Source of the DNA: Mobula hypostoma
Lineage: Eukaryota
NCBI RefSeq assembly: GCF_963921235.1
Contig: NC_086108.1
Location: forward strand, 20,584,001 to 20,648,000
Reading direction: 5' to 3'
DNA: 64,000 bases
Positions within the stretch are counted from its first letter, which is position 1. The number at the start of each line of letters is the position of its first letter. Positions 1-64,000 of this stretch are shown in pieces. The position numbers were made by a program, and so were the translations under genes. The notes beneath the pieces are model-generated. The model did no database searches, was not told the origin of the DNA, and worked only from the letters and a program-made list of their open reading frames with translations.

Positions 1-406
1 AACAAATAGGATAGACAAAGGAGAATCTGTTGATAATGTGTACTTGGATTTTCAGTAAATCTTTGACAAGGTGCCACACACGAGGCTGCTTAACAAGCTT
101 CAAGTCCATGTTATTACAGGAAAGGTTCTAGCATGGATAAAGCAGTGGCTGATTGGCAGAATGGGAATAAAGGGAGCCTTTTCTGATTGGCTGCCAGTGA
201 CTGGAAATATTCTACAGGGTTCTGTGTTGAGACCGGTTCTTTTTACATTATCTTTCAATGATTTGAATGATGGAACTGATGGCTTTGTTGCAAAGTTTGC
301 AGACAATATGAAGATAGGTGGAGTGGTGGGTAGTTTTGAGGAAATAGAGAGGCTTCAGAAGACAGACAGATTAGGAGAATAGGCAAAGAAATAGCAGATG
401 GAATAC
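1..406 (+). mobile_element. CR1 LINE reverse-transcriptase (RT) fragment, degraded
   Basis: ORF 71..382 with QGSVL..LF and KFADN motifs; stops nearby. Confidence 0.85.
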
Positions 407-556
407 GAATGCACCTCTGACGTCATTTCTGCCCGGAGAGGGCTGGAAGGGAACTGCTTAAAAGCCAGTGCTGCGAAGTTTGAATAAGCGAGTCTTGAGT
501 ACGACTTACAGACTGTGTCTCATTATTTCTAGCTCTGTGTGTAGCACATCGCTACA
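407..556 (+). mobile_element. Possible LTR 3' fragment
   Basis: TATA-like ttaaaa, AATAA, ends ...CGCTACA. No 5' end or TSD found. Confidence 0.35.
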
Positions 557-584
557 CTTTGATAATAAATTTACTTTGAACTTT

Positions 585-1024
585 GAAGATTGTTGTTGCA
601 ACACCACTTAACCAGCTGATCTATCTCACTCTTGTACGCCTCCTTGAATTTAAGATTCTGCCAACAACATCTGTGTCACCCACAAATTTATAAATGGTAT
701 TTGAGCTGTACCTAGCCACAGTCATGGGTGCACAGAGAGTAGAGCAGCGAGCTAAGCGCACATCCTTGAGGTGTGCCGGTATTAATCGTCCCAATGAGGA
801 AGTCAAGAATACAGCTGCAGAGAGAGGTACAGACTCCCAGGTTTTGAAGCTTATTGATTAGTACTGAGGGGATGACGGTGTTGAATGCTGAGCTGTAATC
901 AATGAGCAGCAGCCTGATGTAGGTATTTTTGTCGTCCGGGTGGTCCCCGAGGTCTAATGTGGAACCATTGACTGTAGATCTACTGTGGTAGTAGAAAAAC
1001 TGCAGCAGGTTCTTAGGCATCTTT
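585..1024 (-). mobile_element. Rex1/Babar-like LINE RT fragment, interrupted by the hAT (resumes ~6552-6565)
   Basis: ORF 712..1020 [25 protein letters not shown]; the continuation ccttgcttaggcag matches the copy at ~23340. Confidence 0.8.
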
Positions 1025-2042
1025 GCCTAAGTCAGGGGTGTCAAACTCATTTTAGGTCACGGGCTGGATTGGGCAAAACGCGACTTCATGAGGGCTGGAT
1101 CAGTAGTGCGCGCGCGTGCTCCTACAGCTTTCGTTGCCTTCGTTGTTTTAATCTGCTCTCATGTTGTCTCAGTCTCTGCTGTAACTACAAAGTGTTTCAC
1201 TTTACGCATTTCATTTCTTATGAAGAAGATTGCCTAGCAAGCATTATTTTTATGATTGGTATTAACTTACAGTCGTAGGCTACAAGAAAGTTGTGATGAG
1301 AGAGAGAAAAAAACGATGCTATTTTGGCTCAGATTCTTTTGGGAGCCATACCCTTTCAATTAATAAACCATTTGAAATCGAACATTAGCAGACACAAATG
1401 TAGACCTAATGAAACAAATTGTAAATGTAGGCTAACTGCACCTAAATTTTATTCGCCTGCTTCCAGCAACCAAACTCAACAATGAACATAGTTAGCCTCT
1501 AATTTTTATTGAAGTGATCACATATACAATAATAGAATTGTCAGAAAATGAATGAATCACAATATTATGACACTCAATATTTCATAATGCATTTTGCTTA
1601 CATGTCGCAGAGCATCGAACAATGTCACTCATTTTTCACTTGCTGCTTCCAGACACCTGACATCTCTTGGCTTTAACCAGCCTGTCAACATCAGGGATCA
1701 GTTTCTGGGCAGTTGTGATTTTCATAATGTCATTTAGATGTCTGTGTGTCAGCTGCGAGCGCAGTTTGGATTTGTTAATGTTCATTATGGAGAACGCCTG
1801 CTCACTGAGATATGTTGTCCCAAACATACAAAGGATCTTTGAGGCAAAGTCTGTCATCTTGGGGTACACCGGTCCCAGATATTGATAGAATGAGTCCAGA
1901 TCCACAGTCTCAAATTTATATTTCAAAGCTAAGTTACACTGAATTTCAATTAGTTCCATTTGGAGTTCCTCCAGCACATCTGATGCTGCGTTGATGGCAA
2001 ACGGTGAGCAAATTAGTGAGAATTCCTTCTCGAGCTGAGTGA

Positions 2043-4792
2043 AACCATAGAAACCATAGAAAAACTACAGCACAGAAACAGGCCTTTTGGCCTTTCTTGG
2101 CAGTGCCGAACCATTTTCTGCCTAGTCCCACTGACTTCCACACGGACCATATCCTTCCATACACTTCCCATCCATGTATCTGTCCAATTTATTCTTAAAT
2201 GTTAAAAAAGAACCCACATTTACCACCTCATCTGGCAGCTCATTCCACACTCCCACCACTCTCTGTGTGAAGAAGCCCCCCCAATGTTCCCTTTAAACTT
2301 TTCCCCCTTCACCCTTAACCCATGTCCTCTGGTTTTTTTCTCCCCTTGCCTCAGTGGAAAAAGCCTGCTTGCATTCACTCTATCAATACCCATCATAATT
2401 TTATATACCTCTAACAAATCTCCCCTCATTCTTCTACGCTCCAGGGAATAAAGTCCCAACCTACTCAACTTTTCTCTGTAACTCAGTTTCTCAAGTCCCG
2501 GCAACATCCTTGTAAACCTTCTCTGCACTCTTTCAACCTTATTAATATCCTTCCTGTAATTTGGTGACTAAAACTGAACACAATACTCCAGATTCGGCCT
2601 CACCAATGCCTTATACAACCTCATCATAACATTCCAGCTCTTATACTCAATATTTTGGTTAATAAAGGCCAATGTACCAAAAGCTCTCTTTACGACCCTA
2701 CTTACCTGTGATGCCACTTTTAGGGAATTTTGTATCTGTATTCCCAAATCCCTCTGTTCTACTGCACTCCTCAGTGCCTTACCATTTACCCTGTATGTTC
2801 TACCTTGGTTTGTCCTTCCAACGTGCAATATCTCACACTTGTCTGTATTAAACTCCATTTGCTATTTTTCAGCCCATTTTTCCAGCTGGTCCAAATCCCT
2901 CTGCAAGCTTTGAAAACCTTCCTGCCTGTCCACTACATCTCCAATCTTTGTATCATCAGCAAATTTGCTGATCCAATTTACCACATTATCATCCAGATCA
3001 TTGATATAGATGACAAATAACAATGGACCCAGCACTGATCCCTGTAGCACACCACTAGTCACAGGCCTCCACTCTGAGAAGCAATCCTCTACTACCACTT
3101 TTTGGCTTCTTCCATTGAGCCAATGTCTAATCCAATTTACCACCTCTCCATGTATACCTAGCGACTGATAACTAACCTCCCATGTGGGACCTTGTCAAAG
3201 GCCTTACTGAAGTCCATGTAGACAACATCCACTGCCTTCCCTTCATCCACTTTCCTGGTAACCTCCTCGAAAAACTCCAATAGATTGGTCAAACATGATC
3301 TACCACGCACAAAGCCATGTTAACTCTCCCTAATAAGTCCCTGCCTATCCAAATGCTTGTAGATTCTGTCTCCTAGTACTCCCTCCAATAACTTACCCAC
3401 TACCGACGTCAAACTTACCGACCTACCGGATTACTTTTCGATCCTTTTTTAAACAACGGAACAATATGAGCTACTCTCCAATCCTCCGGCACCTCACCTG
3501 TAGACACCAACATTTTAAATATATCTGCCAGGGTCCCTGCAATTTCAACAGTATAGTCTCCTTCAAGGTCCGAGGGAATACCCTGTCAGGTCCTGGGGAT
3601 TTATCCACTTTAATTTGCCTCAAGATAGCCAGCACCTCCTCCTTTTCAATCTGTACAGTTTCCATGATCTCACTACTTGTTTCCCTTAATTCCATAGACT
3701 TCATGCCAGTTTCCTCAGATGCAAAAAACACAGTTAAGATCTCCCCCATTTCTTTTGGTTCCGCACATAGTCGACCACTCTGATCTTCAAGAGGACCAAT
3801 TTTATCCCTTACAATCCTTTTACTCTTGTGTCGCCAAACCAAGTTATCAGACGATTGATGCTGATGAGAGAGATAAGGGAGGCAATGGAGAAACGTTCAA
3901 AATGTTAATGAGAGAGGAAAGAGATAACGGAAAAGAAACACAATTCAGAATATTGACAGACCAGTTGCTTTAAACCTGAACTGTTTGAAGTTTGATGGAC
4001 AGGCAATACCCCAGCAGGGGGATAAAAAGAACAGGTTCGCTAAGGCATGACAGACACCACAAGATCACGAGATAACGAGACCCTGGAAGAGCCGTGTGCC
4101 CCCACAAGTTGGTGGAGGTTTGGAGGTCCAGTTTGCGGGAACTGACCATAGAAGCACAGGGTGCAAAGGTACCATTGGTGGGAACCTGGTGTGTGTGTCC
4201 GCCCTTGCCTGGGTGCCGGGTTCACCGCGGAAGAACGGTCGTATTCGGAACAGAGGGGTCACAGTCGGTGACCACAGCGGGATAGAAGACATAAAAGGGT
4301 CCGCCCAAAACCACCTGTGAACATCAAAGGTCTGCCTGAATCAAATTTGCATCTCTCTCTCTCTCTCTCTCTCCAACGGCACAACAGCGATTACTGCGAA
4401 CTGTACTAAGCTGAACTGAACTCTGCGTCACTTGAGACTGATCATTTTACTCCTAGACTGCGATAGAGCTTGGTTGATTCCTATTACCCTAGTTCTGTGT
4501 ACGTGTGTGTTTTATCATTGCTAATCTGTTGCATATATATCCTTACAATTAGAGTACTGTGTTACTTATTTCTTTAATAAAACTTTATTAGTTTCTAGTA
4601 AACCAGACTCCAACGAGTGGTCCATTCTGCTGGCTTGGCAACCCAGTTACGGGGTATGTAACACTCTTAATATACCTGTAAAAGCTCTTTGGATTATCCT
4701 TCACTTTGACTGCCAAGGCAACCTCATGTCTTCTTTTAGCCCTCCTGATTTCCTTAAGTATTTTTTACACTTTTTACACTTCTTACACTTGT
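2043..4792 (-). mobile_element. 5'-truncated CR1 LINE inserted in the hAT transposase
   Basis: RT ORF pieces ([17 protein letters not shown]); 3' tail (tttctatgg)n at ~2041-2062; same family as 54720-59103. Confidence 0.93.
3827..4663 (+). mobile_element. Solo LTR (837 bp) inserted in CR1
   Basis: TG...CA ends; 4-bp TSD CTCT (3823-3826, 4664-4667); AATAAA ~4576; CR1 is collinear across it. Confidence 0.88.
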
Positions 4793-7700
4793 AGACTTGG
4801 ATACAATTCTGAAACTCACTTTTCAGCCGTGATATTTTGTCCTTGTACCTGTCCATGCTGTCATTATTCCCATGAGCGACATACACAGATTGCAAAGAGG
4901 GGAAATGAGCTGTGTTGCTCCAGGATAGCTGCATCTCCCACAGGCCTAATTTAATTTGAAAGGCACGAATGCTGTCGTAGTATTCCGTAACAAGTTTGCT
5001 GTGGCCTTGCATGTTAACATTAAGCACATTTAAGTGCTCTGTTATATCCACCAAAAATGCAGGATCATGAAGCCAGTCTGGGTCATCCAACTCTGCCACT
5101 GGCTTCCCTTTCTCGTTCATGAATAGTCCAATTTCTGCACGTAATTGAAAAAACATTTGAGCACAACTCCTCTGCTCAACCAGCGGACTTCAGTGTGGTA
5201 GGGTAGGCCGTGTCCAATATTACTTTCGGACAAAAGAGTGTCAAATTGCTGAAGGTTGAGTCCCTTGGTTCTAATAAAATTAACCGTTTTGATTACTACA
5301 TCCATGACATTGTCCATTTTCAGGCTCTTGGTGCCTCTTGGTGTATAATACAATGAAAATTCCAGAATTCCTGCTCTGAATTCTCTGTCTGAACTTTCTC
5401 TCTGAGTTTCGCAACAACACCTACCTTTTTCCCGAACATGGACGGTGCGCCATCTGTTGCCATGCTGACAGCGTAACTCCAGTCAACCCCCAGTCTGTCC
5501 AAGGCCTCAACAAGGCTGGAGAAAACGTCGTTCACCGTTGTGGTGTTTGTCATGGGCACCATCTCCACAAACTCCTCGGTGACGGTCAAAGATGCATCAA
5601 CACCACAAATAAATATTCCCATTTGAGCTACATCAGTCACGTCGGTGCTCTCATCAATTGCAATAGAGAAGGCAATAAATGACTTCACTTTGTCTTTTAG
5701 TTGACTGTTCAAATCTCCCGATTCTCTCTGCCACAGTATTTCTTGACAAGCTGATATTACCAAAAGCCTGTGTCTTCTCAGGGCACACCAGCTCAGCCAC
5801 AGTCAGCATGCATGCTTTGATGAATTCCCCCTCTGAGTATGGCTTCAATGCAGCTGCTATTTTGTTGGCAATAGTATAGCTGGCCTTGACAGCTCCATCA
5901 TGAGTCTCTCGACTTTTGGTGAACACTGATTGCTGTTTTTTTCAGAGCTGCTTCAAACGCGTTTATCTTTTGCATTCTGAGTTGTCCTGCATACTTGTCG
6001 TATTTTTCTGCATGTGACGTCTCATAGTGTAATTTAATACTGTACTCTTTTGCCATAGCCACTTGTTGCGAGCATATCAGACACACAGGTTTGCTGTTGA
6101 CCTCACAGAAGAAAAAATGATCTTTCCAATTATCGTTGAATATCTGACCTTCGAAGTCAACTTTTCTTTTCTTGGAAAGCATTTTGAACCACAGCAGCAA
6201 ACAGTCTCAGCCTTGCTACAGGTGTTCCTTACTTGAGTACTCTGTGTGTTTATACTGTGTCTGACGACGTAAGTGGGGCCCTACTTGTCTTCAGTGCAGG
6301 GTGGTAGGTGCTTATGCACAGCGGGTGGTTGACTGCCAACTATTGTTTTCTAAGTACACACAACAAGCTGCCGGTGCAGCAGGCAGCACAGACAGCGGTG
6401 GGAGAGAGAGCGACTGCAGTACAGATACATAATAAATGGTCACAAATATACTTTCATTCCCCCCAAATCATCCCGCGGGCCGCATCGGACCCCTTCGCAG
6501 GCCGGATTGGATCCCTTCGCGGGTCGGTAGTTTGACACCCCTGGCCTAAGTCCTTGCTTAGGCAGTGCAAGTATGTGAGAGGATACTCTTTGATTTCTCT
6601 GATGGATGACTTAAAATTATCTATCTTTAATTTTGCGAAGAAGGGGAGTGTAAATACTTAATATTAAATTGAGGATTAATTATGGAAGTTTTTTTTTAAA
6701 CAGACCCCGATGTAGCAGTTTTACAACACGCACATTCTCAAGTTGACAACCGTAAGTGGAAAAATGCTTGGCAGTAGTGATCCCCGTGGAGTTGTGAAGT
6801 AACAGGTGTTAAAGTTGGCAGAGCAGCTTTCTGCTGAGTGTGGAGTTAATGACAGTAGTGGCCAAGGGAAATAGTCTAAGACAGCTTTTTTCCTGGAAGA
6901 TGTATTTAAGAAAATATATTTTACAGCAGGAGAAATGATAGTCTTTATTTAAAAGGGGTTAATTCCCTTGCATAATATTTGTAATGTCTGTAATTATTTG
7001 GTTACAGTGTTTATGTAATAATGTGCTGAACATTCCTAGTGCTCTCCTGCAAATATTTATTTAGCTATTCCCATCAAGGAAAGAAGAAAATAAACAGGCA
7101 AAATTTTGTGTCAAGTGTATCCACATGAGTGGGCTGCATTGACAAGGACAGCTTTTAATGTCCACTCTCAATTATTGTTGAGGTGGTGCCAGTGAGGCAC
7201 CTTGAGCTGCTTCAATCCTTGTGATGATTATCCTCATAAAATGAGGTCAGGAGTTCTTGGATTTTAACTCAAAATGGTGAAAACATAACAATATATTTCC
7301 AAGTACTGGAGAAAGGTTTGGGTCAGAATTTAAAAATAATAAATTCCCATACATTCCCTGATAATTTTGGATCAGGGAGGGTCTGCTGAAAAAAAAAATT
7401 ACCAAATGGACGTAGTGCATTTTGTAATTCACATAGCAGCCACCTGTTGATTATGGAGGAGAGTGTTTACAGTGGTAAATAGGTTGTGATCAAGCAGATG
7501 CTTTTATATATAGTATTTATCTTGCAGTGTTGCTGGAATCATGTTCTTCCAGGCTAGTACAGAATTCGGTCACACTTATAATTTATACCTTCCAAATGAT
7601 GAAAAGATGTGGAAAGCACAGAGGTGACTTACCTGCCACAGTTACATCTGTCCGTGACATTGACATAAAGCCCCATTTTATTGCAAAATATTATAAGGCA

Positions 7701-8315
7701 TGATAAATGTGCTAAATAAGATAATTTCAAAACAGTCTTTGGAGGTCGAAACTAGGTATTCATGAGGTACTGTGAACTAACAGCAGCAACAGAAATGCAT
7801 ATGATTCATAATCTGTGACTTCATGGCCTGGCATGTCCCTCACTCTACCATTACTATCAAGCTATGTTTAATGTAGAGTGCATGCTAGGAACAGCACTAG
7901 GCAGATCTAAAAATAAAAATACCAACCTAATGAAGCTGGACCACCACATGTATGCTAAGTAGCATGAATAAGACCAAGCTCACAACCAATGTATCAGATT
8001 GACAATTTGCAGTCCTATCACATCTAGTTGTGAATGGTATAGAAACAATTAAACAGGATGAAGCTTCTAGTACCTACATTGGGTACACACATTTTTTTTC
8101 ATATATTTTTACCTGAGACCGAGATTTAAACTAATGGTTCTTATGGGTCACTCTCTGAAAATGGGGCCACAATTAGCTTGTTAAATATTGAAGGAGGCCA
8201 TTTATTTGAATAGTCACTTCAGCAAATTTCCAACATGAAAATGGCAATCGTCCTCATCTCATCAAATATATTTAACCTTCAATGCACAAGCCCATTTGTT
8301 TATAAATATATACAG

Positions 8316-8447
8316 ACCCCGCTGAAGGGTCTCAGCCCGTAACGTCAACTGTACTCCTTTCCATCGATGCTGCCTGGCCTACTGAGTTCGTCCAGCACTT
8401 TGTGTGTGTTGCTTGAATTTCCAGTATCTGCAGATGTTGTCTTGTTC
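8316..8447 (+). mobile_element. PLE terminal fragment with decayed hammerhead motif
   Basis: gctgaagggtctcagcccgtaacgtcaact...gatgctgcctggcct matches the other PLE ends. Confidence 0.75.
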
Positions 8448-8699
8448 ACTTATAAATATATCCATGTTCTATATTCATCCTAATCTAGATCAAATAATGA
8501 CCATGGGACAAACTTAAGTCTTGTTGGAATTCCTAGACAAAGATACATTTACATATTGGGCTTTAATAATGTAAAAATAGAGAAAATATATAGAATAACC
8601 TATAACATAATGCATCTCCTGTATATCATATACTTTGTTACAAAACTTAAACATCAGTGCTATCTTCTGTTAACAATGTTATTGAAAATCTTTACCCAC

Positions 8700-8805
8700 C
8701 GTAGGCTTTTTTCCTTCTTTCAGTAGTGTTTTCCTTCTCAAAACTCCTTGAATTGTGACACATCCCAGGAAGAAGTTCACTGCCAGCTCTTCAGATTCCA
8801 CAGAA
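8700..8805 (-). CDS. RALGPS2: RALGPS2 coding exon, start of PH domain (106 nt)
   Basis: Acceptor TTCTTATTCCCAG, donor GTGGGT. Encodes SVESEELAVNFFLGCVTIQGVLRRKTLLKEGKKPT; VTIQGVLRRKTLLKEGKKPT is the RALGPS2 PH-domain N-terminus as I recall it. Confidence 0.95.
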
Positions 8806-9470
8806 CTGGGAATAAGAAAAAGATAACGTGATGAGCATTGATACAATGCAACAAATCAAAATGGGTCAAGGATGTTCAATACATTTCAACTTGAAGGGTA
8901 TCTTGATCCAATTTTTTCTTAACATGTAAAAGCCAGAAAGCTGTTTTTCAATACAGTTCAGAGCTCCAACCACATACTCAAAATTTGATTTGTATTTAAA
9001 TTTCACCATTGACATTTCAAATTATTTGCTTGATTAAATCAGAGCAGACACTGCATCACAATTGTTAAAAATTACCGAACAATCTTGAGACTTGTGTTTC
9101 ATGCTTCACCTTACAGTATATATTTTCAAATGTCTTTTAGACAGCACCATTACATAAAACAATTTCCAATAAATGTATATGTAATGGAATCAACCGAGGC
9201 TATGTTGCAACATCAGGAGCCTATTGATCCTGAACAGCAAATAATGGAGTAATGATGACTTTATGTGAAATAGACATATCTAAATTAATCTCAGGCACTT
9301 CCCAGAAATGTTCCCTTCAAAAAAGGTAAATTATGAATCATGTTAGAACAGTTATGTGACAGCTTGATTACCTGGATGTTAGAATCACTTTTAAATGAAA
9401 ACTAATTTATTCCAATAGCAATTTTCTTCCTTTCTAATTCTGTCCATGCTCTCTTGAGAGCAGGGACTGT

Positions 9471-9730
9471 TTTATTTATTGCATTTATTGAGATACAGCA
9501 TGGAATTGGCGCTTCCGGGCCTTCAAGTCCCAGCAATCCCTTAATTTAACCCCAGCCTATTCATGGGGGAATTTGCTACAAACAATTAACCTACCAACTG
9601 TTAGGTCTTTGGACTGTGGGAGGAAACTGGAGCACCTGTAAGAAACCCATGCCGTCACAGGGAGAACGTACAAACTCTTTACAGGCAGATGCGGGAATAG
9701 CCTACACTCATTACACTACTTGCCCCAGCC
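9471..9730 (-). mobile_element. SINE (V-SINE/HE1-like)
   Basis: Core tgtgggaggaaactggagcacc...aacccatgc and (aaat)n tail on minus; related to 43845-44125. Confidence 0.7.
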
Positions 9731-10608
9731 TGCTCAACAATAGCTCACAGAGCCAGTTTCTGCACATTGCCTCAGTAGCTCAGTCCATAGTAAGAAGGGC
9801 AAGTGTTTGCACCAAGATCCTGTAACCGCAGCTCCTCCATCACCATCCCTCCCTCCCCCACTCCATTCCTTCCTTTCGCATCCTTATCTCTCTCTTGCTC
9901 TGTATTAGTGCTATCTTTCATGGTAACATATCCTGAGTACTAAACTGGGTACTACAGTATATGCACTTGGTTTACACAAACCCATGAGAATTCATTCTGA
10001 GTTCACAGGTTGTGCTGAAGCAATTGATTTGAGCAGGAAAAGTACATTGTGATTCAGAATCCAAAACTAAGGAAAAGCCTGTCATCTTTGATTCCTGTTC
10101 CAATTATATTCCAGGAAGAATGTACATATGCATTCATTTGACTTGAAGTTCCTTAAACAAGAAGTACTGTGCTTATGAAAACTTATCCTATCAACTCCTT
10201 GTCCCATCTGGCACAACATCACCACTCACAGGCAAATGCTGTACACTTTCTCACTGGTTCACACAACATTGAACCATGCAGCAATAAGATTATCAATTTA
10301 TTACTGCAGAAACATCAGTGGAGACCAGTACTTTGCACCTGCATTCCCAGAGCAGCAGGTAGTCTGACTGCATGAGTATTTTCAAGGTGACTTTGCACCT
10401 ATGCATGTGTGAACTCAGGACTAAGAGCTCGACAATAAATAAATCAAAGATCTGTGGGTAGCACAAAGCAGCATTATCAATTCATTGTTTTTACTAAATT
10501 AAGTACTAAAGGAGCTAGGAATACATTTATCACCTTAACAGCATTCAATGAAACAGGTGCTGTTCCTATTCAACTGATCTCTGCTGGAAAGTGCACAGTT
10601 AAGTGCAA

Positions 10609-11397
10609 GGCTACGTCCACACTAGAAGGGATAAATCCGTAACCAAAGCTTTTTCTCTTCGTTTTGACCCTCCGTCCACACTGAAACGGCATTTTCCTCC
10701 CCTGAAAATGGAGCTTTTCTAAAACGCTGTCCAAAGTGTTTAAATCTGAAAACGCCGGTTGGGTGTTGTAGTGTGTACGGGGTAATTGGAGGTTTTAAAA
10801 TACCTGTCATCCCTTTCATCGGTGAAGAGACTATGGCTGTAGGAAATATTTCCAGGGTGACCCCTCTGTGGGAGTGGGGAAGATGTTGGTGGGGCCACCC
10901 GGGAGTCTGTGTGTCTGTATGTATAGCTATTGTAGTGGCTATGAGGCTGGTATTGTGGCGGTGAAAAGTACTGAGGGGGAGCCATCATATTCCTCATCAT
11001 TGCAAATCCCTCTGCAACAGAGTTAGTTAGTATTTCAATGTTCATTGTCAGCCGGGTCATACTGTCCGTGAACTCCCTGTTGGATTCCTCCATACGCTCC
11101 AGTATTTGTTTTTTCAGTTTTAAGTCCTCCTGCGCGAGAGCCAACAGATGTCCATCGTTTGGCAATTTCCCTTTAAGTTTTTCTAGTCTGTAACTGGACA
11201 AACGCCACCAAGTATACCGTTTTCTCTTCACTTGTTTTCTGTAGATGTGTCCTGCGCATGCCCAGTAGGAGGAGATTCACCCAAATACCTGTTTTAATGA
11301 GGACGGAGGTATTTTCAAAAACGCCTGGTGTGGATGCCTATCGTTTTTACGCGAAACCAGCATTTGCAAAATTATCCTGTCTATTGTGGATGTAGCC
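10609..11397 (-). mobile_element. PIF/Harbinger non-autonomous element with residual ORF
   Basis: TIRs GGCTACGTCCACACTAG / GGCTACATCCACAATAG; 3-bp TSD CAA (10606-8, 11398-400); internal ORF 10740..11231 with a coiled-coil-like segment. Confidence 0.88.
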
Positions 11398-11889
11398 CAA
11401 GTAAATATGCATATATCTGTTGACATTTCACAAAATGAAATTTAAATTCTTTTTAGCAAATTTGCAAATGTGACCACAAATTGCCACAAGAGCGAGCATA
11501 GAAATGCTTTGTACTCCTCATTTTAAAAAAAAGTTTGATTATCAAAGGACACATCATAACAGCTAACATGCATTAAATTACTCCTAGTTAGAACATTGTT
11601 GAATTCTTCTGTGGTGCTGTCATGGTAAAATTCTTATTATTCAGAACAAGAAACATTATCAGGATGTATAACACAATAATACACTCAGTACTTTGACATC
11701 AGAAAGAAACTGAATCAAACACCCAGAGACAGAAAGGCATCCAAATTTCAAAATCCACCACCATGTTGGTCAGTTGATTCAAAGGAGAGGAAGCAGATTC
11801 ATTGATCCATTTTAGTTTCACCACCCTGATTATACTTCGGACAGAAGGGAAATGAGCCACGTGAATTCCTCTTAGAAAGAGATTATTAC

Positions 11890-11967
11890 CTGTTGGTTTT
11901 CATGTGCCCTCGAGAGCCATTCCTCCCAACTCGTGGCACTGGACAAAGAGAATAATAGAAACGGTTC
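11890..11967 (-). CDS. RALGPS2: RALGPS2 internal coding exon (78 nt, symmetric phase 2/2)
   Basis: Acceptor ATTCTGCAG, donor GTAATA. Encodes (R)NRFYYSLCPVPRVGRNGSRGHMKTN(S), similar to recalled RNRLYHSLGPVTRVARNGYRSHMKAS. Confidence 0.88.
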
Positions 11968-12083
11968 CTGCAGAATTTTATTGTAGTTTAAAAAAAAGCA
12001 ATATGCAGGAAGATTGTATGTATTTATGATTATCAAGTTATCGTGGCACTATTAAATAAATTAAACAACTGAAGTAAGACAAT

Positions 12084-14345
12084 CACAAACTGGAGAAATT
12101 CTGCAGGTGCTGCAAGTCCAAGCAACGTACACAAAATGCTGGAGGAACTCAGGAGGCCAGGTAGCATCTATGGAAAAGAGTAGTTGACATTTCAGGCCGA
12201 GACCCTTTGGCAGGACTGGAGAAGAAAATCTGAGGAGTAGGTTTAAAAGGTGGGGAGAGGGAAGCGATGGGCAGGCAACGAGATAAGGTGAGAGAGGGAA
12301 AAAGGAATGGAGAATGGGGGAAATACCAGAAGTTCGAGAAATTGATGTTCATGGCATCAGGTTGGAGGCTACCCAGGATGTTCCTCCAACCCAAGTGTGG
12401 CCTCATCACAACAGTGGAGGAGGCCATGCATAGACATATCTGAATGGGAATGGGAAGTGGAATTGAAATGGGTGGCCACTGGGAGATCCCACTTTTTCTG
12501 GTGCTCAGCGAAGCAGTCTCCTAATCTATGTCGGGTCCCACTGATAGACAGGAGGCCACACCGGGAGCATTGGACAACAGACTTTCAGGTGAAATGTCGT
12601 CTTACCTGGAAGGACTGTTTGGGGCCCTGAATGGTAGTGAGGGAGGAGGTAAGAGGCAGGTATAGTACTTGTTCCACTCTCAAGGATAAATGCCAGGAAG
12701 GAGATCAGTGGGGAGGGACGAATGGACAAGGGAGACCACTCCCCCTCCTCCACCATTCCCCCTCCTTCACCATTCCCCATCCCTTTTTCCCTCTCTCACA
12801 TTATCTTGTTGCCTTCCCATCGCCTCCATCCAGTGTTTCTCCCCCTTTTCTTTCTTCCATGGCTTTCTGTCCTCTTCTATCAGACTCCCCCTTCTCCAGC
12901 CCTGTATCTCTTTCACCAATCATCTTCCCAGCTCTTTACTTCATCCCTCCCCCTTCAGGTTTCACCTATCACCTTGTATTTCTCTCTCCCCTCCCCCCAT
13001 CTTTTAAGCCTGCTCTCTAGTCGGTTCCTCGACATGTTGGTTCAAAAAACCATCCCGCATACATTCCAAGAAATCCTCTTCCTCAGCACCTTTACCAATT
13101 TGGTTCACCCAATCTACATGTAGATTGAAGTCACCCATTATAACTGCTGTTCCTTTATTGCACACATTTCTAATTTCCTGTTTAATACCATCTCCGACCT
13201 CACTACTACTGTCAGTGCTGGGACCCCAGTTGTTTACAATATATATTAATGACTTGGATGAGGGAATTAAATGCAGCATCTCCAAGTTTGCGGATGACAC
13301 GAAGCTGGGTGGCAGTGTTAGCAGTGAGGAGGATGCTAAGAGGATGCAGGGTGACTTGGATAGGTTGGGTGAGTGGGCAAACTCATGGCAGATGCAATTT
13401 AATGTGGATAAATGTGAAGTTATCCACTTTGGTGGCAAAAATAGGAAAACAGATTATTATCTGAATGGTGGCCGATTAGGAAAAGGGGAGGTGCAACGAG
13501 ACCTGGGTGTCATTATACACCAGTCATTGAAAGTGGGCATGCAGGTACAGCAGGCGGTGAAAAAGGCGAACGGTATGCTGGCATTTATAGCGAGAGGATT
13601 CGAGTACAGGAGCAGGGAGTTACTACTGCAGTTGTACAAGGCCTTGGTGAGACCACACCTGGAGTATTGTGTGCAGTTTTGGTCCCCTAATCTGAGGAAA
13701 GACATCTTTGCCATAGAGGGAGTACAAAGAAGGTTCACCAGATTGATTCCTGGGATGGCAGGTCTTTCATATGAAGAAAGACTGGATGAACTGGGCTTGT
13801 ACTCGTTGGAATTTAGAAGATTGAGGGGGGATCTGATTGAAACGTATAAGATCCTAAAGGGATTGGACAGGCTAGATGCGGGAAGATTGTTCCCGATGTT
13901 GGGGAGGTCCAGAACGAGGGGTCACAGTTTGAGGATAGAGGGGAAGCCTTTTAGGACCGAGATTAGGAAAAACTTCTTCACACAGAGAGTGGTGAATCTG
14001 TGGAATTCTCTGCCACAGCAAACTGTTGAGGCCAGTTCATTAGCTATGTTTAAAAGGAAGTTAGATATGGCCCTTGTGGCTACAGGGGTCAGGGGGTATG
14101 GAGGGAAGGCTGGGTTCTGAGTTGGATGATCAGCCATGATCATAATAAATGGCGGTGCAGGCTCGAAGGGCCGAATGGCCTACTCCTGCACCTATTTTCT
14201 ATGTTTCTATGTTTCTATGTTTCTAAACCTTTTTCTCAGCTTTTTCTCTCCAGTCTTGCCAAAGGGTCTTGGCCCGAAACATCAACTGTACTTTTCCATA
14301 GATGCTGCCTAGCCTGCTGAGTTCCTCCAGCATTTTGTGTGTGTT
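12084..14345 (-). mobile_element. PLE with inverted terminal copy, carrying a CR1 insertion
   Basis: Minus-strand GIY-YIG remnant (12330-12640) and terminus; plus-strand copy of the terminus at ~12750-13007 and 14226-14345; flanked by AACTGAAGTAAGA(A)CAAT direct repeats. Confidence 0.85.
13008..14225 (+). mobile_element. Young CR1 LINE with 5' inversion
   Basis: 13008-13211 antisense endonuclease segment (IMGDFN); 13212-14120 open RT C-terminus; (tttctatg)n tail. Confidence 0.9.
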
Positions 14346-14449
14346 AACTGAAGTAAGAACAATGGGGTTTAGGATCACATGTACTATTAAATGACAAACA
14401 CTCAGTGGATTCCAATTTTCCCTCATCATGCATCTTCCATCTGGTATTG

Positions 14450-16335
14450 TACACCTGATGTAACTGGGTACGTGTTGGATGTTGAATGAGCATTCAAAGA
14501 CTTTGCAATAGGCACTGCATACACAACCACTGAAGTCAGGCTAAACAGCCAATAATTCATTATTTGTCTTTCTCCCTCTTAAAGAGTAGAGTGACACTTG
14601 TAATTTACCAATCCCCTGGAACTATTATTGACTCTGGTGATCCCTGGAAGATCACTATTAGTGCATCCACAATCTCTTCATACCTTTTTCAGAACCCTGT
14701 GGTATAGTCCATGTTGGCCAGGTGACTTATCCACCTTCAGACTTCTCAGCTTTCAAAGCACCTTCTCCTTAGTGACAGTGACTACACTCATTTCTGCCCC
14801 TGACACTTTCAAAGTTTTGACATGTACCCACAGTGAAGACTGACACAAAGTACTTAACCAGTTCGTCCGCCATTTCTTTGTTCCTTATTACTACTTTTTC
14901 AGTGTCATCTTCCTGTGGTCCAATGTCTTCCTTTGCTTCTCATTTACTATTTTTATATCTGAAAATACTTTTTAGTATCCTCTTTTATGTTACTAACTAG
15001 CTTATCTTATTTCTTTTCTTATTACTTTTGGTTGTCTTTTGATGTTTTTAATAAGATTCCCAATCCTCTAGCTTTCTGCTAGCTTTCACAATATTGTATG
15101 CTCCCTTTATTGCTTTTCTGCTGTCCTTGACTTCTCTTGTCAGCCACCTTCGCTTCACCTTTCTTTTTGAATGCTGCTTCTTCTCAGGTTGAAATGATCC
15201 TGCATCTTCTGAATTACTCCCAGAAACTCCTGCCATTGCTGCTCTACCATACTCCCTGCTAGAGTTCTCTTTCTGTCTACTTTAACCAGATCCTCTCTCA
15301 TGCTTCTGTAGCTACCCTTACTCAACTGTAATGCTGATACGTTTGATTTTAGCTTCTCCCTCTCAAAATTGTAGGGTGAATTCTATTACATTATAACTTG
15401 CTCCTAAGGGTTCCTTTACCTAATCAGATCTGTCTCATTGCAGAAAATTGCCTTTTCCCCAGTGGGCTCAACCACTGGGGAATGTCTTCATTCCTTCTCT
15501 AGAGATACAGTGCCAACCTAATTTTCCCAGCCTACCTTCTTATTGAAGTTCCCCATTACCATTATAACATTGTGTTTTATACAAGCCTTTTTGATTTCTG
15601 ATTGTAGTTTAATGCCACATCCTAGCTACTGCTCAGAGTTTGTATATACAAAAATTCCCATCAGGGTCTTTTTACCTTTGCAGCTTCTTAACTCTAACCA
15701 CAAGAATGCTTCATCCTACATCACTTCTTGCTAAGGATATGGTTTCATTATATATACCAAAACAGCCAACCCACCCTCTCTGTCCACCTGCTTGTCTTTT
15801 TGATAGGTTTTGTATCCTTAACTGCTTAGGTCCCGATTGTAATCTTCTTTTAGCCACATTTCTATGATGCTCACAACATTGTACCTGCCAATTTCTAACT
15901 GTGCCATAAGCTCATCTACCTTGTTTCAAATTCTGCATCTATTCAAACATAACACATTAAGACCTGTACTTACCACCTCTGTCTCAAATTTGTCTCCATG
16001 TAGCCTGAAGTTAAATTCTTACTATTTTCTAATCTTTCTGTCTTCTTTTAATTCTGGATATTTCAGTTATCTATTCTCTGCTCTTCTTCTCTCTTTAACT
16101 TTATCTATATTTTTCCAATCCGTTGAACCTAATCCCCTAATTTAGTTCAAAGCCTTATCCACAGCCCTAGTTATGTGATTCACCGGGACTCTGGTCCTAA
16201 CTTGGCTCAGGTGGAGCCTGTCACATCTTTCCTTATCTCCTCCCTCTTTGCCTATTACTGGTGTGAATGTTCCACAAATTCAAACCCACTTCTTCAACAC
16301 TAATCTTTGAACCACACATTTAACACTGTCATCTT
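14450..16335 (-). mobile_element. Old degraded CR1 (resumes ~17634-17870)
   Basis: Remnants ccaggtgacttatccacc (minus: VDKSPG) and gaagttccccattacc (VMGNF); no long ORF. Confidence 0.65.
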
Positions 16336-16349
16336 GTTGACTGTGCCAA

Positions 16350-17633
16350 TTTGCACTGAAAAGTACATTCAAATCCTGAGACTCCTCCACGATGGCATGC
16401 TTGCCACAGTCATGATCAGCAACAGTAACTGTGAGCCATTTCAAGTTAGATCAGGAGTAAAACAGGGATGTGTGATTGCTCCAACTTTGTTCACTATCTT
16501 CATTGCGACAATCATCCACGTTATCAAGGACGACCTACCCCCAGGAATTGAAATTGTCTACAGAACAGATGGCAGACTTTTCAATCTTGCCCGTCTCGTC
16601 CAAAACGAAGATATCCACGAGTTCCTTCATCGAGTTCCAATACGCAGACACTCCAACAGTGTTGCAGCTCTTTCAGAAAACCACCTACAACAGATTCTGA
16701 CTACCTTCAACCGTGCATACACGAAACTTGGACTTACCATCAATTCCAAGAAGACTCAGATCATCTATCAACCATCACCAACTGAGACAAATTGGATAGA
16801 ACCATCAATTCAAATTGGCGAAACAACCCTGGAAAACATGGACCACTTTCCATATCTTGGAAGTCACCTCTCCTCCAATGTTGACCTTAATGACAAGATC
16901 CAACATCGTCTTAAATGCACTGGAACAGCTTTTGGATGTCTCCGAACAAGAGTCTTTCATGATCGTGACATCCGAACAGACACCAAAATATTAGTGTACA
17001 AAGCAGTGGTAATCCCAACGCTCCTGTATGCATCAGAAACCTGGACAACATATTGACGACATCTGAAGGCACTTGAAAAGTTCCATCAATACTGTCTTTG
17101 AAACATCTTAAATATCAGCTGGGAAGATAGAAGAACCAATGAAGCAAAAACGACAAACATTGAAGCCTACGTCATCAAGAACCAACTAAGATAGAGTGGT
17201 CACGTTGTTCGGATGAAAGACGAACGTCTGCTGAAACAAATCTTCTACTCCCAGCTCAAAGGTGGCAAACGTAAAAGAGGCAGACAACAGAAGAGATTCA
17301 AAGATGTCTTAAAAGCTAACATGAAGAAATGTAACATCGACATCAACAATTGGGAAACTAATGCCAAGGACAGGAAACTCTGGCAAGCCATCATCCAAGA
17401 AGGAACAGCAACTTTAAAAGCCAACAGATGTGCAGAATTCCAAGAAAAGAGAAGAAAATGGAAAGAGAGGCAGCAACAACCAAAGCTCGATCTGCCTTCG
17501 GGAACTACCGGTCCTGAATGCGGAAGAACTTTCAAAGCCAAGATTGGACTCATAAGCCACTTGAGAGCCCATAAGTAGATCAACAGAACGAAGACCATCA
17601 TCCCTGACCTCGAGGGATAGCTACGACGACGAC
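16350..17633 (+). mobile_element. RTE-clade LINE 3' portion
   Basis: GVKQGCVIAPTLF, FPYLGS, LLYASETWT, C-terminal ECGRTFKAKIGLISHLRAH; (gac)n tail. Confidence 0.9.
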
Positions 17634-18039
17634 TATCCACAATTACAACAATATTTCTCTTCTTTTCCCCCTCTTGAATGGCTCCCTGAACCACGGTGCC
17701 AAGATTAGGTTGCTCATCCTTCCTGTAGCTTCCATGCTCGTTCGCACCCAGGCCAGTTGTACAGGCATCGGAACTCCTCTACCTTGACTTCTTCTCTCTG
17801 AAAGGCTCACTCCATCTATATCAATTCTGCAACACAGCAGCATGGCTCATTCCTCAAACTCCTTTTGCATGCCTTCACTCCCTTCTCATTGTTTGCTGTG
17901 ATAATTTACCATAATTTACTTCAGAAATGGTGTTAGTAGTAATGTTTTAGTATTAGTATTAGTCAAATTTCCTGCCTTTTGAACTACCAGTGAGTTGATA
18001 CATGTATTCTGTAGCACCATCTTAAACTAGAAGTTATAT

Positions 18040-19652
18040 CTGGGGTAGTCTAGGATCCAAGGGCACAGCCTCAGAATAAAGGGACATCTATTTAGAATAG
18101 AGATGAGGAGCAATTCCTTTAGCCAGAGGGTAGCGAATCTGTGGAATTCAATGCTGTGGAGGCTAAGTCATTGGGTATATTTAAAGCAGAGGTTGATAGG
18201 TTCTTGTTTAGTCTGGGTATCAAAGGTTACAGAGAGAAGGCAAGAGAAAGTGGTGGAGAGGAATAATTTGGACATGGAGGAGCAGAATTGATGGGCCAAA
18301 TGACCCAATTTCCTCCTGTGCCTTATGGTCATGGAATTAAGCAGAATCAACATGGAATTATGAAAGGAAAATTATTTTTATCTAATCTACTTTAAGAATG
18401 ACATAGAATGGATAAGGAAGAGTGGATATGGTACATTTAGATCTTTTGATCAGGTCATTTGGTCAATAAGATTAGAATACATGGAATTGGAGTAAACTGA
18501 TGTGAATTGGAAATTTGTTACAAGACAAAAAACAACTAATGAGAATGAACAAACCCTTAGGTTAGCAGGCTGTGAGTAGTGAGGTATGAAAGGGATAGGT
18601 GCTTATGGTTTATATATAACCTATATCGAGAGGTGGGATGACATTGCAAACGATCACTTTCGCTGGAGGTTGGAACTACGCAGAGGTCTAAAAAGAGGAG
18701 AAGAGAAGCTGAGGCTTGCTGCTGAAGAAAACCGTACTTGTTGGAAAAACAGCACCAAGACAACACTGGAGGACAGTGCCTTTAAGTGCAGTCGCTGCAG
18801 CCGAGACTGTCACTCCCATGTGGGCCTCTATAGCCACAACAAACGCTGCTTTACCAACACAGACTGAAGCAAGACTTTCCAGGCGCAGATCCATGGTCTC
18901 GCAAGACCATGGACGCCACCACCAAATGATTAAGCTGAACTGATGATCAAGTGTCAAAATTTCCACATTTGTTGATAAAAATTAGCTGGGATTGAGATTT
19001 GGGAGGAAGATGCTTAAAGTGGAGCTAAGTGAGTGACATAAATATGACAAATAGAAAAAAATGAAGTTATTCTTTTTGGTGCACAAAATGTAAAAACTAA
19101 TTAATTTCTAAATGGTGAAAGATTAGGGAACATTGATCTTAAAAAGAATTTGGGGTGCAAGTCATTAGAGGCTAAATTGCAGCTCTAATGAATAATTATG
19201 CTGGACTTTATTTCTAGTGGAGTCGAGTACAAATTAGTGAAAATTGCAATAATTATGTCAGGCCTTGCTGAGTTAGCACCTGGTTTACTATGTACTTTTA
19301 GACCCCTTGGTTGCATTCTTGTCATAGAAGAGATGCACTGAAGATTCACTGGTTCCAAAGAATCATCTGCTTAACTTCTCCTCATACAGTGTGTATGCTG
19401 TATGTGGGGCGGCTGAGCAGATAAAACCTCTATTTACACGGGTTGAATGAAGGGAATATATTCATCCTATTTGAAAAGTCTAGGTCTTGCGGTCAGGATC
19501 AAAACATTGGGTAGGCCATTTAGAACTGAGTGCAAGAGTAATTTCCTCAAGCAAATAATTATTGGAATCCTCTACTCTGGAGATCTGTGGAGGCATGTTA
19601 TCGAGATATTTCAAAACAGAGATCAACAGATTTTTAATATTAAGGTAATATG
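18040..19652 (+). mobile_element. Degraded CR1 fragments
   Basis: FSQRVANLWNS and decayed RT 3' region. Confidence 0.6.
18620..18922 (+). mobile_element. RTE 3' end fragment
   Basis: C-terminal FKCSRCSRDCHSHVGLYSHNKRC zinc finger. Confidence 0.75.
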
Positions 19653-19659
19653 GGCATAG

Positions 19660-20399
19660 GAAGCGCAGCAGCTACGGATAAAAGTGGAAATTGAGTGCAA
19701 TAAAGTTGGACTTCACCTAAATGCTAAAAAGACAGAGTACATGGCGTTTAACTGCGATGAAGGTACTCTCAAGACCTTAAAGAATGATACCATTAAGAAA
19801 GTCCTCGGGTCAAGAATGATGAGTTTGGAGAAGGACATAAAGATACGGAAGGCGCTGGCGTGGAGGGCTATGAACGACATGAAGGAAATCTGGAAGTCGA
19901 ACCTGACCAGAAGGCTTAAAAAGAAGATCTTCATTGCAGTCATAGGGTCTATTCTCACGTACGGATGCAAGACGTGGACACTCACCAAGACTATGCGAAA
20001 GTCTGTAGATGGTTGCTATACAGGAATGCTCCGGATGGTCTTGACATGAATTGGCAACAGCACATGACGAACATTGAGCTCTATGACGACCTACCGATGC
20101 TCACCACTAAAATCGAGGCGAAAAGACTGCAACTAGCGGGGCACTATCTACGCCACCCCGAGCTACCTGCCAGCCTAGTCATCATATGGGAGCCCAAGCA
20201 TGGGAGGATGAACCCTGGGCGCCCTCCCAAGACTATGGTCAACATGCTCCTAGAAGGCAGTGGCGCAGCTAATGTAGATGAACTGAACACACTGATGAGG
20301 GAGAGGGAGAAGTGGAGAATCCGTCATCGTGCCCAACGTCGGTCCCCTAGGCCTGAGTCGATGTAGTAGTAGTAGTAGTAGTTGTAGTAGTAGTAAGTA
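19660..20399 (+). mobile_element. RTE/RTEX-like LINE 3' fragment
   Basis: GLHLNAKKTEYM, LTYGCKTWT, RLQLAGH; (tag)n tail; 7-bp TSD GGCATAG (19653-9, 20400-6). Confidence 0.85.
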
Positions 20400-21039
20400 G
20401 GCATAGTGCAAGAAACTGATGTTGAGGGAGATCATTATTGAAAGATGATGGCACATGCTTGAAGGTCCAAACACCATTCCTATATTTATTCTTCTAAATG
20501 CACAAACATATAGCCAATGAAGTCTCTTCCAACATTATTCTGAAAGCAATGAGCAACATGAATGGACAAAGGAACAGGAAATTTAATACATAGTGTCAAG
20601 AATACAGAGTAAAATAGTTGTTCCATGAAATTACCAGAGAAATGTAAGTTTAAAGCGATTTCCTAAAAAGCTGGTCTGGCTGGATATTGAGTTAATTATC
20701 ATTTTAAGGAGCTTGAATGGTCACAGTCCTGCCCACAGCAAGCTCTACTATACAACAGAAAATCCCCGAAAAGTTTAATGATCAAATTATCTGTTAATCA
20801 TTGATATCATATGAAATTATCTTAAATATGCAAAGAGGAAAAAGAAAATACAACACTGTTAATGCCAATTGCCCAATCTTGAAATTAGGACAATTTTTGA
20901 AAACAATGATTGTTTCAAATCTGTGCTATTATATTCAGAGGTAAATTTTAAATCAACAGTCCATGCAATTCAGAAAATTTAATTTAAACTTATTTTTGTA
21001 ATGGCTGGTTTTATGTTGTCAATGCTTATCAACCATCTT

Positions 21040-21235
21040 TAAGGTCCAAGTGACCAAAGAGCAACCCTCTAATTTGCAATGTGGATTCCATTTTTAAAAA
21101 GGAAAACATGACTAGCCCTTCATTCCACACTGATACTGCTGCTGCCCAGATTGGGATCCAGCTGAATTCGGACTCAGGACCATCCACTTCGAAGTCCTGT
21201 GCTGATGCCACTACACCACTGGCTGGCCCACCCTT
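21040..21235 (-). mobile_element. tRNA-derived SINE, degraded
   Basis: Minus strand gtggtgtagtggcatc (A-box-like) ... gagtccgaattc (B-box-like). Confidence 0.5.
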
Positions 21236-22304
21236 TGGGTAGACCACTAAAAAAAACATCCTATTCTAGGCTCCATTGTGGCAAGCGATTACCAGGTGAA
21301 CAGCCACCTTCCAAAAATACTTGTTTCCCTTATCAAGTATGACAGTTTCTTTGTTTCCTTTACGGCACATTAGCCATTGCAAAATGGGAAGGGAAGCAAG
21401 CCATCTACAATCACAATGGAGTGCCTTTGAAGAAATGAGGTTACATTCAGAGATAAACTTTAAAGATGAATCTCATGTTTATCCAAACATGCTTAAAAGG
21501 CTACACTTCTTCCTAAAAGCTGGTTGTTTTCTTAAAGTTGGAGTTAGTAATTCAACTTGACTTGTAGCCTACTATGACTATATCATCTCTATAAAAAGAA
21601 ATGTTTGAAAACACAGCTGGTACCAGCAACCCTTTTTTCCTGAGTCTTATGCAAAGACCACTAGTACCATAGTCACTATAGTACCTGCTAATACTTTCTC
21701 CAAATGCTACACAAGACAGATTTGTCCTCACTAGAACCAGAGTCTAGCACAAGATTTTCATCGAACAGACACGGCCTCTTATAGGTTCAAACTAAAATAT
21801 ACTGAAAATTACAGTGATCACTGTTTTTCAGGCTTTTTGGGAATGGCCTGGGGATTTCCAGCCATGTCCCCAAAGCCTCCTGAAATAACAATGTCCTATA
21901 TCAGTAAAGAGAAACAGCACATTTTCTGCTTAGATATGGGAACATCCCTACCACAACTCTAACTGACAGGGTCAAACCCTTGTTTTCTCACTCTATTGAC
22001 TACAGGAAGCATACTTGAAATTAATTTAAAAATGTTATCTTAATTCTTGATGGAGGACAATCAACAGAACAAAACTGTCAACTTAAAAGCAACTTCAGAA
22101 GTCTCAAATGTGGCTGAAATGAGATATGATACACAACCCAGTAAAAGTTACTGTCACAGTTGAGGAAGTGCAGCCATACTTTGTGATATAGTGTCTTAGA
22201 CATATGTGCACAGTATCTGAAAGTGTGCGCAGTGCAGAGATAAGAAACTGAAGACAGTATTGTTGGAATATACACATGTAACATAAACAACTAACCAGAC
22301 GAAT

Positions 22305-23895
22305 CAGGAATCAGGTTTAATATCAGTGGCATATGTTGTGAAATTTGTTTTGCAGTAGCACACTGCAATACATAGTAATAAAAGAACTATAAAACACAGT
22401 AAGTATATATAAAAATAAATTAAATATGTAGTGCAAAAACAGAGGGGAAAATACTGGGGTAGTGTTCATTGGCTCATTGTCCGTTCAGAAATCTGATGGT
22501 AGAGGGGAAGAAGCTGTTCCTGAAGTGAATAAGTGAGAGTCTTCACGCTCCTGTAAATTCTCTTTGATGGTAGCAATGAAAAGAGGGCATTCACAGGATA
22601 ATGGGCTCCTTAGTGATGGATGCCGCCTTTTAGAGGTGTCGTGGATGCTGGGGAGGCTAGTGCTCAAGAAGAAGCTGGCTGAGCTTATAACTTTCCGCAG
22701 CTTTCTCAGATCCTGTGCAGTGGCTCCTCCATACCAGGTGGTAATGCAACCAGTTGAGCCCAGGATAGATGTTGACATGAACTTGAACTGCTCACCCTTT
22801 CACTTCTAAACCCTTGATGAGGACTGGTGTGTGTTCCCTTGATTATACTTCCTGAAGATCAATTGTTTGGTCTTACTAACAATGAGTGCAAGGTTGTTGT
22901 TGTGTCACACTTGCTCCTGTATGCCTCCTCATCACCATCTGAAATTCTGCCAACAGTTGTGACGTTGGCAAATTTATAGATGGTTTTTGAACTGTACCTA
23001 GCCACATAGTTGAGTGTAGAGAGAGTAGGGCACTGGGCCAGGTACACATCCTTGAGATGCACCAGTGTTGATTGTCAGCAAGGAGGAAATGTTATTTTGA
23101 TCCACACAGACTGTGGTCTCGCAATGAGGAAGTCAAGGATCTAGTTGCAGCAGAAGGTATAGAGCCCCAAGCTTTGGAGCTTTTTGACTAGAACAGAGGG
23201 TATGATTGTATTGAATGCTGAAATGTTGTCAATAAACTATTACTATTGTCCAGATTAACCAAGGCCGAGTGGAGAGTCGGTGTGATTGCATCCACTGTAG
23301 ACTTATTGTAGTGATAGGGAAACTGCAGCAGGTTCAGTTCCTTGCTTAGGCAGGAGTGATTTTAGCCATGATCAACCTCTCAAAGCATTTCATTACAGAA
23401 GATGTCAGTTCCACTGAGCGATAGTTGTTGAGGCAGCTTGCCCTGCACTTCTTGAGCACTGGAATAATTGTCACCCTTTTGAAGCAGGTGGGAGCCTCCA
23501 AATGTAGCAGTGAGGGATTGAAGATGTCCTGGAATACTCATGCCAGTTTGCTGGCACAGGTTTCAGAGCTCTATCCAGTACACCATCAGTGCCTGACTCC
23601 TTGCGAGTGTTACCCTCTTGAAAGATGTTCTGATGTTGGCCTTTGAGACAGAGATCACAGGTTCACCAGATGCTAGAGATTCACACAGGTATAGTTTTAT
23701 TCTTCCTTTTAAAGTGTGCATAAAAGGCATTGAGGTCATCTGAGAGTTATGTATGGCAATGATGCTTGTTAGGTTTTGCTTTGTGGGAAGTAATGACCTG
23801 CAAATCTTGGCAGAGCTGACATGCATCTGATTCTGTCTCTAACCTCAGAATTGTTTATTTCAGTGTTAAAATAGTCTTCCATAGATTATACTTTA
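22305..23895 (-). mobile_element. Old Rex1/Babar-like LINE, 3' part (5' part at 26172-27090)
   Basis: CITTWYG, YKFA, decayed RT; aatcagg-type tail. Confidence 0.75.
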
Positions 23896-26171
23896 TACTT
23901 GCCAAACAATTGATACTAGAATGCACAATCATCACAGAGATATTTGATTCTGCGCTTCCCACTCCCTGGATTACAAATATTAAATATTAAAAATATTAAA
24001 AATAGTAAAAATCAGTAAATATTGAAAATTTAAATTATAAATCATAAATAGAAAATAGAAAAATGGAAAGTAAGGTAGTGCAAAAAAACCGAAAGGCCGG
24101 TCCGGATATTTGGAGGGTACGGCCCAGATCCAGGTCAGGATCCATTCAGCAGTCTTATCACAGTTGGAAAGAAGCTGTTCCCAAATCTGGCCGTACAGGT
24201 CTTCAAGCTCCTGAGCCTTCTCCTGGAGGGAAGAGGGACGAAAAGTGTGTTGGCTGGGTGGGTCGTGTCCTTGATTATCCTGGCAGCACTGCTCCGACAG
24301 CGTGCGGTGTAAAGTGAATCCAAGGACAGAAGATTGGTTTGTGTGATGTGCTGCGCCGTGTTCACGATCTTCTGCAGCTTCTTTCTGTCTTGGACAGGAC
24401 AACTTCCATACCAGGTTGTGATGCACTCTAGAAGAATGCTTTCTATGGTGCATCTATAAAAATTAGTGAGGGTTTTAGGGGACAGGCCAAATTTCTTTAG
24501 TTTTCTCAGGAAGTAAAGGCGCTGGTAGGCCTTCTTGGCAGTGGACTCTGCTTGGCTGGACCAAGTCAGGTCATTTGTGATATTGACCCCGAGGAACTTA
24601 AAGCTTTTGACCTGTTCCACTTGTGCACCACCGATGTAAATTGGGTCGTGCGGTCCGCTACCCCTTCTGAAGTCAACAGCCAATTCCTTCGACTTGCTGA
24701 CATTGAGGGATAGGTTATTGTCTTTGCACCATGCTACCAGGTTCTTAATTTCCTCTCTGTACTCAAACTCATCATTACCCAAGATACGGCCTACAATTGT
24801 TGTGTCAACAGCAAACTTATATATTGAGTTTGATGGAAACTTGGCTACACAATCATGGGTGTACAGTGAGTACAGCAGGGGGCTGAGTACACAGCCTTGT
24901 GGGGCACCGGTGCTCAGAGTGATTGTAGAGGAGAGCTTGTCCCCTGCTTTTACAGCCTGGGTCCTGTCTGTGAGGAAGTTGAAGATCCAGCTGCAGATCT
25001 GAGTGCTAAGGCCCAGGTTCCAGAGCTTAGGAATCAGTTTATTTGGAATGATGGTATTAAAGGCAGAGCTGTAGTCAATGAAAAGGAGCCTTACGTATGC
25101 GTCTTTATTCTCCAGGTGTTATAAGGAGGAATGTAGGGCCAGAGAGATGGCATCTGCCGTTGACCTGTTGCTCCGGTAGGCAAATTGCAAAGCGTCGAGG
25201 TTGACCATTAGGCTGTGGTTGATATGTGCCATAACCAATCTCTCGAAGCACTTCATAGCAATTGATGTCAGAGCCACAGGTCGATAGTCATTCAGGCATG
25301 CCACCTTGCTCTTCTTCGGCACTGGGATTATCATTGCCTTTTTAAAACACGAGGGGATCTCAAACTGAAGCCAGGAGCAGTTGAAGATGTTAGCAAATAC
25401 TCCAGCTAGCTCGCTTGCACAGGCCCGGAGAACCCATCCTGGGACGTCATCTGGGCCCGTCTCCTTCCTTGGATTTATCTTCAGGAAGGCCCTTCTAACG
25501 TCCTCCTCGGTGACGATGAATCTCGATGCCACCAGGTCTGGTTCATCCGGAGGGAGCAGGACACTCCTCTTCTGTTTGAATCTTGTGTAGAATACGTTAA
25601 GTTCGTCAGGAAGAGAAGCGCCACAGTTATTGATATTCCCAGCCTTTTCTTTGTGCCCAGTGATCTCATTTAGACCCTGCCATAGTCTACTGGCATCCCT
25701 CTGGTTAGCCTGGGCTTCCAACTTGGCTCGATATTGCCTCTTGGCGCCCTTAATGGCTTTCCAGAGTTCACGCCTGGATTCCATGTAGCAACTGGTATCT
25801 CCAGCCCTAAAAGCCGCACCTCTAGCCTTTAAAAGGGACTTGACCTCATAATTCATCCAAGGTTTCCGGTTAGGGAATACCCGGATCGTCTTGCGAGACA
25901 CACAGTCCTCCGTGCATTTCCAAATGAAGTCCGTGACAGCTGAGGCATACTCATCGAGGTTAGCTGCCGAGTCCTTGAATACTAACCAGTCCACCGATTC
26001 AAAGCAGTCACGGAGGACCTCATCTGTTTCCTCCGTCCAACGTGACACTAGTTTTGACACCGTGACCTCCCGCTTCAATTTCTGTTTGTAAGCCGGCAGG
26101 AGGAATACGGCCTGATGGTCTGATTTTCCGAAGTGAGGTCGTGGGACGAAACGGTAGGCATCCTTGACTTG
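23896..26171 (-). mobile_element. Younger Rex1/Babar-like LINE nested in the older copy
   Basis: ORFs 25119..26174 and 24135..24782: [31 protein letters not shown]. Confidence 0.9.
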
Positions 26172-27090
26172 CATAGTACTGGATCACTGGTCTTGAATGT
26201 CACAGATCTAGCCCTTAGCAGACTATGAATCTCCTGGTTTACCCATGGCTTTTGATTTGGGTATGTCCAGTATGTTCTGGAAGAAACATACTCATCTACA
26301 CAGGTTTTGATTAAGTCAGTGACATCTGTGGCATATTTATTCAGAGTCCACTGATTCAAAGCAGTCCTGTAAGTGCTCTCTTGCCACCTTTGACCATACC
26401 ATCTTGGTTCTTACCACTGGTGCTGCAGTCTTTAGTCTCTAAGCTAGAAATAGAAGTATAGCCAAGTGATCGGACTTTCCAAAGTGTGGACATGGGATGG
26501 CACGGTAAGCATTCCTGATGGTGGTATAACACTAGTCAAGTATGTTGGCTCCTCTGATTCTACAGGTCATCTGTTGATGGTAGTTGATCAGAAACTTTTT
26601 CAAGTCGGCCTGGTTGAAATCTCCTACAAAGATAAGGAAGGCATCAGGGTCCAGTTTCGTGTCTGCTAATTACGTTGTTCAGCTCCTCCAGAATATGCCT
26701 ACAGTTGCCCTGAGTTGGAATGTACACCACTACCTGGATGATGGTGAAAACTCCCGTAGCAAATAAAATGGATGGCATTTGACTGCTAGATGTTCCAAGT
26801 CAGGTGAGCAGGGTTGAGACAGAACCATCACGCTTATACACACGTGATGAATTAATCATCAAATATACTCCACGTTCTGTCTTGAAGATACTAAGTTGTC
26901 CTGTCTTTGCAGAGAATGGTGAAGACACTGAGCTACAGCGCTGCATCCAAAATGGTGGGGATAGACATATTTCCGTAAAGCAAAGTATACAGCAGTCTGA
27001 GATGTCCCTCTGATACAGAATCCTTCCTCTGAGGTCTTCAGTATTATTTTCCAGAGACTGCACCTTCACCAGCAGGATAACGGAGCTGCA
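26172..27090 (-). mobile_element. Old Rex1/Babar-like LINE endonuclease region
   Basis: VQSLEN, LCFTE, FGKSDH remnants. Confidence 0.75.
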
Positions 27091-28528
27091 TGGAAACAGT
27101 CACCACTTAATGGCGCCATTTTACAGCAATTAACACAGAGCGGGTTGGAAATATAATAGTCCAAAATAAAAGATTTTGTGCATTTTTCAAATGTCCTAGC
27201 AATTTTTTTAAGATAAACAAAAATGCAAAGGATTCAAAATTTAATATTTTGATTCACTTTACTCAGTTTTATATATTTTGCATCTACAACAAAGTTACTA
27301 ATTACATGCCCTACTGCATTCACAATAAGCTTTCAATTTTGCATTATTTAGACATAGGATGGGATTGAACCATTTCCATTGCTGAATGACTAAAAGCCTG
27401 AATAAAATTAGCCCCAACTCCATAGCCTTTCCCCCCACCATATAATTTAATGATTATCAAAAATCTATTAACACTGGAATTAAATCAAGAATTGGCTTGC
27501 AAAAGGGAGATCCAAATTCTGTCACTTTCAAAAAGGCCTAGCTTTAATGTTTTGCTTAACAAGCACTATTTCTTTATATTGACTGTTTCAGCTTCCCTAT
27601 ATATAAATGTTGAAACAAATGATGGAAACAAAATCTTCCATTGGTACTTCCATTGTACCATTCTATTCATTTAAGGATTTGGGGCCAAACCATTTTGAGG
27701 ATTAACAATGTTGTGCCTTTATTTAAGCAAGGCTGCAAAGATAAGCTAATGAACTACAGGGCAGTGAGTGTCGCATTAGTGGTGGGAAAGTTACTGGAAG
27801 GAATTCTGAAGGACAGGATCTATTTGCATTTGAAAAAGTACTGATTAGAGATAGTTAAGATGGCTTTGTTTATTGAAGATCATGTCACACAATGAGTTTT
27901 TTTGAGGAGGTGACAAAAGGATTAATGAAGGCAAGGTAGAAGTCCTTGTTAACATGGACGTCAGCAAGGCCTTTGACAAAGTACCTCATGGTGGCTGCAC
28001 ATAGAAGTTTAAATACATGGGATCCAAAGTGAGTAAGCAAAGTGGATATAAAATTGGCTTGATTGTAGGAGGCTGACAGTGGAAGTGAAAGGATACTTTT
28101 CAGATTGGGAACCTGGAACTAATGACATCTGGTCCTTAGGTTGCGATTCTAAATTGGAGAAAGAGCAATTTTGATGGTATCAGAAAGGATCTGGCAAGTG
28201 TGGTTTGGGACAGGCTGTTTTCTAGCAAAGATAGTAAGTGGGAGGCTTTCAAAAGTAAAATTTTGAGAGAACAACATTCGTATATTCCTGTCAGAAAAAA
28301 AAAGCAATGATACCGGGTTTAGAGAATCTCGTTTATGAAAAATATTGAGGGCCTAGTTAAGAAAAAGGTGGTGCATAGCAGGTATAGGCAGGTAGGAATA
28401 ACTAAGGTACTTGAGGAAAGTAAGAAATGCAAGAGAACACTGAAGAAGGAAATCAAGAGGGCTAAAAGAAGGCATGAGGTTGCTCTAGCAAACAAGATGA
28501 AGGAGAATCCTAAGGGCTTCTACAGATA

Positions 28529-28630
28529 ACACACATCAAAGTTGCTGGTGAATGCAGCAGGCCAGGCAGTATCTCTTGGAAGAGGTACAGTCGACGTTTC
28601 AGGCCGAGACCCTTCGTCAGGACTAACTCA
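28529..28630 (-). mobile_element. Short PLE 3' terminus
   Basis: Nearly identical to 46636-46735; flanked by tacagata/tacatata. Confidence 0.85.
28588..28625 (-). ncRNA. Minimal type-I hammerhead ribozyme motif (intact core)
   Basis: UAGUC-CUGACGA-AGGGUCUCGGCCU-GAAA-CG-UC/GACUG; stem I AGUC:GACU. Confidence 0.72.
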
Positions 28631-29059
28631 TACATATATATTGTTACATACCTCAGGAAATCTGTGATTTTTTTTGTGTGAGAATGATGTAATGGTCTTT
28701 TGGAGGTCACCTGATGTAATTTTCCCACTGATGTGAGGTCACGTGATGACATGTGCACCACGGGTATATAAGGGAAGACCTCAGATGACGCAGTTAGTTT
28801 TTAGTTTTCCAGCTAGAATATGCATCTGTGTCTCCATTTCTGTTGCATATTTGTTTTTATGACGCAGTTTCATTTTTAAAACAGTTGTTATGTTCTGTTG
28901 CAAGGTACAATAGTGCTGGACTGGAAATTTTTGTTAGATGTGTTGATGTACCTTATTCCAGCAGTAGTACGGGAGAGTGAAGAACTTATCGAAGTACAGG
29001 ACCCAAAGGACTGAGAGGAGTCGGTATCGTTCAGCAGTTTCACAAAGGATCGACCTTAT

Positions 29060-30893
29060 AGTCATAGTCATAGTCATACTTTATTGATCCCGGGGGAAAT
29101 TGGTTTTCGTTACAGTTACACCATAAATAATAAATAGTAGTAGAACCACAAATAGTTAAATAGTAATGTGTAAATTATGCCAGTAAATTATGAAATAAAT
29201 TCAGAACCAGCCTATTGGCTCAGGGTGTCTGACCCTCCAAGGGAGGAGTTGTAAAGTTTGATGGCCCACAGGCAGGAATGACTTCCTCTGACGCTCTGTG
29301 TTGCGTCTCGGTGGAATGAGTCTCTGGCTGAATGTACTCCTGTGCGCAACCAGTACATTATGTAGTGGATGGGAGACATTGACCAAGATGGCATGCAACT
29401 TAGACAGCATCCTCTTTTCAGACACCACTGTGAGAGAGTCCAGTTCCATCCCCACAACATCACTGGCCTTACGAATGAGTTTGTTGATTCTGTTGGTGTC
29501 TGCTACCCTCAGCCTGCTGCCCCAGCACACAACAGCAAACGTGATAGCACTGGCCATCACAGGCTCATAGAACATCCTCAGCATCGTCTGGCAGATGTTA
29601 AGGACTTCAGTCTCCTCAGGAAATAGAGACGGCTCTGACCCTTCTTGTAGACAGCCTCAGTGTTCTTTGACCAGTCCAGTTTATTGTCAATTCGTATCCC
29701 CAGGTATTTGTAATCCTCCACCATGTCCACACTGACCCCCTGGATGGAAACAGGGGTCACTGGTACCTTAGCTCTCCTCCTGCAGATAATTCTGCTCACA
29801 CCATGTGACAAAGTTTCCTATCGTAGCCCTGTACTCAGCCTCATCTCCCTTGCTGATGCATCCAACAGAGTCATCTGAAAACTTCTGAAGATGACAAGAC
29901 TCTGTGCAGTAGTTGAAGTCCGAGGTGTAAATGGTGAAGAGAAAGGGAGACAAGACAGTCCCCTGTGGAGCCCCAGTGCTGCTGATCACTCTGTCGGACA
30001 CACAGTGTTGCAAGCACACGTACTGTGGTCTGCCAGTCATGACGTCAAGAATCCATGATACCAGGGAAGCATCCACCTGCATCGCTGTCAGCTTCTCCCC
30101 CAGCAGAGCAGGGCAGATGGTGTTGAACGCACTTGAGAAGTCAAAAAACATGACCCTCACAGTGCTTGCTGGCTTGTCCAGGTGGGCGCAGACACGGTTC
30201 AGCAGGTAGACGATGGCATCTTCAACTCCTAGTCGGGGCTGGTAGGCGAACTGGAGGGGATCTAAGTGTGGCCTGACCATAGGCCGGAGCAGCTCCAGAA
30301 CAAGTCTCTCCAGGGTCTTCATGATGTGGGAGGTCAATGCCACCAGTCTGTAGTCATTGAGGCCGCTGGGGTGCGGTGTCTTCGGCACAGGGACGAGGTA
30401 GGACGTCTTCCACAGTACAGGAACCTTCCGGAGCCTCAGGCTCAGGTTGAATACATGGCAAAGTACTCCACATAGCTGAGGGGCACAGGCTTTGAGCACC
30501 CTGGTACTGACACCATCCGGTCCTGCAGCCTTGCTTGGGTTGAGACGTTTCAGCTGTCTTCTCACCTGTTCAGCTGTGAAGCCCACAGTGGTGGTTTCGT
30601 GTGGGGAAGGGGTATAGTCATGAGAGCAGGGTGGGGAACTGTGAGGAGGGGTAGGAGGGGAGAGTGGAATATGTGTTGGTTGGGGGCCGACAACAGATGG
30701 CTCATGTGGGGGATGGGCAGGGGCCACAATGTCAAATCTGTTAAAGAACAGGTTAAGTTCATTGGCCCTGTCCACACTGCCTTCAGCTCCTCTGTTGCTA
30801 GTTTTCCGGAACCCAGTGATGGTCCTCATCCCCCTCCAGACTTCTCTCATGTTGTTCTGCTGGAGTTTCCAATCAAGCTTCATTGAGTAGAAA
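29060..30893 (-). mobile_element. Rex1/Babar LINE, 5'-truncated
   Basis: 399-aa ORF with NDYRLVALTS, FFDFSSAFNT, PQGTVLSP, KFSDD; (tgacta)n tail; possible TSD CTTAT. Confidence 0.92.
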
Positions 30894-31319
30894 CTTATTG
30901 AGTCTTCGTTGAAGGAGTAGCGACCCGCAACGAGGATAACTCTTGCCAAAAGAGTAAGGTAGGTCATGCAAAGGTTTGCTCTCTAGAATTTAAGGTCAGT
31001 TGTTTTAAACTGTTTATTTCCTGCATCGTGAATCCTTTGGACAGAGCCAGCAGGAAAGTCGTGTCTGTGAAGAAATCCTTCTCCAGAGAAGTCTCTCCCA
31101 ATTGAACGTATAAATCTGTTCGACTTTCGAATTTTCCATTTTAAGAACTATATCTGACTTTACCGCTTTAAGAACTGTTTTTGCATTTAACGCTTTAAGA
31201 ACCGGTGCCGAGTGATGATTTGTTGAATGGCTGCATTGCGGTTAACTTCCGGTTAAGGTTTTTGTTTGCTTTTTTTATTGTTTATCCGTGTTTAATAAAT
31301 GTTTGGTTGTTTTTAAATA

Positions 31320-32895
31320 CAGGTTTCCCCCGCCATCCGAAGGTAGAGCGTTCCTATGAAACGGTTCGTAAGCTGAAATGTCGTAAAGCGAAGAAGCAAT
31401 TACCATTTATTTATATGGGAAAATTTTGTGAGCGTTCGCAGACCCAAAAATAACCTAATAAATCATGCCAAATAACACATAAAACCTAAAATAACAGTAA
31501 AATATAGCAAAAGCAGGAATGATATGATAAATACACAGTCTATATAAACTAGAAATACTTTTCCACAATCATTGTGTTCTCCGTAGCGAAAATCTCATGC
31601 AAGCGCTCTCAGCAGAAAATCTCACGCAAGCGCTGTCGGCAAAAGCACTCTCTCCAGTAACCTTTAAGCTATGAATCTGCCAAATCATACCAAATAACAC
31701 GTAAAAATACACAGCCGATATAAAGTAGAAATAATGTATGTACAGTGTAGTATCACTTAAGGGAATTGGGAAGACATCGAGCACACTGATGATAGTGTGT
31801 TAGACTGCGTCGTCACAGGTTGGGGGTGGTGCAGTGGCCGACTGATACCGATCCACGAAGTATGCAGGGGTACAGTGGTAGCTGGGAGGCATCCAGCATA
31901 TCTTTAAGAAAAAAGCCGAAATAAACATGCTAATTAATTGGGTGCTGCCCGACATGTAATTGTCAGCCCAGATCAGAGGCGATTTCTGATTGCATCGCCT
32001 CTGATCTGGGCCGACAATTAAGTGTCGGGCGGCACCTAATTAATTAGTATGTTTATTTCGGCTTTTTTCTTAAAGATGTGCTGTGTGCCTCCCGGCTACC
32101 GCTGCATTCTCTGTGAATCGGTATCTGTCCATGGCCTGGGGGTTGGGGTGGTGGGACACTGAGGTGTCATCTCGTCGTCTGTTCCCATTAGGGCAGGCAG
32201 CTCATCTTCTCCTATGACTGCGCGCCTCGATGTCGATGGTCGAGGTTCGTCGTCTGCTGTGGCTAATGTGGAAGGCTTGCTTCACTGCTGAGCCTCACGC
32301 ATTTTTCTATCATACAGTTCTTTGTAAGCACTCAAACCATCCTGCAAGTATCCCCTAAACCTACGTACCCTTTCAAAATTAAAGTCGTACTTTATCATTG
32401 CAGCGAAAATCTCATGCAGTTGCTTCACGTTCATTTCGCTAATGAATTTGGTTTCGATTGTTATCCTTTCCTCTTCCAATTGCATCAGCTCTTCATCTAT
32501 CAGTTCTTGGTCATGGGATGCCAAAACCTCTTCAACATCATATTCGTCACCTTCCACAAGCCAAACTCACATTATCCTTACTTCCTTCACCACGATCAAA
32601 ACGCTTAATTATGTCTAATTTTACATTAACTGTAACACCCTTACAAGCTCTTTCAGGCTTTTCCGACACCTTAGAACTCATCTTGCTAACGGCTGCTCAG
32701 TGCAACGTGTTTAAGCAATGCCATTCCGAATCTGGGGGAGAGCGGCTGCACGGGGCGCGCGCTGCCTTTTATCACGCGCTGATTTTTTTCGTAACAGTGA
32801 AAACACCTTCCGTTAGCAAAAACAGGGAACTAATGTAGATCTTTCGTAACAGTGAGGTTTCGTAAAGTGAACGTTCGAAAAGTGGGGGACACCTG
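31320..32895 (-). mobile_element. Tigger/pogo (Tc1/mariner) internally deleted element
   Basis: TA TSD; imperfect TIRs CAGGT(T/G)TCCCCC; N-terminal VKLDIIKRFDRGE remnant and C-terminal DVEEVLASHDQELIDEEL remnant. Confidence 0.88.
31875..32101. repeat. Long imperfect palindrome inside the Tigger
   Basis: Arms such as tctttaagaaaaaagccgaaataaacat / atgtttatttcggcttttttcttaaaga; centre ~31988. Confidence 0.92.
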
Positions 32896-33625
32896 TAACC
32901 TGCCTTGATTTATATTCATTGTTGTCGATTACATAACAATATTAAAAGCAAAAGAATAGCAAGGGTCAAAACTGGTCCTCTGGAAGATCAGAGTGGTAAT
33001 CTATGTACAGAGCTGAAAGAGATAGGGCAGATCTGAAATGGGTTTTTGTATCTGTTTTTACTCAGGGGATGGACACACTATCTACAGAAGTGAGGCAATG
33101 CAGCAGAGAGCATGGACCCTTTACAATTTATGGAGGAGGACAGGTTTGCTGTCTTGTGGCAAATTAGGGTGGATAAATCCCCAGGGTTTGACAAGGTGTT
33201 CCCTCGGACCCCTTGGGAGGCTAGTGCAGAAATTGCAGGGGCCTTAGCCGAGATATTTTAAAAATTCTTAGTGACAGGTGAGATGCCGGAAGATTGGAGA
33301 ATAGCTAATGTTCATTTGTTATTTAAGAAAGGCTCTAAGAGTACACCAGGAAATTATAGGCTAATAGGCCTGATATCAGTAGTGGGAAAGGTCTTGAAAG
33401 GTATTCTAAGGGACTGGATATATATCAGTATTTGGATAGACAGGGATTGATTATGGATTTGTTCATGGAAGGTTGCATCTAACCAATCTTTTACAGTTTT
33501 TCGAGAAGGTTATCAGGAAAGTTCATGAAGGCAAGGCAGTGGATGTTGTCTACATGGATCTTAGCAAGGCCTTTGACAAGGTCTGTATGAGAGGTTGGCC
33601 AAGAAAGTTTAGTTGCTTAGAATAC

Positions 33626-34345
33626 TGTAAGGGGTTTCTTCTTTAATGCTATTGCTGAGGCTAATCAAAATGGCTTCTTTGTTATGTTAGAATAAAGTAG
33701 CTTCTTTGTTATGTTAACTACTGAGAAAGTTCTCTCCCTAGCAGTTTATTTGGGTTATATTACTGATAATGAGGGTTGTATTAATTTGCTAACCAACTGG
33801 GATAGATGTTATTCTTTCTTGTGTGTCTGTAAGCTATTGTTTCTCATGGGCTTTGGGGCAGAAAGTGGATGGGGACAGAGATAGGAGACGCGATGCTGTG
33901 AGCTGGGCGGCGGAACGGACCCCGAACGGGAGTCTTAGGCCCAGGGTCTTCGGCAAGGAGAGGAGACAAAGACAGACTCGTGTGGAGCGTCTGGTTGACC
34001 ACCGTGGTTGGTCCCAGGCGTCGGGTCGAGGAGGTCAGAGGGGATCGAAGGGTGGAAAGTGGATTCCGTTAATTGAGCTCCAACTGTTGTGCACGAAGTG
34101 GTTGAACTTCGATAAGTTTGATGCCTTTTACTTTCCTTTTATATTTTATCTCTACTAATTATATAGTTCTAGTAAGATCTATAAAATGTTATCATTTAAG
34201 CACATATGGTGTATTGTCTGTTATTTGGCCGGGTGGGGTACATCACACAGCATCCACACAAACTTGATTACCCAGTTCGGCAGGGCTGAAAACTGCTCCC
34301 CCTAAACGAAAGCGAGCTGAGCAAGCCTGAGGCTTACCAGGGGCT
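33626..34345 (+). mobile_element. LTR-like element flanked by 161-bp direct repeats
   Basis: Starts TGTAAGGGG, ends ...AGGGGCTA (no terminal CA); repeats at 33465-33625 and 34346-34506. Confidence 0.75.
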
Positions 34346-36625
34346 ATGGAAGGTTGCATCTAACCAATCTTTTAGAGTTTTTCGAGAAGGTTATCAGGAA
34401 AGTTCATGAAGGCAAGGCAGTGGATGTTGTCTACATGGATTTTAGCAAGGCCTTTGACAAGGTCTGCATGAGAGGTTGGCCAAGAAAGTTTAGTTGCTTA
34501 GAATACAATATGAGCTATTAAATTAGACATTGGCTTCACAGGAGAAGTAGGGAGTAGATGATTGCCTCTAGTGACTGGAAGCCTGTGACTAGTGGTGTGC
34601 TGCAGAGATCGGCGCTGGGTTCATTGTTGTTTGTTATTTATTTCAACGATCTGGATCTTAATGTGGTAAACTGGATCAGCGAATTTACAGATGACAAGAC
34701 TGGGGGTGTAGTGGACAGCTAGGAAGGCTATCAAAGCTTGCAGCGGGATCTGGACCTGCTGAGAAAATAGGCTAAAAAATGGAAGATGGGTTTAATTCAG
34801 ACAAGTGTGAGGAGTTGCACTTTGGGTGGACCAGCCAGGGTAGGCCTTACATGGTGAACGGTTGGGCACTGAGGAGTGCAGTACCACAGAGGGATCTGGG
34901 AATACAGATCCATAATTCCTTGAAAGTGGCATCACAGGTAGATAGGGTTGTAAAGAAAGCTTTTAGCATGTTGGCCTTTATAAATCAATGTATTGAATAA
35001 AGGAGTTGGGATGTTATGTTGAAATTGTATAAGACATTGATGAGGCCTAATTTGGAGTATCATGTGCAGCTCTGTTCGCCTACCTACAGAAATAATATAA
35101 ATGAGATTGAAAGAGTGCAGGAAAAATGTACACGATGTTGCTGGTACTTGACCTGAGTTATAGGGAAAGGTTGAATAGGTTAGGACTTTATTCCCTAGAA
35201 CGTAGAAGATTAAGTAGAGTTTTGATAAAGGTATAAAAAATTATGAGGGGTATAGATAGGGTAAATGCAAGCAGGCTTTTCCCATTGAGTTTGGATGAGA
35301 CTACAACTAGAGATCATGGTTTAAGGATGACAGGTGAAATGTTTAAGAACACGAGGGGAATCAACTTAATTCAGAGGGTGGTGACAGTGTAGAACGAGCT
35401 GCCAGCGCAAGTGGTGTATATGGGTTTGATTTCAACATTTAAGAGCAATTTGGAAAGGTACATGTACAGGAAAGGTATGGAGGGCTATGGTTTAGGTGCA
35501 GGTTGATGGGACTAGGCAGATTCATGGTTTAGCATGAACTAGATGCGCAAAGGGCCTGTTTCTGTGCAGTAGTGTTCTATGACACTACGGCTGTACCTTA
35601 GTGCTATCCATAATGTTTTGTTATCTGCAGGATGTCCATGACCGTATCCTTTGTGGACAAGGAGAAAGTTTATTGCATTTAGAGTCAACAAGATTATGGC
35701 TTTTATAACTGAAGAAAACAAATGAAGTGATATATTTGCAAACCGGCTCCATTCTGTTTAAAAGTTCTCTGGTTTCTCTTCAAATCATATAAAAGTTTGA
35801 GCCTCTTGTCATATATCACTTTAATTCTCTAACCTAGTTGCATTCTGACCTCCCTACCTATGGCTCATAGATTATTCCAACAATATATAATATAAGCTTA
35901 AGGATAGTACCTTGTCCTTCATTGGGTTACATTTTAGCCATCAGGACTTAATATTGAACTTTAACAATTAACAGTTCTATACAATAGATAGTCTATTCTT
36001 CATTGAATCTAGATATCTGTTAGCAGCTGCTTCCTGGACAACTTCAGTCTGGGCCCTCCCACAGAGGTTTCCTCTCTTTTGTTACCACTCTTCCCCTCTC
36101 TGCAACTTTAAACTGGGTTTTTTATTTTTCAGGTTCTGATGTATGCTTGACCCAAAACATAGACTCTCTCTACTGAAGCTGCTTAACCTGCTGAGTGCTT
36201 CAAGCATTTTCAGTTTTTGTTTCAAAATTCCAGGTCCGATGGTTTTTGCTCCATTTACTCTCCAGTATCACCACATTTACATTTCTTAGGTAAGGATTTT
36301 GCTGTCAACATATCAATCAGGTGATCAGCATCAGAGTGGCAATTCATTATTTGAAACACTGGTCCACAAATAATCTGTACGTTTTGCCACCAGAATGTCA
36401 AGAATTAGAAAAATGCTAAATACTAAAAAAAGAAATCAAAGAAAATGCCGTTTTTGAGTATATCTGTCAGTCAGTAAAGCTGATATATGACTCAGCTTAT
36501 AAACTATCTTGAACAGTAGAAAAGGCATTTACCCAACAGCAACAGCTATAGATAAGAGCAGTACGTGGAACTATTACACATCAAAAATCAGCCTAATGTA
36601 AATATGATTTGCAAAAATCACTTGC

Positions 36626-36680
36626 CTTTCAAATGCTGGCCATGACACTTCTTCACTGAGTTCAGAACCTTCACTGCTAC
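36626..36680 (-). CDS. RALGPS2: RALGPS2 internal coding exon (55 nt, phase 1/2) with GC donor
   Basis: Acceptor TTTTGCTTCAG. Encodes (G)SSEGSELSEEVSWPAFE(R). Donor AG|GCAAGT. Confidence 0.93.
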
Positions 36681-37256
36681 CTGAAGCAAAAAATGTTAAG
36701 GCATTGAATGTCACATTACGCAGACATTCATGTAAACTTAAAGTACTTTTAACAAAGTTTATGTCTTAACTAGGTAATGGATGGTTTTGTTTTCCTTACT
36801 TTCTGGTGATAAAAGTGCACATTACTGATAAAAAGATAATTATCTAGGAATCTCACTATTATTAAGTTGATTATTTACCAAATGTTCAATACTATTCTTT
36901 GATTAACTCACTTATCATTCAGATCAGGAATCTGAACTGCATTGTGTATTGGACGGAAGACCCATTTCACAGATGCTGAGGCTTCACTTATCTAGAGGAG
37001 GTGAGGAGAATACAGTCAAAGCTTAGGTTACCTGAGAGGTGGAAAGAAAGGATTTAGGTCAAAATGCTCAGGGGGTGGCAAAAGAGCCAAATTCAAGTAA
37101 TGGAGTCCATGGGGAGACCTGTCATGAGCAAAGGGCAAAATTGGGCAACTCAGGGTGGTTTTAAGTGCCAAGTTCCACAGTCTTAGATACATTCCTTCTA
37201 AACATCTGTGACTTAAGCAAACTTACTTTTCAAAGTTTGCTTCTATATGAGTGACA

Positions 37257-37668
37257 TATGCAAAATGCTGCAGGAATTCAGCAGGCCAGGCAGCATCTAT
37301 AGTAAAGAGTAAACAGTCAGCCTTTCCAGCAGAGACCCTTCGTCAGGACTGGAGAAAAAAGACGAGCAGTTAGAGTAATAAGGTGCGGGGAGGGGAGGAA
37401 GAAATACAAGGTAGGAGGTGATAGGTGAAACTGAGAGCCGGGGAGGGGTAAAGTAAAGAGCTGGGCAGTCAGTTGGTGGAAGAAGGGAGAATCTGATAGG
37501 AGAGGACAGAAAGCCATGGAAGAAAGGGAAGGGGGTGAAGCACCAGTAGGAGGTCATGGGCAGGTAAGCAGATAATGTGAGAGAGGGAAATGGGAATTGG
37601 GAATGGTGAACGGGCAGAGGGGGGGCATTCCTAAAAATTTGATAAAATCTATGTTTATGCCCTCAGTT
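37257..37668 (-). mobile_element. PLE 3' terminus, decayed hammerhead at 37314-37351
   Basis: CUGACGA-AGGGUCUCUGCUG-GAAA with altered cleavage site; purine-rich tract. Confidence 0.8.
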
Positions 37669-39888
37669 TAACATAGAACATAGAACAGTACAGGACAGTA
37701 CAGTACAGGCCCTTTGGCCCACAATGTTGTGCCGACCCTTAAACCCTGCCTCCCATATAACCCACCACTGTAAATTCCTCCATATACCTGTCTAGTAGTC
37801 TCTTAAATTTCACTAGTGTATCTGCCTCCACCACTGACTCAGGCAGTGCATTTCATGCACCAACCACTCTCTGACTGAAAAAAACCTTCCTCTAATATCC
37901 CCCTTGAACTTCCCACCCCTTACCTTAAAGCCATATCCTCTTGTATTGAGCAGTGGTGCCCTGGGGAAGAGGCGCTGGCTGTCCACTCTGTCCATTACTC
38001 TTATTATCTTGTATACCTCTATCATGTCTCCTCTCATCCTCCTTCTCTCCAAAGGGTAAAGCCCTAGCTCCCTTAATCTCTGATCATAATGCATACTCTC
38101 TAAACCAGGCAGCATCCTGGTAAATCTCCTCTGTACCTTTTCCAATGCTTCCACATCTTCCTATAGTGACGCGACCGGAACTGGACACAGTATTTCAAGT
38201 GTGGCCTAACCAGAGTTTTATAGAGCTGCATCATTACCTCCTGACTCTTAAACTCTATCCCTTGACTTATGAAAGCTAACACCCCATAAGCTTTCTTATC
38301 TACCCTATCTACCTGTGAGGCAACTTTCAGGGATCTGTGGACATGTGCCCCCAGATCCCTCTGCTCCTCCACACTATCAAGTATCCTCCCATTTACTTTG
38401 TACTCTGCCTTGGAGTTTGTCCTTCCAAAGTGTATCACCTCACGCTTCTCCGGGTTGAACTCCATCTGCCACTTCTCAGCCCACTTCTGCATCCTATTAA
38501 TGTCTCTATGCAATGTTCAACAATCCGCTACATTATCCACAACACCACTAACCTTTGTGTCATCTGCAAACTTGCCAATCCACCCTTCTACCCCAACATT
38601 CAGGTCGTTAATAAAAATCACAAAAATTAGAGGTCTCAGAACCGAACCATGTGGGACACCACTAGTCACAACCCTCCAATCTGAATGTACTCCCTCCACC
38701 ACGGCCATCTGCCTTCTGCAGGCAAGCCAATTCTGAATCCTCCTGGCCAAACGTCCCTGGATCCCATGCCTTCTGACTTTCTGAATAAGCCTACTGTGTG
38801 GAACCTTGTCAAATGCCTTACTGAGATCCATACAGATCACATCCACTGCACTACCCTCATCTATATGCCTGGTCACCTCCTCAAAGAACTCTATCGGGTT
38901 TGTTAGACACGATCTGCCCTTCACAAAGCCATGCTGACTGTCCCTGATCAGATCATGATTCTCTAAATGTCTGTAGATCCTATCTCTAAGAATCTTTTCT
39001 AACAGCTTTCCCACTACAGACGTAAGGCTCACTGGTCTATAATTACCCCGACTATCCCTACTACCTTTTTTGAACAAGGGGACAACACTCGCCTCCCTCC
39101 AATCCTCCAGTACCATTCCCGTGGACAACGAGGACATAAAGATCCTAGCTAGAGGCTCAACAATCTCTTCCCTCGCCTCATGGAGCAGCCTGGGGAAATT
39201 TCTGTCAGGCCCCGGGGACTTATCCGTCCTAATGTATTTTAACAATTCCAACACCTCCTCTCCCTTAATATCAACATGAACCTCACTCATATTGTCCTCA
39301 CCGTCATCAAGTTCCCTCTCATTTGTGAATACCGAAGAGAAGTATTCATTGAAGACTTCGCTCACTTCCACAGCTCCAGGCATATCTTCCCACCTTTATC
39401 TCTAATCGGTCCTACCTTCACTCCTGTCATCCTCTTGTTCTTCACATAATTGAAGAATGCCTTGGGGTTTTCCTTTACCCTGTTCGCCAAGGCCTTCTCA
39501 TGCCCCCTTCTTGCTCTTCTCAGCCCCTTCTTAAGCTCCTTTCTTGCTTCCCTATATTCCTCAATAGACCCATCTGATCCTTGCTTCCTAAACCTCATGT
39601 ATGCTGCCTTCTTCAACCTGACTAGATCTTCCACCTCACTTGTCACCCATGGTCCTTCACCCTACCATTCTTTATCTTCCTCACTGGGACAAATTTATCC
39701 TTAACATCCTACAAGAGATCTCTAAACATCGACCACACGTCCATAGTACATTTCCCTGCGAAAACATCATCCTAATTCACACCCGCAAGTTCTAGCCTTA
39801 TAGCCTCATAATTTGCCCTTCCCCAATTAAAAAATTTCCTGTCCTCTCTGATTCTGTCCTTTTCCATGATAATGCTGAAGGCCAGGAG
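37669..39888 (-). mobile_element. CR1 LINE ORF2 (RT and 3' end)
   Basis: ORFs 38517..39383, 38100..38513, 37813..38154; (ttctatg)n tail. Confidence 0.93.
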
Positions 39889-40525
39889 TATAGCCTCATG
39901 ATCTCCTAACCACATACTTAAACCTTTTCCTGTAGTCCCTATTATAATATCTTTTCTTTTAATTACGCATGATCCACTTCTAGGATAAATATTCTGCTAA
40001 AACTAACAGACATCTGCTTTGAATTGTGTCAATAGTCAAATGGCCTACTTGCTTTTCAACAGGTGCAGATGTCAAAGGTCTGTGTCAGTAACTGTTCACT
40101 GAGTGATCATAATCCTAGTTGACACAACAATGCCACCTGGAAATTAAATTGACCTTTATTTCCTGATACATTTCTCTACCCCCTAACATAAAGCGTATTC
40201 ATTATAACGTAAAGAACCTTGTTAATCAAGGATACTTAATCCAACAAGTTAACACACCAGAGTGGCTTTTGATAAAACCCTTGAAGCTCAGCAGTTTGAA
40301 GCTGTGATGAAATTACCAACCCAAATGCAAAAAGTAGTGTGTGGTAGAGTTTATCACATTAAAATCATTAGTTGACTTTCTAATAGTCAGTTCTGGAAAC
40401 AAATCACACAATCCACTTGGAAAACCAAAGCTTAAGTCACAATGCTTTCATTGCACAGTGCTGGGTGAGGAGTTGGGGAAGGGGGAGAGAATTGATTCCA
40501 CTAAATTACAATAGATTGGAACTAA

Positions 40526-41920
40526 TCAGGTGCTAATCAATATTAGGGAAGTTAAAGTCACCCATGATAACAACCCTGTTATTTTTGGACCTTTCCAAAA
40601 TCTGCCTCCCAATCTGCTCCCCTGTATCTCTGCTGCTACCAGGGGGCCTATAGAATACCCCCAATAGAGTAACTGCTCCCTTCCTGTTCCTGACTTCCAC
40701 CCATACTGACTCAAAAGAGGATCCTGCTACATTACCCACCCTTTCTGTAGCTGTAGTAGTATCCCTGACCAGTAAGGCCACCCCTCCTCCCCTCCCCCCC
40801 CCATCCCTTTTAAAGCACTGAAATCCAGGAATATTGAGAATCCATTCCTGCCCTGGTGCCAGCCAAGTCTCTGTAATGGCCACTACATCATAATTCCATG
40901 TATGTATCCAAGCTCTCAGTTCATCACCTTTGTTCCTGATGCTTCTTGCATTGAGGTACACACATTTCAGCCCTTCTACCTTACTGTCTTTACACCGTTT
41001 ATTCTGCTTTCCTCAAAGCCTCTCTATATGTTAGATCTGGCTTTACTCCATGCACTTCTTTCACTGCTCCATCATTCTGGGTCCCATCCCCCTCGCAAAT
41101 TAGTTTAAACCCTCCCAAACCATGCTAGCAAACCTACCTGCAAGGATATTGCTCCCCCTCGAGTTCAGGTGCAACCCATCCAATCTGTACAGGTCCCACC
41201 TTCCCCAGAAAAGATCCCAATGATCTAAAAATTTAAAACCCTGCTCCCTGCACCAACTCCTCAGCCACACATTCAACTGCCATCTCCTCCAATTCTTACC
41301 ATCTCTGTCACGTAGCACTGGCAGCAATCCTGAGAACGTCACCCTTGAGGTCCTGTTCTTCAGCCTTCTGCCTAATTCCCGAAACTCACACTTCAGGACC
41401 TCATCCCTTTTCCTGCCTATGTCGTTGGTCCCAACCTGTATCACGACTTCTGGTTGCTTTCCCTCTTGTATCAGGATGTCGTGCACCCGGTCAGAGACAT
41501 CCCGAACCCTGGCACCCGGGAGGCAACAAACCATGCGGGTGTCCTTCTCACACCCATAAATTATCCTGACTGCTCCCCTGACTATAGTCTCCAATGACAA
41601 CAGCTCTCCTCTTCTCTGTCCCACCCTTCTGCACCACCGGCTCAGACTCAGTGCCGGAGGCCCTGCCACCGTGGCTCACCCCTGGTCAGTTGTCCCTGCC
41701 AACAGTATCCAGGACGGTAAACTTATTATTCAGGGGAATGGCTACAGGGGTGCTCTGCACTACCTGTCTGCTCACCTTCGCTTTCCCCTCTCTGACTGTC
41801 ACCCAACAACCTGCTTCTGACAACCTAGGTGTGACTACCTCCCTGTCGCTCTCATCATTCTCCCTTATGAGTCGAAGGTCATCCAGCTGCTGCTCCAGAT
41901 TCCTTACATGGTCTTCCAGA
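40526..41920 (-). mobile_element. CR1 LINE 5' part: ORF1 esterase and endonuclease
   Basis: VGTNDIG and DGLHLN (SGNH esterase); YLNARS, ITETW, YRPP, GDFN. Confidence 0.92.
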
Positions 41921-42692
41921 TGTCATGTCAGAATGGGAATGGGAAGTGGAATTAAAATGAGTGGCCACTGGGAGATCCGACTTTTTCTGGCAGATGGAGC
42001 ATAGGTGCTCAGTAAACCCGTCTCCCAATCTACATCGGGCCTCACTGATATACAGGATCCCACACCGGGAGCATCAGGTACAGTGGATGACCCCCAACAG
42101 ATTCACAGATGAAGTGTCACCTCTCCTCTAAGGACAGTTTGGAGCCCTGAATCGTAGTGAGGGAGGAGATGTTGGGGCAGATGTAGTACTTGTTCTGCTT
42201 GTAAGGGTAAGTGCCAGGAGGGAGATATGTGGGGAGGGACAAATGGACAAGGTAATCACGTAGTGAGCGATCCCTGCAGAAAGCAGAAAGTGAGAGGGAC
42301 GGAAAGATGTGCTTGGTGGTGGGATCCCATTGGAGATGGTGGAAGTTATGGAGAATTATGTGCTGGACGCGGAGGCTAGTAGGGTGATCGGTGAGGACAG
42401 GAGAATGGAATGAGGGCAGACGTACGAAAAATGGAAGAGAGGTAGGTGAGTGCGCAAAACAGGAGAGATGCAGGTGAGTGTACAAAATAGAAGAGGTGCG
42501 GGTGAGCATCTCACCCGCAACTCTTCTATTTCGCGCATGTCTGCCCTCACCCCATCCTCTCTCCACCCCACCAGAGAAAGGGTTCCTCTTGTACTCACCT
42601 ACCACTCACCAACCTCCTTGCAGGTGGAACAAATGCTACACCTCTTCTGTCACTACTATTCAGGGCCCCAAACAGTCCTTTCAGGTGAGGTG
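41921..42692 (-). mobile_element. PLE internal fragment with fold-back inversion
   Basis: GIY-YIG-region remnants; RVPLVLTYH on the plus strand; hairpin at 42485-42531. Confidence 0.8.
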
Positions 42693-42759
42693 AGGTGCTG
42701 GGGTCACAGCTTACGTGGGTCAAAAATGAGGTCCCTATAAATGTGGAGCAGAGTATATC

Positions 42760-43195
42760 AGCCAGAAGGATGCAGGGTGGAAATGCGAATCAAGGAGCAC
42801 AGGAGATGTATTCTTTTGGGTACCTGGAGAAATCGGCAGTAGCAGAACATTGCATTCTCAATGGCCATAGGATTGACTTCGACGGCACAAAACGACTGTG
42901 CTTTTGGGACAGGACAGCCTGGTAAAGGAAGCCATTGAAATAAAACTATAGAGGATAAGAATTTTAAAAAAGACAAAGGTCTCACTCTAAGCAAGAAGTG
43001 GAATTCAATTATAAACAAGGTGGGCGAGCGGAAACCTGATTGGATGAGGACTAACCAATTAGGAGAGATAGAGCACAGGGGTATAAATACCACCATACTA
43101 GACTTGCCCACATATTATCCCTGAAAAACGGCAGAGTTTGTCATCGTAACGTAGATTATAATCAACACTTACACCCAGCCTGAAGCCCGAGAAGT
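42760..43195 (+). mobile_element. Second PLE family, 3' end
   Basis: EKSAVAEHCILNGHRIDF and KEAIEIK (GIY-YIG C-terminus); decayed cctga...cgtaacgt motif at ~43120-43152. Confidence 0.75.
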
Positions 43196-43199
43196 CAGA

Positions 43200-44770
43200 G
43201 GAATATCGGGCATGGATTGGGATATTGAACTGGGGCATTATTGAACTGGAAGCTCAATGTTCCAAGGTACACATGCAGCAGGCATGATAGTGTGGAGTTA
43301 AGACATGAGGGGGAAGTTGAGTTTTTGATGAGGAAGAACATGCCAGCAGTACTTGGTGATGATACTTGGGGGTGGGGGGGGGATCATCCAATTAGATAAC
43401 GTGGCTTGAATTTGGGAATAAGAAAGGGTGATCACTTTGATAGAATTGTACTATAGGCCCCTTAATACTCTGCGGGGGTTAGAGGAGCAAATATCTTGAT
43501 GTATCACAGACATCTCAGGAATAATAGGGTTGTAATCCTAGGTGATTACAACTTCCATCATAATAAATGTGATTGCCATTGCACAAAGGGCTCCAATGGG
43601 GTGGAATATGTTAAGTGCATCTGGGACATTTTCTCAAGCAATATGCAGATAATTTTACACGAGAGGGTACAACATTAGATTTCCTACTGGGCAAGGAAGC
43701 AGGACAAGTGTCTGAAGCATCAGTGGGAGAGCACAATAGGTCTAGAGACTTTAAGTCTATTAATTATAAAATAATTTTGATAAAAGATAGTACTGGCTCA
43801 CAGATTATAATCTTAAATTGAGCAAGACAAAATATGAAGACATTATTTATTTATTTTATTTAGAGATAGAGCACGGAATAGGCCCTTTCAGCCACACCAC
43901 CCCCCCAGCAACCTCAAACAACCCCACTTTAACCCTAGCCTAATCATGGGACAATTTACAATGACCAATCAACTTGTCCAGTATATCTTTGGAATGTGGG
44001 AGGAAACCCGAGGACCTGGAGAAAATCCAAGCATTCTACCTTACAGGGGATGCTAGGATTGAACTCTGGACTCCGGTGCACCATGCTGTAATAGTGTTGC
44101 ACTAATTGCTATGCTACTGCGGCATCCATTAGATAGAAACTTCCAAATGTTGACTGAACGAGTTTGTTTGCAGGAAAAGAGTCATCCGACAAGTGGGCTG
44201 TTTTTAAAAGTGACACAGGGTGATTTCAGGAAAACCATATTCCTGCTAGAGTTAAAGGCAAGGCTGGCAGAATGATGGAACTTTGCCTGGCAAGGGATAT
44301 TGAGGCACTGGTCAGAAAAAAGGAAGCATATATTCAGGCATAGGAGCGGAGATTAAACAAATCCCTTAAGGATTATAAGGGATGTAGATGTACACTTAGG
44401 AGAGGAATAAGGAGGGCAAAAAAAGACATGAGATAGCACTGACACATAAGACAAAGGAGAATCCTAAGATATTAAGAGCGAAATGGTGACTAGGGAGAAA
44501 ATAGGTGCACTTAAGGAACAATGCAGTCATCTATGGAGTCATAGGAGATAGATAAAACATTGAATAAATATTGCACACCAAGTTTACTATGTAATGGAAG
44601 GTAAGGAATTAAAAGGAAATGAATAATGATGTATTGGAACATATCCACATTACAAAAGGAGGAGATGGCAGTCTTATGGCATATTAGGGTGAATAAATTG
44701 CCCAGGCTTGATCAAGTGTATCCTAAGATATTGTGCAAAACAAAGGAAAACATTACAGGTGCTCTAGCAG
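43200..44770 (+). mobile_element. Old CR1 endonuclease region with SINE insertion (43845-44125)
   Basis: VILGDYN, TREGTTLDFLL; SINE core tgtgggaggaaacc. Confidence 0.7.
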
Positions 44771-45451
44771 TAACATGTTAGCCACCCTAATTCACTCACC
44801 ACTCAACAATACATGGGGTAATTCAAAATAGCCAATTATCCTATCAGCACATTTCTGTAATGTACAATGAAACTGGAAGACCCAGGGAAAATTCATACTA
44901 TCAAACGGAGAATATGCAAACTCAACTTTCTCAGCTCCAGAGGTCAGAATTGAACCCGGACTGCCAAACCTGAGGTGATAGCTCGACTTGTTGAGTCACT
45001 GTGCATCCCATTGTTACTAGTATAAATATTTTGGAGGGGGTAAACTATTAAATCCTGTGTCATAGAATTACCAAGTTTGTTTCTGCTCTTGTAGCCATAG
45101 TATTTAAGTGGTTGGTCTCATTCAATTTTTTGGTTCATGGTAACCTACAGACAGATGAAGATTCAGTGATGGCAGTGCCATTGAAAATGATGGCAAGACT
45201 GCAGGTTAGTGGAAAAAGAAACAGAAGTAACATTTCCGGTATAAATCCCTTCTTCAAACAGAAACGTTAACTCCCTGTTTCTCTTTCAACCAATGTTGCC
45301 TGATCAACTGAGGGCTTCCAGCATTTTTTTTACTTTTTTTCAGATTTTGAGCACTTGGATTTTTAAAAATTTCCATTGGTAAGCCATTTATTGGGGAGGG
45401 AGTACACTTTGATAACAATGTCAGCAAAACATCAGCGACAGATTCACACAC

Positions 45452-45603
45452 CTAGTGATATTCCACTGGAAATTGTGGAACTTTCTGCCTGGACTCTTGA
45501 AGGAGTGTAGTTTTCCATTACGCTGTCATCCAGCAAGTGCCGGGGTCTTCCATTGGGAAATGTAGCACTTTTAAACTCAGCTGTATTCATCTTGTGTATA
45601 AAG
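45452..45603 (-). CDS. RALGPS2: RALGPS2 internal coding exon (152 nt, phase 2/1)
   Basis: Acceptor TTTTTCCCACAG, donor GTGTGT. Encodes FIHKMNTAEFKSATFPNGRPRHLLDDSVMENYTPSRVQAESSTISSGISL(G). Confidence 0.95.
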
Positions 45604-46635
45604 CTGTGGGAAAAAGACTATTAATATGGCTCAAATTAACATTCTAAGAATATTGTACTGTTAACATACTGTACAAGACTAAATTAACAATTTACTTATT
45701 TTTCACCTCAAAGAAATTTAACATCCCCAAAGATCTCAAAAGATATTTAGAAAAAGGAGACATGCGTGTATACAAATTAGAGTCAAAAATAATTGGCATC
45801 AGTATCTCAGTGAAAGGTTTCACAATTATCATACGTGACTATATTTTTATCTAAACTATAACTCAAAACTTTATATTTTTAACTGCACATGAATGCTCTA
45901 CCAAAACTTCAGAAAGATAAAATGAATGCTTAAAAGTTTTTTTTCTGAACTTTAAGCAATAAGTACATAAAACAATCCATGTCAATCCAAAACAAAAAAA
46001 AAACTGAAAAGCAACGTCATAACTGCTTTGAGCAGCACCCAATCAGAGAGATTGGAAGCCTGAGAAGATATAAATCACTCAGGTTTGCTGATTGAGTAGA
46101 AAAGGCAGTAACTCATGGCAGTTTGGAACTTTGAGCAGCACTCAATCAGCATTTGGGATTGATTGGCAAGAACAAATTAAAGCAGGAGCAAGTGAAAAAG
46201 TCATTGTCAGAGTGTCCATCGTTGGAGTGGACAGAATTTGAATAGGGATTTTGAGGCTTCAGCAAGAAGAGGCTTCAGTGAGAGAAGGCAAAAAAGATGG
46301 AGTTAGAGATTCCCGCCCCCAACAGTTTATTGTTTTTTCTTCTTTATAGACAGGACTGGCAGCTCACTATTCCAGGATTCAGGTTCAGTTGTTCTACACA
46401 CAACAGAGCAGGAGGGATTAAAGGAGGAGGGGTGGTGTTACTAGTCAGGGAAAATGCCATGGAAGTGCTCTGTCAGGACAGACTGGAGAACTCGTCTGGG
46501 TGGAATTGAGAAATAAGAGGTATGACCAGGTTAAAGGGGCTATATTACAGACCACTCAAACGTCCGAGGTATTTAAAGAACCAAATTTGCAGAAAGATCA
46601 CAGACTGTTGCAAGAAACATGAGACTGTTATAGCA

Positions 46636-47386
46636 ACATACATCAAAGTTGCTGGTGAACGCAGCAGGCCAAGCAGCATCTATAGGAAGAGGCACAGTCG
46701 ACGTTTCAGGCCGAGACCCTTCGTCAGGACTAACTGAAGGAAGAGTGAGTAAGGGATTTGAAAGCTGGAGGGGGAGGGGGAGATGCAAAATGATAGGAGA
46801 AGACAGGAGGGGGAGGGATAGAGCCGAGAGCTGGACAGGTGATAGGCAAAAGGGGATACGAGAGGATCATGGGACAGGAGGTCCGGGAAGAAAGACGGGG
46901 GGGGGGGAGTGACCCAGAGGATGGGCAAGAGGTATATTCAGAGGGACAGAGGGAGAAAAAGGAGAGTGAGAGAAAGAATGTGTGCATAAAAATGAGTAAC
47001 AGATGGGGTACGAGGGGGAGGTGGGGCCTTAGCGGAAGTTAGAGAAGTCAATGTTCATGCCATCAGGTTGGAGGCTACCCAGACGGAATATAAGGTGTTG
47101 TTCCTCCAACCTGAGTGTGGCTTCATCTTTACAGTAGAGGAGGCCGTGGATAGACATGTCAGAATGGGAATGGGATGTGGAATTAAAATGTGTGGCCACT
47201 GGGAGATCCTGCTTTCTCTGGCGGACAAAGCGTAGATGTTCAGCAAAGCGGTCTCCCAGTCTGCGTCGGGTCTCACCAATATATAAAAGGCCACATCGGG
47301 AGCACCGGACGCAGTATATCACCCCAGTCGACTCACAGGTGAAGTGATGCCTCACCTGGAAGGACTGTTTGGGGCCCTGAATGGTG
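46636..47386 (-). mobile_element. Young 5'-truncated PLE (Neptune-like GIY-YIG)
   Basis: Open GIY-YIG frame GVIYCVRCSRCGLLYIGET...RFAEH...GMN; 9-bp TSD GTTATAGCA (46627-35, 47387-95). Confidence 0.93.
46695..46732 (-). ncRNA. Minimal type-I hammerhead ribozyme motif (intact core)
   Basis: UAGUC-CUGACGA-AGGGUCUCGGCCU-GAAA-CG-UC/GACUG, ~300 nt downstream of the GIY-YIG stop. Confidence 0.75.
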
Positions 47387-50059
47387 GTTATAGCAGGTGA
47401 TTTTAACTTTCCAGTGTTGACTGGGACTCCAATACTGTAAAAGGACTTCATTGGATAGAGTTTGTCAAATGTGTTCAGGAAAGTTTTCCTAATCAGCACG
47501 TCAAAGTCCCAACAAGAGAATTTGTGATACTTGACCTGCTATTAGGCAATGAGACAGGGCAGCTGACATAAATTTTTGCAGGGGAACACTGCATCTAGTG
47601 ATCACAATGTCATTAGTTTCAAAGTAAGTATGGAAAAAGATAGGTCTAGTCCATGGGTTGAGATTCTAAATTGCAGAAAAGCCAATTTTGATGGTATCAG
47701 AAAGGATCTGGCAAGTGTGGATGGGACAGGCTATTTTCTGTCAAAATGTACTTGTAAAGTGGGGGGCCTTCAAAAATGAAATTTTGAGAGTACAAAGCTT
47801 GTATGTACTGTCAGAATAAAATGTAAAGAAAACAGGTGTGGGGAACCTTGGTTTTCAGGAGATATTGAGGCCCTGGTTAAAAAAAAATGGAGGTGCATAG
47901 CAGGTCGGAACAAATTGGGTTCTTATGGAGTATAAAAAGTACAAGAGAATATTTAAGAAATAAATCAGGAGAACTAAAAGAAGGCATGAGGTTGCCCTAG
48001 CAGACAAAGTGAAGGAGAATCCTAAGGGAATCTACAGATATGTTAAGAGCAAAAGGATTGCAAAGGACAAAATTGGTCCTCTGGAAGATCAGAATGGTAA
48101 TCCATGTATGGAGTCAAAAGAGACAGGAAAGATTTTAAATTTTCTTTTGCATCTGTATTTACTCAGGAGATGGACACAGTCTATAGAGTGATGCAAAGCA
48201 GCATCAACTTTATACAGATTACAAACTTTATACAGATTACAGAGGAGGAGGTGTTTGCTATCCTGAAGCAAGTTAGAATGAATAAATCCCCAGGGCCTGA
48301 GAAGGTGTTCCCAGACATTCCCTCAGACCCTGTTGGGGTTAAGTGCAGAAATTGCCGGGGCCATAGCAGACATATTTAAATCATCCCTAGCGACAGGTGA
48401 GGTACCAGAGGATTGGAGGACAGCCAATGTTGTTCAGCTGTTCAAGAAAGGCTCCAAATATAAACCAGGAAATTATAGACCAGTGAGTCTGACATCAGTA
48501 GTGGAAAAGTTACTGGAAGGTATTTGGATAGACAAGGACTGATTAAGGATAGTCAACATGGCTTTGTGCGTGGTAGATCATGTCCAACCAATCTCAGAAA
48601 TTTTAATGACTAAGTTACCAGGAAAGTTGATGAAGGCAAGGCAGTGGATGTTGTCTACATGGACTTTAGTAAGGCATCTGACAAGGTTCCACATGGGAGG
48701 TTGGTTAAGAAGGTTCAGTCACTTGGCATTCAAGATGAGGTAGTAAATTGGATTAGACACTGGCTTTGTGGGAGAAGCCAGAAAGTGGTTGCCTTTCTGA
48801 CTGGAGGCCTGTGACTGCTGGAGTGCCGCAGGGATCGGTGCTGGGTCTGTTGTTATTTGTCATCTATATCAATGATCTGGATGATCACGTGGTTAACTGG
48901 ATCAGCAAATTTGTGGATGCTACCAAGATTGGCAGTGTAGTGGACAGCAAGGAAGACTATCATTGCTTGCAGTGGGCTCTGGACCAGTTGGAAAAATGGT
49001 CTGAAAAATGGCAGATGGAACTTGAAACAGACAAGCTCAAAGTGTTGCACTTTGGAAGTGAACCATCGGGTACTGAGGAGTGTGCAAGAACAAAGGAATT
49101 TTTGAATATAGGAGTATAATTTGTTGTAAGCAGTATCAGAGTTAGAAAGCTTTTGGCATGCTGTTCTTTATAAATCAAAGCACTGAGTACAGGAGATGGG
49201 ATGTTATGTTGAAGTCGTATAAGACATTGGTGAGGCCTAATTTCAAATACTGTGCGCAGTTTTGGTCAGCAACCTATGGGGAAAGATGTAAATAAGGTCG
49301 AAAGAGTACAGAGAAAATTTACAAGGATGTTGCCGGGTCTGGAGGACTTGAATTGTAAGGAAAGGTTGAATAGGTTAGGACTTTATTCCTTGGAACATAT
49401 AAGATTGAGAGGAGATTTGATAGAGGTATACAAAATTATGAGGGGTATAGACAGGGTAAATGCAAGCAGGCATTTTCCACAGAGGTTGGGTGGGATTACA
49501 ACCAGAGGTCAAGGGTTAAGGGTGAAAAGTGAAATGTTTAAGGGGAACATGAGTAGAAACTTCTTCACTCAGAGCATCCAGAGAGTATGGATTAAGCTGC
49601 CAGCACAAGTGGTACATGCAAGCTCAATTTCAATCTTTAGAAGAAGTTTGGGTAGGTACATGGAATGTAGAGGTCCTGGTGCAGGTCAATGGGAGTAGGC
49701 AGTTTAAATGGTTCAGCATAGACTAGATGGAAAGAAAAGCCTGTTTCTGGGCTGTACTTTTCTATGACTCTCTAACCTGAACCAATAAGTTGCTAGGAAG
49801 CTTATTTCATTGGAAGCAGTTCTAATCAGTTCTTACTTTTAGAAAACTTGCAGTTATAACTTGATCTTTAAGTCTGGGTAAATGTGTGGTATACTGGTGT
49901 TTGAGTTGCAGCTTGAGTAGAGTTGAGTTCACAAAGTTGGCATATATGTAGAGAACCTAAACTTGGAGATGGCGTTTGTGATTATTCGATTGGTTTTAAG
50001 TATGAGAACAAAGCAGAAAAATGAAAAACTTCCCTGAATGAATAGGAATAGAATAATAG

Positions 50060-50790
50060 GTTGCAACAACAAACTTGCACTCATTGACAGTAAGACAAGG
50101 AAATAATTGCGAACTTCAGGAAGGGGTGGTCAGGTGAACTCACACTAGTCCTCATTGAGGAGTCAGCAGTGGGAAGTGAACAGCGTCAAGTTCCCATGCT
50201 TTAACATCTCAAGGGCATTTATTCTGGGCTCAACACATTGATGTAATCATGAAAAAGACATTGCAGTAACCCTACTTCAATAAGAGTTTGTGGAGATTTG
50301 GTATGTCAGCAAAGACATTTGTAAATTTCTACAGATGTACGGTGGAGAGCATTCTAACTTGTTGCATCACAGTCTGGTATGCAGGCTCCAAAGCACAGGA
50401 TCACTTAAGTTTGCAGAGGGTTATAGATCCAGCTTGTTCCATCCTGGGCACAATCCTCCCTGCCATTGAAGACATGTTTAAGAAGTAGTGCCTCAAGAAG
50501 GTGGTATCCATCATTAAAGACCATCACACTGCAGGACATGTCCTTTTTGCATTACCACTGTAGAGAAGGAGGTACAGGAGCCTGAAGACCAACGCTCAAT
50601 ATTTTAGGAACATCTTCTATCTCTTTACTATCAGATTTCTGAATGGTCCATGAATCCATTAACATACCTCATTAATTATCTTTTGCAGTATTTATTTTTG
50701 TAATGTATGGTACTTTTTATGTCCTTCACTGTACTGCTGCCACAAAACAACAAATATCGTGACATATATCAGTGAGTATAAACCTGATTC
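50060..50790 (+). mobile_element. Degraded Rex1-like 3' fragment
   Basis: FYRCTVESILTCCITVWY. Confidence 0.8.
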
Positions 50791-51420
50791 TGAGGTGACT
50801 CTGGAGTTAAATATAAACAAACTTGCTGACCTGTTAGCTGAAGGGTAAGGGAAAATTTGTGTTCTATGGGAAGATCATGTAGCTATTCAGAAAATTTGTT
50901 CTGACAAACTCTGGCTTTCTTTGGAGAAAGTGGCTGACCAGTGACAGAAATAAAAAACTATGCAAGCTGAGCAAAATTAAGCAATCTTGCATCTATAAGC
51001 TAGTTTTTATAATGTTAGTTGATACATGATTATTTTCAAATCCACATTTGAGGCAGAATTTTCAGTAATCTTGGTGTTTAATAAATCTTTATTAACTGCA
51101 CCCCTCCCTTTCACCAACAAACCAAACCAAATCCTGACCTCCAAATTGCCTCCCTCAATTATCTGGATAGACCATCGTGCAGATTCTTCACAGAAAGAAT
51201 TATAACTCAGCATAAGGTGTATGAGTACAACTTAATAGATTCCACATTGTTTTCTTAACGTTTCTAATAAGCTTGTTAAATCCTTCTTGGGAGAGATCTA
51301 GCATAGTGAGCTACACTAGGAAACAATGAGTCTATTTCATTCCTGGATTATTCAAAGCAGATTGAACATTTTTAAATGGTTTATTTTTTTCAACTTGGCC
51401 ATTACTTTTTGTAACATTCT

Positions 51421-51708
51421 CTTGATTCCACCTCCTTCTACTACCCATTGTGTTTTCCCCTATTCTTTCTTCACCTTTCCTGCCTATCACCTCCCTGCCT
51501 CCCTTCCCCCACCTCTTTATCTTTCTCCTTACTGGTTCTTCACCTGGAACCTACCAGCCTTCTCCTTCTCACCCTCCACCCACCTTCTTTATAGGGCCTC
51601 TGCCCCTTCCCCCTACAGTCCTGACGAAGGGTTCCGGCCCGAAACGTCGACAGATCTTTTCCACGGATGCTGCCCGACCTGCTGAGTTCCTCCAGCGTGT
51701 TGTGAGTG
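51421..51708 (+). mobile_element. PLE terminus-only insertion
   Basis: 12-bp TSD TTGTAACATTCT (51409-20, 51709-20); pyrimidine tract followed by the hammerhead motif. Confidence 0.88.
51616..51653 (+). ncRNA. Minimal type-I hammerhead ribozyme motif (intact core)
   Basis: CAGUC-CUGACGA-A-GGG UUCCGG CCC-GAAA-CG-UC/GACAG. Confidence 0.7.
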
Positions 51709-52729
51709 TTGTAACATTCTACTCCCTACCAGCACCCATGCCACAATAAGAGATACAATTCTAATGAATTGAAGATGTTATTATTCATATACTAGATTGT
51801 AATGTTTTATCTGACTCACTGGTCATTTACTTTTTCTTTCACCTTATCTAACTGCTCCCAACTTATCCAATGTAATTGATGCATTAAAAACACTTCTCCA
51901 AGATTTTTTTAAAATTATAAATACTTTATGATTTTGCCTCACTATCTTCCACAACTTCCTATTTGGTAATGATATGTGTTCGCTGTATTCACGTCATTTT
52001 TATGACCTGCAGAAATCATACGTAAATTAGCCTGATTGGAAAACAAGAGCACTGACATGCCAAACATGGTTTATTATTGTCACATGTACCAGGATACAGG
52101 GGAAAAACTTGTCTTGCATAGTGTTTATACAGTTCAAATTATTTACACTATGTATTAGGGTAGAATAAGGTAAAGTAATAACACTACATAATAATGTGTA
52201 AAACTACAGAAAAAGTGCACTGCAGATAAACGATAAAGTGCCAGATCATAGCAGATCATAGTCTGGCTCATGAGCAAAGAGTTCATCCTATCATACAAAA
52301 AGTCAGCCAAATATCTGCCCAAAAGAAGTTATAGTCTGTCCATATCCTCAAAAACTGTAAGAATTATGCTTGTGGCTCACCTAGCTCATGAGCAAACACC
52401 AATATTTCGAACTATCAAAGTAACACCAGACCATGAAGTAATAGCCCATGATATAATGTTTTTTTGCAAAGCATAGAACAGAACAATCAACATAATGTTT
52501 ATATTTGCTATTTGCTTCAGAAGACTGAAGATGCTTTGTCTCTTAACAAACTGCCCAGAGTTGGGAAAATAACCAGAAACAATGTGAGGTATATGACAAG
52601 AGATAATTCACTAACAATGTGTCTTCTCCCAATTGTTCCTTCAAAGCAATTAAAAAACATTCCATTTCCTACCTCTTTTCTGAAAATGTAATGTTTTATC
52701 CCTAAATAATAGATGAAAAGATTACTGAC

Positions 52730-52871
52730 TTGTATCCGAGGCTGTGGGACTTCCTATGTCCATGTGTGAACAGATGCCTGGAAGAAGGTGGAGTCGGTGG
52801 TATATTCATTAGGGCTGCCTCTGCTGCCACACTTCGCCGGCTGCTCTGTGGGGATGGTGCGACATCAGGTC
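52730..52871 (-). CDS. RALGPS2: RALGPS2 internal coding exon (142 nt, phase 1/2)
   Basis: Minus-strand acceptor TTTAAATCTCAG, donor GTCAGT. Encodes (G)PDVAPSPQSSRRSVAAEAALMNIPPTPPSSRHLFTHGHRKSHSLGY(N), matching the recalled RALGPS2 PxxP/HRKxHSLG linker. In frame with the next exon. Confidence 0.93.
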
Positions 52872-54719
52872 CTGAGATTTAAAACAAGGTTAACTCACAA
52901 AACTGCATTGTGTGGGTTAAAACTTTTCTTTAACAGGTGTAGCATTAATGTGTTAAAGAACATTTGCAGGCCTCAGAACACAAATCTTGATAATGTTGCA
53001 TCACTGGAAGGATGTTATAACAAGCAGAATGGCGAAGAATCACAAGAATGAGCAGCCATTGGCACCAAGGCTTTGAAAATAAACACATTTCATTAGAATG
53101 GAGGTTGTGGGAAGGTAATCTAAAGATCTTGAGCTGGTAAGATTTCTGCAGGTTAGTGAATGATTAACAAAGAAAATGGTAGTAAGTAATGAGGAATGAA
53201 GGAAGAATATTAAAGAACGTAAAGAAGAGTACTTCACATGTAAATTATGTACAGAAGAGATTATGGAGATCATTATAAAGTTATTGAAAATGAAAGTAAC
53301 TAAGTATTTACAAGTGCATTTACAATAAACATTTTGAAAATAAGAGAAGTGGGGAACTGCATGAATTAGGATTAAAACAGAATGAGCCATTTAAGGAATT
53401 AGCAATTATCTAAGTCTAAGACTGGCTGATTCAGGAGTTGAAAACGTTATATTTGCTGCAGGAGTGCATGCCACTCTCAATTTGAAACTATGGCATGATC
53501 AAAAGTATGGAAGCTGAGTGGAGAGGCTTTCTCTTCATCTGAGACCATGTGATAAAAAGTAACATCACATTCAGTTGGTAAATTTTAAGAGCATAAGATA
53601 CAAAATATACTTCCAACAGCATAAAGTAGTTTGGAATTTTTGGTGAGCTGATACAAATACAGATGAGTTTTTGGATGCTTGTTATCAGAGCTGGAGAACC
53701 AACAGATACATTTTTTTTCAGTTGCTACATCTTTTTTATATCAATAAGAAACATTATTCTCAGAAGCTTTGTTTAAGTGATAACAAGAGGACCAGTTTGC
53801 CTTGTGCTGGGGCAGTGACTGTCACAAATACTCTATTCCCAGTGGCTCCTGAAACAACTGAAAATTAATTTAATGAGATATATTTTACATTCGATTTCCC
53901 AGGCGCCATTTTCAAATAGGATACTTTATTATCAAAAAATATTAGCACATTAATAAATCATGACTATGAACGATCCAGCCAATATAAAATACTTAGGTCT
54001 AATGAACATCTAAGACAATTTACTATTGGAATAATGGTATAGCTTATGGTCCTTGCACTCTTTTGAAAGGACTGAATGGTCGGAGGATGGTGTATATGCA
54101 TGGCTGATACAAACTAAATTTGGCAGAAATTAAATTATGAAAATTTAAACATATGATCTTTTGATTAGATTCACATGGGATGTGCAAACTTAGGTGAACA
54201 AAAGAAATCAATAATGTTTGACCTGTCAATACATTGGACTGGGATTCTGTGCTTTCAGCAGTTATAATTAAAACACCACCAACATATATCCCTGGTCATA
54301 TTCAGGTAAATATTAGTATCCAGGTTTCCTTGTTAATTTGGCAATGAATAGGGTTTATGTTGAATAGTTGCTCTGATTAAAAGAAGTAATAAAAATCATT
54401 ACTGCAGGTTCATGAGAAAAAAGGATTTTCAATGATTCACTAAAGTGGCAGTGCACTGGTTTCTTTTATTTTTTTAGGATCTCACGCTCTGAATTTTTAG
54501 TAATTGAATAACTGAAAATTCAACTCTTATGGAAATAAATACCACTCAGCGTTTCCCATAACATTTTGACTTACATACCTGAAATTATGATTCATTTGTA
54601 AAATGGTAAACTATGAACAAAAGATTTAAAAAATATTTATATTGAAACAGTTCAAATGACATCCACTCTTATGTCTCCTCCAGCAGTTTGAATGCTGACA
54701 ACATAGTCGAAGTTTCATA

Positions 54720-55007
54720 GTTTCAGTCGAAGCAAGCAGCTGAAGAAGCGAGTGGAAGAAATGGGGTAGAAAAAGTCATTTTTTTTAACACTGCTCAGGG
54801 AGAAGGGTCTGCACTGCGCAGGCGCGTGACATAGCGCGCCAAGGTTTAAAAAGAGAAAATTTCAATGGTTCTTGTTTCAGTCGAAGCAAGCAGCTGAAGA
54901 AGCGAGTGAAGAAATTGGGTAGAAAAAGTCGTTTTTTTTTAAACACTGCTCGGGGAGAAGGGTCTGCACTGCACAGGCGCGTGACGTAACGCGCCAAGGT
55001 TTAAAAG
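54720..55007 (+). repeat. Two tandem 5' units (period 154 bp)
   Basis: 54720-54851 and 54874-55007 are near-identical. Confidence 0.9.
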
Positions 55008-58000
55008 CAGACCACCATATACAGCGGCCTTCGTTGTAGCGGCCATTGTCGGAGTGGACTGAGTCAGAGTGGGACGGCTTTGGCTCAACAGGCTTCAGCG
55101 AGAACAGGCAGAGGCTAAGGTAGGTTCCGGTAAGTTTTTTGTTCAGATTGTCTAGCGTAGAGAGAATGCCAGGCAGGATGTTGGAATGCTCCTCTTGCAG
55201 GATGTGGGAAGTCAGGGAGCCCTCCGGTGTCCCTGACAACGACACCTGCAAGAAGTGCATCCAGCTGCAGCTCCTAACAAACCGTGTTAGGGAACTGGAG
55301 CAGGAGCTGGATGACCTGCAGATCATTCGGGAGAATGAGGAGATTATAGATAGTAGCTACAGGGAGGTGGTTACACCAAAGGAGCCGAGCACAGGAAATT
55401 GGGTCATTGTCAGGCGAGGGAAGAGGAAAGGGCAGGCAGAGCAGGGTTCCCCTGTGGCTATTCCCCTAACAACAAGTATACCGCATTGGACACTGTTGTG
55501 GGGAATGACTTACCTGGGACAAGCTGCAGTAGCCGGATCTCTGGCACTGAGTCTGGCTCTGCAGTGCAGAAGGGAGGGGGGAAAAGAGGAGAGCGGTAGT
55601 GATAGGGGACTCGATAGTTAGAGGTGCAGATAGGAGGTTCTGTGGTCGTGACAGAGAATCCAGGATGGTTTGTTTCCTCCCGGGTGCCAGGGTCAAGGAT
55701 GTCTCTGATCGATTGCATGACATTCTGAAGTGGGAGGGTGATCAGCCAGATGTCGTGGTGCACAGCGGTGCCAATGACATAGCAAGGAAGAGTGAGGAGG
55801 TCCTGGAGAGTGAGTATAGAGAGTTTGGTAGGAAGTTGAAAAGCAGGACCTCGAGGGTGGTAATCTCAGGATTGCTACCTGTGCTACGTGTCAGTGAGGG
55901 TAGGAATAGGATGCTCTGGAGGATGAACAAGTGGCTGAGGAACCGGTGTAGGGGGCAGGGTTTCAGATTTCAAGATAATTGGGACCTCTTCAGGGGCAGG
56001 TGGGACCTGTACAAGAGAGACGGGTTACACTTGAACTACAGGGGGACCAATATCCTTTCAAGGAGGTTTGTTAGTGCTATTGGGGAGGCTTTAAACTAGA
56101 TTTGCAGGGGTATGGGAACCAGAGAGCCAGAGCTGACAGTGTGGCTGGGGTGAAAATAAATGTTGTTAGAAGTTCAAGCAAATCCACTAATAGAAAGGTT
56201 GTGAGTGGTGGTAAAAATCTTCTGAGATGTATATATTTCAATGCTAGGAGTATTGCAGGGAAGGAGGATGAGTTGAGAGCGTGGATTGACACGTGGAATT
56301 ATGACGTTATAGCAATTAGTGAAACTTAGCTACAGGAGGGGCAGGACTGGCAGCTTAATATTCCAGGGTTCCAATGTTTCAGATGTGATCGAGGCAGAGG
56401 AATGAAAGGTGGGGGAGTAGCATTGCTTGTTAGGGAAAATATTACAGCAGTGCTCAGGCAGGACAGATTAGAGGGCTTGTCTACTGAGTCCTTATGGGTG
56501 GAGCTGAGAAACAGGAAAGATATGGCCACATTAGTGGGATTGTATTACAGACCACCCAATAGTCAATGAGAATTGGAAGAGCAAATCTGCAGGGAGATAG
56601 CAGGCAACTGCAGGAAACATGAAGTTGTGGTGGTAGGGGATTTTAATTTTCCATATATTGATTGGGACTCCCATACTGTTAGGGGTCTAGATGGTTTAGA
56701 GTTTGTAAAATGTGTTCAGGAAAGTTTTCTAAATCAATATATAGAGGGACCAACTAGAGGGGATACAATATTGGATCTCCTGTTAGGAAATGAGTTAGGA
56801 CAAGTGACGGAAGTCTGTGTAGGGGAGCACTTTGGTTCCAGTGATCATAACACCATTAGTTTCAATTTGATCATGGACAAGGATAGATCTGGTCCTAGGG
56901 TTGAGGTTCTTAACTGGAAGAAGGCCAAATTTGAAGAAATGAGAAAGGATCTAAAAAGCGTGGATTGGGACAGGTTGTCCTCTGGCAAGGATGTGATCAG
57001 TAGGAGGGAAGCCTTTAAAGGAGAAATTTTGAGAGTGCAGAGCTTGTATGTTCCTGTCAGGATTAAAGGCAAAGTGAATAGGAATAAGGAACCTTGGTTC
57101 TCAAGGGATATTGCAACTCTGATAAAGAAGAAGAGGGAGTTGTATGACATATATAGGAATCAGGGAGTAAATCAGGTGCTTGAGGAGTATAAGAAGTGCA
57201 AGAAAATACTTAAGAAAGAAATCAGGAGTGCTAAAAGAAGACATGAGGTTACCTTGGCAGTCAAAGTGAAGGATAATCCAAAGAGCTTTTACAGGTATAT
57301 TAAGAGCAAAAGGATTGTAAGGGATAAAATTGGTCCTCTTGAAGATCAGCGTGGTCGGCTATGTGCGGAACCAAAGGAAATGGGGGAGATCTTAAATAGG
57401 TTTTTTCCGTCTGTATTTACTAAGGAAACTGGCATGAAGTCTATGGAATTAGGGGAAACAAGTAGTGAGACCATGGAAACTGTACAGATCGAAAAGGAGG
57501 AGGTCCTTGCTGTCTTGAGGAAAATTAAAGTGGATAAATCCCTGGGACCTGACAGGGTGTTCCCTCGGACCTTGAAGGAGACTAGTGTTGAAATTGCGGG
57601 GGCCCTGGCAGAAATATTTAAAATGTCGCTGTCTACAGGTGAGGTGCCGGAGGATTGGAGAGTGGCTCATGTTGTTCCGTTGTTTAAAAAAGGATCGAAA
57701 AGTAATCCGGGAAATTATAGGCCAGTAAGTTTAACGTCGGTAGTAGGTAAGTTATTGGAGGGAGTACTAAGAGGCAGAACCTACAAGCATTTGGATAGAC
57801 AGGGACTTATTAGGGAGAGTCAACATGGCTTTGTGCGTGGTAGGTCATGTTTGACAAATCTATTGGAGTTTTTTGAGGAGGTTACCAGGAAAGAGGATGA
57901 AGGGAAGGCAGTGGATATTGTCTACATGGACTTCAGTAAGGCCTATGACAAGGTCCCGCATGGGAGGTTAGTTAGGAAAATTCAGTCGCTAGCTATACAT

Positions 58001-59103
58001 GGAGAGGTGGTAAATTGGATCAGACATTGGCTCAATGGAAGAAGCCAAAGAGTGGTAGTAGAGAATTGCTTCTCCGAGTGGAGGCCTGTGACTAGTGGTG
58101 TGCCACAGGGATCAGTGCTGGGTCCATTGTTATTTGTCATCTATATCAATGATCTGGATGATAATGTGGTAAATTGGATCAGCAAATTTGCTGATGATAC
58201 AAAGATTGGAGGTGTAGTAGACAGCGAGGAAGGTTTTCAGAGCCTGCAGAGGGACTTGGACCAGCTGGAAAAATAGGCTGAAAAACAGCAGATGGAGTTT
58301 AATGCAGACAAGTGTGAGGTATTGCACGTTGGAGGGACAAACCAAGGTAGAACATACAGGGTTAATGGTAAGGCACTGAGGAGTGCAGTGGAACAGAGGG
58401 ATCTGGGAATACAGATACAAAATTCCCTAAAAGTGTCGTCACAGGTAGATAGGGTCATAAAGAGAGCTTTTGGTACATTGGCCTTTATTAATCAAAGTAT
58501 TGAGTATAAGAGCAGGAATGTTATGATGAGGTTGTATAAGGCATCGGTGAGGCCGAATCTGGAGTATTGTGGTCAGTTTTGGTCACCAAATTACAGGAAG
58601 GATATAAATAAGGTTGAAAGAGTGCAAAGAAGGTTTACAAGGTTGTTGCCGGGACTTGAGAAACTCAGTTACAGAGGAAGGTTGAATAGGTTAGGACTTT
58701 ATTCCCTGGAGCGTAGAAGAATGAGGGGAGATTTGATAAAATTATGATGGTTATAGATAGAGTGAATGCAAGCAGGCTTTTTCCACTGAGGCACGGGGAG
58801 AAAAAAACCAGAGGACATGGGTTAAGGGTGAGGGGGGAAAAGTTTAAAGGGAACATTAGTGGGGGCTTCTTCACACAGAGAGTGGTGGGAGTATGGAATG
58901 AGCTGCCAGACGAGGTGGTAAATGTGGGTTCTTTTTTAACATTTCAGAATAAATTGGACAGATACATGGATGGGAGGTGTATGGAGGGATATGGTCCGTG
59001 TGCAGGTCAGTGGGACTAGGCAGAAAATGGTTCGGCACATCCAAGAAGGGCCAAAAGGCCTGTTTCTGTGCTGTAGTTTCTGTGGTTTCTATGGTTTCTA
59101 TGG
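54720..59103 (+). mobile_element. Near full-length CR1 LINE (5' tandem repeat, ORF1, ORF2, tail), disabled
   Basis: ORF1 CxxC..CxxC, leucine zipper and SGNH esterase (GDS, GAND, DGLH) with a frameshift; ORF2 endonuclease+RT with stops; (tttctatgg)n tail. Confidence 0.95.
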
Positions 59104-60184
59104 AGTGATCATCGTTCTAGTCAACATGATCTTTAATTATGCCAACTACTGGCTTCATTTATAATTAAATATTTAAATTAATTTGAACATTATGTATAGA
59201 ATTTTTTAATTGTTTGTTGTAATTATACAAACAACCCATTGTGCCTCTCTTCCTATGCCCTTTTATGAAAAATACAGTAATAGATATGAAATAGACACAA
59301 CTAATTTAAATGAAGGAAAAGACCAAGTTATGCATTATAAAGATCTTCATGTCTGGAACAGCATGAATGATACTCTATCCCCACTACCACAAGATTAGTA
59401 AAATGACTTTTGAAAATCAGAATTCAGAAAATCAGAATATCCTGCATCTATATTCTCAAAAAACTACAACTACATTCTCAAAAACAAATCATCCAACATA
59501 TTAAAACATAATATCCCTTGCATGAAATAATAATTAATCCTTACAATCTTTCTTCCATTATCATTTTCTGATAGATTCCAACAATTCCTGCCAATTGGCA
59601 TGTCTATTCCTATTTTCTATTTTCTTACATTCTTGAATAGCAGTATCACACCAACGTCTTCCAAACTGCAGGGAACTTTTCTCGAAATTAAGCAATTTTG
59701 AAAGAACTGCTACCAGTAACAACTTTTGGAACTAAATAATGCAGGGCAGAGCTTTTATTTCAATTATTTTTTTTTCAATACTTTAGTTATACAATAAAGC
59801 TCTAACAATCTGTTATTGAATTGTTCAGAAATCCTGATGGCTCAGCTCTAGTACATTGAGTGCTGATTCCCTCTCTCCTTTTAATACACCAGGGCTTTGA
59901 TTCCTATAGCCACCATTTCTGGTGCATTCTTTAAGACACGAGGGCACCAGTCTTAGTGCTCCCTTAAAACTTACTGAGACCTTGTTTCCCATCTTGTCTT
60001 TAAATTCACTGATACCTATTATAATGATTTGACAGAATCCAATATGGCTCTGCATAAGCTGCTGAAAGATGGAAACAACAGACTTGAGACTGAGATAAAT
60101 ACTGGCAACATTACACTCAAGTGAGTTGACGCTGCATTTAAACCAGAATGTGACAGGAATTCTTGTCTAGTGCATCCTGCCGTT

Positions 60185-60330
60185 CACATAAGAAATAGGA
60201 GCAGGAGTGGGCCATCTGGCCCATTGAGCCTGCTCTGCTATTCAATAAGATGATGGCTGATCTGACCATGGACTCATCTCTACCTACCTGGCTTTTCCCC
60301 ATAACCCTTAATTCCCTACTATGCAAAATA
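60185..60330 (-). mobile_element. CR1 3' end fragment
   Basis: cataagaaataggagcaggagt...ggccatctggccc. Confidence 0.7.
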
Positions 60331-61289
60331 TACATATTTTTTATTAATGAAGACTTATCACAGAGATGGTGTTTGGAAAAATATATGGAGCAATGGAGGC
60401 CAAGGGTAAATCACCCATGATTATATTGAAATGCAGATTAATCAGTCTACTCCAGCTCCTGATTATGTCTTTTATTTTTCAGTTCTTAGGTTAACTTAGA
60501 ACTTTGCTTTTCCATTATTTCTAATATATTCGTGCCTCCTCTTGTGAAGACAGGTACAGACATTGTCAATTTCAATACTTTTCCCAGTGTTTAGACAACA
60601 AAAAAAATTACTTTTGCTCTTTGTTATTTTACATGCCTTTTGATGCATTTCTATTTCTGTGTCTGCATTTTACTCTATTCAGCTAACTATATACTGTGCA
60701 CTTTAAAAAATATATTGCTAAATGTCAAGGAAGACTATAGACCTGACAGAGATTCCATTTTAGTTCATGTAAGTGTCATTGGCTGAAAACATGCTTCTGA
60801 GCTGTCTCCCAAGCCTCAAACTCAAGAAAATAAAGAAGTTACTGCAGCCTCTGTTGTTCATCATAATCTTGTGTATCTTCCAAATAGCTTCTGAGCAATA
60901 ATACTCGTAACAATAAGTCTGATGTCATGTACTGTCAGAATTTTGCATTATGGATTAATGTCTTGTAGTCTTGTAGCTTTTGAAATGAGCAGCTTTGAAA
61001 ATGCACATGCAGATATTGAAAATACTCAGTTCAAAACAAATTTTCTTATTGTTATATATTTCACTCAATTTTCTCTTTGGACAAACAGGCAACTATCAGA
61101 GTGCCTCCTTCACAACTACCAACAAGGATTAAAGGATAAATAAAATATACAGAGAAGAATTTTCTGGTGCACTCTTTAAGACACTAGGGCACCAGTCTTT
61201 CATATCAAATCAAGCATAAAAAGGAATAAGAGGGAAAGAAAGAATTATGAAATTACTAGATAGCAACAAAGACAGTATAATGATAAACA

Positions 61290-62190
61290 TGATAAAGTCT
61301 GCAGATGCTGAATATCTAAAGCAACACACACAAAATGTCGGAGGAACTCAGCAAGTCAGGAACTATTTATGGGAATGAATAAACAGTCAATGTTTCAGGC
61401 CGAGACCCTTCTTCAGGACTGGAGAGGAAGGCGAAGATGCCATCTTGAAAATGTCGGGGGAGGAGAAGGAGATAGCTAGTAGATGATAAGTGAAGCCAGG
61501 TGGGTGGGAAAGGTAAAGGGCTGGAGAGGAAGGAATCTAATAGGAGAGGAGAGTGGACCATAGGAGAAAGGGAAGGAAGAGGGAACCCAGACGGAGGTGA
61601 TAGGTAGATGAGAAGAGGTAAGAGTCCAGAGTGGGAATAGAAGGGAGGAAGGGGAGAGAATTCTTTTTTACTGTAAGGAGAAATCGATATTCATATAATC
61701 AGATTGGAAGCTACCCAGACAGAATATAAGATGTTGTTCATCCACTCTGAAGGTAGCCTCATCATGGCACAACAGAAGGCCATGACCCAACATGTCAAAC
61801 GGGAATGGGAATAGTAATTGTAATGAAAGTGTTTGGCCATCAAATAAGTTCCTCTTTTGGCAGATGGAGCGGAGGTGTTTGACAAAGCAGCCACCCAGTT
61901 TTAAAATAGGTGTCACCAATGTACAGGAGGCAATTGACAACCCTAGCAGATTCCCAGGTGAAGTGTTGCCTCACCTGAAAGGAATATTCGGGCTCTGAAG
62001 GGAGGGGAGGAAGGAGGAGAATGGACAGGTGTAGCATTTAGCCGCTTGCAGGGAGATTAGTGGGGAGGGACGAATGGTCAAGGGAATTGCGGAGGGAATG
62101 ATCCCCGTGGAAAGTGGAGAAAAATGGGAAGTAAAGGTATGTTTGGTGGTAGGATTGCTTTGGAAATGGCAGAATTTGCACAGCATAATA
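61290..62190 (-). mobile_element. Degraded PLE with hammerhead-like motif at 61384-61421
   Basis: LLYIGDT, EQHLIFCLGS; CAGUC-CUGAAGA-AGGGUCUCGGCCU-GAAA-CA-UU/GACUG. Confidence 0.85.
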
Positions 62191-62379
62191 ATAATTATGC
62201 CACATCTAAAGTCTGGCATGTTAAAAATCACCCTAAATAATATAAATTTGAAATGATAAAACTTTAAAATTGCGCTATTGATTTTTCAGGGCCAATGGGG
62301 TTGACTGGCAGTTGTTAATATTCATCCTGTTGCTAAAAGTGACTTTACCCTTCCAATAATTAGGCCTAAATTAGTCATC

Positions 62380-62800
62380 GAGTCATAGAGCACAGAAATA
62401 AGCCACTAGTTCCAACTTATCCCTTCCGACCGAGATTCCCACCCAAACTATTTCCATCTGCCCACCTTTAGCCCATATAACTCTTAACCTTTCCTATCCA
62501 TGTACCTGCATGTTGTTAATGTACCTGCCTCAAACATTTCCTCTGGCAGCTCATTCCATGTGCTGACCATTCTCTGGGTGAAAAAGTTGCCAAAGCTCCT
62601 TTTGCATCTCTTTTCCCTCACCTTAACCTATACCATCTAGTTCTTGATTCCCCAACCATGGGAAAAATTATGCATTCACCTTACCAATGCTCCTCATGAT
62701 TTTAAACACCTTTATAAGATCACCCCTCATTCTCCTAACCTCCAACTTGTTTAACCACTCCATAACTCAGTCCCTCAAGTCCCAGCAATATCCTCATAAA
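62380..62800 (-). mobile_element. Degraded CR1 3' fragment
   Basis: Similar to 2043-2510. Confidence 0.75.
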
Positions 62801-63524
62801 TATTTTTGGTCAATGCTAAGAATAATCACCAAGGCTGAGAGGTAAATATTCCAGGATACTTAACTTTTAAAAGAACTAGGCAAGATCCAAAATAAGCCCC
62901 GTTGTAAAAATATAATGGGATAAAGGCAGTAGAGAGTAAGATAAAGGCAGTAGATAGCACAGAAACTAAAGATGCAAGATGAATTAGGTGAAGTACAGAA
63001 ACAACAAGGGGCAAAAAATATTAATGGAAACTGACTGCAGATTTACAAACAACAGAGGTAATATGGTATATATCAGGAAATTCAAAGCACGTCATAACAG
63101 TAGTACAATAATCATGCACAACTTGAATTGGTTTGCAGGGCAACCCAAACTATCAGTAATTAAATGGAAGATTAATTTGCAGAATGTAGGAGAAGGTTTC
63201 CTTTGAGAGAACAGGCCACTTCCTTAGTATTATTAAATGAGCAGGATTTCATTAATAATCTGGTACTTAAGGGATTTTTTGTGGAAGAATGATCATTATA
63301 AAACAATATTTTATCTTAAAATGAAAGGTTTAATTCACTCTGAAACAGGGCCTTAAAACTAAATAAAGCAAATGTCAAAGGCCATGATGCACAAAATAGC
63401 TAACTGAGAAACTACATTAAATAGTAGAACAGTAAACAAGCAACTGCCAACATTTGTCAAAAAAGAATTTCTACATTATTTATTGCAAACATGTAGCCCA
63501 ATATGGCACAAAAAAAGGGAAGGT

Positions 63525-63930
63525 GGGAATTAGAATTGGTTTATCATTGTCACATGTACCGAGATATTGTAAAAAATTTGTCTTGCATATTGTTTATATC
63601 GATCAAATCATCATGCAGTGCATTGAGGTAGAATAAGTGTAAGCAGTGCAGAATGAAGTGTAATAGCTACACAAAAAATGCAATACAGATAAACAATAGC
63701 TGGAAGATCATAACGAGGTTGATTGCGAGGTTAGACATCCATCTTCCTGCACAATGTAACCATACAATATTCTTCAAACAGCAAGGTAGAAACTGTCTTT
63801 GAGCCTGGTGGTACATACTTTTAGGCGTTTGTATCTTCTATCTGATGGGAGAGGACAGAAGAGAGAATGTCTGGGTGGGTCTTTTATTATGCTGTCTACT
63901 TTACTGAGACAACAAGAAGTACAGACTTCT
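63525..63930 (-). mobile_element. Rex1-like 3' region (related piece at 52065-52260)
   Basis: ggtttat.attgtcacatgtacc shared by both copies. Confidence 0.55.
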
Positions 63931-63939
63931 TACTCTGAC

Positions 63940-64000
63940 TGCTCATCTTTTTTATCCAGTACTGATGAAGTGTCACGGCCCGACATGTCGACTGCTTACT
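63940..64000 (+). mobile_element. PLE terminus with decayed hammerhead, cut by the window end
   Basis: cagtactgatgaagtgtcacggcccgacatgtcgactg. Confidence 0.65.

Follow-up and report, generated by a model that had tools for sequence, protein, structure and literature searches.

The hammerhead motifs in the window (a stretch of 64,000 nt from the Mobula hypostoma genome) are, with a probability of about 0.8, the pLTR ends of endonuclease (EN)-bearing Penelope-like elements (PLEs). These motifs would cleave weakly, aided by a dimer partner or a protein, and the copies in the host gene RALGPS2 are likely inert passengers. All hammerhead sites are located in introns of this gene, which has exons in the window and in both neighboring stretches, in agreement with the original prediction that the copies share one host gene (Table 1). 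The exon at 45452..45603, through which a protein search identified the gene, corresponds to an internal piece of 1.1–1.8 kb contigs in three of four runs (contigs only tentatively taken to be RNA), and the exon at 11892..11975 is likely alternative.

Table 1. RALGPS2 exons and PLE-derived features in the window. min-HHR, minimal hammerhead ribozyme; sense and antisense refer to RALGPS2.
Feature	Position	Strand	Remarks
Decayed min-HHR	8314..8351	+	Changes at U4, A6, and A13 and in stem I; antisense
RALGPS2 exon	8694..8805	-	–
RALGPS2 exon	11892..11975	-	In P0014, absent from P0001
Decayed min-HHR, A6C subfamily	12181..12218	-	Also G8A and CpG changes; sense
Decayed min-HHR, A6C subfamily	14251..14288	+	Antisense
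Intact min-HHR	28588..28625	-	Sense
Old relative	36129..36226	+	Downstream block only, without recognizable hammerhead core
RALGPS2 exon, short	36626..36680	-	Translation matches P0001/P0014; donor boundary approximate
Degraded min-HHR	37314..37351	-	Core boxes retained, but stems II and III and the cut triplet disrupted; sense
Second PLE family fragment	42730..43195	+	Frameshifted EN end, CCAAT-like boxes, TATAAATA
Old relative	45260..45343	+	Tail block only; not among the originally predicted sites
RALGPS2 exon	45452..45603	-	100% identity to ray RALGPS2 proteins
5'-truncated PLE copy	46632..47388	-	GIY-YIG end, ~300-nt pyrimidine-rich 3' region, hammerhead, short tail
Intact min-HHR, youngest subfamily	46695..46732	-	Sense
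Intact core, other subfamily	51616..51653	+	UCCG loop, single mismatch in stem I; antisense
RALGPS2 exon	52726..52871	-	tblastn E 4e-21
Degraded min-HHR	61384..61421	-	Core boxes unaltered, but stem III no longer palindromic (CA) and AUU as cut triplet; sense
Decayed min-HHR	63957..63994	+	A14C, stem I and II changes; antisense

Positions within the motif are numbered with core C3 as 0, which places the predicted cut site between +27 and +28. The originally reported coordinates fall within about 5 bases of the 38-nt motifs. Nine of the 11 sites align as one PLE family repeat (nhmmer E values from 1e-16 to 1e-43 against a profile that these window copies themselves had seeded), whereas the site at 36135(+), where the motif had also been expected, matches only profile positions 76–143 (E 6e-7), i.e., the downstream block. 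The site at 43120(+), proposed as a variant from another family, does belong to a second PLE family, but its hammerhead (at ~43112–43156, with a 7-bp stem II) is decayed and has lost G8 and A13. A further relative at about 45260(+) had been overlooked.

The core features of PLE min-HHRs (CUGANGA, GAAA, A15.1-U16.1, and H17) are found in three of the 11 sites. A family-agnostic descriptor returned exactly these three matches in the window (28588-, 46695-, and 51616+; none in the reversed window), which are the three minimal type-I hammerheads predicted to be intact. The copy that carries the 46695 hammerhead shares 98% identity with the full-length natural copy L076, and its GIY-YIG fragment passes the Pfam cut-off (PF01541, E 7e-5 on 47029–47418). 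The 28588 hammerhead sits in a mini-insertion of ~100 nt (28528–28628) that starts ~8 nt upstream of the core and is 93% identical to L076. EN fragments accompany the copies at 12181..12218 (12329–12734) and 61384..61421 (61678–62190), and the tail of the copy at 63957..63994 runs on into the neighboring stretch. The decay of the other copies had been attributed to CpG-type changes. This explanation is only partial, because the copies at 12213 and 14256 carry A6C, which is common to an older subfamily.

The parent elements have the layout hammerhead, 166 nt, 1016-aa ORF, ~300 nt, and hammerhead, with a unit of 3514 nt. Five of the eight long copies fetched (L076–L079 and L082) have a hammerhead at both ends of the long ORF, which bears out the predicted placement of minimal type-I hammerheads at PLE termini, and four of these five contain the whole 1043-codon open frame. 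The 1016-aa ORF matches RVT_1 (E 4e-5, 24 bits, under the Pfam cut-off) and, at its C-terminus, GIY-YIG (E 1e-3, 19.8 bits, under the curated cut-off), and has a CX2-5CxxC linker before the endonuclease (CX4CxxC, aa 883–891). Additionally, pLTRs, partial tandems, inverted 5' copies, and a tail of 30–40 nt are present. In some EN+ PLE families, a spliceosomal intron lies close to the promoter. Here, a pyrimidine tract and an AG that resemble a splice acceptor precede stem I, and no spliced-type junction at this AG was observed among 162 mapped ends. The linker, the C-terminal GIY-YIG, the partial tandems, the inverted 5' copies, and the tail resemble those described for Neptune/Nematis-type EN+ PLEs (PMC8557442), a likeness based on linker and architecture; no intron was found here.

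For stem II, a more fitting reading is GGGU/CUCG/GCC(C/U) preceded by an extra A, with four base pairs and a 4-nt loop in family 1. The unpaired base between 9 and 10.1 is A in 82 of 85 copies and is also present in family 2. The 10.1–11.1 pair is G-C in copies of the CCC form and a G-U wobble in the youngest subfamily (position 11.1 is C in 32 and U in 50 of the 85 copies), and all eight long copies fetched carry the CCU form without exception, a further sign that CpG-type decay is only part of the explanation. In both families, stem III is a loop-less palindromic ACGU, such that a nested dimer fold is possible. The extra base after A9 and the palindromic stem III are as in published PLE min-HHRs, so the motif likely needs a dimer partner or an assisting protein to function. 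The predicted monomer misfold pairs the core with the cut site (-11.0 vs. -7.0 kcal/mol), and the active dimer is predicted at -11.5 kcal/mol, compared with -11.0 kcal/mol for each of two misfolded monomers (no tertiary terms).

Across 85 copies from several subfamilies, the commonest letter has a share of 0.91 in the 27 non-CpG motif columns (one below 0.8), compared with 0.53 just upstream (8/8 columns below 0.8) and 0.71 just downstream (9/13). The conserved stretch has both borders at stem I. However, a second block at +46 to +70 is conserved as strongly (0.90), and for this reason conservation alone is no proof of catalysis. The covariation of stems that had been proposed as a check was not seen within family 1, in which the 85 copies have otherwise invariant stems with one-sided G-C to G-U changes and no compensatory pair changes. 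Family 2 combines the same core with unrelated stems, which are not alignable pair by pair with those of family 1. Among subfamilies, only N7 and loop 2 vary freely. The older A6C subfamily accounts for 13 of the 85 copies and 1,703 pattern matches in the genome; in other hammerheads, A6C is described as strongly lowering Mg2+ activity (PMC7151607). Among young copies, the core is changed at 6/837 positions vs. 15/930 for loose positions (p 0.12), and G8/C17 at 6/186 vs. 37/465 for other CpG sites (p 0.035). The fewer core changes could be a hint of selection after insertion or could reflect changes common to the source lineages.

A genome-wide hammerhead search, proposed together with the original prediction, found 76,948 core-intact matches (control, 0) and 6,605 exact 34-mers (control, 0). 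Over evenly spaced genome stretches totaling 720 kb, the min-HHR descriptor had 11 matches (reversed, 0; five shuffles, 0, 0, 0, 0, and 1), and 123 repeat-end matches were found, or one per 5.9 kb (reversed control, 0). The hammerhead region is covered by 83 of these 123 matches, from which the remnants of the family are extrapolated to roughly 400,000. The very large family deduced from about one motif per 6 kb is therefore real. By the same measure, the window density equals the genome average, and the description of a ribozyme family inside one gene was overstated, with 3/11 copies intact. The expectation that the copies would escape RNA annotation held, as no hammerhead family was among the seven Rfam covariance model matches in the window at E<=5; the motif is too reduced for the Rfam hammerhead models.

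The mapped ends of the copies have a distinct pattern. The 3' ends are bimodal, with 38/103 at +90 to +99 and 37/103 at +125 to +134. Among the 5' ends, 32/132 are located in the -15 to 0 bin, which was picked after viewing the data, corresponding to 2.2% per nt vs. a baseline of 0.33% (~7-fold). Within this pile-up, which is seen in both anchor sets, ends are commonest at -4/-5, the first base of stem I. Most mapped copies lie within the initial 5.4 Mb of a single contig, and the arm-pairing step merged some recurring junctions of different loci, which lowered the event count. Genome-wide, 1381 junctions were found at -4, 409 at -8, 265 at -23, and 391 at the cut site, the last being counted without a matched neutral control and still compatible with a small excess. 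No peak at the cut site was found among 162 mapped 5' ends (+28 has one exact and one near). About one-third of the cut-site junctions listed (100 of the 391) begin with AG-GACT, a start that can be obtained by stem I microhomology with the inverted arm; for this reason, no cut-site peak is claimed. In family 1, the only TATA-like word is weak (TTCAAAT, present at -35 in 45/120 copies). No excess of a cap-derived G was found before host-joined ends (G 2 and A 10 at -4; G 3 and A 10 at -8), and a search for expression of the element listed no RNA record that contains it. In family 2, 10/25 5' ends are within -15 to +12, and among the 15 copies extending beyond this region, 12 have a TATA-like box at -36 to -39, ~30 bases upstream of the end cluster. 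The end clusters in two families suggest that the ribozyme opens the element transcript. Given 5' ends at the motif start and no peak at the cut site, the copies likely derive from uncut RNA.

One alternative is that structure or repair, rather than a start site, produced this pile-up, through RT stops or cDNA fold-back followed by microhomology end joining. The stop could be a hairpin between CCUUC (-13 to -9) and GAAGG (+5 to +9) or a ribozyme-bound protein. Folding with 15 upstream bases does give a hairpin over -14 to +10, 17 of the 32 ends in the bin are centers of head-to-head pairs, GAAG microhomology exists at some junctions (L179 and L222), several host-joined ends have short element-like insertions, and junction palindromes of rotifer PLEs have been interpreted as self-priming (PMC3846280). 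We consider this explanation possible but rather doubtful, as host-joined ends alone are also enriched (0.90 vs. a baseline of 0.15; 13 ends, P ~5e-7), family 2 clusters likewise despite unrelated upstream sequence, and the arms of L203 end at -13 and -12, upstream of the core, a pair that hairpin fold-back does not give. The missing cut-site peak would also suit a motif that has lost cleavage and is retained as a protein-binding or promoter element, with its hammerhead appearance a relic. The amplified A6C subfamily, the G10.1-U11.1 pair of the youngest subfamily, the in vitro insertion of the anole element that is unaffected by catalytic mutants (PMC11167929), and the success of Naiad PLEs without hammerheads (PMC8557442) are all compatible with such a relic. 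Yet free variation is confined to N7 and loop 2, as catalysis would allow, the second family retains the same core and ACGU with different stems, and the anole motif cleaves when protein is present (PMC11167929), such that this explanation is improbable.

Action of the intact intronic copies on the host, in which sense copies would dimerize through ACGU, cut introns, and shape splicing or intron decay, appears very improbable. On the sense strand, the copies at 28588 and 46695 have the same 38-mer and could form the nested dimer, and intact copies number in the tens of thousands. Nevertheless, these two are the only sense copies among the three intact ones (with RALGPS2 on the minus strand, 51616(+) lies antisense to its RNA), occupy different introns at a distance of 18 kb, and are young, as judged from their identity to L076. 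Moreover, sense copies are not depleted in the window (five sense and four antisense among the nine family copies), the dimer energy stands against that of the misfolded monomers, and published min-HHRs are described as inactive when monomeric and only slightly active when dimeric (PMC4209133).

Earlier reports (PMC4209133; PMC11167929) already document the hammerhead class, its massive dispersal, and a low activity that depends on a dimer or a protein, and the window itself is ordinary for a known class; the clustering of 5' ends at stem I is the detail that is new beyond it. Metazoan PLE min-HHRs (Cervera and de la Pena 2014, PMC4209133) are alike in the core boxes, the extra base after A9, G10.1-C11.1, a stem I of 4–5 bp, the absence of loop 3, and the palindromic 15.2–16.2, and also occur in both pLTRs, mostly as solo motifs or opposite-strand pairs from truncated copies. 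In contrast, the Schistosoma stem II has 7–8 bp, compared with four in family 1 and seven in family 2, and U at 11.1 in the youngest subfamily differs from the PLE min-HHRs described there. The same article gives 4,000 motifs for coelacanth and 9,000 for Xenopus, well below the 76,948 here although obtained by another search method, and no shark or ray term was found in one of its two supplements. The Anolis Poseidon element PAc (Frangieh et al. 2024, PMC11167929) likewise has an RT and GIY-YIG ORF, a hammerhead at the pLTR-ORF junction, and two 3' end sites that form a tail, with uncut RNA as template. For PAc, protein-assisted cleavage, unprocessed RNA as the main substrate, and two RT starts with the tail were described. 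However, the first in-frame ATG is inside stem II in PAc and 166 nt past C3, beyond the tail, here, and the accessible text reports no 5'-end hot spot at stem I for PAc. Poseidon also lacks the CX4CxxC linker. Non-LTR retrozymes, reported in one chondrichthyan, also have type-I hammerheads derived from PLE ends (bioRxiv 10.64898/2026.07.22.740005). Those are tandem arrays of short non-coding units, whereas the window copies are dispersed ends tied to a coding element and are not retrozymes in this sense. Work on PLE hammerhead dimers was reportedly carried out by Lunse et al. in 2017. No earlier report of PLE hammerheads from sharks or other cartilaginous fishes was found in the mostly open-access literature covered.

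In the preferred reading, the min-HHR fold is likely a weak ribozyme that depends on a dimer partner or on the element's protein to cleave, and selection on the ribozyme would act in active source elements only. Transcription from the pLTR promoter would likely begin at stem I or immediately upstream, and reverse transcription would begin internally at the two tail sites on uncut RNA, as the anole element does in vitro. Many cDNAs would then run off the RNA 5' end after 100–140 nt and be inserted singly or in head-to-head pairs; because such mini-copies hold the whole motif, its abundance needs no host role. In a source element, a cut would split a read-through transcript into its tandem units and would remove ~32 bases from the 5' end of a promoter-started one. 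We tentatively propose, as plausible yet short of probable, that in these vertebrate PLEs the hammerhead forms the first ~37 bases of the promoter-started transcript, with the start site at the beginning of stem I, and acts as a protein-triggered self-decapping switch, with the hundreds of thousands of solo copies being run-off cDNAs that record the template 5' end. Uncut RNA would be translated and copied, and cut RNA would leave the cycle. Against a start at stem I stand the weak TATA-like word of family 1, the lack of a cap-derived G excess, and the Drosophila Penelope start site, which is described as 46 nt upstream of the intron, not at the ribozyme (PMC2377424). The role of the PLE hammerhead has been called unclear (PMC8557442). 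In the ray genome, ~77,000 core-intact copies and intact full-length parents are present, invisible to Rfam, and the mapped ends suggest a transcription start at stem I and uncut RNA as the copy source. If the decapping switch is true, this genome would be an archive of the 5' end of the PLE template.

Nine of the sites first proposed were recovered in the window by a fuzzy search and align as one repeat over about 130 nt, whereas the site at 36135 retains only the downstream block. Positions are counted here from C3 of the hammerhead core (0); stem I thereby pairs -5 to -1 with +28 to +32, and cleavage is predicted between +27 and +28. Base-by-base inspection found three of the nine intact, the same three named in the original prediction, and changes in the core or stem III in the other six. 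A family-agnostic hammerhead descriptor also picked out these three; it gave 11 matches in 72 stretches of 10 kb, spaced evenly along nine large contigs, none in reversed sequence, and 0, 0, 0, 0, and 1 in five shuffles. A strict core search backed the copies at 28620, 46727, and 51621, and core boxes only those at 37346 and 61416. No hammerhead family was among the seven Rfam matches at E ≤ 5.

Features located in the window
Feature	Position	Strand	Basis or note
Intact hammerhead copy	28588-28625	-	base-by-base inspection
Intact hammerhead copy	46695-46732	-	base-by-base inspection
Intact hammerhead copy	51616-51653	+	base-by-base inspection
A6C copies	12181-12218; 14251-14288		older PLE subfamily
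Old relative, downstream block only	36149-36210		match to repeat alignment
Old relative, downstream block only	45260-45327		match to repeat alignment
RALGPS2 exon	52726-52871		ray and shark proteins
RALGPS2 exon	45452-45603	-	ray and shark proteins
RALGPS2 exon	11892-11975		ray and shark proteins
RALGPS2 exon	8694-8805		ray and shark proteins
RALGPS2 short exon	~36626-36680		closes remaining gap in protein mapping
LINE fragments	2062-3900, 13008-14120, 32900-35500, 37800-41700, 47500-49700, 55100-59100		Pfam

The proposed location within one host gene was borne out. A candidate exon at 45453-45602 (-) has 100% identity to ray RALGPS2 and 96-98% to shark RALGPS2 in a protein search, which points to a cartilaginous fish, likely a ray, as the source. 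The piece at 45450-45603 is embedded, with 0-1 differences, in longer contigs from three of four sequence runs (possibly RNA). The right neighbour (L043) holds an earlier RALGPS2 exon and the left neighbour (L049) a later one; therefore, the entire window lies within this gene. The short exon seems to have a GC donor in place of GT at its end (36626). Of the nine copies, five run in the sense direction of RALGPS2 and four are antisense, the latter including intact copy 51616. That intronic copies cut the host pre-mRNA is highly improbable, and they would have no host role. Repeats make up at least 42% of the window, which also contains many LINE fragments with RT, endonuclease, and GDSL-esterase ORF1 matches (Pfam), presumably CR1-like, and broken DNA-transposase-like ORFs with weak Pfam matches (1636-2064, 4701-6206), which we take to resemble hAT/SPIN. 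An inverted repeat of 111 nt, 90% complementary and with a spacer of 10 nt (31873-32104), for which all microRNA matches were sub-threshold, is likely a MITE-like or fold-back insertion.

Across 3.48 Gb, an exact 34-mer occurs 6,605 times and the core-intact pattern 76,948 times (control 0 for each), in keeping with the very large ribozyme family originally predicted. The density noted in the window is real but ordinary, being equal to the genome average. The repeat profile gave 123 matches per 720 kb sampled, 83 of them spanning the motif, which extrapolates to about 400,000 motif-bearing remnants genome-wide, provided that these contigs are representative.

The copy at 46632-47388 bears a GIY-YIG end (PF01541, E 7e-5). 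A search with an RT fragment for long copies (150 scored of 55,442 first-look candidates) gave several scored candidates with 1043-codon frames, and in five of eight fetched long copies the motif flanks a long ORF on both sides (3514 nt motif to motif in comparison stretch L076). The parent ORF, 1016 aa from the first ATG, has weak RVT_1 and GIY-YIG matches (Pfam) and a CX4CxxC linker, a type that PMC8557442 attributes to Neptune and Nematis but not Poseidon. Inverted head-to-head pairs are common. The 3' ends are bimodal (38/103 at +90 to +99, 37/103 at +125 to +134), which is the known PLE tail. Family 2, with 169 exact genome matches, shares the core, extra A, and ACGU of family 1 and differs in its 7-bp stem II of other sequence. 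The EN part of its fragment at 42730-43195 has no obvious CX2-5CxxC linker, so family 2 is possibly Poseidon-type. This fragment and its relatives (L326-L350) have CCAAT-like boxes and TATAAATA 39 nt ahead of the hammerhead core.

Conservation was assessed in 85 aligned family 1 copies, among them the copies from the window used to seed the profile, out of 132 matches in 864 kb (47 non-spanning matches were left out). The commonest letter has a mean share of 0.91 in the 27 non-CpG motif columns, compared with 0.53 in 8 upstream and 0.71 in 13 downstream columns, and the borders of conservation coincide with those of stem I. The variable hammerhead positions are N7 and loop 2. The stem covariation proposed as a check did not appear: no pair was altered on both sides among the 85 copies, and 2.5 and 11.1 became G-U through a change in one partner. 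A second block (+46 to +70) reaches 0.90, on par with the ribozyme, and may be a protein-binding or RT-start signal; it sits immediately ahead of the first tail end (L076:1729-1760; window 46657-46681). A6C occurs in 13/85 copies, is absent from the youngest subfamily, and has 1,703 genome matches with an otherwise intact pattern. About 23 of 30 A6C loci (L296-L325) fall, as judged by eye, in one older subfamily, which amplified while carrying this core change. PMC3088659 and PMC7151607 describe A6C as a natural variant with low Mg2+ activity, and a Mn2+ preference is reported for it elsewhere.

In 93 young copies picked by downstream anchors, the core changed at 6/837 positions versus 15/930 loose positions (p 0.12, not significant), and the CpG-site comparison gave p 0.035. 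In terms of secondary structure only, folding of the 38-nt monomer is predicted to join core UGAC to cut-site GUCG (-11.0 versus -7.0 kcal/mol for the open core), and the nested hammerhead dimer has -11.5 versus -30.3 kcal/mol for the best two-strand fold, which is far more stable. Such misfolding agrees with the low activity of PLE minimal hammerheads and the protein-assisted cleavage of an anole PLE, as described in excerpts of PMC4209133 and PMC11167929, respectively. Cleavage in source elements would be weak and protein- or dimer-dependent; that the motif is a non-catalytic relic is unlikely.

For 5' ends, young copies were picked solely by sequence downstream of the motif, in overlapping sets of 103 (anchor +40) and 83 (anchor +73), drawn largely from the initial 5.4 Mb of one contig (C1), with the random sample added. 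The per-base end chance is 2.2-2.5% at -15 to 0 versus about 0.3-0.4% downstream and further upstream, and ends at +21 to +28 number 4/98 and 1/70 in the two sets. Counting one end per event (n=132), 32 fall at -15 to 0 (2.21% versus 0.33%; nominal Poisson P 2e-16, for a bin picked after inspection); host-joined ends taken alone number 13 in this bin (0.90% versus 0.15%). The commonest position is -4/-5. Genome-wide junctions to two non-templated purines number 1381 at -4, 409 at -8, and 265 at -23, with another 391 falling on the cut site, ratios that are only rough given that the search patterns differ among positions; host-joined shares were 12, 13, and 5 per 30 loci in the junction sets examined. 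In family 2, 10/25 copies start within -15 to +12, and a TATA-like box lies at -36 to -39 in 12/15 of those reaching further upstream; TTCAAAT lies at -35 in 45/120 family 1 upstream sequences. Common promoter rules are a start 30-31 nt past a TATA box and a pyrimidine-A initiator. These rules would put the PLE start at about -8 and -4. A cap-G excess was looked for at the junctions and none was found, which counts against the start-site reading, as does the Drosophila Penelope start, placed 46 nt upstream of the intron in the excerpt of PMC2377424. For rotifer PLEs, the part of PMC3846280 consulted describes palindromes at pLTR 5' ends as well as TATA/Inr-like words and notes no ribozyme link. 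That structure or repair made the hot spot is a doubtful, though serious, alternative for this step. Several host-joined ends (junctions L351-L410) contain short inserts resembling copies of the element itself. Inserts of this kind resemble polymerase-theta end joining. At two loci (L253, L428), the hammerhead region is duplicated head to tail over a short length, with a junction that leads from about +28/+33 to -23/-11. Such duplications might seed tandem arrays of the retrozyme type.

From the observed anatomy, counts, conservation borders, and end positions, we infer an element whose transcription would start at stem I, whose RT would, in analogy to the anole element, use uncut RNA and begin internally at the tail, and whose mini-copies would arise as run-off products. 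PLE minimal hammerheads have already been described from fish, coelacanth, frog, and reptiles; retrozymes are reported in one chondrichthyan in bioRxiv 10.64898/2026.07.22.740005, the supplements of which may list the present lineage. A literature search, with the Lunse 2017 dimer paper and repeat databases outside its scope, returned nothing on these ray PLE families or the 5'-end hot spot. The main value of these findings lies in the number of copies and in the mapping of their ends.
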